Positions 1-64,000 of a DNA stretch of 64,000 nucleotides are shown in pieces (the stretch's first letter is position 1; each line of letters begins with the position of its first letter). Location: NCBI GenBank assembly GCA_001643675.2, contig LSRY02000008.1, positions 930,001 to 994,000 on the forward strand, written 5' to 3'. Below the pieces are notes generated by a model. The model was not told where the DNA came from and did no database searches. It worked only from the letters and a program-made list of their open reading frames with translations. The position numbers and the translations under genes were made by a program. The stretch comes from Monocercomonoides exilis PA203 (taxonomy: Eukaryota; Protista; Preaxostyla).

Positions 1-434
1 AAAAAGATGAAATGTGAAAAACTCGTAAAAAATTGTTCAAAACAAATAATAATTATAATGATAAAACTTCAACTCATATGTTTTTTGGACTAATTGTTAA
101 AAACAAACAAAAAAGGAAAGACATTCCAAAAGGGTCAAAACTAAATATTGAAACATCTTGACTAGTCAAAAGTTCAAACAAAAAAAAATACACAGTGAAT
201 TTAAAATTCTGAAATTACAAAAAAAAAAAAAAAGTTAAAATACAACTTCTTCAAAGGCATATTTTTTTTAGCCGACATGCATCGCTTCATCTTTCCTTGT
301 CGCAAAGGTTTATTATCGATTTTGAACAATTACATTTTAATGAAACCGAATAAATAGTTTGTTTGATCGAATGCATAATAATTATCAATCTGAACATTTT
401 TAAGAATTATTATTTGTACGACTTGAACAGCGTT

Positions 435-1619
435 ATGAGCTCCAATAGCGATGCTATTAACAATAAAACTAAAAATGAAACAGCTCTTTCAGAAAAAATA
501 GACGAACATTCTTTGAAGGACGAAAACGGAAGGAGTTCAGCAATGCAATTTACTGTTGCGAAGAAAACAGAACCACAAGAATGGATGAAAATAGAGGATG
601 AAAATGGAGAAAAGAATGGATTGAAAAGTTCCAACGAATCAACAACAAACATTAAAGCAAAATTATCAAAGGGAAAGTGTCTGGTCATCATTCTGTGTAT
701 CATACTTGTATGTGCAATTGCATTGATATGGATAGCAAATTATAAAATTGGCCCATTGAAATGGACGAGGCATTTCAATGAACTTGCAGACAATGGTGGA
801 AGAACAATGGCTATGAAATGGATTGAATATTTGAAGACAGAACCACCAAAATGGATGAGGCATAGAAGTTCGTTTCCTGATAAAGACGGTAAAACAATGG
901 CCATGCTGTGGATCGAACTCGTGAAAGCAAATCCACCAGAGTGGATGAGACATGACATAACACTAAATGATAACTTTGGATGGACAATGGCGATGCTATG
1001 GATTAGATATGTTGGAACTGATCCTCCAGAATGGATGAAACACGAGATTACTCTTACTGACAAGAATGGAAGAACAATGGCAATGTTGTGGATTTATTTT
1101 GTTCAAACAGAACCACCAGAATGGATGAGGCATGATATTAAACTTGTGGATAACAATGGATGGACAATGGCAATGAAATGGATTCAAGACATTAACACAG
1201 AACCACCAGAGTGGATGAGGCATGATGCCTTGCTTGCTGATAAAGAAGGGAGGACAATGGAAATGCTATGGATAGGATATAATGGAACAGAACCACCAGA
1301 GTGGATGAGACATGATTATTTATATGCAGACAAAAATGGATGGACAATGGCGATGCTATGGATAAGTTATTTTGGAACTAATCCACCAGAATGGATGAGG
1401 CATAAAAATGAATTTAAAGATAAGGAGGGGAAAACGATGATTGATTATTGGGAAAGATATGTGAGAAGAGAGATACCGGAATGGATGAAATACAATGAAT
1501 TTGTTGTTGCTGCTGATGATAATGGAGCGACAGATGCAATTTGTTGGTTCAAGGAAATGTTACAAAAGCATCAGAACCGAAGTGGAAAGAAAATACACTT
1601 GAAGTTGAAGATAGAATAG
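435..1619 (+). CDS. Membrane-anchored Trp/Met-rich 30-aa ankyrin-like repeat protein (paralog A)
   Basis: First in-frame ATG at 435 of ORF 363..1619. One hydrophobic helix (CLVIILCIILVCAIALIWI), then 7 repeats HDxxLxDxxGxTMAMxWIxxxxTEPPEWMR and a terminal 'TMIDYW' cap repeat. The 3' tail degenerates; a repeat-like remnant continues in another frame at 1541..1753. Confidence 0.8.
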   Translation: MSSNSDAINNKTKNETALSEKIDEHSLKDENGRSSAMQFTVAKKTEPQEWMKIEDENGEKNGLKSSNESTTNIKAKLSKGKCLVIILCIILVCAIALIWIANYKIGPLKWTRHFNELADNGGRTMAMKWIEYLKTEPPKWMRHRSSFPDKDGKTMAMLWIELVKANPPEWMRHDITLNDNFGWTMAMLWIRYVGTDPPEWMKHEITLTDKNGRTMAMLWIYFVQTEPPEWMRHDIKLVDNNGWTMAMKWIQDINTEPPEWMRHDALLADKEGRTMEMLWIGYNGTEPPEWMRHDYLYADKNGWTMAMLWISYFGTNPPEWMRHKNEFKDKEGKTMIDYWERYVRREIPEWMKYNEFVVAADDNGATDAICWFKEMLQKHQNRSGKKIHLKLKIE

Positions 1620-2916
1620 AGAGGGGAATAATATGGATCTATTTATTCAAAAAAGTGCCCTTGCCATCACGAATGAAACAATGCATTGCAGTTGGAGATG
1701 AAAGCGTGAGGGCAAGCATAGAATTAGAAGCACCAGAAATGGAAGATGACTGAAAATTCCACACGAGTGATTGAATCATTTCCATTGAGGATATTATTTC
1801 TGAAGCATTGAACAAACAGGCTAACAGATTTGCATGTGTGTAAATAAAGGCTATTTAGCAACATTTCGGAATTCATGACTTTTCTTTCTTTCTTTTATTT
1901 CTTTCTTTTCTTTCTTTCTTTCTCTCGATTCTTTGAATGCACTTTTTCTGTTTCAATAAATACTTGGACATGCTTCAAAGATATCTCATTTTGATCTCCT
2001 TTCGGTTTGCTTTCGATTGTTTTTATATTTTCCCAGAGCAATTGGAGCAATTAATTACAATATTTTGGTTTTTACAAATTATTTTTTTTTCACGTTTTTA
2101 TTTAATTTTATTTTATTTTGTGAAGTTTAGTTACGTTTTGTTTTAATTTTTTACAAAATAATTGAAATAATTTTAATTTGATTCTGTCAATAATCAAAGA
2201 TAAGCTCAAACCAGAAAATGTAGTTTTCTTTTATTTTTTCATATTTTATTTTTTGAAGTAACTTTTATACAATTTCGAGAAATAATTGGGCATGCTTCAA
2301 ACAAATTCGATTTTACTTTCTATTTTCTGATTTTATTTTGTAAGCTCATTTTATTTTAACTGGTTATGTGTTCTTGTCAGTTTTATTAATTTTTAAAAGT
2401 CAACGATTTCTGTAATTCTTACAAATTACTTTTTTTACAAATTCTTATTTTTCCATTTTGAGAACATTTCATGCATAAGAAACATTGAGTGACATACGTA
2501 GTTTTTATTCATAAATCGCGATAATTGAAATTTTATCTTTGAAAAAATATTTAGAAATGAAATCATATAAAGAGAAAACAGAAAAAAAGAGAAAACACTA
2601 AACTTGAAGATTTTGAATCTTCAAAATAGAAACTACGCTGAATTGGAAAAACAAAAAATTACATATTTCGAAGCACATAGCAAAGATATCATGTGTTGAT
2701 TGTGAAATATATTTTAAAATTAGCTTTACGAGTTACTTCCTTGTCAAAAGAAGAAGAGAAATCAAAAGGTAATGAAGAGATCTGAGATGGAAGCTAATGA
2801 AATTTCATTGAAGAAAGGAGTAAAATTGTTGGAACATTCGGAGTCATGTCAGAATCTTTTCTGTTAAAGAAGAATCAGTTGAATGCATTTTTGTAGAGAA
2901 ATGAAAATATTGATCA

Positions 2917-3609
2917 TTGAATGTGAATTTGGAAAGATTGTCTTTTCCATCCACTTCAACAAGAGACACTTCAGACACAGATTCAACGTTTGTTAGAGGT
3001 GAAGATCTATGTCCAACCACTTCATCCATGTCGAATCTGGTGGATGCAATGGCCTGCTCATCGCCTCATGAAAAGCTGATTGTGGATGTGAGGGATTCTC
3101 TGTTCATGCTGCTTCACGGAAAGAACAACACAAAGGAGATGGCAATTGGCACACTGGAAGAGAGGGAGCAGACAGCTGCTCAGATCCTGTTCTGGGTGGC
3201 TAATCTTGCTTCTCACTCATTTGATGAAATGGAAAATCCTCTTCAATCTCTTTCCAATTTGAGTCCTCACATTGTGTTGTTCTCTGAGCACATGGCGATC
3301 TGTGTTGTGATGCATTCTGACTTATTGTCCGATGATGATTCAGATTCTTCATCTATCTCATCATCAACTATTGTCACATCTGCAAGTGATGGTGATGATG
3401 ATGAAAATGATTCCCTTCCTTCATCCGCCTTTGAGGATGAAGATAGCTTCAAAAAAGAGTGTTTGAGGTGGAAGGCACCAGAGCTGCTGATCAACAGGAA
3501 GATGATGACAACAAAGGAATGGGTTGTGTTTTCAATTGGGATGATGCTGTGGGAGTTCTTGACGCTGAGGATCCCGTTTGGTAAATTTGAGGCAGAAAAA
3601 AGTAACTGA
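2917..3609 (+). pseudogene. C-terminal fragment of a tyrosine-kinase-like (TKL) family protein
   Basis: Subdomain VIII/IX-like motifs 'LRWKAPELL' and 'VFSIGMMLWEFLTLRIPFG' are present. There is no VAIK, HRD or DFG motif, the ORF has a TTG start, and upstream frames are broken by stops. Confidence 0.6.
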
Positions 3610-3902
3610 AATGGAGGTGAGTGGAAATTTGTCAGATTTCGAAGTCATGAAGAAGCCAATGCATTTAAGGTTGATGAAATAACTCATTCATCAAAAAATA
3701 AAGTGTCATTTTTTTTTTTAAGGAAAAAGGAATGAGAATAGATTTTTTTAACGAAATGGAAAATATCTGTTTTGATAATGCTCGTGTTTTTCGAAAAATA
3801 AATAATAAATTAAACATTCAACAATGCGATATTGCCATTGATGAATGTTTCAAATTTGCTTAAAGAATAATTTGAAACTTCCATAATAAAAAATTATTAA
3901 AA

Positions 3903-6140
3903 ATGTCGAGCTTTGATGTTCAGATTTATTTGTATGATTTAAGCCATGGAATGGTGCGGTCCATGTCGGCCATGCTAATTGGAAAAACTTTGGAAGGCCT
4001 GTGGCACACGGGGATTGTTGTGTAGTTTGAATTCAATTTTTCTTGAGAAATTGGCAATTTTTATTGGCGCTGTTGTTAATGGTCGCTCAAATTAATGCTT
4101 TCGCAATTCGACGCAAAAATGCATCATTTGTCAAGTGGCAAAGAATATTATTACAGCGGGGGCATTCAAAGGTTTCGAGCGATTTGATTATTGAGTTTTG
4201 ATGTTTGGCTTTTTGCTTCAAAAGCGATCTTCCAGCATGCTTATTTGGTGTTGCTGTATTGGGTCTAATTTTTGTTGCATATTTGTTTTGTTTCAGGGGC
4301 GTTCTGCAGCTGGTGCGCCGACGAAAATTATTCCGTTTGCTGAGTTAAATTTTTCTTTCGATTCTTTTTTCACAAAGAAAATGCGAACTTTCTGTAGAAT
4401 GGGGGAGACGACGATTCCGCAAGATGTGTTTGAGCAGTTCTTGAATGAAATCTCGCCTCGATACACGATGGGGTCGTATAATTTGTTGGAGCACAACTGC
4501 AACAACTTTACAAACGAGGCGTGCCAGTTCCTGACGGGAAAGCAGATTCCAAGCTGTATGATGTTTGGCTGTAAGTGAATTGAATTTTATAGTCTGGTTA
4601 TGAAAAGATATTATTGATCTTCCACGAGAATTTCTTTCCACTCCAGTTGGACAGCAGTTTAAGCCGTTGATTGATTCGTTTTTTGGAGGGGGAGATCCAC
4701 TTCAAGGAAGAGCAGTTGTATGGAAAATGATTTTTTCTTTCATTACTTACTTTCTTACTTATTTATTTTCCATAATTCCAAATATTCCTGTATATAATTT
4801 GTGGGGGGGTGGTGCAATGTGTGCAACAGCCAGGAGGGAGCTTTGGAGGCCAGGCGAGTGGAGCAGCAGGAGCAGCGTCTTCTTTCTCTTCTCCTTCTCA
4901 TTTTCCGATTTTGGGGGCATCTGCCAAGTACCTTTACGAGACAGGCAATTACGACCGCATCCTGGCGAAGCTACTTGAGAACCACACTCATTTCAAAGAA
5001 AGCTTGCTGAAAGCATCTTCTTCTACTTCTCCTTCTTCTCCTTCTTCATCAGCATCCATCTCCAATCCAGGTGTCCTGCAAGAATTCGATCTCTCTCTTC
5101 TGCAGTCGAAGGCCGTGAAGGACTTCTTCAGCTGTGTGCTGACACAGCACTCGCAGCAGACATCCAATGCAGCTCATTCGCCTCAATCGCTTCCAGCCAT
5201 CCCGGCAGGCGTTGTGGGTGTGCTGACGCGCCTGCGCTGCTGCTGGCCATCTGAGCTGCTTGTCCCTGTTGTCGACCTCCTTCGCATCCTCGCGCTGCAC
5301 CCGAAAGGCGCTGAGCTGCTCTGCAAAGAGCCTTCTTCCTCTTCCTCTCCTTCATCATCACCAACTGATGCAAAGCCCCGCATCCACGCCCCGCTGTCAA
5401 TAATCAACCTGTTCAAACAATATGCTCTTCCGAACTTATCATCATCATCATCATTCACCAACACATCCATTTCCTCTTCTCCTTCTCTTTCTTCTCTTTC
5501 TTCTTCTTCTTCTTCATTGAAGTCATCTCCAGCAGCAGCATTGCGGCTGGTGTGTATGCGGACAGCAGTGAATCTCTTTGCGAGTGAGACAGGCGCTGCA
5601 TTTGTGACGAGCCCAGAGCGTCTGCCGTTCTTTGTGGAGGCGGCTGTGTCGTGTGTGGAGGACAGTGGGAAAGAAAAAGAAGAAGAAGAAGCCAAAAGAG
5701 AAGAAGAGGGAAAAGGAAAAGAAGAAGCAGCGAGGGCAGCGCGTGGGGCAGCAGCGGTGCAGCTGGCGGGGTCGTGTCTGCTGCACAACATTGCCCTGCG
5801 GCTGGGAGAGCAGAAGGGGCAGTGCGAGGCGCTGTGCGAGGGCGGGGTGGCGGTGCTGGCGCGGGCAGTGCGGAAGGAGTGGGAGGCGAAAGGGGAGGAG
5901 TTTGCCAGGAACGAGGAAGACGTGCTGGAGGAGAGGCCGGTGGTGCTGGATGCGCTGGCCACGCTGCTGAAGGCGCTGGGCGTGGTGTGCCTGGACAACG
6001 ACGTGGCTGCTGCAGTTCTGGTCTCGTTGCCTGAGGAGGGCAGCATCGTAGACGCGTTGGCCGAGATGAAGGAGAAGCCGCAGTGGCTGCCTGTTCGGGG
6101 GATTGCTGCTGAGATTCTGAACATCGTTGAAATGGTCTGA
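3903..6140 (+). CDS. PPPDE/DeSI-1-family isopeptidase fused to a C-terminal PUL (ARM-like) domain
   Basis: Exons 3903-4024, 4136-4171, 4225-4234, 4297-4334, 4398-4555, 4608-4717 and 4830-6140 translate to MSSFDVQIYLYDLSHG...LWHTGIVVYGKEYYYSGGIQSDLPGRS...YNLLEHNCNNFT..., with catalytic His in WHTG and Cys in NCN. The last exon has PUL-like motifs WPSELLVPVVDLLRILALHP and RTAVNLF. Confidence 0.88.
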
Positions 6141-7380
6141 GGACATGGCGTTTGGCTGTTGGCCTCTCTTTTCACGCACCTTATTTTGTTAACACTTATT
6201 TTGAAAAATTATTTTTTTTATAAAAACACAAAAAATTTGAGAAATATGATCAGTTTATTTTCCAAAGAAAGGTTGTTTGTCTCATCAGTTGAATCCTGAT
6301 TATTGAAGAATTATCAATTTTTTATCAGTGGATTGAAGTCATTGGAGAGAACTTTTCGCTCACTATTTCCTTCAATTCAGTTTTTCAAATGAAATGTCAT
6401 CTTTCAACGTCATCATCGAAAAGAAATAAATATTAACCAACTTATTCAAAAAAATAGGAAAGATTTCTATAGTTTCTGCTTTCAAAATATTATTGTGATT
6501 AATTTGAAAATTTGAGGATACCAGAAATATCCTTTGTTAATAAAAGTCTGTTTTGTAATTATTTCCATTGAAATCAACAAAAACACAACAAATTTCCAAA
6601 AAAAAAAAAGGAAAAGAAAAATAAACAAAAAATTCTGTGAATAGTGTTTAAATTTTGTTTCCTTTTTTTTCGATAAAAAGAAAATCATCTCTCCATTCTC
6701 TTTTCCCCCATATTCCCTTTTCATTTCCCAACAGTTTCTTTTCCAGCTTTCGGTATGAAAGAAATTTTATCAAAATAATTTAATTCAATAATTCATATTT
6801 TTATTTTAATTATTATTATAGATTTTTTATAAAAATGGAGAAAAAGATCAGAATATCAGGTGAATGGAAATGCTTTTGAAATGAATAAAAGAAGTTGTCA
6901 AAATTCTTAAAAACAAAGAGAAATTATTCTCTTTCATGAAAATAAAAAATTTGACGTAGATTGACAAAACTGTTGATTAGGATGAATAAAAACACACATA
7001 TCATTTAAAACAGCGGGGTGAATGGAGATGTTTTCAAATGGAAAAATAAAAGTCGGTAAAAATCATTTTGTCAAATAATAATTGCTTGCTTTAAAAAAAA
7101 AAAGCTATTTGAATTGTCAGTAATCCATTCAACAATTTGGGGAGTTATTCAAACAAGTGAGAATAAGAAGAAAATGGATTGAAATGAATATTCTTTGAAG
7201 TGAATCCTTAATTTCTTGTTGAAGGACGGAAAAGTCCTTCAAAAAGGACAAAGCTCAGCAAATATCATGAGAATTGTTTAAATGATGAAAGCCTTTGCTC
7301 AGATATTTTTGTGCTGATTGGACAAATGAAATTAAGATTAATTTTTTGTTTCCGAAAGCAAACATATGAAATGAAAACAA

Positions 7381-9114
7381 TCAACCGTTCATCCAAGATG
7401 GGACCTCAGAGTCAGCATGAATTCTCCAATGATCTGCCATAGTTTTTCCTTCCTTGTCTCTAATTGTTGCATCGTGCCTCATCCACTCTGGTGGCTCTGA
7501 ATTGATGCTTCTTATCCAATGCATGGCCATTGTCCGTCCGCTCTTGTCAGCAAGTGTGGGATCATGTCTCATCCACGCTGGAGGATCAGCTCTTACGCAA
7601 ATAATAAAATACATTGCCATCGTCCATCCGTCATTGTCTGCAAGTGTGCTTTCATGTCTCATCCATTCTGGAGGTTCTGTTTTCGCGTGTGTAATCCATA
7701 ACATGGCCATCGTATTCCCATTGATATTCCCTAATATTGCATCATGCCTCATCCATTCTGGAGGTTCTTTCTTTTCATTTTTTATCCACCGCATGGCCAT
7801 TGTCCATCCATCCTCGTCTGTAAGGGCTGCACTATGTATTATTTCTTCTTGTGGTCCTGTCTTCTTCTCAATAATCCAACGCATTGCCTCTGTTCTTCCT
7901 TTTTCATCAGAAAATGCAACGTTATTTATCATCCATTTCGGTGGTGCACTCTTGACATAACTTTTCCAATGGTCTGCCATCGTTTTCACTTTCTTATCCT
8001 TCAACGAATTATCATGTCTCATCCATTCTGGTGGCTCTGTCTTCACATATTCAATCCAGTTCATCGCCATAGTCTCTCCACCGCTATCGCGAAGTGTAGC
8101 ATCATGCCTCATCCATTCTGGTGGTTCTGTTTTGACATTATAAATCCATATCATTGCCATTGTGATTCCGTTCTTATTGCAAAGTGTTATATTGTGTCTC
8201 ATCCACTCAGGTGGTTCCTTTTCAACAAACTGAATCCACAGCATAGCCATCGTCCATCCAAAATTATTTCTGATTGTTATGTCATGTCTCATCCATATTG
8301 GTGGGTCTTTCTTCACAAATTGAATCCACTTCATTGCCATTGTTTTTCCTTCCTTGTCTGCAAGTGTGTTGTCGTGTCTCATCCATCCTGGTGGTTCTGT
8401 CTTTTTCTCAATAATCCACCTCATTCCCGGCGTTTGCCCATTTTCATCTTTCAGTGTTTCATCAAATGTCATCCATTTCGGTAATTCAGTTTCAACAAAT
8501 ATGTTCCAATAATCTGCCATTGCCCATCCTCTCTTATCTTTCAATGAATTACGATGCCTTATCCATTCTGGTGGTTCTGTTCCAACCCACATAATCCACA
8601 GCATTGCCATTGTTTTTCCTTCCTTGTCCGCAAGCGTGGCATCATGTCTCATCCATTCGGGTGGTTCTGTTTTGACATAAATGATCCACCTCATTCCCGC
8701 GGTTTGTCCATTTTCATCTTTCAATGTTTCATCAAATGTCATCCATTCTGGTAATTCAGTTTTAACAAATAATCTCCAATAATCCGCCATTGTCCATCCG
8801 CTCTTTGTTTTTAATGAATTACGATGCCTTATCCATTCTGGCGGTTCTGTTCCAACCCATATAATCCACTTCATTGCCATTGTTCTTCCCCAAATATCTT
8901 TAAGAGCATTATCGTGTCTCATCCATTCTGGAGGTTCTGTCTTCACATATTCAATCCACATCATGGCCATTGTTCTTCCGTTATTATCAGCAAGTGTAAT
9001 ATCATGTCTCATCCATTCTGGAGGCTCTGTCTTTTTCTCAATAATCCATCGCATTGCCTTTGTATCTCCATTTGCATCTTTCTCAGGATTCTTCGCATCA
9101 ATTTTGTTTTCCAT
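7381..9114 (-). CDS. Trp/Met-rich 30-aa ankyrin-like repeat protein (paralog B, 19 repeats)
   Basis: Intronless ORF with ATG at 9114 (MENKIDAK). 19 tandem 90-bp repeats arranged as four capped modules of 4+3+6+6. Confidence 0.88.
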   Translation of the reverse strand: MENKIDAKNPEKDANGDTKAMRWIIEKKTEPPEWMRHDITLADNNGRTMAMMWIEYVKTEPPEWMRHDNALKDIWGRTMAMKWIIWVGTEPPEWIRHRNSLKTKSGWTMADYWRLFVKTELPEWMTFDETLKDENGQTAGMRWIIYVKTEPPEWMRHDATLADKEGKTMAMLWIMWVGTEPPEWIRHRNSLKDKRGWAMADYWNIFVETELPKWMTFDETLKDENGQTPGMRWIIEKKTEPPGWMRHDNTLADKEGKTMAMKWIQFVKKDPPIWMRHDITIRNNFGWTMAMLWIQFVEKEPPEWMRHNITLCNKNGITMAMIWIYNVKTEPPEWMRHDATLRDSGGETMAMNWIEYVKTEPPEWMRHDNSLKDKKVKTMADHWKSYVKSAPPKWMINNVAFSDEKGRTEAMRWIIEKKTGPQEEIIHSAALTDEDGWTMAMRWIKNEKKEPPEWMRHDAILGNINGNTMAMLWITHAKTEPPEWMRHESTLADNDGWTMAMYFIICVRADPPAWMRHDPTLADKSGRTMAMHWIRSINSEPPEWMRHDATIRDKEGKTMADHWRIHADSEVPSWMNG

Positions 9115-9999
9115 TTTTGTGTAATTTTTGTATAAATCGGCAATCACTTTTAGCTCACAAAGTCGTTATTCAACAAAAATGTTTGATCTGAAAAGAAATT
9201 TGTTGTATTATGGGTCACACCATTATAGAGAAGTTCCAAATTCTTAATAATTAGATAATTCAAAAGAAAAAAAAATTACAGTATTCATTCTGTTTATTGC
9301 CATTTATAGCAGATCGCATCTGTTAATTTTTTTAAGAAAACTCTTTTTCTGAAAAAGAATTATTTTGATATTATGAAAATACAAAAAAATCGATAAAATC
9401 AACAATTTTGAATGAGTTGAAATTTAAATTTCAAAGAAGCATTTGTTACTGATGCACTTTATGAAATTTCTTGAAACAATTTTCGTTTTGTTGGAAGCAT
9501 TATTGCTTTGAAATGGAATCTTGTTTGGCGTATTTTTTTGTAATTTTGCAAAAACTATGAATAATGAAGAGAAATAAAGAAAATTGTAAATGTGATTCAA
9601 TAATTTCAAAATCATTAGGATTATTATCGTTCCAGTTTTACTGTGTGCTTCATTATCCATTTTTTCAGAAACAATCACAACTTTAAGTATTTCCAAAAAA
9701 ACTTGTGAAAAGTCAATTTTCCTTGTAATTGCATCATCAAACATGGTTTTAAGGAATATTCAAAATAAAATCCTGGATGATGAGCTGCAGCGAATATTTA
9801 GTAATTGTTATCGTAAATCAATCAAAATTTGAATAGGAATCACATTTATCGCATTTTTCCAATTCTTATTTCAATGGAAAGTCTTTTTTCAACAAAAAAG
9901 ATAACCAACAATTGGAAAGCACTTGGAAAGAAAAAAACAAAGTTACATTTTATTTGAACAGACAGTTGAAAACATTAACGAAAACAAGAAATAATAGTG

Positions 10000-10545
10000 T
10001 GAAATAAGGATGATGGAGAAAGGAGCACTGGGAAATAAGTGAAAAGGAGATTGACAGCATCAGTGATTGAGCAATCCTCTGCGTTTGCGATAGGGAGAGC
10101 ATATGTGTTCTTTTTAGGAATTTATTAATCAACGCAAGACTAATAATTTTAAAATCCTTTTGATATCTTTTTTCCATTCAAACCAACAGCATTTTTTTGT
10201 GTTGAGCTCCATTTCCATGGACAATCCATATCAAGCAGCATTTTTTGGAGATAATAGGGTTTCTTCTCACTCTCCTTCGTTATCTTCATTGACAAGGTTT
10301 TTTTTATTTGGCTAATATGAAGAGCACCTTCTTCGTTATTGAGAACTTATTGACCATCAAATTCTCATGTTGCAACACGGAATAATTCTTCCATTTGTTG
10401 TTGCTGTTGGCTGTTATGTAATTCGAATCTGTTCATAATGTATGCATTTCTTCAGATGAGTCTTGCTCGCCTTTGTCTCCCAGTTCGTCCAAAGTGCATC
10501 ATCAAACTCATTTCATTCCATTTCTTTTTTGGCTTCCTCTTCTTC
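10000..10545. repeat. Dispersed repeat; inverted copy at ~46340-46890
   Basis: For example 10367 catgttgcaacacggaataattcttccatttgttgttgctgttggctg matches the reverse complement at ~46475-46521. Similarity continues over ~500 bp; boundaries are approximate. Confidence 0.8.
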
Positions 10546-10639
10546 TTTTTCTTCTTTCGTTTTTTTTTATATCTGCTACTTCGAGAATTTTGTTTGCGAA
10601 AACAGTCATTGTGTTGAAATCTGTTCATTCAGCATTAAC

Positions 10640-10685
10640 TTCCTCCTCCTCCTCCTCCTCCTCCTCCTCCTCATCATCATCATCA

Positions 10686-10731
<46 letters not shown>

Positions 10732-10746
10732 TTCTTTCTTCTTCTT
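10640..10746. repeat. Compound trinucleotide microsatellite (CCT)n(CAT)n(CTT)n
   Basis: Directly visible in the sequence. Confidence 0.95.
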
Positions 10747-10808
10747 AATCTTCAGAAGCTTTTTTTTTTGTTTTTATTTCTTCCTAAAAAATGATAAATT
10801 TTTGTATA

Positions 10809-13196
10809 CCATTGGTGCTAAACCCGGAACCTGGCGCCAAACCCGGAACAGGCAAATTACTGTGTAATTTGAAAAAAATAATAACTCGTTGCTAATAAAG
10901 AATGAAGAGCTCTCATTCTATTTTTGGCTATGTTTGTTATTATTAATTAATATTTTATTAAAAAATTATGTGAAAACATTCGTATTCATAAAAATTGTTA
11001 AATTCGTTAATAGTCTAAAATTGAATGTAATAAAGCAAACACAACAAAATGAAATATCATATCGTGATTGTCTTTATCTTTATGAATATAAAATAACAAG
11101 TTCATCAACATTTTTTGAGATTTCGTGAGATAATGATTTTCGGTAATTTGATCGAAACCATAAAGATGTGAAAAGTTACAGGAAAGCTCAACAACAGTTT
11201 GGGAGAGAGATTCATTTCAAATATTTCAAGCAAATTTTGATAACAAATTATATTTTTTTTAAGTTGCAACAATTATTTTAGAGACTTTGCAAGTCTGGCA
11301 CATATTTTACTTGGAGCGTGCTTTTTTGGTTGCAGGCTTTTGTGAAGAAATATTACAGTTTGGAATTTTTTGTATTATGTTTATTTTTTTATAATCTGCG
11401 ATGTGATTGTTAAATTCTTTGAATGAAAATGTTTATAGCAATATTGTTCGACGTGAGTATTTTTGAAGTTTATGAGTGTTTAATTTGTGCAACAGTGGAT
11501 GATACTTTGGTTTTGAATTAGGGTCAATAATTTATCGGTACCCAAAAAATTAATCGGGACCTAAATTTTCTGGCTCACTGGAGCACTTTCAGAAAAAAAT
11601 AAATAATAGGAAACCTTTTTCAAACTTTTATATACTATTCCAGAAAATATTTTTTATTTTTTTTATTTCTGTAAATAGATCTGGAATTTTTTGTTTTATT
11701 TTTCTGATCAAAGACTTGCTCATATTTTCACGAGCTTTTTGTTTTGAGTGTTTTGAGTTATATCATTGTTTATAAACTAGACTTATAAATGTTTTTGGTT
11801 ATTTTATATTATTAAACACTTCGTTTTTTTATTATTTTTAACATTTCACAAAATTTCAATAAATAGAAGATTTTATTGGAATAAAGGAGATTTTTTGTCT
11901 TGTAAAAAGTTAAAATATGAAAACAATCAATTAACAAAAGTATTCAAAAGGATGAAAATCTTTAATTTTTAATTATCGTGATTTTTTTACAAAAAACATG
12001 TTTTTATGTATTTTTGCATTTTTTGCTTCAAATCACATTCTTTCATTTCAAAATCTTTGTAACGCACATAGCAATCATTTTTTCACCTTCTCTTTAACAC
12101 GAAAAATCATGATAATTTCAAACTCTGCTATTGTTTCTAATTTTGTCAAAAAATCATGAAATGTTAAAAATAATAAAAAAACGAAGTGTTTAATAATATA
12201 AAATAACCAAAAACATTTATAAGTCTAGTTTATAAACAATGATATAACTCAAAACACTCAAAACAAAAAGCTCGTGAAAATATGAGCAAGTCTTTGATCA
12301 GAAAAATAAAACAAAAAATTCCAGATCTATTTACAGAAATAAAAAAAATAAAAAATATTTTCTGGAATAGTATATAAAAGTTTGAAAAAGGTTTCCTATT
12401 ATTTATTTTTTTCTGAAAGTGCTCCAGTGAGCCAGAAAATTTAGGTCCCGATTAATTTTTTGGGTACCGATAAATTATTGACCCTAATTCAAAACCAAAG
12501 TATCATCCACTGTTGCACAAATTAAACACTCATAAACTTCAAAAATACTCACGTCGAACAATATTGCTATAAACATTTTCATTCAAAGAATTTAACAATC
12601 ACATCGCAGATTATAAAAAAATAAACATAATACAAAAAATTCCAAACTGTAATATTTCTTCACAAAAGCCTGCAACCAAAAAAGCACGCTCCAAGTAAAA
12701 TATGTGCCAGACTTGCAAAGTCTCTAAAATAATTGTTGCAACTTAAAAAAAATATAATTTGTTATCAAAATTTGCTTGAAATATTTGAAATGAATCTCTC
12801 TCCCAAACTGTTGTTGAGCTTTCCTGTAACTTTTCACATCTTTATGGTTTCGATCAAATTACCGAAAATCATTATCTCACGAAATCTCAAAAAATGTTGA
12901 TGAACTTGTTATTTTATATTCATAAAGATAAAGACAATCACGATATGATATTTCATTTTGTTGTGTTTGCTTTATTACATTCAATTTTAGACTATTAACG
13001 AATTTAACAATTTTTATGAATACGAATGTTTTCACATAATTTTTTAATAAAATATTAATTAATAATAACAAACATAGCCAAAAATAGAATGAGAGCTCTT
13101 CATTCTTTATTAGCAACGAGTTATTATTTTTTTCAAATTACACAGTAATTTGCCTGTTCCGGGTTTGGCGCCAGGTTCCGGGTTTAGCACCAATGG
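10809..13196. repeat. 2.39-kb palindrome: 1040-bp arms (10809-11848 and 12157-13196) with a 308-bp spacer
   Basis: The arms read as exact reverse complements; paired coordinates sum to 24005, and the identical 79-aa ORFs at 10889+ and 13116- confirm the symmetry. Confidence 0.95.
11521..12484. mobile_element. Long-TIR MITE of the TA|GGGTCA pogo-like family
   Basis: TA-flanked ends gggtcaataatttatcggtaccc... and ~328-bp TIRs. Homologous to 28890-29851 and to the termini of the transposase-bearing element 61385-63422. Confidence 0.85.
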
Positions 13197-15199
13197 AAAA
13201 CCCAAATTTTTTTCTTTATCAAATTTCCATTTGAATGAGTAATTATTCATTTGTCAATGATAGTGATGACAAGCGAATTTTTATTTGTATCCAGTTTTTT
13301 ATTGGATCCTAAATTTTTTTCCCCTCATATTGCATCAAATAGAAGCTTGTATTAGATGAGAATAATTTTAAAACAAATAATACATTATTATAAGGTTGAA
13401 TGCAAAATATTTTTGAAAACTATTTCTTCAAAAGAAAGATCTGGATTTTTTAAGTTTTATTTTTTGATCAATGTTTTGTTTGTGTTTCCACGAGTTTTTG
13501 AAATCAAGCGTTTTCATTGTTGGTTTTGATTTTATCTTTTTTTTTTTTGACATTTACGTTATTTTTTAACTTGAGAAACTCTTTTTTTTTCAACAGTTTT
13601 CACACCTCACATTTTTAAAAATAAAACTCAAATATCAATAAGAGAATTATTCCTCTGTGACATGACAAGAGAAAACTGAAAAAATGACAAATTGATTGAC
13701 AAGATATTTATAACTTGTCAAAAAGGGTTATTTTTAACGATTTCACGATTCTAAATAACAATAAAAAAATAATTTGATAATCGTAATACAACAATTCAAA
13801 TTATTTTGGAGAAATCAATTATTTAATAAATATGATCAAGGTACCAATATTTTATTTTTTTGACACGAAATGTTAGTTGGTGAATTTTTTTGTCACAATT
13901 TGTCATTGACTGTAACTGACAGTCACTGACAAAAGAAAAAAAACGACAAGATATTACAGATGATATCAACAAATCTTTTTCAATATGCTTCGAAAAGTCT
14001 TAAGAAGTTTTAGCTATAGTTTATTTAATTTTTATTTTAATATTTTTTTTTTTTTTTTTTGTTACAGACGAGGCTTCAAGTTTTTAGTCAGGTCACAGAG
14101 GTATAAAGAGAATTAATAATTCGAAAATTTCCTTGTATAAAAATGATGTTATGTTATGAGCAATGCTATATATATGAAAAATCTTTGTATATTATGTGTG
14201 TAGGAAAAGAAAAACGTGAAAAATAAAATATCAACTTTCTCGTTTTCCGATAAAAAAACTTTTTGGTGTTATTTTTTTTCTTTGTTGATTATTTTTAATT
14301 CTTATTTATTTATTTAGCACGTATGATAGTTTCAATAATAGTTGGGGAAAAAACCCTCATCTGGGAAAAAACTCATGCACATGTGTTTAAAATAAAGTTT
14401 GTTTAATATGGATTCACAAAAAAGTTCTCTTTTTTCAAAGAAAAATATGCATAAAGGTGATTTTCACCATTTTTATTTATATTTACTCATTTATGGAATA
14501 TTCGATCAATCTTTTTAAAACTGTTCCAAAGATTTCATTTTTTTAAAAAGAAAAATGCATGTAATCATAATCATTTTTTCGTGATTCAATTCGATTAAAA
14601 AATTTGTTGCGTTTAAATGATGAAAAACATTTATTCAAATATTTCGTTTTGAAATGAGAAAAAGCCAAATGAAGTGAATATAATAAAGATTCAAATCGTT
14701 CCAAGATCTCGAAAATAATCAGTCTTGAAAAATGAAGAATATCAAAAAACAAACATGAAATCGAAACAGAACAATCGCTGAATTGAAATCATGAAGATCC
14801 TGAATTTATATTTTCAATAATTCCGTAATATTATTTGCAACAAACAAGAATTATAATATACTAACCAATATCCTCGTTATTAATGTAATTTTCTTCTTTT
14901 TTGATAAAAACTCAATTCCAAAGAATGAGAAAATATATGAAAATATTTTGATGGTTATTTGAACCATAATGAATATTTAAAATGTTAAAATCAAATACAA
15001 ACTTTTCAATGAGCAACATTACGTTTGGAATACTGCTAATAACCTTTTCCAATTAATGCCTTTGTTTTATTCTGTGAACAATTATTTTTAAAGTTTGTTT
15101 TTATTATTTAAATAAAAATTTCAATAATGTTTAACTATTTTTCAAATGATTTCTTTTATTAAATAGATACAATAACCTTTTGATATATTTGTGAAATAG

Positions 15200-16030
15200 A
15201 ATAATGATTGTTGTGATGAAGAAGAAAAGATATCCAAAATACTGTTCAGCTTGGGGTTGATTGGAAGAACGAACTCATATCTCTTTTTGCCCCGAGAAAT
15301 GTGGTTGTGCGAGTGGATTTTATTTTTGTTTCCACACAAGAATCAGCGGGAATATTTTGCAGCACACTCACGATGTGTTAGATGGACACAACTGTAATTT
15401 GTCGTGGTTTTGAAAAATTATTGTTTGTTTCTACGTGTTTATTCGTCTAATCTTGTGCAATATCTTCACTGAGCGTTTGTGGGTGCACATTCCGCAATTT
15501 TTCAGTTGGAAAAAAAAGTGATGGAAAAGAAGATCATTGCTGTTTTTGCCTGGAAATATCAATGAGTGGATGTCAGTTGGAGAGAGTGAACGATCCAGTT
15601 GATGGAAGTGTGGTGCCTCATTTTGGCGCTCCATGCACAGGGCTGTATGTGGCTGAAAACAACACATTTCTGAACTGCAAATGAGGGATGCTGAAACGCA
15701 AACTGAATAAGCAATTAACAGATGAAACATTCCACAGCGAATTTCATTGCCAGCTAATAAAACCGAAGTTATTTTTCTGAATTGCAAGTGGCAGGGATGT
15801 TCAACTATTAATGATAATGGTGGGTGCACTCTCTTTTGAAGACGATTCTATCGATGAACGAATTTAGGGATGCTATTTCAATGAATGCAAAGCATAATAT
15901 CATGCGGGATCTCTTTCTATTTTGCCTGCAAAATCACTTTTTGTCCATGCACGTGCTTTTGCAAAATGTTCGTGCGGCCAAAGTGGTGGAGGGAGGATAT
16001 TTGAACAGGTATCATATGGGTCATTATTTT
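15200..16030 (+). pseudogene. Decayed GGA-repeat beta-helix (pectin-lyase-like) surface protein fragment
   Basis: Frame pieces FLNCKWQGCSTINDNGG / ALSFEDD...GCYFNECKA*YHAGSLSI...FAKCSCGQSGGG are interrupted by stops and a frameshift. Same motif type as 35360-37235. Confidence 0.5.
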
Positions 16031-17079
16031 TCATATTATAACTTTGTTCGAAGAAAGATCTTTTTTTTAATAATTGTGGTATAATGAGAAATAATTAAAA
16101 ATACATGTTTATAAATGAATGGAAAAAGAATCGTGATTGAATTTTTGAAAACCAAGTCACTTTGAGTAAATAAAAAAAAAAAATTCCATTATAACATTTA
16201 ATTTTTGAGTTATTTCTTTTATTTGAATTATTTGATATCACAACATCGAACAAGTCCATTTATCTATTACTGAAGATTACAATTTGAGTATGATTTAATG
16301 ACATTATTTTTTTAAATGATTTGAATTACTTATTGTTTGTATTTAAATGAATAATTGATTTATAAAATTTTGAAGCGAAATTGATGAATTTATTCTTTTG
16401 TGCAATTTTTTTTTTAAAACCTTATTCATTTATGAACGATCAGAATTAAATTAAGGACGATTCGAAAAGTTAAAGAGAAACAATGTTTTTTGAAAAAGAA
16501 TTGAAAGCAAAAATGATATTCATGGACTTTTTGATAGAAATGACAATATTCAAAAGAAGAATGCGAATAAAAGAGAAAAAATGTGGTGGAAATTATCAGT
16601 CAGATGTTTGTCTCTTTATTTTCATTTGTTAATTTTGTCTGGTTATTGATTTTCTTGTTGAATTGTATATTTGTTTGTTTGCTTGGTGGGCATTCTGCAA
16701 GAAATGGGAGGTTAAAGTGGAAGGCGGACATAAAGATTGTGGTTGTTACAAGATTTTTGAGCGCTGGGCATGGGTAAGATAGGGATGTTGATGAAGAAGG
16801 AAAGCTGAATGAGAAATGGAGAAGGAGGCAAAGCGGAAGGGGATTCCTAGGAAAATGATGAAGATGCGCCGACAGATGCTGCGAGGTGTTGCTGCGGCAG
16901 GAAGAGGAGCGAAGAGGGAAAAGGAGGAATGGGTCGTGTGAGAGAGCGATGGAAAGGAAGAGCTTTGGAAGGATAGTTGCAAAGGAATGGAGGAGCTGCG
17001 AAGCACGCGGACTTAATTCCGAAGAGACAAAACATGCGATTCCACAACGATTATTTATTCATTTATCTTCATTGCTTCT

Positions 17080-17100
17080 TCATCAGCTTCTTCTTCCTCC

Positions 17101-17150
<50 letters not shown>

Positions 17151-17166
17151 TTCTTCCTCTTCTTCC

Positions 17167-17207
<41 letters not shown>

Positions 17208-17255
17208 TCTTTCTTCTTCTTCTTCATAGTCTTCTTCTTCCACTTCTTCCTCTTC
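17080..17255. repeat. (CTT/CCT) microsatellite with 9-bp CTCTTCTTC periodicity
   Basis: Directly visible in the sequence. Confidence 0.9.
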
Positions 17256-19213
17256 ATTTCACGAGTTATTTTGTTTTAACCATTATTCTTCCTTCACTTC
17301 TCCTTCTTCTTCTTCCACTTATCGCCTTCTCTCTTCTTTGAAACAATTTCTTTTTACAAATGTGACATTTTCCACGTCATCAAACTATTTTATCATTCCA
17401 GCAACCTTCATTTCCACAGTCCTCTTCGGGTTCGCATGTAGCTCCATCTGATCCTTCATCACCATTGCAGTTTCCTTGAATTCATTTCATCTCGCTCACG
17501 CACTCTAATAGAGTGACAATTCATTCTCTGGATTATACGAAATTATCTGAACTTCGTTTCATTCACTTTTTTTGTTCAGAAAATAATATTCCTTCACTTT
17601 TATATTATCAACGTTTCATGTTACAGAAAAAGAATCACATCATATATTTTTGTGCAAATTTTAACTTTGAACAAAAGATTTTTACAATTATTAGTTACAA
17701 TAACAGTCTTCAAACAACCATTTTATCATTTCATAGAATTACCGCAACAATCAAATGTTATGACTGAAACAACGTTATCAAATGTGAATAAAAAATCAAA
17801 ACCAAAAAGAAAAAAGAAAACTGTTTGAAATACGCGAAACTCCATTTCCTTATATGAATAATAATCAAAAAGCCTTGTTTGAGCAAAGCAACATATGTGA
17901 TAAAAATATAACCAAATCAATGGACTTTAAAATAAGAAATCAAAGCAAGCATTATTCAAAAATTAAAAAAAAAGTGAAATCTTTTAGTGAGAGAAAGTCT
18001 CAAAATAAAAAATAATAAACAATTGTTTAAAAATCATTTATTTTTTGTTATATCTGACAACTCGACTGATCTTTGTCAAACGACTGATCTTTGTCGTTCG
18101 ACTGATCTCGACAAAGATCTGTCGATAACCCTATATTAAGTATATGAATTTTTAATAAAAAAAAGAAAAATTTTTGATTTGTCATTTCCATATTAAATTA
18201 TGAATATTTCTAGACAAAAAATATAGAATAAGATTTTATTTTGTTTTTTTCTTAGAAAAATAATAAATAAATAAAAATAACTATTTTCTTCACAATAAAA
18301 AAATAAAACTCGACAAAATTTTCGGTCGAGTTATCGAGCTGTTTAAAAAAAGTCGGTCGGTCGAAGAGGCTTGTGCCAAAATATGAAAAAGGAAAGAAAA
18401 AAAACAATACCAACAATGAAAACGCTTGATTTCAAAAACTCGTGGAAACACAAACAAAACATTGATCAAAAAATAAAACTTAAAAAATCCAGATCTTTCT
18501 TTTGAAGAAATAGTTTTCAAAAATATTTTGCATTCAACCTTATAATAATGTATTATTTGTTTTAAAATTATTCTCATCTAATACAAGCTTCTATTTGATG
18601 CAATATGAGGGGAAAAAAATTTAGGATCCAATAAAAAACTGGATACAAATAAAAATCTGACCCCAATTCTAACAGGACTTTATTAAAATAAGAAAAAACA
18701 ATGAAAAATATAGGAAAAAAAACAATCTTTAAAAACAATTAAACAAAATACTCCAATAATTCATATCAATTATTCATCAAAGCAAATCAAAAAAAGAGGT
18801 TGTAAGTAAAACCATTGATAACTTTTAAGCAAATTGTCATTTTTCTTTTGTAATAATTAAAAAAGGATAACTTACAAACTTTCAAAAAAAATTAATGGAG
18901 AAAAACAAAACAAAACAAAACAAAGCCAAACAAAATAATAAAAAAGTTTCAATTATAATGTGTGAAATCAAAGGTAGATGAAAAAACAAAAAAAAAAATG
19001 ATGAAGTGAAGTTATGAAGGAATTTTCAAATATGGAGAAATGCAGAACGACAAATATTTGGCTTTCTCAATAACAACCAAAAAAGAATTCACAGTGTTTC
19101 AGTTCAAATTCAATAAATATTTTCTATTTTCATAACTTTTATCTTCTATTTGCGTTCATTATAAATTCGCAAAGCAGACATTTTTTTTTTGAGAGAGAAA
19201 GAGAAAGAGAAAG

Positions 19214-19252
<39 letters not shown>

Positions 19253-19304
19253 AATATCTTCAAATGCGACATTTCAAATCCACTCTTCAAACCCAAACGC
19301 AACC

Positions 19305-22300
19305 TCAACGATTAGCCCTCTGCCTCATCCTTTCATTCTCTCTTTCTCTTTCTCTCTCCCTGTCCCTCTCCCTGTCCCTTCCCTTCTTCTCTCTCCCATC
19401 CTTCCCCTCCTTCCCCTCCTTCCCGCTCTTCCTGAATTTCTTCACAAACGCTGCATACAACCTCGAGTCCTGTATGCTCACATCATCCGACTTCATATGC
19501 GCCGACAGAGACGGCGGGATGGCCAGCGGCCTTTCCAGCCTGTCCGGCGCCTGCTTCTCCAGCACCGATGTGGGAGCCTTCCCCACCAGAAACGCCACCA
19601 TGCCCCTGTCCGTCTTCTGCACATGCTCCCCAAACCAGCTCGACACTACCTCCACAAGCTCGGCTGCCACGTCTTTCCCCGCTTCCACCGCCAGGCACAA
19701 CTTCACCAGCTGCTTCGCAATCGCAATGTGCTCTGCGTAGTGCTGCTTCGTGTGACACGCTGGGTGCTTGTACCGGTGCATCAGCTCCTCCTCCTCGCTC
19801 AGCGTGCCAAAAAACGCCTTCACAAACAGCTCCAGCTTCTGCCCGATCTTCTCCGGTTCTTCCTCGTCCAGCGCCCGCACAAGCTCAAGCCCGCACTGGC
19901 ACACCACCTGGTGCCCGCTGTCGATAACTTGGATGTCCACTGAGTACACCTCCTTCCACATGAACGCGTCGAACGACTGGTCATTCGTCGGGTCGAAGTC
20001 GACAATCTTCGTCGTCGCCTCCGCCACACGGAACAGATGGTTGCGCGAAGGGAGGAAGCAGAATGTGTAGGAGCCAATGAGAAGCAGGAAATGGATGATA
20101 AACAGCACAATCAGCAGCACGTTGTACGTGCGGATCGTGCTCGACTGCTCCTCTGTCAGAATCTCCCCGTATTTCTTAATCCCTCCTTTCAAATCATACT
20201 GCATTTCTGTGTTCACCATCTGCAGCCTTGTGTCGTTCAGCCACAGAAGCGACACATTGTCTGCCCCTGCAAACGACTGTGCGCTCATCGCAAACGACGT
20301 AATCAGCCCATCCAGCCCTGCAAACGGCGGCGTCAGCCCAAAGATCCTCCCTTTCTCCTCGCACTCGCTGCTCACCATGTTCGGGATGCACTCAACTGTA
20401 TCCATCATCAGCCCGCTCAGTGCAGAGCCAGGAACAAGCGTGCGGATCGTGTCCAGCGAGTCGATCAGATCGTCCCCTGTCGCCACCCCGCCGCTCAGCG
20501 CACACCCACCTGAGTTCACTTTCTGCTGCAAAAGAGCAAAGAACGTGATCGTCTGGTTCATCAGCTCCTGCTGCAGCGTCTGGTTGTTCGACATGTGCGA
20601 CAGGTCGTGCCAGAGCGGGGAGTGGCCGTACGGGTACATGTAGTTCATGGGGATGGTGTTAGAGGACGGGTATGCAGTGTTCATCATCAGCATCGCGCAG
20701 AGGCCGATGAGGATGGAGCGGTAGGACGAGAGGAACATGGCGCTGTTGGAGCTGATGACGTTCTCGATCGACTCGGTGCACACGAAGTAGAACGCAAACG
20801 CACTCAGCAGCACCATCAGCGTGCCCATCGTCATCAGCAGCACGATCCCCTTTGTCACAACATGCGTGTTTTTCTTGATCTGCTCCCGCAGCTCCTCGTT
20901 CCTCTCCGCCTCTTTCTCTTCTCTCAGCGCTCTCTGCTCATCTTCCACTTCCAGTTTCGCCTGCTCGTTTTGCGCTGCAAGGAAAGTAGTCTGCTCGTTG
21001 TACCTGTCGCCCACTCCGCAGCTCTCGTTGTTCATCGTCAGCAGCTGGCTTCTGAGTGCTCCTGACTCTGTTCTTCTGTGATGGGAATGAGAATGTTGAG
21101 AATGAGAATGCTGAATGTGATGTTGACTGTGATGTTGATAAGGATTCTGTTGTTGATAGCAACTTCTTTCTCCCAAATAGCTGCTGTATTCGTGACTCAT
21201 GCCGCCTCTTTTAGTGTTGCCTGGCTTGGAACGTGAGGTGTTGTAATCAGAAAATTCATTCACTTTCAGAAATATATTGTTTGCTCCTTTATTGCTTTTC
21301 TCTCTTCTTCCGTCTCTTCTTTTTTCTTCTTTATTTCTTCCTCTGCCATCTTTTCTGTTATTTTTGGTCAGCCTGCTATTAAATGAAGAAGATGAAAACG
21401 ATGATGATGAATCTGAATCTGAAGAAGAAGAAGAAGAAGAAGAAACATAACTCGAAGCGGAAGATAATTCCGCAGTTGACGCATCTGTCAAATTGCCGGA
21501 AAAATCACCTCTTTGTTTTTGTTTTGGGTCCAAATGCTGCCCATAATAAATATTCGAATTATTAATTTTGTTATTTCTATCATTTCCACCATGTTTATGT
21601 TTATCTTCATGTTCATTTTCTTCATGTTCATCTTCATTTCTGTGATTATGCTTGTGCTCATGTTTATGCAAATGTGTTTGAAAATGTTTGTTTTCGTTTA
21701 GACTCACATAATTGTAAGGCGAAATGGTCGAATCAGCAGAAAGCGAAGAAATAGCCTGCATTGGAATGAGAGGAGCATTTATTTGAGAAGAAGAAGAAGA
21801 AGAAGAAGAATATGTTGGGTTATTATTATTATTATTTATATTATTATTATTGTTATTATTATTATCCATTGAATTTTCTCCTTTTCTTCTTCTCTTCTTT
21901 GAAGAAGAAGAGGAAGATGAAGAAGAGGAAGAGAAAGGGTTAGAAGAAGAATTTGAAGAAGAAGAAGAAGAAGGCAATGAATTTTGAGTTGTTTGTGTTG
22001 TTTGTGTGTTTTGCACTCGAAAAGACGGTGTTTGCAGCAAAACGCCAGCGGAAGGGTTTTTTTGGATGGAAGAAGAATTTAAAGGAGAAGAAGAAGAAGA
22101 AGAAGAGGATGAAGAGGAAGAAGAAGAAGAAGGATAAATGCCTTGGAAAGGGGTGAGAGGGGAGAAGAAGTTCATTTGTGGCTGAGGCTGAGCGAAAAGA
22201 TAATTTTGGGATGGATTATTAACATTGGAAGAAGGAGAAGGAGAAGAGGAAGAGGAAGAAGAAGAAGAAGAAGAAGAAGAAAGAGGAGAAGAAAAAGAAG

Positions 22301-25300
22301 GAAAAGGAAAAGAAGAAGAAGGAGAAGGAGAGGAGGAGGAGGAAGAAAGAGGAGAAGAAAATGTTTGTGAAGGGATAAAAGGAGAATTCGCAAAGTTTGA
22401 AGAGAAAGATGAAGTGAAGATATCAGGTGCTGTGTATGGGGTGTTGAAAGGAGAAGGAGAAGAAGAGGAAGAATTTGAAGAAGAAGAAGAAAACGTTTGA
22501 TTTCCTTCTTTTTCATTCGAAACATCCATTTTGACTTGCATTTTGGCTGAATTTGCTTGTCTTTTTGAGCGTTTTTCTTTCGAATTTTTTGAAGAAGAAG
22601 AAGAATTAAATGAAGAAGCATTTGAAGAAGAAGAAGAAGAAGAGAAAGGAAAAGATGAAGCAGGAGAAGTGGAAGGTCTTTGAGAAGAAGAAGAAGAAAA
22701 TGGATAAATTCCGCTGCTGCCGCTAAAAAATAGATTATTTTGTTGTGGGAGTACCTGATTAGAAGAAGTTATTGTGGTTGAAAGAGGAGAAGAGGCGAAC
22801 TGAGGAATATTTGAAGGAGAAGGAGAAGAAGGAGAAGAGGAAGAAGAAGAGGAAGAAGAAGAATTATTCGCAAACTTTTGATTTGTAAAATTTAATGAAT
22901 TTTCTTTCTCTTTCTCTTTTTCTCTTCCTTCCTTCCCTTTCTCCTTCAAACAACTTTGCGTATTTCTTCTCTTTCTTCCTCCGTTTTTTTCTTCCTTTTT
23001 TTGTGTCAAACAAAATTTTTCCTCTTCTTTTCTGTCATTTAACGCACTTTCTTGACTGGTTATCAAATATTTCTGTTGAACCTGTTTATTTTGATCGTTT
23101 TGTGAATGCACGTAAACTCCTCCTCCTCCTCCTCCTCCTCCTCCTCCTCCTCCTCCTCCTCCTCCTCCTCCTCCTCCTCCTCCTCCTCCTCCTCCTCCTC
23201 CTCCTCCTCCTCCTCCTCCTCCTCCTCCTCCTCCTCCTCCTCCTCCTCCTCCCTCCTCCTCCTCCTCCTCCTCCTCCTCCTCCTCCTCCTCCTCCTCCTC
23301 CTCCTCCTCCTCCTCCTCCTCCTCCTCCTCCTCCTCCTCCTCCTCCTCCCACACTTTCTCCTCTACATTCTCCTCTTCCTTCTCCTCTCCCCTTTCTTCC
23401 CTTCAACTCATCCGTTGTATCACTCAGCCCTTTCCCTTCCTCCTCCTTCATCTCCTTCATCTCCTTCATCTCCTTCATCTCCTTCATCTCCTTCATCTCC
23501 TTCATCTCCTTCATCTCCTTCATTTCTTGTATAACTCCTCCTCTTTCTCCTCTTTCTCCTCCATTTCCTCTTTCTCCTCCATTTCCAACTCCTCCTCCAA
23601 ACAAAGGCACATCATCTTCCTCCCCACACTCCTTCTCACTTTCTTCCAGCCTCCTCTTCAGCTTCGCCACCTGCTTCTTCGGCGCTGTGAAGAACAAAAA
23701 CAGCGTTTCTCTTCTTTCTCTCGTCAACTTCCTCACAGTCACATACAGCTGAACTAGCAGCCACACTGTCGTGAATGCAATGGCAAGCGACCCCAGCACC
23801 ACGTCCAGCACAACCGTTGTCGTTCCTTCTCTTTGTGAGTGCACCACGCAGTTGTACACCATCTCCTTGAAATGCTCTGTCATTGCTACAGGCACGTTCG
23901 CGCGGAAAAGGAAGATGGAGTCCAAAATAGGCTTGGAGACCGTCAGCTCTTTCATCTTCGTGTAGTCAAGAGAAGCCAGCTCAAATATCTTCACCATGTC
24001 GATGATGTTGCTTTTGGTCCATGTCATATCCACAATTTTGGGCCCGATGCAGATCGGGATGGTCAAATCCAGCGTTTCTCTTTCCAAAAACAAGAACTCC
24101 AGGTTCTCCTTCGTGTTTCTGTACACGTTGCCCAGCTGCTCTCCCATCACGTTGCTGTGCAGAAGAGAAGACGAGGCAATAATCTCAAAAGGTTGGATGA
24201 ACACCAAGTTCGTCAAGTTTTTTGGGACGGTGAGCGACAAGCGGAAATACATCGAATACAAAAACGCATCGAACGTGGCGACCTGCAGATAGGAGATGTT
24301 GCGGATGAGGTTGCAGTACCTGACAGTCGTGTTGAACGTCTGCAGCGTCATCAAAAACGCCACGACACCCGCACAGAACACAATCAGGAACGAGATGATG
24401 AGCGACGGGCGCAGCATGGGCAGCAGGTCCTCCTTCTCTTCTGTCAGCCGCAGCACGTTCTGCATATCTTTTGTCCTCGACGCCACAATCGCCTCTCTCT
24501 TCTTCCGCTTCGCATTGCTGTTCTTTCTCGACCGCGTCGCCAGCACTTTTGTCCGCGACGCAAACGACACCTGCTCATCCGACACCTTCTCGCTCCACAC
24601 TGAAAGCCCCACCCGACTCACTGCATTCGACCTTTCCTCGGTGATTGTGTGTGTCTGCGACACTTCCTCCTCCAAGTCCCCCGCCAGTGCAAACATCGCC
24701 CTTGCTCCTTCGTCGTCCCTCTCCACATCCCGTATGTGCGCTCCATACGCCCGGATCACCTGGCAACTCTGTGGATAGCTCTGCAGAAGCAGCACATACC
24801 TCTCTGTTGCAAGTCGGTTCTCCCTCAGCACTGCCTCCAGCGTCTTCACCGCTTTCCCCACATCCACATTCTCCTTCAGCATCAGCGTCCACAGCTGCAA
24901 CAGATACACTTTTGCGGCTTCGGTGTGCTTTTGAGCAGCTGACAGCTCCATCTTCATCAAAAGCGCTGCTGATGCCCGCAGCGACATCGACTGCGTCAGA
25001 AAGCTGCTTCTGCTCCCGTTGTCGTCGCTGATGATGTCCAGCTCTGCCGAATTCATCGCACTCACCCCACAAAACACGCCGCTGCTGTTCACACTTCCGA
25101 TTGGCCCTGCTCCTATTGTTCCACCTATTGGTCCTCCTCCACCAGCACTTCCACCTCCAAATCCCGCCATGCTGCTGTTCGCACTCAACGGCACAGAAGT
25201 CATCTGCGATGCTGGCAAAAGCGCATACGGCAGCGCATTCTGTGTGTTAGAGAAGGAAATGGAAGCAGCACGCGACATGCTCATGGGAAAGACAGAGGAA

Positions 25301-26162
25301 GAAAAGGACATTTGTGTCTGATTTGGCTGAGAAGGGAGCAGAAGCTGTGTTTGCGTGCTGCTTTGAGAAGAGGCAGGAAGAGGGAGAGAAAGAGGGAGCG
25401 GGAGCGGGAGAGGAGGAGAAGCCGAAGGAGTAACAAAACAAGAAGTAGCTGGCGACTTGAAACCACTTCCTCCTCCTCCTCCTCCTCCTCCATAGCCCCC
25501 AATTCCATTCATTCCATTCAACCCTCCATTCAACCCTCCATTCAACCCTCCAAACGCACTGAAAGCGCTGCTGTTATAAGCAGCTGCTGATTCTTCCTCG
25601 CTGTCTGCATCTGAAGTCAATCTATAAACCACCCACCGCTCGATCACATTCGGAAAGCACTGCTTCATGTTCCTCAGTGAGTCCATCATCCTTGCTGTGT
25701 TCTTCACAAAATATCGATAAAACAGCGCATTCGCCATCCACACTGTCGACACGTCGCGATGCTTTTGCGTCGCTTGGTGCAGCAGAGAGCAAGCCAGTTG
25801 CAGGCATTTCGGGTCCTTTCTGAGCTTTTTTGTTGTGATGAAGCGGCAGGCGTTGATGTACTCGGAAGGCGTGCGGTATTTAGGGGTCATTTTCGGTTTG
25901 TGTGGAGGAGATGGTTGAGGATTTGAATGAGAACTTGAATGAGGATTTGAAACAGAATTTGAGAGGTTATTTGGACCAGGTTGCTGGTTTGTGTGTTGAA
26001 GTGGGTGTGGGTGTTGATGTGGGTGTTGGAGTGTGTGTGAATGGAGAGAAGAAGCTGGAGTGAAGGAGGCAGAGGAGGTGGAGTGGGAGAAAGGTGAAGG
26101 GGAAGGAGAAGAGGAAGAAGAAGAAGAAGAAGATGATGATGATGATGAGGAAGAAGAAGAAG

Positions 26163-26193
<31 letters not shown>

Positions 26194-26968
26194 GGAAGGA
26201 GAGGCAGGGGAAGAAGGAGAAGATGATGATGATGAAAGAGTTGGAGATGAAGAAGAAGAAGAAGAAGATTGAGGCAGAAGCGTTGCTTGTGGAGAAGCCA
26301 GCAAAGAAGGTGAGTCAGAATTCGAGTGATTGGCAGACTTGCAATCAGAAGAGAAAGAAGAAGTGCGTTGAGGCAATGAAGAAATATGAGAAGAAGAAGA
26401 AGCAGACGACAAGAGGTTGTGAGAAGAACGAGGAGAATGAGGAGAATGAGGAGAATGAGGAGAATGAGAAGAAATATCAGAAGAAGAAGAAAGAGAACGG
26501 GGAAAACAAGAGAAGTTTGAAGAAGAAGAAGAGGAAGAGGAAGAAGAAGAAGAGGAGGAGGAAGAAGAAGGTGATTGGGGGCGGGCTAGAGGACGAGATT
26601 GAGGAGAAGAAGAGGAGGAAGAAGAGGAAGAGGAAGAAGAAGATGATGATGGAGCAGGAGGTTGTAGAGAGGGAGAAGGAGAAGGAGAAGGAGAAGGAAT
26701 GGAAGAAGAAGAAGAAGCAGTCATTGAAGAAAATGTCACGTTGGATAATGGATGAGATGAACGGGGTGAAAGTTGGGTTGAAAAGGAAGGAGAAGAAGAA
26801 GGAGAAGAGGAAGAGGAAGAAGAAGAAGAAGGTTTTATTTGTTGTTGGTGAAGTGACACAGAAAGTGAAGTGTTGTGAGGTGAAGAAGAAGGAGGCAATG
26901 GAGAAGAGTTTGAAGAGTTTGAAGAGGAAGAGGAGGATGAGGAGGAAGAGGAGGAAGAGGAAGAAGAG

Positions 26969-27000
<32 letters not shown>

Positions 27001-28536
27001 AGATGCCAACAGAGCCGGATGAGGTGATGCAGCTATTTGTGGATGCAACAGCGCACTTTCTCTCTCATGCCCTTGCTTCGCTTCACAAGTCGATGGGATA
27101 TCCACCATTCTTTCTCCTCCTCTTCCTCTTTCTCCCTCTCCTCCTCCTTCCCTTCCTCCTCCTAACCTTTCTTCTCTTCCTTCTCTTCCTCCTCCTCCTC
27201 CTCCTCCATCGCCAAAATGCACTCCGCTCCTCCTGCTCCTCTTCTCCCTCACGATCGGTACCTCGTCGTCCTCCCTCATCGCCCACTGGTGCCTGCTCCA
27301 CCACCTCCCAAATGCAGCCCCAGCCACCCCGCCTGCCACATCCAGCACGAGAAACAGCACAAACAGACCCACACGCACGCCCAGTGACGGCGAGGGAATA
27401 TTTTCTTCTGGTTTTCCCTTGAAAAGGCGGGTGGAGCAGAGGATGACGATGACGTAGAAGAAAAGGGTGAAGGCGACGAGGCCGGAGATGATGCCGTTCC
27501 CTTCGGCGATGACGTAGGGCTGGCAGTACTGCACGAAGAGGTAGCCGAGGAAGAGGAGGGCGACGGCGATGCTGGCGACAGTGGTGGGGAGCGTGTCGAA
27601 GATGATGCTCAGCACAACCAGGATGGAATAGAGCGTGGTGCAGATCACACTCCCCAGCCCTGTCATCATCGAGAACACATTGTCTGGGTAGTGGTGCAGG
27701 TTGGCGTTGAAGTTGAACAGCCGCACTGTCATCGCTATCAAATAGTGCAGCACACAAAATATCAGCCCGCATATATACAAGCACAGATGGCCCCTGCTTT
27801 CGCACCCCACGTTGTAAAACTCGTTCACGGTCGTGTTCCTGCGATAGCAGCTTATATGGCTCGCAAAGACATTAAAAATTGGCAGATAGAAAATGGTCGT
27901 GGACAACTGAATAAAAATGGAGCATATTTTGATCAAAATATCTGGAAGTTTTTTTGTTTTTTGGCTCCCAATAGTCACTATAACTGTAAAAATCCACCCA
28001 ACAAGCATCGTTATAAGACAAATGTAGAACATAACCAATGAAAAAGTTGGAGAGGACCAACAAATGCTGAAATCCAAATATCTTTATTTTTGAAAAATGA
28101 ACTCGAAAATGAAAATATCTGAATGAAGGAAAAATAATGTCACACCTAAAAAAATCAATTATGTACTTTCGAGCTGGTCCATCAAAAGGCCAATCCATCA
28201 TGCGAATGCCAATGCCGGCTAATTGAAAAAATGCAATAAACCGTTGCAAAAGTTGAAGAATAAATGAGAAATTTGCGTGCTTTTTTAAAATTTAAATGTT
28301 ACAATTTTGAAAATATGAACATAGAGCATTAGTGATGTGGCAAACTTTGTGAATAGGATATATGATGGAAAAAACCCTTTGTAATTAAATGAAATACAAA
28401 TCAAAGAATGCATTAAAAATATTCAATACCATTCATCCCAGCCAGATTCATGCCCGATATAAAAAGCATTTTGGTGCTGCTTGGTCGAAAAAAATGTTGC
28501 AGTATTTGACTGCTGCCCTTCTTCTTTGAAGGACAT
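19305..28536 (-). CDS. ~3000-aa multi-pass TmcB/TmcC-like membrane protein with TPR-like module and C-terminal hemerythrin-like domain (1-nt frameshift in a (GGA)n tract)
   Basis: Candidate ATG at 28536 (MSFKEEGQQ...) with short AT-rich 5' exons; one splice gives FFR|YLDFSICW, but not all 5' junctions were resolved. Then an N-terminal TM bundle, a TmcB-type TPR-like segment (YVLLLQSYPQSCQVIRAYGAHIRDVERD), two TM-flanked ~200-aa luminal domains, and a hemerythrin motif W..YSV...ID..H...EE.LM...H...H...W..H....D. ORFs 23086..28077 and 19305..23354 join into one frame if one C near 23251 is removed. Confidence 0.75.
23117..23350. repeat. (CCT)~77 coding microsatellite with a single extra C near 23251
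   Basis: Pure CCT run interrupted once by 'ccctcct'. It encodes poly-Gly on the minus strand. Confidence 0.95.
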
Positions 28537-28889
28537 GAAACAAATAAATTGAAAAATAAATAATGGTTTCAATCAGAAAAAAGTTTAATGGTTGTCAATT
28601 CTTGAAAATATTTGTTTAAAGTTAAAAAAAGTTGTTTATAAAAGATGGAATGAAATATTTGGTGTGAAAATGTTAATGAACTTTGTCGAAAGTGAATATT
28701 CAATTTTTTGATCAATAAACAAAGTGAATTTTGCTGTTTGAAGTTTCGTTATTTGCTTTGGAGATAGTTCGATCAGGTTTATCGTAACAATTTTATGATT
28801 CAAGGGACAAATATCTGATTCCCTGAAAATGCAATAATGGAATTCTTTATCTAGATTTTTGAAGATGATTTTCTTAATCTCTTGAATTA

Positions 28890-29851
28890 GGGTCAGAAAT
28901 TTATCGGTACTCAAAAAATTAATCGGGACCTAAATTTTCTGGCTCTCAAGAGCGCATTTAGAAAAAAATAAATAATAGGAAACCTTTTTCAAACTTTTAT
29001 ATACTATTCCAGAAAATATTTTTTATTTTTTTTATTTTAGTGAAAAGATCTGGTGTTTTTTGTTTTATTTTTCAGATCAAAGACTTGCTCGTATTTTCAC
29101 GAGCTTTTTGTTTTGAGATTTTTAAGTATTGTTTTTGTTATTGAACATAACTTCTTTACAATTTTGGTTATTTTTCATTGTTTAACACTTCGTTTTTTAT
29201 TATTTTTTTCATTTCACTAAATTACGATAAAATGAAGAATGCGTTTGAAAAAATAAGTTATTTTGTTTATTCAAAATGGTAAGGATGTAAATTGTCGACA
29301 AATGAAGATATGCAAAAAGAAGAAAATCTTTATATTTTTGTGATCGTGATTATTTTTCAAAAAAACATGTTTTTGTGTATTTTTGTGTTTTTAACTTCAA
29401 ATCATATTTTTTCATCTCAAAATTTTGGCGATAAACATAACAATCAGTTTTTTAACTATTCTTCAATGAACAAAAACATGGTAACTCATATTCCACTTTT
29501 TTTTATAATTTTATCGAAATTTAGTGAAATGAAAAAAATAATAAAAAACGAAGTGTTAAACAATGAAAAATAACCAAAATTGTAAAGAAGTTATGTTCAA
29601 TAACAAAAACAATACTTAAAAATCTCAAAACAAAAAGCTCGTGAAAATACGAGCAAGTCTTTGATCTGAAAAATAAAACAAAAAACACCAGATCTTTTCA
29701 CTAAAATAAAAATATGAAAAAATATTTTCAGGAATAGCTTATAATAATATATTAATAATTTTCTATTATTTATTTTTTTCTAAATGCGCTCTTGAGAGCC
29801 AGAAAATTTAGGTCCCGATAAAAAAAAGGGGATATGATAAATTACTGACCC
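28890..29851. mobile_element. Long-TIR MITE of the TA|GGGTCAG pogo-like family
   Basis: TA|gggtcagaaatttatcgg...ctgaccc|TA, with ~340-bp imperfect TIRs and 962 bp total length. Homologous along its length to 11521-12484. Confidence 0.88.
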
Positions 29852-32800
29852 TATTTAATTGAACTCAACTCCACTTAATGATGAACGATGTTAAAATCAG
29901 AGTTGAAAATAACTTTCTTGATGTTTGCGTTTGCATATTTGTTCAGTAGCTATACGAGATGCTAGGAATGGAAAAGGGGATTAAAAAAATATCGGACTTG
30001 TTTTTTTTGGAAATCAAAATAAACTTTATTTATTAATAGTGAAGAAGTTATATTTATTTGAAAGTCATTTTGATAGCATGCGAATTCCGTCAGCTTCATA
30101 TTTTACTCAACTGCATCAACAATAACAGATACAAACAAGTCAAATAACAGAATTGAAAACATTCCTTTCTATGTGGAGTCTATTAAAACAAACTTAACTA
30201 AGTTTGCACGTGCATATTTATATAGAAGAAAAGAAGAATGATTGACCACGAAAGTTTTGAATTGCTTCCTATCAACAAAAATGAGGAAAAAGCAAAAAAA
30301 AGATAAAAAGAAGTGCATTCTGCTAGATTGGGATGAGGCAAGAAGGCAGAGATAGAATTATTATTAACTAATAAATATTTCTTTTAACATATATATCATC
30401 AATATTGAGTATTATTTACTGAAAATGCTACTTCTTTTTATGTAATTCTTCAATTTTCAAAAAATATGTTAAATGAGCTTTGTGGAATGTTAAAATTGTT
30501 GATATTGTGGAAAATATGGACTTTCAAGCTTTTTTGAACAAGAAATTGGAAAATTGCTTCTCTCATAACTTTATATCACTTTCTCAGATTTCTTAATAAA
30601 TTTGATTTTCATATACGTAAACAAACTTTATTGAAATCACAACAAAATGTTTTGTGATCTCACAGGTATTTAAAAAACATGAACCCACTTTTATTGTTTT
30701 TATTGATCAAAAAAAGACAATAAAATGTACATTATTTTTCAATTGAAAAGCTTGAAGTAACATGTTTTCCCCTCCGTAGAAGTATTTTTTTATGCTTTCT
30801 TGATTTGTTGTGCAAAACTTTTTTCATAAATATGCAAGTTTTTCTTTATAGTTGGTTATATTTTTTTTCCTTTGAAAATTCGTTAAATCCATTTTTTTCA
30901 CTGTAAAGAAAAAAAATTGTATTAAAATTTCGATATGAGAAACAAATAAACGATAAAATCAAAAACCAAATTGTTTCATCCTTTCCACATTTCTTTCAAA
31001 ACACAATTATCAAATGTGTTCCGTTGATTCCTTCCTTCCAAGTGGTTAACTCACGCAAATGGCCTCAACACGTGATTTAATAGCCAACGTTGTTTATCTT
31101 GTTTCTAACAAAGCCATATCATGTTTTTTAATTTTTTGAATCTGCTTTATTTGTCTATTTCAAGCCCCAGAGTTTTTCTTTTTTTGTTTTTGCAAAGAAT
31201 CTTCAACGTCTTTTGATCAATAACACATTACAACTTGTTATTTTCAACAGCCATTTCTTTCTTAAACTTGAGAATTACAACAGAAAAAATAGTGTGATAA
31301 ATACTTGACAAAAGCTAAAACATGTTTGAAAATCAAAATGATAGATAAACATTTTCCTGATTTGAAAAAAGTTTTTTTTGAATGAGTTAGTAATTAACTT
31401 TTATTGCACTTTGAAATTGAGCCACCTTTCATCTATCGCAACCTTTCTGATTGAAAATCTTCATGAATATGGAAAGTCACTCAACTGAACAGAATTCAAA
31501 TCAACAAAAAAAACTTTCATAAATTAAATAGGAGATTAATCAAAAGATATGAATGATACATAGCTATCTCATTTTGCTGAAAGTTTTTGAACTATAATTC
31601 TTAAATCAGAAGTATTTTAGATGTTGTGAAATGAAAATGATATGCAGAAAATTTCAAATTTTATTCTCATAGGTTTTTCATAAACATTGATGCGAGTCTC
31701 AGCTTTTTGAAGTTTTATCGTTTATCCTAGGCCTATGCGACGAGTGGCAAATTTTGCCAGTAACTGACACAGGTGACCGACAGGACAATTATTTCTTGAT
31801 CAAAACCTTTTTTTTGAAATCTCATTTTTAGATTTTTTTTTACAAAATATTATCATTATTGGTGTTCATTAATAAAAGCATAATTTTCATTTAAGAAATA
31901 ACACTTTTTTGGATGATAATTGAATTTTAATAATATTATTTTAAAAATGTTGTGAATTGAGAGAATAATGGTTTCCTGACAAGATCAGCGAAACTTGGAA
32001 TTTCAAAATCCACTGGAAGTCACTTTCTGGAAAAGTCTGTCACAAGGTTTAAAAAATTATGGATCCAAATAGCATAACGAATCTCCCTCAGGAGCTAAAA
32101 CTGTCTCTTTCAAATCCTGCAATCGTGCGTTGCTTATCACTTTTTTTGGACCTTTTTTTCATTTTTTGCTTTTTTGACTGGATTAAGCAATTGTCATTCA
32201 ACAAAAAGTTGGATGATTTGTCGAGAAAAAACTGTGAATTTGTTTCATTGGAATTGATCAAGGCAACATACAAGTGAAACAGTACGTTATCTTCGGAGAA
32301 AAGAATGAATATTTCAACATTTTAATTTTTTAAGTTTATAGGCATCCAAGAGATTTAACAAAAATGATGACGAAATAATCATTAGAAATTCACAAAAAAA
32401 CGTGTTTTAAATATCTTTCATCCCGGTTTTGCCGGACAGGAATCAAAAAAAGGATAGACATGGGTGAAAATTTTTGAAAAATCACTTTTTTTTTAGCCTG
32501 ATCTGTCCCACAATAAACCAGAACAATAAAATCGTTAACCGTTATTTTTTCATTAATAATTAATTAACTCTTTTTTACTCTATGAAAGAGTTTGACGTTT
32601 TATTATTTGCAATATTCTTTGTTAACATTAGGTGAAGAACACAATACTTGAAGTTTTTTATTGCATTTTCTTCTTATTTGACTGAATCACGAAAATTATG
32701 AGTTTTTCCATTTATCTTTTTCAAGGCGATGATTTTTGCTTATCTTTTATTTGGATAACTTCAATAATCATTAATATAACATCATTGAGGAAATAAATAG

Positions 32801-33239
32801 ATTTTTTGTTAGCTTCATATCCGTTTGTTAAGAAACAGTAATTTTTTTTATTTTTCAACTTTGACTCTTTCAATGAAACAAAAAGTGCACAAAAACAATT
32901 TGCCAAAATCTTATTTGTATTTTTTCTTTAAAGCAATTTGATTATTGTATGTTCAAGCAAAAAAAATGACACAATAAATGATTTATATATAAAGTTCTTA
33001 TTTGTCTTGGAAAACGAGACAACGAAGGAATAAGAATGAATTTTAACTGTATTTTTTTACCGTTGTCAGATATAAAACTGCAATTTGCTTTGTTTGTTCT
33101 TCATTTCATTGTTTTCTTTAATTGGAGCAGCACGTGTATTATTATTTCACTCTTCTATTTGCGATATCCTAAGAAAAGAAGAAGAAGGGGAAGTATTCAT
33201 CATGAAATGTTCTTGTTATTGATCCGTCTAATTTATTGG

Positions 33240-34440
33240 CTGTGGCAGTAACAAAACTGTCGGCAGCAGCAATGAACGATATCGAAAGGCGACTGCAAAT
33301 TGTGTAACCTGAGGCGGCTGGGGTGTATATGCGGATCATGCTGCTGTCGCCGCGGGAGTTGCAGACGCTGCGGGGATATATTGTTGCGCGACGGGAGGTG
33401 CTGTGTGGGTGTGTTGTGTGTGTACACGATGTGGCGCTTTCGACAATGCTTTCGGTTCCTCCAGCGGAACAGCTTCCGTCTCATGCAGCGTCGATGGCCA
33501 CGAAGTAGCGGAGCAAGCGGATCTTTGCAGCAGCAGATGTGAATGCGTTTCCGTCGATCAATGATTTATTTGTCGATTCGCAGCTTCAGTCTGCGATTAT
33601 GTTGATGGAGTTTTTTTCACTGCAGCCGAGGCGTTTTATAATAAAGATTGATGATGAGGAGATTGCGCGTGGGATAGGAGTATGCTATTCGAGGAAGAGG
33701 CCGAGAAGAAGGCGATGGAGAACGCGAGGTTGAGGATGGAGGATGCGGTTCTGTCTCCAGCAGCAATCACACTGGCAAAATACAAGGAAGAAATAGGAAG
33801 AGAATGGAAAGGAAAAGAAAAAGAAGCGGGAAAAGGATGAAAAGCAGAAGAAGAAGAAGGAGAGCAGTGGGTGAATAAAGTGAAGCGGACTGGCGGACTG
33901 ATAGAGCAGCTGGAGGAGATAGACAAGATCATCCGGACGAATCAGAGGAAGATTCTGGAGCTGAGAGAAAAGCACAGCGCAGAGGTGAAGCTAAGGAGCA
34001 GCTGATTGATGTGGGGATTGAGAAGGAGAAGAAGATAAAGTTTGAGGGATTACAGTCAAATAAGATGAAATCTCAATCATCCGTATTTCTGGTGTTTTTG
34101 CTGAATTTCTTCAAGGCACAAGCAGCGATGCGAAAAAGGTGAAGAAGATTTCGTTTGATCCCATAAGTTTAGGGGATGTTTCAACTTCTTCTTCTCCTTT
34201 ATCAGAGGCAGCTTGAGGAGGATTCGCACAAGATGAAATGGAGTCTCTTCTGTTTGTTTCATCTGCAGATATTGCCAAAGCTGTGGCTTCAGATCTTTCT
34301 GGCAGCGTTCAGGTTGTTTGGGTGCTGCTTCCTATCATTTGTATCAGTTCTTGAGTAGCGCCAGCGCAACGACTTCTTCGCGCTGTGCCTGCAGATACCA
34401 AATATGTGCTGCGCTGATGAACGGTGAGCGCTTCTAACAG
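33240..34440 (+). pseudogene. GC-richer decayed gene of unknown family (cargo)
   Basis: Protein-like frame (VTKLSAAAMNDIERRLQIV*PEAAGVYMRIMLLSPRELQ...) with scattered stops and GC content like the intact genes. No family recognised. Confidence 0.4.
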
Positions 34441-35359
34441 CATCTGAGAAAAGAGCTGTTGTGAAAAAGGTTAGTCATCGCTTCATGCTGTTGAACCGGA
34501 GCTGGACGACAGTGAGCCGGTTTTTTCGTGTGTGTAGGCGGGTGCAAGGGTTGAGATCTGGTTGAAACTGCCGGTGAAGGCTGTGTCATAGGTTGTGGCA
34601 AAGAATTTAGAGTGGTTAGAGTTGCTCCAAATTGTGCGGATGCTGGTGGAGCTTGAAGCGCTGAAAGAGAAAGAAAAGGCAGAGGAAAAAGGAGGAATAG
34701 TTTGCGATTCTTCCATATTTTTTCTTTCAGCAAAAAAGTAATTTTTCATCTGAAAGAGAAAAATCAAATGGAAACCAATGCGATTAGGGAAGATGGTTGT
34801 GAGAAGAAAACGTGGAGCGAATATGAATGAGAATATGGAATTGACGTTTGAAGTCAGATGGGGAATTTATGCATTTTGGAGCAGGTATTGAGGCAGAGGA
34901 GAAATTTAATTATGCAGTATTTGAGGAGGTTATGCAACTGGAAAAAGACGATTGAAATGTTTTCAGTTTCGCATTGTGTGTCTGTGGACAAGCGGAATTC
35001 TCTTCGGATGTGTGCAGCGGAATTTTGTGTTTCTTCGCTTGCGTCTTGACAAGCATTCCAATTAGAACAGTATCTTTTGTTTGCTGGAATTGAGGTTTCC
35101 ATTGCGACTATTTTCTTCAACGCTGCGCTGTGAGTGCCACTTCGCATTATGGAACTCCATCTTCTGACTTTGTGCATTTGGATCTTCAAGGCTCCTGTCT
35201 TCTTTGAGAGGAACACACCAATCAGCCTTGAAACGCCAACCAATTGCTGCAATGATTGAACATCTTCTCATTCATTTTCTGATTTGACTAATGATTCTGT
35301 TTATTTTTTTTTCTTTCTATTCCAATAATTATCTATTGATTCATAGTTATTCTTTCTTT

Positions 35360-37235
35360 TTATTCAGAGGCACAGTCGGAAATTGTGGATGAAATTTCAT
35401 ATGTCAAAGAAAACAAAATCAACGAAGCAGTGGAGTATGCTTTGACCCGGTTCAAGCTTTCCATCTTAAATATTCCATTCTGAACATTAATAAGCTCAGT
35501 TGTGAACGCTGTTTCAGATGATTGTCCACTTCCAGTTGATATGATCAGTCTGTTGACGCTCATTTCTCCTGCTCCTGTAATCTCAAACAGCCTTGACCCA
35601 CAGTTATTCGGACGAGCCGAGTCATGCACAAGAACAAAGTCCCTGGCATTCAATGTGCCTGTCGAGACTGAAAATAGAGACAACACAGATGCTTCAAATT
35701 CTGTTCGGATTGTTATGCTCAAATCGCTTTGACAGTAAATTGCATAAGTGTTAATTCCACAGTCCACATTTTTGGTTTCGATTATTGTTCCACTGAATAT
35801 CTCGATATCAGTTACAAAGCCTGGAATTAGCTGAGTAAGACAACGGCTGATCGTGCTGCATGCATGAGATTCATCCAGCCCACATGCAAATGTGTCAATG
35901 TCTTTTTGTTGTTATTCAGTTGAAGAAGCAAATCTCATGTTTCCAAAATCATTGCGAAGCCAATCACTCAGATAGGTATATGAATTAGAATTTATGCAAA
36001 CTCTGTATGATGTTTGTCCGGTTGAATTGCATCTTGGATCAATACTATTAGATGTTGAACTTTGGAGAACAATGTCATGACAACCAAGAACGCATGTATT
36101 ATTATGGAAAAGACAGTAATAAAACAAAATACCATTATTATTTGCACCCAGCAACAAGCAAACTGCACCTGCATAAAACGAAGAGCAATGATAAAATAAA
36201 CAATTTGAGAATATAATTTGAATTGTTCCATCCAAATGAATAAATGCGCCTCCGCAAGAAGTTGAAAATTTTGACGCTCGACAAATTTTGAAGAATGAGT
36301 TAAAAGCGCTTTTTTTTTTGTTTTTGAGCAGTTTCTTGATAGAAACCAACTCATTCTCCGTCATTCGCAGAAGAATGGTTATTAAAGAAGCAATCACCTA
36401 CAAGAAGTTGGGCATATATGTTATCTGTTTTTCCATCTCCGCCTCCGAAGTCTGTGGCAGCTTTAGCAGTGCATTAGACGTATACATAATTGATATCAAC
36501 GCATTCAGCAGTTTTCAAGGCGCAAATTCCTTCACATCTTGCGGATGAAGCATTGCATCTCACGAAAGAACAATTCTCAACAGCCAAAATTGCATTTTCA
36601 TTATCATGATCATAAAGTGCTCCTCCTTGTGGTGCAGTGCATTCAACCCATTCGCACAATGAAAACGATTGGCCTTCTGTTGTGTCCATTGGATCTTTTT
36701 TCTTAAAAGCATTTGCTTCTCTTTTCCCGTAGCTTATTGATGTGTTTTTGCTGATTAATTCCTCTGAAGAATAGGATCCAATTGAAACGCCTCCTTCATA
36801 TACTTTAGCAGAAGAATAAATGAGGCCGTTCTCCATTGAACTCAACAAACATGAATGTTCCACGTTCCAATCACTGTAATTGTCTAATTTCACTGATATG
36901 TTCCTGAAGGCTCAATCATGAATTTGCTCTCTTTTGCTCTTTCCTGACAACAGGAAATAGTCTGATGATGAAGCTGTCAGATATGCAATGATGAATTCTT
37001 TCTAAACGTTAAAATTTGAATTGTTTGTTGAAAATATAAGATCAAAAGAGCAAACATTCTTTTGGAGGATAAAACATGTGTTTGTGGGTAGATAAACATG
37101 CTTTGAAAATGAATTGGAGATGAGGTTTAGTTGTGGAAAATACAAGAATTCTTCAAAAGCATTGATTTGTATGTAGTTATCATCAAAAGAAAAGACAAAT
37201 ATTTATACAACATATAAAACAATTCATCTGAAACA
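35360..37235 (-). pseudogene. Decayed GGA-repeat beta-helix (pectin-lyase-like) surface protein (cargo)
   Basis: Collinear ORF pieces 36474..36893 (CEWVECTAPQGGALY), 35912..36397 (SCGGAFIH...FSNCLFYHCSSFYAGAV) and 35360..35767, separated by frameshifts and stops. Confidence 0.6.
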
Positions 37236-37869
37236 TACAAAATACAAATATTAAGAAATTGTAATCAATTGAAACACACTTAAATTGCCATTTTTGGAAA
37301 AGCACTCTGTTTTTTGAAAAATCTGTTAAATAGTTGTCTTTCAAAATTCATATCATCTTGCATTCGTTTATTTCAATAAAATCATAATTAATTTTGATCA
37401 AAATATGCAATAAAAATTCAATTTTAATTTATGTCTTCAAACATTATCATGATATGTTCGAATAAAATTTCACTCATTGAAAAAACGATTAAAAACATTT
37501 TTATTGAAGAAAAAATTGAAAATTAATATTATTATGGTATCTATTTTTTGATCTGTGGTGATTTTTCAAAAATTTTCTCCCACATCGTTATTTCTTGTGC
37601 CCATATTTAAAAAAAGGAATTGCGTGCGGTTTTTCAGGAAGAAGAGGCAATTACTCAATTGAGAATCATGAGTGTTAATTATTGTCGAATCAAAGTGTGG
37701 AATTTTAGATGAAACCAAAATCAAATGAAGTCGAAAAATCCAATCAAAAAAAAGGAGAATATGAAAAGTCAATTTAATCATTTCAAGCCAATTCAACCTT
37801 TGTTCATTCGATTTATTAGTCAGTGTAATGCTTCATTTCTTTCGGCTTTATCTTAAGAGCACAATGATT

Positions 37870-40396
37870 TCACATCAACTCATGTTGCAGTTTCTCAACA
37901 AAACCCGACAATTCCATCAAAATTGATATTTCCAAGAATAACAACAAGAAGGATTGCAACTTTGTTACTTCATGAAAAGGAAAAGAATGAAATCTTGGTC
38001 TCAAAATATGTTTCAAACAAAGCAGTTGCTGTTGTGATGGATGGTGGAGTTGTGGCTGGACAAAAATTTACTGTTGTAAATATTGTCCCTTTGTTAATGA
38101 ATGCAAAACAATTATTCTGGAAATTGCATCCATCATGTTACACAAAAAGCGATTTTTAAAAAACTATCATTGACTGTGATGAGTGAAATCAGGAAGCTGA
38201 ATTTTGAAGTTCGTTGCTTTTGCAGTGATGGCCTCAAGCCTCAGAAATTAGCACTCGAACAAATAAATTCGGTGGAATCTACAGACATACACGAGAAAAA
38301 ACTGAATTCATTCTGTCAGATTTTTGTCTATTGCATGAATCATCTATGCAATCTTATTTTTACAAGAATTATCTACAGATCCGAGTTTTTGTCGAATATA
38401 TTACAACAAATAATAGAGTTTCCCAAAAAAACTCATTCTTCAAAAATACAAACATATTTTCATGAGAAAGTGTCCCACATTTATTTCAACAAGATGGTTG
38501 TGCATTTATCAGATGTGCAAATATATCAGGACAAATAAAGAAAAAGCAGTTAAAGAAGAGCTGCTTACGGAATGTTTTATTTTGGAAGTTTTGAGATTTG
38601 AGATATTGCTTTTTTTCGCTAGATATGTTACGTCTGTTTTTAGAAAGAGATTCATCAAAATTGGGATACGTTTTTTTACAATTCCTTCAGGCATGTTGTA
38701 GTTAATATTCAATTTCTCAGAACCGTAATACTCAATGCAAAGCATGAACAAAACGCGTCACAAATCCATATATTTTTTTCCACAACACGTTTTTGACACG
38801 CAAAAGAGAAGTTATGATAGCTTTTTCCTTTTCATTAACTCCTTTTTGTTTGAATCACTTAATGAATGAAAAATTTTAAAGCAGCTTTTTATATGGAACA
38901 ATAAAGCATGAGTTATCGTTCATTGGACAAATCTCATTCTTTAGCAAGTGATTTTCGCATAATAAATAAAAAATCAATTTCTTCAGATTCCTTCTGTGAA
39001 TCAAATTCATGTTCATCATTTTCTTCAAGAAAGTCAAAAAGATCATCTTTTTCTATCAACGAAGACAATTTTTCAAGAATTCCTTCCTCTTCTTCATTGA
39101 CAACAGAAAACCGTTCAATGGAATCACTGGATCAAACAATTGACAAAATAAGTGTTGAGGAAAAAGAATCCTGTTTTATTTCTGATAATTTAGATGAAAG
39201 TTCATGTTCGTTCAAAAGTATTCATTCACCGCTTTCATTAAGGTCTTTTGAAAAAGCGATCTTTTCCTCAACGAAGCCTTCACAAGCAAGTTTTGTCTTT
39301 CACGATGTTTCAACAGCAAGCCAGAGTGATACAATAGCAAGAATTGAGAGTAGAGTTTCAACCTTTCAAAAAGAAGCTGATATTTGTCAAAATTTTTTTG
39401 AAAAGTTCCTTTTATTTAATTTTCTAATAAAATAAAAATTTCATATTTTCATCAATTTTTTGTTCCTACTCAAGAAACTTCACCAAAATGGAAACAAATC
39501 CAAAAGAATGTTATCATTACCGTTTTTGTGAAGTTTCATAATTGGGAACATAAATTTGATCAAAATATGAAATTTTTGTTATATTAGACAATTAAACAAA
39601 AGGAACTATTCAAAAAAATTTAGACATTTTATCATTACTTTCATTGTTGGATGTTCTGGAATCAGAAGAGATAGAAAATACTGAAAAGGATAATGAAGAA
39701 AAGCAATCAAATGAGGAAACAATTTTTGAGGATATCTTTGGATTAACTGAGGCAGAATTAGAGGCTGAAGATGATGAATTTTCGAATAATTCATCTCATG
39801 AAAGCAAGAGGGAAGACAAAAGCACAGATACGTTTTCTTTGCGATCGCATTCGTCAGGAAGAGATGATGCTACAAATACATTGACGCAAATTGATGAAGA
39901 AGAAACATATGAAAACAGCATAATTGAAGATGTAGAAGAAGTTGATGTTATGAAAGTTTGATCAAACGAAAAAATTACTCAATAAGTTTCTGATAACGTC
40001 CATAAAAACAACGAAATTGTTATTTATATTAATTCCAACTTAACATCATCATGGAATTTAAGGTTGATTCAAGCTTTCGATTAATACGTTGATCAATCAT
40101 TGGAGGACTTCGAGGAAGATATAAAGGTTAATTGCAAAAGACTATACGGAGAGTTCCTTTTTCCGACTGAGTGTTGCAACGTGGATCGAAATCCTCATTC
40201 GTTTTTTTCAATAATAGGTTCAAAAGGATTATTCAATACAATATTTGCCAATATAAGCATGTCCCTTATTTCGTGTCCCTGCAGCGAAGAATCATGTGAA
40301 CTCGTTATTTCCAGAATTCGAAGAATAACAGGTGACAGAAGACATTCCCTTCAGTTGGAGACACTGAATTCTCTTTTATTAATTAACCAAAGATAA
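37870..40396 (+). pseudogene. hAT transposase remnant
   Basis: Ordered motifs AVVMDG (D1), FCSDG (D2), CMNH (CxxH), FISTRW, and a C-terminal dimerisation-like LISCPCSEESCELVISRIRRI..DRRHSL..ETL, spread over frameshifted ORFs 37923, 38101, 38462 and 40100. Ser/acidic inserts lie at 38908 and 39644. Confidence 0.75.
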
Positions 40397-41374
40397 ATGC
40401 GTCTGTTACATTTCTTTTCAATTAAATATCATTGAAATATCTTTATTTCATCCTTTTGTTTTTTCATAATGAAACGTCGTTTCAATGAAAATAACAAAAG
40501 GATTGTTCACAATCAATGCCTCGATTCTGAAATGAAACCCTGAAGCTGTTTTCTTGCCGAGAATAAATAAGTTTCTCATCCATGGCTTTTTTTAATAAGG
40601 AACAATATCAATTCTCAAGGAAACTCTGTGAGATACTCATTTCTTATTCTCAGCCAATGCATATAAAAAGAAAATGCAACAAGAGATGAAATAGTTTGCA
40701 ACATATTAACTCACAAGAATCAAACATTTATTATTTTTCATTTTTTTCTTCAGAAATCATAAAATTGCTGTGTTCATTGCTTCCTTGTGGATTACATCTT
40801 CATGGATCAAAGTTAAATATTCAAAAAATTGACTGTTTTTCTAGTTCCAATTCCAAGGTTTTCCTTCAAAAGAATCACGTTTCATTTGATCAGCATTTTT
40901 ATTTTTGAGCTTTATTACATCGTTATATTTTTTCTTTAATAAAGCAAATTGAAACAAATGAACAACGATTTCCAATTCTCTTTCTTTAAATAAACTTCCT
41001 ATTTCCCAATATTTAAGCTAATCCTCTTTTCTCTCTCAGTTCTATCCTTGTTTTTATTCTCAGCTTTCGTTTTCACATCATATTTTTACTGTTGCTTCTT
41101 TTTTTGTAAAGAACAGTTTTTTTTTTCCAAATCAATCAAAAAAGAACAAGCTTCACTTCTATAAGAAAAACTTTTACTCATAAAGGTTCATGAAACAGCA
41201 AACCAATTCAAATGAGTTGCTTTTCATTTTTCAGAATGTTTCATTTTGAAAAATCTTGTATTTATTTTTATCAAAAACCACTGGAAAGTTAATCTGTTAA
41301 ATGATGAATGTGAAAAGATAGATAATAATATGGTATGGAAGTTTATAAAGATGTAAAAGACGAATAAAAAAAAA

Positions 41375-41500
41375 GAAAGGAAGGAAGGAAGAAAGGAAGG
41401 AAGAAAGAAAGAAAAGAAGGAAGAGAGGAAGAAAGGAAGAAAGGAAGAAAGGAAGAAAGGAAGAAAGGAAGAAAGTAAAAAAGAAAGAAGAAGAAGAAGA
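41375..41500. repeat. Purine-rich (GAAA/GGAA) microsatellite
   Basis: Directly visible, including AGGAAGAA octamer repeats. Confidence 0.9.
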
Positions 41501-42779
41501 AAAAGTGAAAAAAGAAAGAGACATGGATGGAGAAGCTGAAATGGATATGACTGATAAAGGGGGAGCAGGAATAACAGCAATTGGAAGAAAAGAATTTGAA
41601 GGTTTGCCTATTTCAGAAGAATGAAGAGGAGAAAAAAAAGAATACACAAATGAAACGCTATTTGAATTATAAGATCCTCTTTGATCATGCAATTAACGAT
41701 GTGTCTGTGTCATCTACATTTTTGTTTTTAAAGGAGAAATATGAACAGGAGATGATAATTTCAATTTTCTCTCTTCTCCCTAATTCATCATCATCTTTTT
41801 CTTCTTCTCATTCTTCTTCTTCTCCTCCTCCTCCTCTTCTTCTTCTTCTTCTTCTTCGCTCTCTTCTTCTTCACTCTCTTCTTCTTCACTCTCTTCTTCG
41901 CCTTGCTCTTATGTGGACCACTTGCCATCGCCAGAGCCTATGCTGAAGCTGAGGATGAATCAGAGACTATTTTTCATCACTATCTTGTTGAACAGACAAT
42001 CGAAAAATGACTTCCTTTATATTTTCCTTTTTACTTCAAACTGTAATCACTCCAGGAACAACTTACGATTCTTGCATCTCTTGAAGAAGAATATAACAGC
42101 TGAGTGGATGAAATTCAAAAGGAGAAAAGAGGAGTTGGAAGAGCAGGAAAAGACGATTGTGAAGATGATTTCGATGAAGAAGACGATGAAGAAGATGAAG
42201 ATGATTATGATGATAAAGAGGAAGAAGAGGAAGAAGAAAGCAGTGAACACCATAGTGACGAACAATCATCCAGATCGTTCATTAACAAGTTTGGGAATGA
42301 AACAGTGCAACAATGAGTGGATTTCTTCACACGCATGCCTATCAGAACAAGCAGATTCTTCGCAAACGACGTGAAGAATGAACTTACCCCATCTTTCTCG
42401 ATAGCGTTTGGTGACATCAGCTTCATGAAGGAACGAAGGGTTGAAAATGGTATGGTGCAGAGCGGTTTGTTTGGATTGACAGAACTGGCACATAAATTTG
42501 AGGAGAAAAACAACACAATGATCATTCAGCCTGAATACATTGATATGAGTATGAGCATTACAAAGGAGCAAGAAAGCAATAAAAATGAAATCGTTGAAAA
42601 AGATGAAGTTGAAAGTTTTCAAATATAACTTTTTTGTTATTTCTTTCAATTAAAATGCAGCCTTTAAAATAATGTATAACTTTATTAATAATTTATTTTT
42701 GAAAAATGATTGATTATTCATTCTCAAAATAAAAATAAATGTGATGAAGGAAATCAAATGCATTTCAATTGCAATTACT

Positions 42780-43560
42780 TCTTCAAAGTTTTTTTTTTCG
42801 AGCGTTTGGTAAGAAAATTACAACCAGGAAGACTTATACACCAGTTGTGTTAGAATGTTATCATCCTGATAATATTTGATGATTTCTTTGATTCCGTTCA
42901 GATAAAGAGCTATTTCAACTTTTTCTTCAAATATTTGAAAAAATATCAATAAAGTCAAAAATTAACAGAAATACACATACGTTATATACGTTAATGCAAC
43001 TCAACGCTAAAAGTGCCATTTTCACATCTTTTTGAGTTTCCTTGTTTTCATCTTTCTTCAACGCAGCTTTCAGCAGACAGGTTACGCAAACAGATATCAA
43101 TTGTGATGAAGTCCCAATGTTTAACAAAAGATAGCTTTCACAAAGTTCAGATAGAAAATTTTCGTTTCTTTTCTCTTTTTTCTCTTTTTCTTCGTTCATC
43201 TTCTTTTTTTTTTTCTTTCATTCAATGAAGTAATTGCAAAGCCATCTATCCATGAACCTCTTTGCACATCAAAATACCAAATTCTATTCAACAAACAAAA
43301 ATTATCTCTCGTTGATATTTTCTTTTCTTTATTGTATATTTCAATAATGGAGAACAGTTCTGTTGACAGTTTATTGTTTAATTCTTCATCATCCATCTCT
43401 TTCATCAGTGCATTCATCGCTTTTCTTTTTTGTCTCTGTTCAAATTCTGCTCAACATTCTGTATCAGATAACAATCCTTTAAAATAATATAAAGAAAAAT
43501 ATTCAATCACCTACAATTCAAATTTATCAATAACTTCAAACCATTGCATTTCCCAATGGC
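42780..43560 (-). pseudogene. Decayed member of the ARM-like expanded family (paralog of 56023-57487; cargo)
   Basis: ORFs 43196..43417 and 42927..43199 contain CLLKAALKKDENKETQKDVKMALLALSCI, matching CLLKDALNKEEKEESKKDVEIVLLALCHI. Frameshifted and 3'-truncated. Confidence 0.7.
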
Positions 43561-44049
43561 GTCACTTCCTAAATTGCAAAATGATAACGTTGTTATAAAA
43601 ACAATATTATATAAAAACTTAAAAGTTGTTTTTTATTATGTTCGAATAACAAACATCTGCAAAAATAAAAGCTTATATGGTTTATGAATAATACATTTAA
43701 ATACCGTTCATCTATGTTTTTGTCTTACAATCAGTGCATTTAAAAGAAATAATAGTTTAAGAATTCTTTTTTGTTAAAAAGTATTTCTTGATCTAAAGTT
43801 GTCTTTTATTAATAAAGAGAAATAAATGTGCATTTGAATAATTATTTCATATAATTCAAGTGCTTTTGATTTCAGTCAATTATTAAAATATATATATATA
43901 TATATATATATTTTTAGTGACCTACAGCAACAAAAATTCGCTTGTCGTGTCGCACAGGTCTTGTTTATCCTTATTTCGATTTTGATTTTATTCATTAAAT
44001 GAAGAAAATTTTGATTTCAAAAGGATTCATGAGATCAACAAAAAATATA

Positions 44050-44636
44050 TACACCATTTATAATTCAAAATTAATAAACTAATTATTCGATTCTGGTAAA
44101 CTTCTTATTCAAAATTAATTTTGATATAATATGATCACTGGTTGATTGTCAGATGAAGATGATTTAATTTTTTTTTAAATTATATCTTTGTGAATTATTA
44201 AATCGAAAATTTTATAATATAAAAATTCAAGTGCTGAAACAACAAAAAACAAATTTGAAATTATCCATTTGAATCCAATAATAATTCTACGTTTGTTTTT
44301 TGTTGTTTCCAGCACTTGAATTTTTATATTATAAAAATTTTCGATTTAATAATTCACAATCTTACAATAGGAGATGAAATAATTTGAAAAATTATCCGAT
44401 TTCATGGATAATTATTTTTTTCTGAAATATCAAAATTTTTTAAATTTATTCACAAATAATAAAAATTGGGGTTCAATCTTCATCCTTTTTAAGAATAATG
44501 AAAAAACAAAACATTTTAATCACTCTCTGACAATCAGCCAGTGATCATATTATATCAAAAAAATTTTTTATAAAAAATACTGAATTTTATTAATTTTGAA
44601 TAATAAGTTTAACAACTTTGAATAATAAATGGTGTA
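44050..44636. repeat. Imperfect nested foldback/hairpin element
   Basis: Near-perfect ~65-bp arms at 44190-44254 and 44292-44358. Outer inverted blocks at 44120-44152 / 44527-44560 and acaccatttat / ataaatggtgt. Confidence 0.7.
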
Positions 44637-44919
44637 ATTAACAAACTTTTTTCACGTGATATTCAAATCACAATGCTTCGACTTTCGATTCTTATAATAT
44701 CCGGTTTATCTAATATCAAACATTTAAAAATAATATCAAATACAGAAAATGTTGTCAAATTCATTTCAAAAATATTCGAGAATAAGATACTATATTGTTA
44801 AAGAAGGCAATGCAACAAAACAAAACAAAACAAAACAAAAAAATAAAATAAAATAAAATAGAAATAGAAATAAAAAAAAATAATAATAATAAATTTTAAA
44901 AAAAAATGAAATTCCAGAC

Positions 44920-45840
44920 TTATTCATCCTCCTCAATAACAGTGATATCTTCGAAAGATGATTTCATGAAAACGTGGAAAAAATTATCAAAATTCTTATC
45001 TGGATTTCTTCGATAAGTAAACTTTTGCAAATAATTGGACAAATAATTTCTTTGGACCCCATGTCGATGAAGAAAATGCCTTAAAAGTGACCATGACCCT
45101 TCGATCCTGTTTGAATGACACTTTGAAAATGGATCAACAAAGTGATTTTTGTGATTCACAGTTCGAAGGATAAAACCAAGAGTGTCCAATGAACTACACC
45201 CTAACCAACAGTCAGTATTAATTTTTGTGCTTTTCTTTTATCAGCTGATTCAATGAGAGATTGCAACGCAGGTTTTGTTCGATTAGGTGCTATTGATAAT
45301 AACATATTACTCCTTTCTTTTGCTGTTTCAGGCTTTTCAACGCCCCCAACAGTCCGTGGTAATGGTTTTCTTCTTCCCACTTTGTCCTTTCTTCGATAAA
45401 AGCAGCTTCAACAATTTCAATCGTTTTATTTTCTCCTCCAATTTTGAAAGCATGTTGCTGTTGATGAAGAACAATTGCTTTCCAAAATAAAGCATAAAGC
45501 TTTACAATTGTGGAGACATTCACTGATGCCAAAATTGCTGCTTGAAGCTGTTCCAAATGAAGCCAAAAACAAAGAGCAATGATATAAATCATTCGTAACG
45601 GTAACTTGATTTTTTCTAAAACGGTGTTGCTTTTCAATGATTTTTTACAGTGTTTGCATCTAAAATTGTGGTAATTTCCTTTTTCAAGTTGGAAATTCAT
45701 GTGTTTTTTGCATTTCCAACACAACAGACATGAAAGAACAAAATTTTTATTCTGCAGCCATTTGATTGTCTTTTATTCATCTTGAAACAAATCAATTAGC
45801 TCTGGTGAATGCTTCCTCTCAGCCGCATCGAATGGCATTT
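44920..45840 (-). mobile_element. Degenerate Merlin/ISXO2 (IS1595-like) transposase
   Basis: Zn-ribbon CWKC...RCKHC, KIGGENKTIEIVEA (catalytic D replaced by V), and TVNHKNHFVDP...HSNRIEGSWSLLR...YL..F.YR. Frameshifted. Confidence 0.8.
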
Positions 45841-46339
45841 TGAAATAGGCAAATTGGATATTATTATAAAGGGACTTCGCCCATTAATTTTTATTTTTTT
45901 TCTATTGGTTCAAAATTAATTCGAATTCACTTCTTCGTTTCATAACTTCATTTTTTTCAAGAAAAAAATATAACTAACAATCGACAAAAATATGTGAAAG
46001 ATATTTAATTTTTGCAGTCGATGAAACCATTTCTTGCCAATGATTCAATCTATTTTCATTCAGAACAATTTGACAACTTCAATCAAAACAAACCAGAAAC
46101 TTTTATTCAACCAGAGAATCATGTAAATTTCTCCGACGAAAAAACTATTATGGGAGATGGAGCAAACAAGGAGCTTTAATTAACAGCACAAAACATGGTC
46201 ACATTTGATTCTGATTCCATTACTGGTAAATCACCTTATTTCTCTCTCTTTCCATCAACTCTTCAGAATAATAATTTTTCCAATCAAAAAATTCAGTTCG
46301 AAAATATACCGAATCATTTTGAGATTGAAAAGAAGGAAA

Positions 46340-46890
46340 ATAAGAAGAGGAAGCCAAAAAAGAAATGGAATGAAATGAGTTTGATGATGCACTTTGGACG
46401 AACTGGGCGAAAAAGGCGAACAAGACTCATTTGAAGAAAATGCAGGCATAATGAACAGATTCGAATTACATAACAGCCAACAGCAACAACAAATGGAAGA
46501 ATTATTCCGTGTTGCAACATGAGAATTTGATGGTCAATAAGTTCTCAATAACGAAGAAGATGATCTTTTCATCAGCCAAATAAAAAAAATCTCGTCAGTG
46601 AAGAGATCGAAGGAGAGTGAGAAGAAACCCTATTATCTCCAAAAAATGCTGCTTGATATGGATTGTCCATGGAAATGGAGCTCAACACAAAAAAATGCTG
46701 TTTGCTGGAATGGAAAAAAGATATTAAATAAAATAATAATAATTAGTTTTGCTTAAATTATAAAAATTCCTCAAAAGGACACATGCACCCTCCCTATCGC
46801 AAAAGCAGAAGATTGCTTTATCACCGTAGCTGTCAATCTCCTTTTCCATTATTTCTCAGTGCTCAATTCTCCATCATCCTTTTTTCACAC
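46340..46890. repeat. Inverted copy of the 10000-10545 repeat
   Basis: Reverse-complement similarity with 10000-10545; boundaries are approximate. Confidence 0.8.
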
Positions 46891-49800
46891 ATAAATATAC
46901 TGCTTTCTATGTTGTCATCCATTTTCCTCATAAAAAAATATTTCTTCATTTTTCCTCTTCAAGAGCCGTCCTATTGTTGTTATTCCTTTTCACTCTCATC
47001 CAAATGCTTTGAAATCGAATTTATTTTCATCCCCTCTCCCAACTGAATACAAAAAATCTGCAATTCACATCTGCTGATTTTCTCTCGGCATAGCTCTCTT
47101 CTTATGATCTCCTCAGAAAATCAAAGGAATGGTTATTTGTATAATCTATCAGATTCTTGGACTCTGAAAAGATGGTTTATAAAAGCATTTTCTTTACAAA
47201 CAATAACGATAAAAAACGCAAACATCATGATTTTTATATGCTATTTTGGAAAATGTATTTCCTTCAAAGATGCTTTTCATAAAAATCATCTCTCCCAATT
47301 CCATCATCAATTCCCCCCTTCGCTGTTTCATTCCACCACACAAAATAATATCGCCTGTCCTGCAGAAAATATTCGCTTAATAATCTTTCATCTTTCCAAT
47401 GGTTAATTTCGTTCAAAGAAAACGACTCGATCAGATCATCCATTACAATAAACCTGAAAAGTTAAATCATTGTTTTATTCTGTGAAATATCTAGCCAAAA
47501 ATGTCATTATTCAGTTTGATGACGTGAATGCATACATTTTCATGACTATTTTGTGTTTTCTATTTTTTGTTGTTTTGCCTTTGAAGGATGTTTTTGTTGA
47601 ATGCGAATGGGAAATTGGGGATGGCTTCTGTGTTTCTGTGGATTTGCAAAAATGCAGGAGAAGGGGGTATTAAAAGCATTCACCAGTTTGGAAACATTGA
47701 TTCCCTTGAATTCGAAATGACTGAGATGATTTCTCTCTGTCTCTCTTTGTTAATTTTTTTGTTGAATCGATAAATGTGCTGGCACACGGAAGAGAAAGGA
47801 CAGAAACAGAAAATGGAAGAAGAAGAACAATTTATGTCTGCTCCGATGCCTGAAATGCTTGACAAAACGAAAATGAATAATAACGAATGAAGAAAAGAAA
47901 AACAACAATGGAAAATTTAATGCAGCAGTTGAAGCATTTGAGTTATTGCAAAGAACTGAATGGAACAAGGATTGGTCGTTTTGTTAATCCTTTACCGAGT
48001 TGAAAAATTGGATCGATGATTGTTGATGAAGAAGAGAATGATGAAAAATCACTGATTGTCCTTTTCGAATGATGTTTTTCATCGCATGATTGACTTCGTG
48101 ATTTGTTGAAAAATAGTTTGAATAAACGTCAAAAAGCGGAAAGGTCTGTTTTGAGGTCGAGGAGCTTTGGTGAATGGAATGCATGATTTCACTTGTTTCA
48201 TTAGTGATGATTTTGCAATATATTTTTTAAGTGTTGATAAATTTAGGTTTCTTCAAAATGATAAAATCGAATGAGATGTCATCAGAATCCCCTCAGCAAC
48301 ACTAAACTTGGTATTGTTTGTTTTATTGAGGATGTTTTTGATGAACAGATGATTCAAAGGAAAACATGTAGAAGAGATCATTGCAGATGGGCTGTGTTCA
48401 GTGAGAGAAGTGAACAGAGAATGGGAAAAGAAAGGGAATGGAAGTGGCTTTGGAAGAGGATTATTGGAGGAAGAAAACAAAATGAGAAGAAGAGAAAGTT
48501 GAAGAGATTGAAGTTATAAGCAGAGGTGGGATATGAAGAAGAAGAAGAAGAAGAATGGAAAAAAGGCTTGACGTCTGTAATGGGGAGTGATGAGCCGCAG
48601 AAAATGAAAGTGAAAGAGAAGCATTCTCAGAGGAATGAAGAGAGGAAGAAACTGGAGTTAGGACTGTGGGAGATAATGATTGCAGCAGAGATGTTACCAC
48701 AGAAATTCATGCACTCATTAACGAATATGTGGAAGAACCGAAAAAAAGTGAAGGAGACAAAGATGAAAAATAAGACAAAAGAAGAAAGAAGAAGAAATAT
48801 GGCGAAGAGAAAGAAGAATATGAAGGAGAATAGAAGGAAATGGTTGGATCAGTTGTGCAGACGATAATTGGCCATATTTCTTGTTTATTAATTCGATAAC
48901 CAGATTGAGCATCAAAGTCAACAACAGAACAGACACGAATAAAAGATGGAGTGTACCTGCCAATATTTCTCCCACAAAAGTGAACAAGAAGCATCAAATG
49001 CTCTGAAAGGGTTATCCAGATTGAGCATATCACATCCTCCTTTGTTATTCACATCTTCATTCCCATCACCAGCTCTGACATCTTCCACCTCAAAGACTGA
49101 TGAGGGCATAGGGATTTCGTCCTCCTCCTCACGATCACTCATGGATGGAATGGCTGTTGATGAAGAGATGGATGAAAACATCGCACACTCAGTGAATAAT
49201 GAAATGTGCGAATATTAATCAATCATTGAAGATTATTCTTTGTCTTCATGAAATGAATGGAAGATATTATTTCCCACCACAAATGGGAATTGAACAGCTG
49301 TTTTCGTTTCATTCATCTCGTTTCTTCTGCCCAACAACAAAAACAGCGAACCCCTCAAATCCACATTCATTTCATTGGTTTAATCATATTCAACACGAAT
49401 GAAGTGGTTGGATATAAATTCTCCTGAATGACAAATGTGGATTCTGTTTCTGTTGTTGAAGTGAATGGAAAAGAAAATCTTTTCCAATTCTCATTAAAAG
49501 AATCATGTCTGAACATTTTGCTAAATATGCATTCAGCTGAACCTTCTTCAGCAGAAAAGATGTTCAGAAGATTGTGATTGATCCATTTGTTTTTCTCCTT
49601 TCTTCAATGACATTTCCATTGTTTCCATCTCAAACAGTTCATGAGTCTTCTTTATAAAATCATTCATACTCTCTCCTCGAGGTTTTCTTCTCTTCATCTG
49701 TTTGCCTTCTTCCACAATTCGAAAGAGACAGAATTCAATCGGAACTATGATTTTTGTCATTCAGATATGTTTGAAGAGAATTTCTCACACTTCAATAAAT

Positions 49801-50676
49801 GAGTTTTCAACAACACCAATGGAGTCTATTTCACAAAAGGATTTCCTTTTTTAATAATCAATTTTATTTTTTCACACATATTATTGTGAATGTGATTTGT
49901 TAATGCGATATGAAAATGCATATTTCTTCGAACCTTTTTTTTATAAATCATTTATGTGACACTTACATATATTTGTAATGTCTTTCTCAAAATCTTCACT
50001 TTGTGTGACATCAAATGAACCATCTGAATGTCAAAGTTCATGTTGTCTTTGCGAATATTCTGTGTTTTTTGCAAGACAGCAACAAAACACTCTCAATTCC
50101 CAAAAATGAACAAATATGAGCCAATTATTAACTGAATCGCAACTGTTGAATCTGATCAAAATGGCTGCAACAAAATCGTCAAAGCACAACAACCAAGAAT
50201 AACAGTTCTCTCAACTCCAAATCACAGAAATGCTCATTTCATTTTCAAAATGCCAAAGTGAATTTTCAATCACATTGGCAAATTGGAAAAAAGAAAAATA
50301 AAAAGAAAACAAGATGATTTGAATTGAGATTTTCTTTCACTATTTGCAAAATCAAATAAAAATGAGACTGGTAAATTTTCAGACAAAAAAAAATATGAAA
50401 AAATAAAAGCAATGAAATGAAATGAATCGCTTAAATTTCATACAAAATGAAAAAAAAAAATTTATTGAAGATGAATAGAAAGGTTATCAAAATGATTCTT
50501 GTTTGAAGAATATCCGAGTGTTTGCAGAAAGTTAGAAAGTCACTTCAAAAGAAAGAAAGAAAGAATAATCATGCATTTCGATAGGCCGTTGAAGAGCCTT
50601 TATTGAGAAACCAGTTAATCAGCTGATTCATTGGAAGCATCTAAAATGACACTTTCAATGCAAATAAGACAAACAC

Positions 50677-51969
50677 TCATGCGGTTTTATCAATCGTCAT
50701 CCATTCCGGTAGTGCACCCTGGACATCGCTTTTCCAATAATCTGCCATCGTATTTCCTTTCTTATCCTTCAACGAATAACTATGTCTCATCCACACTGGC
50801 GGTTCTGTTTTCACAAACTGAATCCATAGCATAGCCATTGTTTTCCCCTCCTTATCGCTAAGTGAAATGGCGTGTCTCATCCAGACTGGCGGATCTGTCT
50901 TCACACCCCAAATCCATATCATTGCCATCGTCCACCCATCCTTATCATAAACTGTGATGCTGTGTCTCATCCATTCTGGTGGCTCATTCTTAACAAACTG
51001 AATCCACAGCATCGCCATCGTCCATCCATCCTTGTTTTGCAGAGTGATTTCATGCCTCATCCAACTCGGTGGTTCTGCCTTCACACCCCAAATCCATATC
51101 ATCCCCATCGTCCACCCATCCTTATCTCTTTGCGTCTTATTATGTCTCATCCATTCTGGGGGTTCAGTCTTCACATTCTCTATCCACAACATTGCCATTG
51201 TTCGTCCAAACTTATCGGCAAGCGTGTTGTCGTGTCTCATCCATCCCGGTGGTTCTGTCTTGTTCTCAATAATCCACCTCATTCCCGGCGTTTGTCCATT
51301 TTTGTCTTTCAATGTTTCATCAAATACCATCCATTTCGGTAATTTAGTTTTAACATATATTTTCCAATAATCTGCCATCGTTTTCTCTTTCTTATCCTTC
51401 AACGAATTACAATGTCTCATCCATTCTGGTGGTTCTGTCTTGACATGAAAAATCCACTTCATTGCCATTGTCCGTCCGCAATAATTAGTAAGTGTAATAT
51501 CGTGTCTCATCCATCCTGGCGGCTCTGTTTTAACGTCTTGAATCCATATCATGGCCATTGTTACTCCGTTATTGTTGCGAAGTGTGATGTCATGCCTCAT
51601 CCATTTCGGTGGATCTGTTTTGACACATGCAATCCATAGCATACCCATTGTGAATCCGTCCTTATTGTCAAGTGTGATGTCATGCCTCATCCATTCCGGT
51701 GGCTCTGTCTTTACATTTTCAATCCATATCATGGCCATTGTCCATTCGTCATTGTCTGCAAGTGCAACATCGTGTCTCATCCATTCTGGGGGTTCCGTGT
51801 GGGTAAATCCAATCCACAACATTGCCATTGTCCAGCCATTTTTATCATGAAGCGTTGTTTCGTGTCGTATTTCCGATGGAGGATCTGTCATTTTCTCAAC
51901 AATCCATCGCATTGCTTCTGTTCTTCCATTCTTGTCCCTTATCAATGGATAACTTTCCAATTTTTGCAT
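50677..51969 (-). CDS. Trp/Met-rich 30-aa ankyrin-like repeat protein (paralog C, 14 repeats)
   Basis: Intronless ATG-initiated ORF with two 7-repeat modules. Each starts with an 'MRWI' cap repeat and ends with a 'TMADYW' cap repeat. Confidence 0.88.
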   Translation of the reverse strand: MQKLESYPLIRDKNGRTEAMRWIVEKMTDPPSEIRHETTLHDKNGWTMAMLWIGFTHTEPPEWMRHDVALADNDEWTMAMIWIENVKTEPPEWMRHDITLDNKDGFTMGMLWIACVKTDPPKWMRHDITLRNNNGVTMAMIWIQDVKTEPPGWMRHDITLTNYCGRTMAMKWIFHVKTEPPEWMRHCNSLKDKKEKTMADYWKIYVKTKLPKWMVFDETLKDKNGQTPGMRWIIENKTEPPGWMRHDNTLADKFGRTMAMLWIENVKTEPPEWMRHNKTQRDKDGWTMGMIWIWGVKAEPPSWMRHEITLQNKDGWTMAMLWIQFVKNEPPEWMRHSITVYDKDGWTMAMIWIWGVKTDPPVWMRHAISLSDKEGKTMAMLWIQFVKTEPPVWMRHSYSLKDKKGNTMADYWKSDVQGALPEWMTIDKTA

Positions 51970-52530
51970 ATCTGCTGTTTATCTAATTTTACCGCTCAAC
52001 GCTTCGGTTTCGCTGCTCGTCCTGCAATATAAGCAGAAAAAATGTCAATCGTTAAAAAGTATTATTTGAAATTAATAATATATAATTGATCATATTAGAA
52101 TAAATTTTTTAAACACTATTAATCATCTTAAAATAAGAAAGAAAATGAGCATAAAGTGATTGCATGATTTTTAGCAGTGTTGCATTTTGTTATTCAAACA
52201 ATTTTTTCTTAAAAGAAAAATTTTTATTATTTATTATTTATATTTTTATTTCTTTTGATATTCGTTCAACAAATTTTTTGTGAATGAAAATGAAAAGCCT
52301 TGCTGTGAAAAATAGCAAACCTGTGAAGTTATGTTGAGTCTTATATTTTCTGCTCTTTTGCATTTGCACCAAAATTCTCAGAAACAAAAGCTGAATTTTC
52401 ACCAATTCATTTGTTTTTTATTTTTTATTTTTTCATTCACATTTCAAATCGCTTCTGGGATGCATTCATTTGGATCAGACACAGCAACAGTTGAGTGAGT
52501 GTGTGTGTGTGTGGCAGAAGAGGGCAAGAT

Positions 52531-53887
52531 GCAACATAATGGGTCCCGAATTTTCTCAATAGAATTAAACCTAATAATTTTCAACTAATTGATAAGTTAA
52601 TATAAAACATTTTTATGTGTTTCATTTCTATGTTTTCTCAATTAAGGTTTAAACAGAAATTATTTAGAATTATGGGTTTTGATCATTGTTTACGTTGTGA
52701 ACGAAATCTTTGATATTTTTCTATGTCAGTTTCTGAGCTTCAATCTCAATTTTTCTCAATAAACGATTCTTTGAATTGGTTTTTTGAACACATTTTCCAA
52801 AGGAAAAAGCCATTTTGCACAAAAGACAGAGTATTTTTTTAAAGTGTATCAAAAATGGTGGAAATGCATCATATTGGAAATGCAAAAAGTGCAGATCAAA
52901 AAAATATTTGTTCTTAACATCAGTTTCCAAGCATAATAAAATAGGGTTAGAAAAAATTCTGTTGTTGATTCTTTATTAATATTTTGAGACACCAAATAAA
53001 ACTGCAAAGAATCTGTTGGATTTATCATATAACAGCGTTGGTTATTGGTTCAGTATATGTCGTGTTGCATGCACGAATTTTTTGATCGAGCATCCAATCA
53101 TTTCAGAGGGACCTTGGATCGTTGTGGAAATCGATGAAGCAATTTAAAGGAGGAGAAAGTACAAAAGAGGTCGCTCAAAACGGCTGCAATGGGTTTTTGG
53201 AGCAATTGAGAGGAAAATGGATGGAACAGTCCAGAAAAAAATGATTCAGATGGTAAAATCCAGAAAAAGAAAGAACTGGCTGGATATAATTCAAGCTCAC
53301 ATTTTGCAAGGATCAACAATTATGAGTGATGAGTGGGCTCCCTATAAAGTTTTACCGGATTTAGGTTATGAACACAAGATTGTCACACATAAAAAAACTT
53401 CAGAGATCCTATCACAGGGGCTTGTTCTCATTCCGTCGAAGGGATGTGGCACCATATGAGATCATTTTTTCAACAATCGGGGTTTCGCCATAAGTTTCTA
53501 CAAGATTATCTGTCAAAAGTGTTTTTAAAGTTGATTTTATTCATTTAGTCGGAATGATTTATCAATTCGAGCCTCTGAAAATACTAGAAGAAGATGATAC
53601 CGAAGATGTAACATCAGATGTTGCAAATTTGGACGATATAATTGAAGATGCAAATTCATCAAGTGGAGAAACCGACAGTGACAGTTCAGGTACTGGCGAT
53701 CGCTTTTCAGCTTCAAGTTACATAGATAATTGAAAAATTTATATTGTTTAATTTAATTTTCTTTTCTCAATTCAAACATATTTTTCACTCATTTTTAACA
53801 ACAATTAATCATTCTAAAAACAAAATAAAGCAAAACATTCATTGGAAGTTGCTTTTTCTGTAAAAAAAGTCGGACCCAATATGTTAC
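52531..53887 (+). mobile_element. Degenerate Merlin/ISXO2 element with TIRs
   Basis: Imperfect TIRs gcaacataatgggtcccga / tcggacccaatatgttac. Frameshifted transposase pieces VEIDEA, HILQGSTIMSDEWAPY..LGYEHKIVTHK and SVEGMWHHMR. No TSD recognised. Confidence 0.78.
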
Positions 53888-54149
53888 ACTATACCCAGAA
53901 GAGAAGGGAAAGATGAATTCCATTCACTCTGATGGAGAACATGCACATTCTGAAGAGAGGCTGAAATGCTGCCCTTGGAAAAGAAATGGCTGAATGAAAA
54001 GAAAAAAGCGAAAGGGCAAAAGAGAGAAAGAGAGAAAAGAGAGAAAAGGGAGAAAAGAGAGAAAAGAGAAAAAAAAGAAAATGGATGTTTGAATGTTGAA
54101 TGTGAATGTTCAGAGCAAATGGATAGGAAAAGAATGTGACACTCAACAT

Positions 54150-54880
54150 CATTCAGAATGAGAAGTGAAAGTTGAAAAATTAATTGTGAAATTGAGAGGA
54201 CAATTAAAAAGTTGGAAAGAAAGAGAAGGAAAAAGAGAAAGAACAACACGAAGAGATGGTGATTGTGATAAGAAAAATGAAGAAGAAGAAAAAGAGATTG
54301 TGTTTGAGATGGATGTTTTGTTTGAATGAGAAGAACTGCGTGGCAATATCAAAGCAGAAGGAGAAGAAGAAGAAGAAGAAGAAGAATCAACAGATGAAAC
54401 ACAAATAGGTCTCACGTTGATTGCGAAAAGAGGATAAAATTTGCTATCTTCAATTTCGTTTTGAATTGGCAAAGAAGACGATAAATGGGAAATTCGATCA
54501 AAATTGTTGGGTTTTTTGCCAGCAAACTGCAAAAGATGGCCCGATGGATATTTTGAGGGATGAAGAAGAGAATTAATAAATGTGTTCGGAGAAATTGTCT
54601 TCGGAGAAATAGAATTTGAAGAAAATGAAGAATTTGAAGAATTTGAAGGATCTTCGAAGAGATAGATGGAAAAAGCGTTGAAGAAGAAGGAGAAAGAAGG
54701 AGAAATGGAATTGATGTGATTGAGAAATCGAGGAAGAAAGAAGGAAATAAGTGAAGTTGAGGAGGAAGAGGAAGGTGAAGAAAGCGATGACGATGAGGTT
54801 GGCAATACATTCAGTGCGATTAAAAGAAGATACACAGAAGGAGAAGAAGGCTTTTCTGTTGGAAAGTTATGTTGAATACA
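54150..54880 (+). pseudogene. Stop-riddled Glu/Lys-rich gene remnant of unknown family
   Basis: One + frame reads as protein-like with several isolated stops. The long antisense ORF 54149..54931 is its shadow. Confidence 0.3.
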
Positions 54881-56022
54881 GAAATAAAATGGACAATTGA
54901 TGAGACATCGTTCATTCATTCGGCTATTCAATTGAATTCAACTGAACATGAAATGCTCAATCAAACAAGACAAATCGAATAATTCGATTTTTCTTTCATC
55001 AGAGCAGACAGTATGACAGAACATGAATCAATGAACTTGTCACTCCCTTCATTCAGACTGAATGCGATTCAAAAAAAGAAAGATGAATTCCTTCCATTGA
55101 AGTCTGTTCATTGTTTTCACCCAAATTAAGAAATGGCGATTTGTGTGTGGCATTTATGTTTCTCAAGGCCAAGTTGCTTTTGCTGTTTCCTTTTTTCAGT
55201 CTCGTTTTGTCTGAAAGAAAACCGCTTTTTCTGTTGTATTTGCAAAACAACTCGCAGTTAAAAAAAGATCATTTTCTGCTTCTTCTTTTGTTGTGTGTTT
55301 GTCTGATTTTCAAAATGATAAGCTTTGTTGTTGGATTGGTCTCTCAAATAATGCCCATTTAGCTCATTACACAATTCTCTCTGCCTCTTTGGGGCTTGTC
55401 GAATTTTGTTCGATTCTTTCTTCAAAAAAGTTTGTTCTGTGTTTGCATCCTTTTGAAACAATTGCCATTTTCTTTTGTTCTGCTAATCCTTTTTGATTTT
55501 TGAATTCTTTCATCTTCAACAACTCAACGAGTCATTTTAATAAGAAGATTAAAAAGAAGGCAAGTTGAAAACAGATAACATCACAAAGGTGTGCAAACAT
55601 TTGTTCTCCTTGTTTCAGTCAGAATTATTGAATCCAAATGAGAAAAATATTTATTTCTCAAGAATCGTTTTATTTGCCCGTTTCTATTTTCTCGTAAATA
55701 GAATTTCATTTGTTTCTTAGAAGTGATTGCAATTCCTTTCACAGAATGCATTTGCTTCAAATTGAAAAAAGACAAAGGAAAATATCATCATAATGAATTT
55801 CTATTGGTTTGATCAAAAAGAAACAAAAACGTTTTCCATTCTTTCCTCGTTCAGCCGAACTTTTCTGTCTCGTTGAACTTTTATTGCAAAAACTGTTTTT
55901 TTATAGAGCAAAGCAATTTGTGTTGAAGTTGCATTTTCTTCTTGAAAGAAAATAAATGATGTTTGAATTTTTCGTTTATTTTGTTGAGAAAAGAATAAAT
56001 ATGAACATGTTATTCACTGAAA

Positions 56023-57487
56023 ATGTCAAACAGAAAGGATTTTCGAGCTATTGATAAGTCTATCGATAAGTTCAAAAAGAAGTCATCAAATGAGCATTTT
56101 TCAGGTTTGTTCATTGTTCTGTGATTTGAAGCCCAATTCTATTTGTTATTTTATCATTTTCGAAGAATTTCTTCGTGAGCTGGGACGTTGCGATGAGAAT
56201 GCACAAAGGCAGAAAATCCTTGAAATGAATGAAATAATTGATGAAATGGAGGAAGAAGAATTCAAATCTGTCTTCACAAAAAAATGGTTCAATAAAATGG
56301 ACGAAATGATTAAAGAAGGGGAAGTGAAAATTGAAAATGCTTTTTATTTGCTGGAACACCTTGGATATTGCATCGTTTTGAATGACATGTGGGCTTTAGG
56401 TTTTGGGTATTCTTCATTGAACAAAAGATTTGAGAAAATGATTATAAATGAAAATGAGAAAAAAGAAGATAAGGATGAAAAGCTGCTGGCTGATCTTTGT
56501 AAAAGTTACGGTTGTATAAGTACCTTCTTCTCAAAGGAATTGATTTCAATCATTGTGCCTTGCCTTCTTAAAGATGCTTTGAACAAAGAAGAAAAGGAGG
56601 AAAGCAAAAAAGATGTGGAAATAGTATTATTGGCTTTATGTCACATTGGGAAATGTGTTGTATGATTTTTCTTTTCTCTCTTTGTTGAATTGATTCTGCT
56701 TTTTTTTATCTATTTTTTTGATAAGATATTGGATAATGAACTGTTTCTGAAAGAAATCAAAGATATTATCCTTTATCATCAGGAACACAACAATATGACA
56801 CATCTTGCCTATCAATATGCTTGGGAGTTTTTAATTAACAGATTATTCTGCAACAGATATTTGGAAGATGCCATTATGAATGAACTGCATTTTGCGAGAG
56901 AAGCAGCAAGAGAAGTTGAAGAGCTGATGAAAAGTGTGGATTGGAAGAGAAAAAAAGAAGAAAAAGGAAGAGAAACGAAAGAAGAGCTTGCGATAACAAG
57001 ATGGATCAACTTATTGTATCGTAATTTTTGCTGTCGTCTGTTGATGAATGAAGAATATTCTGGGATTATCAGAAGCATTGCACGATTATTCAGAGCATCA
57101 AGGGATAATTACAGCAAATTTGGCTGCAGTTGCATTGTTATTTTCGAAGCAATGGCAAAGTTCAGAGGAGTGAAAATTGAAGACTTGCTAAAAGGTGGAG
57201 CAAATGATGCAGTTTTGGAAGAGATACAGCGGCCAACGTTGAATGACAAGATGGTGTATAACTGCTTGGAATTTTTTATGAATGTTTCACAGAGATTGAA
57301 AGAAAAGAAGAAAGATGAAATGGAAGAAGCGAAAAGAAAAGCTTTTAAAAAGGAGATTTTTGAAAAGATGGAAGAAGAAGGATACGAAGAAATCATTGCA
57401 AGTTTCCACAAGAGATTAGATTTTCTAAACAGAAATTTTTGTCATGGCTTATTGTTGAATATTTCTGATTATTTTATAAGTGTTTAA
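56023..57487 (+). CDS. ARM-like helical protein of an expanded lineage-specific family
   Basis: Exons 56023-56104, 56166-56659 and 56726-57487, joined by GT-AG introns, give a continuous frame MSNRKDF...HFSEFLRELGRCDENAQRQKILEMNE...YHQEHNNMTHLAYQYAWEFL...EKMEEEGYEE. Two decayed paralogs are in the window. Confidence 0.8.
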
Positions 57488-57669
57488 GGAAACGAAATAC
57501 ATTACACCTTGAAAAACAAATTTTTCACTTTTTTCATTTTATCACAAAAAATCATGTGAATATTTTTAATTGTTTATTTTTCCCAACTTCAAAAAAGAAA
57601 AAAGAAAAAGAAAGATATATTCAATTAATGGTTCAATTCTCTCTTTTCTCATCAAAAGCCTTCTTCAAA

Positions 57670-59088
57670 TGATTTATCGGCAAATTAAAAGAATATCGGA
57701 ACTTTCAAATTATGATTATTCTTGTTTCTATTGATTTCTTTTGTGTTTATAAAGTATTGAAATGTGAAAAAATTTGTCGGAAAACGTTTAAAAAAACTTT
57801 CAATAATTTTTTATTCAAGCTGATCAAATGAAAATTTCTGCTTATTCATCAGAATAATTAGAAGCATCCTCTCCGTCATCAACGCTATTTGAATCTTCTT
57901 CTTTTTCATCATCACGCGGCCCATGCAGTATATCGTCAGCATCAGGAATTTCTTCATTTTCTGAAAAATCAACTTCTTCATCAGCAATAATGGGTTTTTC
58001 TTCTGGAATAAAATGAATCATTTTTTGCAAAATATTAGCAAAACTTGGTTTAAGATTCCTTTGAACAAGCCACATGGATAAACAATCAGCAATGAATGTT
58101 TTCCTTACTCCATGCTTTGGAAAAAAACGCTCTTAAATGACTCCACAACCCTTCAACTGTATTGGTACATGCGCCGGTTTCTGGATCTTTGAAGTTCCTT
58201 TTATGACAAACCGTTATATGTTCATAACCAATATCTTTCAGACAATTATAGCTTTTCCATTCATCACTAATAATTGTTGTGCCTGCTAATATCCTTTCTT
58301 GAATAATAGGGATCAATGTTTCTTTTTTCCTGTCTGGCACGATGATAACAAAATTTGTTACAGCTCCTCCTCCTTCCTTCATCTCAACTCCTCCGAAAAT
58401 CCACAGCAAATCCTTCTTTCTTCCTCTTCCATATTTCCTTCTCCTCCAAACAGCCTCATCTATTTCGACGTATTTTCCCGGTCCTCCTAATTTCGGCATC
58501 GTTTCGTTCCAAATTTGTGTACACACAACTCTCACAACGCTTGTCCAGTAACCAATAGTTCGATATGAAACACCCGTCAGCAAATGAATTTGTTTTAATC
58601 CAATTCCAATCCAATAGTACAATAGAATCTGCAAAACAATATTTATTGGTAGTTTCATTTTGGAAAATACGGAATTTTTAAATATTGAGGTTTTTTGTAC
58701 GGCAAGTTTGACACCAAAGATATTTGAAACCTTCTGTTTCCTCCCTGATTCTCCTTTTGCTTCTGCATTTAGGGCAATCATTGGTAGCGAACTCTTGAAA
58801 ACGTTTAAAAAACCAATTCCACGTTTCTCCTATATCATGGAAGATCGTATTCTATAGAAATACTGTTTGACTATTTTTTTCCTCTTCAGATCTTGCCATA
58901 AAACTTTTTTGATCATAAACCATAGATTATAATTTTTTTGACTTTTCCATGTTTTTTTAAACTTCTTAAAAAGACTTTCCGAAAGCTGAAAATTTGCATA
59001 TTGAATCAATATATAATATAAATGACTTTCACTATTTTTTTGTGCAAAATTGAGAGTTCCAATATACTTTCATTTTGCCGATTTATCC
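57670..59088 (-). mobile_element. Merlin/ISXO2 element with near-complete DDE transposase
   Basis: ORF 58086..58781 has VEIDEA, ISDEW and NTVEGLWSHLR, and frameshifts into 57842..58075. ~40-bp imperfect TIRs: tgatttatcggcaaattaaaagaatatcggaact at 57670, and ggataaatcggcaaaatgaaagtatattggaact as the reverse complement ending at 59088. Confidence 0.85.
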
Positions 59089-60605
59089 ATTCATCTAATT
59101 CATAAAAAATCAAAAACATTCATTTGTTCATTCATCAACTTGAAAAGTCTCTTTTCTGATCCTTTGAGGAGTTTATTATCCTTCAGATTCTTCTCTTTCT
59201 TTTCCTTGTTTCATAAGATCTCATTGAAACTGAAGATGAGAAATTAAAACCTTGCAGTCAAATAAAAAGTTTCAAAGACGAACACAAATGGAAAGACGAA
59301 GATGCTTTCTTTTTGGCTATTGGAGAGTTGAAAGCCTCTTCTCATCCAAAAATGTCCTCTTTCTCTTTCCCATTTTCTCGTTCTGTTTCGTCTTCCAATG
59401 CGCCTTGGCAAACAGTCATTAAGAATATAGCATTCACAGTGAATTCCATATGAGCAAGAGAAAAGAAGACTTCACAAGGAATGAATAAATGGAAGAAGAA
59501 GTTATTAAATAGAAATGATCAAGATGTTGAAGAAAGACGATGAAGGATTTGAAGAAAAAGAAGAAGACAGAGAAGAAGAAGAAGAAGAGCAGTTGGTTTC
59601 CCTTGCTGTGAAGTTGACTCAAGCAAGTGGAAGATGACTGTGCTTTTTCTGCAATCAGTCTCCAATCAGTGAAATGATGTATGCAAATGAAAGTATTTGA
59701 TAAAAGATGAAATAACAAAATGTTCCCTTTCATGCCAGGTGAATATGTTATTATTGGTGCTTTTTGGCTTTTCTTGACTCGCAAACTGGATTAAGTGGCA
59801 ATAACAAGCAAAAAAAGAAAATTCCTCTCCAGAAAGTTCATTGTGAAGTCTCAGAAACAAGCAGGTCAAGAATGGACCACTTCAACCTCCAAAGGAGAAA
59901 AGTAGCTTTTCCTTTCTCTTCTTCCATCCTTTCTCGATTTGATTTCATTTATTTTTGTTTGAGAGTGAACGTCAGACAAATCCTGCTTTCATGCGCGTTC
60001 ACTTGCCTTTGCCTGTGTAGCAGAAAAGAAACAGAATATCAGCTAGTCTTAACTGTGAGTTGTCATCTTTGAAGAAATAATTAACAAAGGGAATTAGGAA
60101 GAGGAAGAGGAAGAGGAACACATGAGATTGTGAACATTGATGTGATTTTGCATCCAAAGTGAAATTGTGAAAGATTCCTAACAAATTCAGTGAGATTTGT
60201 TGAAATGCAATGGAAAGTGCCGTGTCACAAGCAAACAAACAGAAGAAAAAGAAGATCGATTGATTGCTGAAATGAAGATAGATGTTGTGTGAATGTGTGA
60301 ATGAATGAAGGAGAGTGTGCAAGTGAAGTCGAAGTGGAAGATGAGAATGGCAAGAGTGAATGAAGTGAATGAAGAATGAACAATTTTTGTGGAATATTCT
60401 TTGTGTCAAGCAAAACATGTGATTTCAGAACAAAATCTTTTCTCTTCTTTTCTCTTCTCCACTTTTCTCATTTTCTTTTCTTTGCTAATTTTCTGTCATC
60501 CGCACCTTCTGAATCTCGATTTCTATTTCATTCTGTTTCATTCCACTCTTCCTCAGCTTTTGTGAGAGCATGACAGAAGGAATGAAATCAAAAAGAGCAT
60601 TTGCT

Positions 60606-61380
60606 TTACAGACGCACATGAAGGAATTCTGCATTTGAATTTAAATTATCGTCTCCAATTATCTCTTTTTCGAAAAACAGTAGCAATCCGGCAATGCAAT
60701 CTTCGTATCCTTCTTCTTCCATCTTTTCAAATAATTCAATTTTTGCTGCCTTTCTTTTCGCTTCTTCCATTTCATCACCAGTCTTTCCTTTCAACCTTTT
60801 ACAAATTTCTTCAAAGAATTCAAAATAATCGTCAACATGTTCATCTTTAATTGTTGCTTGCCTTATTTCCTCCAAAAATGCATCAACAACTCCGCCTTTC
60901 AACAAATCGCCAATTCGTGTATCTCTATTTTCCGCATACATTCTCAAAGAATAAATGCACCAGTTACTGATTTGTTCGTTGTTCTCCTTTGCCATTCGAA
61001 GCAGTTGAATAATGCTGCTGATAAGCTCAACATTTCTTTTGTTCCACAATTTGTGGGAGGATTAAAATGTGTGAAATAATCGGAGCCATTTCATCAAAAC
61101 AAAAAGGTCTTTTGTTTCTTCTTCTTTTCTCGATCAATTCACATTTCTTGCCAGCTCTTTCAGTTCTCTTGCTGCCTCTCTCGCAAAATGCAGTTCTTCA
61201 GCAATTGCACCATTCAAGCAATGATCTCAGAATAATCCTTGAATCAAAAAATCCCAAGCAGATTGATACGCAAGATGGTTTCGATCGTGATGCTTTTGAT
61301 GATATTTGATGATTTCTACCATCTCTTTCAAATAAAAATAAAGGAACAAAAAAGTCTGAGAGATTTTGATTTTTTTGGTG
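60606..61380 (-). pseudogene. 5'-truncated ARM-like family paralog
   Basis: IIKYHQKHHDRNHLAYQSAWDFL...LHFAREAARELEEL...EKMEEEGYEDCI, with an internal stop and frameshift. It ends at the pogo-like insertion. Confidence 0.75.
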
Positions 61381-61384
61381 CATA

Positions 61385-63422
61385 GGGTCAGTTATTTATC
61401 GGGACCCTTTTTTTTATTGGGAACTTTTTTTTTGATATAAAAAAAAATTTAATAAAAATTAAAAACACACAAATGACGAATCCAATTTTCGCATAACTTT
61501 TCTTTTTCATTTTTTTCTTTCAATAACAATGATTTCTTCCTTTTCATTTTCATGATCATCTTCTTTCACTTCAAATTTTCTCTTTATTTTTTTCATTTCA
61601 ACAAAAGATTCTAACTCATTATCGTCTTTTTGCTCTTCTTTTTTCATTTCTTCAGAAGAATTCTTTTCATCGTCAACTTTTTCTTCTTCTTTTATTCCTA
61701 AATGTTCACTCCAATCATTCAGAAGCTTCTCATCAGTTATTAACTTTCCATAGAAATCGAATCTGTTTAAATGAGTTGAAGATTGATAATCCGATGTTTC
61801 TGGCAGCTTCATGAGAATCGATCCAGATTCGTAATGAAGAACTCCACTTGTTGCGAAGGCTTTTTTTATGACAGCAGGTGAGGGAGTGTGATGAATTGCT
61901 TGAGGGAGAACATCCACAAGAGCTGTTCTTTTCGATGAAGATGTCGATGAAGATGGAGGTTCATATTTTGATTGCAGCTCTGTTTTTAAAACAGTGAAGA
62001 CTCCTCTGTCGAGAGGCCGTGCAATATGTGTGCTGTGAGGAATGAAGGTTACGACGTCAATATTTTCTTTTTGAAATTCTCTCCAGATTGTCGGATCTGC
62101 GCGAGAAATGTGTGAGTCTATGAGAAGCAAGCAGCGAGAGTTTTCCAGTAACATGCGCTTTCTGCGATCGATTATTCCTTGAAGGAGCGTTGTTAGTGCG
62201 TACTTTTTGAATTCATTGCAGCCCATCCAACCACTTCTGTTCGGCCAGATATCCAGAATTTGTGACAGCAGCAGCTTCATTTCATCAGGAAGACTCTTGC
62301 TAAGCCATAGAATCACAGAAGGAAGTGCAAATCCATCAGCAGCCACAGCAGCAACCAGAGTAGAATTCGCCATTTTTGGTGGTTCTTTGCGAAATCCTGG
62401 ATTTTCATTTTTCGGGTGCACCACGCTCAGCTTAAAATTTATTGGATCTTTCAGCGATGACTTATCCATATTGAATATCAGTTCATTGCAGTATTCATTT
62501 TTTTCGTGCAAATCGTCCAGTAATGAATACCAGGGCTGCAGAACACTTTGGCACGACACCGCAAGGCGATTAACATCAACATTTTTCGGCGAACTTCTCT
62601 TCAGCCCTGGATGGCGCTTCATAAATTGGTAAGCCGTAGCCATTGAAACGTTAATGTATGTGGTGTCTTCATCTTATGTATCATTTATCACATTTTCCAT
62701 CTTATTTATTTTAAAGAATTATTAATTATTTAAGAACAACAAACCAGTTCGCGAACTTTCCGTTAAGGCAAACAGCTTCCAGATCTTGGTTCAATGATTA
62801 TTTCATTCAGTTCAATTTGTTCTTTGTCTCCTATTACAAATTGCGGTCTTCCAACTTTTAAAACCAGCCTTTTGCTTCTATGCGCACGAACAGCGTTTTT
62901 GATCCTTTTTCGTAAGAATTCCATGGAGTTTATAGCGTCTGTAATCCTGACAACTCCATCAACCCCAATGCGCGCCATTTGTTCCAGCCGATTGTCAATT
63001 CTTCTGTAATCGAAAGATTTCGTTGCAGCACGTAATTTCCTTTGTCCAGCAATTCTCTTTTGTTCCACAGCAATTTTCATTTTTTTATTATGGTTATGAT
63101 CTAAAGTCCAACTTATAAATTTATTAATTTTCAATTTTCAATTTTCATTGATATTGAATTTTTATTTACATTCAATACGAATTTAAATGGTTTTATACCC
63201 CTTGTTACCCACCTATTTATTTATTTTTTTCGATGGAAGGGATTAACCCCATCATCTCCCCCACATTGGAAATAGGCTTCGTATTCAAATGTAATTATCC
63301 TAATTTTCAGGGTTTGCTTATCAACTGATAATGTTAATAAATATATAAAAAGTGGGAATTTTTATTTTCTATTTAAAAATTGAGGCACCGTTTAAAAATA
63401 GGTCCCGATAAATAACTGACCC
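61385..63422 (-). mobile_element. pogo/Fot1-like Tc1/mariner element (DD35D)
   Basis: Perfect 22-bp TIRs gggtcagttatttatcgggacc / ggtcccgataaataactgaccc, with TA on both sides. Confidence 0.92.
61507..63080 (-). CDS. DDE_1-type (pogo-like) transposase, possibly disrupted near 62650-62760
   Basis: Triad IFNMDKS / LLIDSH / PLDRGVF with 35 residues between D2 and D3. An upstream basic ORF (ATG 63080, 'KVGRP') is the likely DNA-binding exon; the junction was not resolved. Confidence 0.75.
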
Positions 63423-64000
63423 TATTTAATAATATAATAAAAAAAGTTAATTCATTGTATTGATGTAACACGGAAACTTATTTATCAACAAAAAAAAATA
63501 GTTTTAAATATTCAAATAATATTTTTTGATTTATTGATTTGAATCAAGAACAAAATACATTTTCTCATTCGAATAAGAATATTTAATAAAAATCGGCAAA
63601 CTGTGAATTCATTTCGGGACTGTTAACACTTCCAGCCAGTAAATATCTTCAACTTTTTAATTTCTTGATTTTTGATCAAGCCTATAAACTCTATTTGTGT
63701 GAATTATTTTTATTGAATTTTTAAAGATTTTCAAACGATTTCTGTCAGAAGATAATATCACAAAAAAAACTTTATATGTGATAGATTTTTTGAATATCAT
63801 AAAAAATGAAATATTTTTATGAACATATTGTTCCCTTATAAATTATGTTTTACGATTTAAGTTTTTATATTGAAAAGATCTTGATTTGTTGTTCAAATGT
63901 AAGAAATTCCATATGGGACAGAATTTTTTCATTAATGAAAAATCTAATGATTTGTTCCAATTTTTTTCTACAATCGTCTGATTATAATACTAACATTATC

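Follow-up and report, generated by a model that had tools for sequence, protein, structure and literature searches.

The 30-residue repeat proteins of Monocercomonoides exilis probably represent a highly derived ankyrin branch expanded in this lineage

Canonical ankyrin repeats and the consensus DARPin repeat comprise 33 residues with the pattern DxxGxTPLHLAAxxGH..., and the ankyrin fold typically binds proteins. DARPin libraries were reportedly randomised at positions 33, 2, 3, 5, 13, and 14 by Binz et al. in 2003. The ANK, TPR, and WD repeats of fungal NLR-like (STAND) proteins combine a fixed scaffold with hypervariable positions on the binding face and have been proposed to form recognition repertoires. 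They are encoded by near-identical DNA reshuffled by recombination, and positive selection has been reported for them. Ankyrin and DARPin arrays are closed by capping repeats, a concept treated in PMC8683736. Among metamonads, TALM-ankyrin (TA) repeats have been described from Giardia, where two families carry them, the Nek kinases and Protein 21.1 (Manning et al., 2011; PMC3218828).

We analysed a 64-kb window, i.e., the whole stretch of 64,000 nucleotides introduced above, for which a first-pass annotation had proposed three intronless genes built from a 30-residue repeat. The open reading frames were found where they had been placed: gene A at 435-1619 on the forward strand (394 residues), gene B at 7381-9114 on the reverse strand (577 residues from the ATG at 9114, 19 repeats), and gene C at 50677-51969 on the reverse strand (430 residues, 14 repeats). 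All three consist almost wholly of 30-residue repeats in register, without a single indel. Together with about 10 units in gene A, degenerate ones counted, they hold 41-43 units as 30-residue frames. The codon pattern of the PPxWM motif occurs 31 times in the window, always within genes A, B, or C, where shuffled sequences give an expectation of 0. Tandem Repeats Finder reported periods of 90 and 180 nt at the three genes. A two-repeat super-period, considered because of the 180-nt period and an R/W alternation in gene A, is not general, since identity at lag 2 equals that at lag 1. The three genes sit in AT-rich, transposon-bearing stretches.

The entropy of each repeat position, calculated from 493 internal repeats of 24 family ORFs, bore out the proposed combination of a near-invariant scaffold with hypervariable positions. 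Thirteen positions show less than 0.75 bit (H1, G10, T12, M13, A14, M15, W17, I18, P25, P26, W28, M29, and R30), and positions 6, 9, 11, 16, 19, and 20 reach 3.1-3.5 bits. The ankyrin-type DxxGxT signature is present, with D7 at 63% (Asn at 26%), G10 at 89%, and T12 at 98%, and the hydrophobic face of the inner helix is kept by M13, A14, W17, and I18 at 91-99%. The variable positions 16, 19, and 20 would point away from these conserved residues 13, 14, 17, and 18, on the other face of the helix. The six-residue signatures formed by the variable positions are unique in 412 of the 493 repeats.

Pfam recognised no domain in the three proteins and no ankyrin family even at E≤1, and a genome-wide Ank_2 search returned 34 canonical sites, none of them within the repeat family. 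Profile-profile comparison by hhalign nevertheless matched the family to TALM-type ankyrin triplets with 87-93.5% probability (E-values of 2e-7 to 4e-6), as against 0.1-1.1% for reversed and column-shuffled controls. It also confirmed the supposed register with the ankyrin DxxGxT element. Two intermediate metagenomic relatives match both profiles: P0007 (family E-value of 2.5e-60) and P0029 (3.8e-32) score 29.8 and 30.3 bits with Ank_2, above the cut-off of 27.3 bits. Repeat-versus-repeat E-values are inflated, as seen from P0067, a Sel1/TPR protein that the family profile also recruited at E 1e-22. A search of the profile against PDB sequences gave only chance matches to titin (E≥0.24). The period of 30 residues had been thought to set the family apart from ankyrin. 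The period itself stands, but it is not unique to the family: periods of 30-31 residues are also seen in P0133, an ankyrin protein strongly recognised by Pfam.

We modelled the proteins of genes B and C with AlphaFold (AF2) using shallow alignments of paralogues, which resulted in two models with pLDDT values of 90.8 and 86.5. The top 50 Foldseek matches to the predicted models were all ankyrin or DARPin structures (best E-value of 2.4e-12), and matches in the ESM Atlas, whether by features or by shape, were all ankyrin as well. Structural alignment of the models with VIA-align gave a Z-score of 14.8 and an r.m.s.d. of 3.3 Å over 199 residues with a DARPin, an r.m.s.d. of 2.9 Å over 191 residues with Nas6p, and a Z-score of 19.5 over 348 residues with AnkB R13-24. 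Overall, the predicted solenoid aligned to ankyrin domains with Z-scores of 14-19.5 and an r.m.s.d. of about 3-4 Å. Seven 30-residue repeats of the predicted structures match seven ankyrin repeats in superposition, with an r.m.s.d. of 2.9-3.5 Å. The non-canonical fold postulated earlier thus finds no support in this seven-on-seven superposition and in structural matches that are ankyrin throughout. The accompanying suggestion that the second ankyrin helix has been lost agrees with the predicted models, in both of which DSSP assigned one helix of 8-9 residues per repeat and only a 3-residue turn in place of the second helix.

A new fold that resembles ankyrin in its motif only through convergence, and that has a Pro/Trp strand instead of helix 2, could account for this short turn and for the silence of the Pfam ankyrin models. 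We consider it very unlikely in view of the repeat-for-repeat superposition on ankyrin at about 3 Å, the profile-profile homology with clean controls, and the intermediates above the Ank_2 cut-off. The combined evidence supports the derivation of the 30-residue repeat from ankyrin, as a new variant of a common protein-binding fold. Each unit would retain the hairpin of ankyrin (DxxG), its inner helix with the T cap (TMAMxWIxx), and its geometry of stacking, and the units would form curved, ankyrin-like solenoids. The outer helix appears to have collapsed to a Pro-Pro-x-Trp-Met turn, with its Trp and Met probably packing into the core. The family shares with canonical ankyrin and DARPin repeats the hairpin, the helix-1 register, and, in the predicted models, the stacking, but differs from them in its length (30 versus 33 residues), in TMAM-WI replacing TPLH-AA, in the predicted PPxWM turn taking the place of the outer helix, and in escaping every Pfam ankyrin model.

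As in ankyrin and DARPin arrays, polar capping repeats are found at the array ends; unlike there, caps also occur inside the proteins. Some arrays are interspersed with these putative polar caps (N-cap ..MRWIIEKK.., C-cap ..TMADYWK..), and such a protein would be a string of solenoid modules. Gene C comprises two modules of seven repeats, in both of which an N-cap and a C-cap enclose five internal repeats. At the internal junction (51235-51414, reverse strand), a C-cap-type repeat (51325-51414) is followed by an N-cap-type repeat (51235-51324); the pLDDT dips at residues 205-250, and structural alignments break at residues 216-219. Gene B, also on the reverse strand, is divided into four cap-delimited modules of 4, 3, 6, and 6 repeats. 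Its first junction (8647-8826) consists of a C-cap-type repeat at 8737-8826 and an N-cap-type repeat at 8647-8736, with a pLDDT minimum of 68 at residues 121-130. The second (8377-8556) and third (7837-8016) have the same C-cap-type plus N-cap-type composition, with minima of 70 at residues 211-220 and 66 at residues 391-400, and many structural alignments start or end at residues 396-400 of the third. The cap-like repeats within both genes thus coincide with dips in model confidence. On the forward strand, gene A opens its array with one degenerate repeat unit and contains a hydrophobic stretch (residues 82-103, nt 678-743); nt 771-1490 encode seven internal repeats and one C-cap-type repeat, and nt 1491-1616 a conserved C-terminal tail. 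As an alternative to a transmembrane reading, the hydrophobic stretch may be a decayed repeat, because its second half aligns with a repeat helix in degenerate form (..AIALIWIANYKIGPLKWTR).

As expected from homology with ankyrin, the variable positions coincide with those used for binding in ankyrins and DARPins. Family positions 6, 8, 9, 11, 19, and 20 correspond to DARPin positions 33, 2, 3, 5, 13, and 14. Five of the six most variable family positions are DARPin positions, and the one remaining DARPin position comes seventh in variability (P~1e-5), which upholds the initial proposal that the variable residues occupy the DARPin paratope; position 16 on helix 1 is an additional variable position without counterpart in DARPins. 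Binding would presumably take place through the concave face, formed by the hairpin tips (6, 8, 9, and 11) together with the inner helix on its exposed side (16, 19, and 20).

The first-pass annotation had also raised the possibility of a code with one ligand per repeat. A TALE- or PPR-like protein that reads nucleic acid or some other polymer, with the di-residue that follows WI specifying one ligand unit per repeat, would combine a strict period and a fixed scaffold with a hypervariable di-residue. However, that di-residue comes in 111 types (effective number, 54) rather than in a small alphabet, which makes a TALE-like code unlikely. The pI is 5.7-8.7 without net basic charge, and the predicted fold is not that of TALE or PPR but ankyrin, which typically binds proteins. 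Altogether, we regard such a reader as hardly credible.

Pooled Nei-Gojobori estimates gave a dN/dS of 0.14 for the scaffold, 0.4-0.5 for moderately variable sites, and 0.5-0.9 for hypervariable sites, never exceeding 1. Purifying selection acts on the scaffold. The assumed diversifying selection is unsupported, because the variable positions show no nonsynonymous excess; their dN/dS below 1 is as compatible with relaxed constraint as with diversity driven by ligands. At every lag, repeats share a nucleotide identity of about 0.68, and this equal divergence gives no sign of active repeat shuffling. The family resembles the fungal STAND repeats in forming natural arrays that combine a fixed scaffold with hypervariable positions, but differs in its uniform divergence, in ω below 1, and in the lack of NACHT or NB-ARC domains.

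The same derived ankyrin fold might instead serve in bulk structural or cytoskeleton-associated scaffolds of the kind proposed for Giardia Protein 21.1, with the variable positions being an unconstrained surface that drifts near-neutrally. Both the dN/dS of these positions and the absence of shuffling suit such scaffolds, as does the description of the roles of Giardia TALM-ankyrin proteins as obscure (PMC3218828). On the other hand, the variable sites depart from a plainly neutral composition, with 19% aromatics (Tyr, Phe, and Trp), up to 4.9% Trp, and almost no Pro, and the largely unique signatures are kept in intact ORFs. We judge neutral drift in a bulk scaffold to be unlikely, and protein-binding adaptors or scaffolds, most likely cytosolic, to be the probable role of the family, whose proteins carry neither a signal peptide nor any other domain. 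N-termini of the form MGNxxG[SA] would be candidate myristoylation sites.

Exact contigs from four RNA libraries of one study cover 50316-51913 on the reverse strand, i.e., the gene C ORF plus about 360 nt downstream, and the flanks at 49800-50100 and 51921-52800 are silent. In this analysis, which covered gene C, the RNA contigs are confined to the gene. The family is probably transcribed. Family ORFs are intact up to 1,661 residues. The AT-rich, transposon-bearing surroundings and the 35% unclassified repeats reported for the M. exilis genome (PMC8767320) could also suggest repetitive DNA devoid of function, be it a family in decay or some selfish element, in which the open frames are incidental. 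This explanation is extremely improbable given the low dN/dS of the scaffold, a stop codon in only 2 of 150 among the matches listed, and RNA contigs limited to gene C.

The genome contains at least 1,584 such repeats, about 0.2% of 82 Mb, and 24 family ORFs from it consist of repeats only. Beyond this genome, the family profile retrieved 251 cluster representatives, and among the best 150 of these 251 metagenomic relatives, 13 carry a C-terminal RING domain. A word-based search of 5.8 billion proteins found a single match, and it took the exhaustive profile search to uncover the rest. As to a giant-virus origin, we found no relatives in IMG/VR; an NCLDV capsid search had no match in the M. 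exilis genome, but is uninformative because it had none in the control genomes either. Our literature search found nothing that links Monocercomonoides to an ankyrin family or contains the motif strings.

The Giardia TA repeats are the closest parallel: they, too, belong to a metamonad lineage and form large, dynamic, mostly ankyrin-only families, some with a C-terminal RING (PMC3218828), as in the metagenomic relatives. The two carry related motifs at the equivalent place (GxT-ALM in Giardia, GxT-MAM here), and the nearest recognised ankyrins of our family are TALM-type with periods of 30-31 residues. In contrast, the exact TALM motif is absent from the family (one DxxGxTALM match in the whole genome), and TA repeats keep a full outer-helix sequence and are detected by Pfam, neither of which applies here. 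Searching the M. exilis genome with the RING tail of a relative revealed no RING-fused member, the best match being an unrelated Arg/Glu-rich protein, and no kinase fusion was found among the family members of this genome.

Taken together, we consider it likely that the repeats form a lineage-expanded, highly derived ankyrin branch nearest to the metamonad TALM-type, probably acting as cytosolic protein-binding adaptors or scaffolds. More tentatively, they may constitute a natural one-helix ankyrin with the PPxWM turn as its outer layer, forming self-capped module strings and a large cytosolic repertoire of specific binders, which would also be present in uncultured organisms, or possibly viruses, whose contigs carry the same genes in tandem arrays, some of them with a fused RING E3 domain. 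Standard domain annotation can evidently overlook a large gene family, as Pfam found none of these repeats; the family probably sits among the “unclassified repeats” of this model amitochondriate eukaryote. For repeat-protein research, its apparently reduced outer helix makes it a natural experiment on how small an ankyrin unit may become and still stack, and it is a source of natural internal capping repeats. The RING-fused relatives suggest that such repeats may recognise substrates for ubiquitin ligases, and the family connects the oxymonads with the enigmatic expansions of TALM-ankyrins in Giardia.

The three open reading frames (ORFs) reported in the first-pass annotation were confirmed at their stated positions. 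Gene A (435-1619, + strand) encodes 394 residues from its ATG with about 10 repeat units, including degenerate ones, gene B (7381-9114, - strand) encodes 577 residues from its ATG with 19 units, and gene C (50677-51969, - strand) encodes 430 residues with 14 units. Apart from a few residues next to the start and the stop, all three can be read in 30-residue frames with an unbroken register and no indels, and Tandem Repeats Finder detected periods of 90 and 180 nt over them. Across the window, the PPxWM codon pattern has 31 occurrences, all of them inside these genes, against an expectation of 0 from shuffled sequences. The repeat register is H1 D2 x T L x6 D7 x x G10 x T12 M A M x16 W17 I18 x19 x20 V K T E P25 P26 E W28 M R30. 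Nucleotide identity among the repeats is about 0.68 and equal at every lag, which gives no sign of concerted evolution and rules out a general two-repeat unit. For gene C, exact contigs over 50316-51913, i.e., the ORF and approximately 360 nt downstream, were found in four RNA libraries of one study, and none in its flanks; these contigs, obtained for the gene C locus only, report presence rather than strand, transcript ends or level.

The family is best interpreted as an ankyrin subfamily that is strongly derived and whose outer helix is vestigial, an assignment resting on the convergence of structure, controlled profile alignments, and intermediate sequences rather than on any single number. 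No Pfam ankyrin domain was detected in the A, B, and C proteins even at E ≤ 1, and none of the 34 canonical sites from a genome-wide Ank_2 search lies within the family. AlphaFold2 models built with the paralogue alignment reached a pLDDT of 90.8 for gene C and 86.5 for gene B and contain, per repeat, one helix (positions 12-20) and a helical turn of three residues (26-28). The top 50 matches of Foldseek (best E 2.4e-12) and of VIA-align were in both cases ankyrin or DARPin structures (50/50), and feature and shape searches of the ESM Atlas returned ankyrin clusters exclusively. Repeats 1-7 of gene C superimpose on the seven-repeat DARPin 6moj (Z 14.8, 3.3 Å over 199 residues) and on seven-repeat Nas6p (2.9 Å over 191 residues), and twelve gene B repeats on AnkB R13-24 (Z 19.5, 4.3 Å over 348 residues). 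Profile-profile alignment (hhalign) of three family repeats with three TALM-type ankyrin repeats gave probabilities of 87-93.5% (E 2e-7 to 4e-6), compared with 0.1-1.1% for reversed and column-shuffled family profiles. The alignment places DxxGxT on DxxGxT, and the difference in length is accommodated where helix 2 ends, following W28-M29. The non-canonical fold proposed earlier is thus not a new fold according to the models and profile alignments, but its reduced outer helix is retained as a prediction.

When 1.84 billion cluster representatives were searched exhaustively with the family profile, 251 proteins passed E ≤ 1e-3 and 37 of them also E ≤ 1e-30, the top matches being metagenomic proteins sharing the T-x-A-M-x-W-I ... 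P-P-x-W-M-x-H repeat. Two matches, P0007 (E 2.5e-60 to the family) and P0029, exceed the Ank_2 gathering threshold and thereby link the family transitively to ankyrins. A bacterial-looking Sel1/TPR protein, P0067, also matched the family profile at E 1.4e-22, indicating that repeat-on-repeat E-values are inflated. Among the best 150 of the 251 relatives, 13 carry a C-terminal RING finger and 12 a Pfam Ank_2 match. The fully recognized ankyrin proteins among the matches (P0103, P0133, and P0136) are of the TALM type; P0133 scores 772 bits with Ank_2, shows periods of 30 and 31 residues, and ends in a C-terminal RING. TALM-ankyrin repeats are found in the Nek kinase and Protein 21.1 families of Giardia, which are large and dynamic and include some members with C-terminal RING domains (PMC3218828), and the likeness to our family lies in these TALM-type relatives and in the RINGs of the metagenomic ones. 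In the M. exilis genome, we found no RING- or kinase-fused family member, and DxxGxTALM occurs at a single site. IMG/VR contained no family relative, and metagenomic contig L027 bears one among ordinary eukaryotic neighbors. Two densely packed metagenomic contigs, L028 (JGI 3300037045, 29-4919) and L029 (ENA ERZ27247346, 3-8359), carry 4-7 same-strand tandem paralogues besides uncharacterized small genes; they may derive from a protist or from a large virus. No description of the family was found in the searchable literature.

Within genes B and C, repeats of the type ..G[QR]T.[AG]MRWIIEKKTEPP.. (N-cap) come after repeats of the type ..KTMADYWK.YVKT.LP.WM[TV] (C-cap), and the proteins themselves likewise start and finish with these two types. 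The C-cap type replaces the conserved M15 by D and I18 by K, and the N-cap type replaces V21 by K. All of these substitutions are polar and fall at sites against which no adjacent repeat would pack, in line with the capping concept for ankyrin repeats (PMC8683736). As sequence features the caps are real; as predicted domain borders they are only partly supported. The cap types place junctions in gene B at residues 126/127, 216/217, and 396/397, and these coincide with the three internal blocks of lowest pLDDT in its model (121-130, 211-220, and 391-400), even though most aligned paralogues run continuously there. However, the model stacks continuously across the first two junctions, and only at the third is there a clear rigid-body break. 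The gene C model loses confidence over residues 205-250, and its structural alignments are interrupted at 216-219.

Searching the genome (82,301,135 bases, 101 contigs) at the protein level yielded at least 227 matches, whose open frames reach 1,661 residues; among the matches listed, only 2 of 150 contain stop codons. The stricter PPxWMRH codon pattern has 1,584 occurrences genome-wide, and its reversed control has none. Of the first 100 matches, 51 lie on the contig that carries the window (1.96 Mb, 2.4% of the genome). This share of about half of the best gene C matches, located between 44 kb and 1.05 Mb of the contig, suggests local expansion, although the count is biased by ranking on similarity to a gene of the same contig. 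We retrieved 20 paralogous loci, and in a set of 24 family ORFs the repeats cover nearly the whole length, with no signal peptide or other domain detected. Several paralogues (L003, L008, L010, and L017) begin with MGNxxG[SA], and the N-myristoylation pattern fits three of these four (L008, L010, and L017), which hints that a subset may be membrane-attached. Gene A alone has a hydrophobic, transmembrane-like stretch, CLVIILCIILVCAIALIWIA (residues 82-103, window 678-743), between its degenerate first repeat and the array, aligning partly with a decayed repeat helix. A subfamily comprising gene A (1491-1616) and paralogues L006, L012, L016, and L020 shares a conserved C-terminal tail past the final cap, with an acidic segment and then ..IKEMLQKHQNRSGKKIHLKLKIE; this tail has no Pfam match.

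The family genes (34-39% G+C) are interspersed with conserved genes of higher G+C content. One of these, at 4809-6140 (+, 49% G+C), encodes a PUL domain (E 2.6e-13) and long Ser runs, and the ORF overlapping it on the opposite strand is probably spurious. Two giant GC-rich ORFs of 1,349 and 1,663 residues at 19305-28077 (-) contain acidic and Ser-rich low-complexity runs, with TPR_TmcB as the sole Pfam match. The window also contains two DNA-transposon ORFs, IS1595/Merlin-like (IS1595/ISXO2-like DDE; 58086-58781, -, E 1.3e-18) and DDE_1 (61507-62643, -, E 4e-11).

Over 493 internal repeats, entropy is below 0.75 bit at scaffold positions, 2.0-2.6 bits at positions 2, 3, 4, and 8, and 3.1-3.5 bits at positions 6, 9, 11, 16, 19, and 20. 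With D7 set on the first D of the DARPin module, the randomized positions 33, 2, 3, 5, 13, and 14, a list reportedly from Binz et al. 2003, correspond to 6, 8, 9, 11, 19, and 20. All six are among the seven most variable of the 30 (P about 1.2e-5), so that the suggested coincidence of variable residues with the DARPin paratope, and its register, are correct. Pooled Nei-Gojobori counts over 346 nearest-neighbor repeat pairs, and also over 32 non-overlapping four-repeat blocks, gave dN/dS of 0.14 for scaffold, 0.4-0.5 for moderately variable, and 0.5-0.9 for hypervariable positions. The scaffold is clearly under purifying selection, which marks these as real genes; no nonsynonymous excess was detected in support of the diversifying repertoire first proposed.

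As for the idea of one ligand per repeat, positions 19-20 show 111 different di-residues (effective number 54), 412 of 493 six-residue signatures are unique, and protein pI ranges from 5.7 to 8.7, making a TALE- or PPR-like code unlikely. The variable sites are rich in aromatic residues (Y+F+W 19%, W 4.9%) and nearly devoid of Pro, a composition leaning towards a functional surface. The family proteins most likely constitute a set of cytosolic protein-binding scaffolds.
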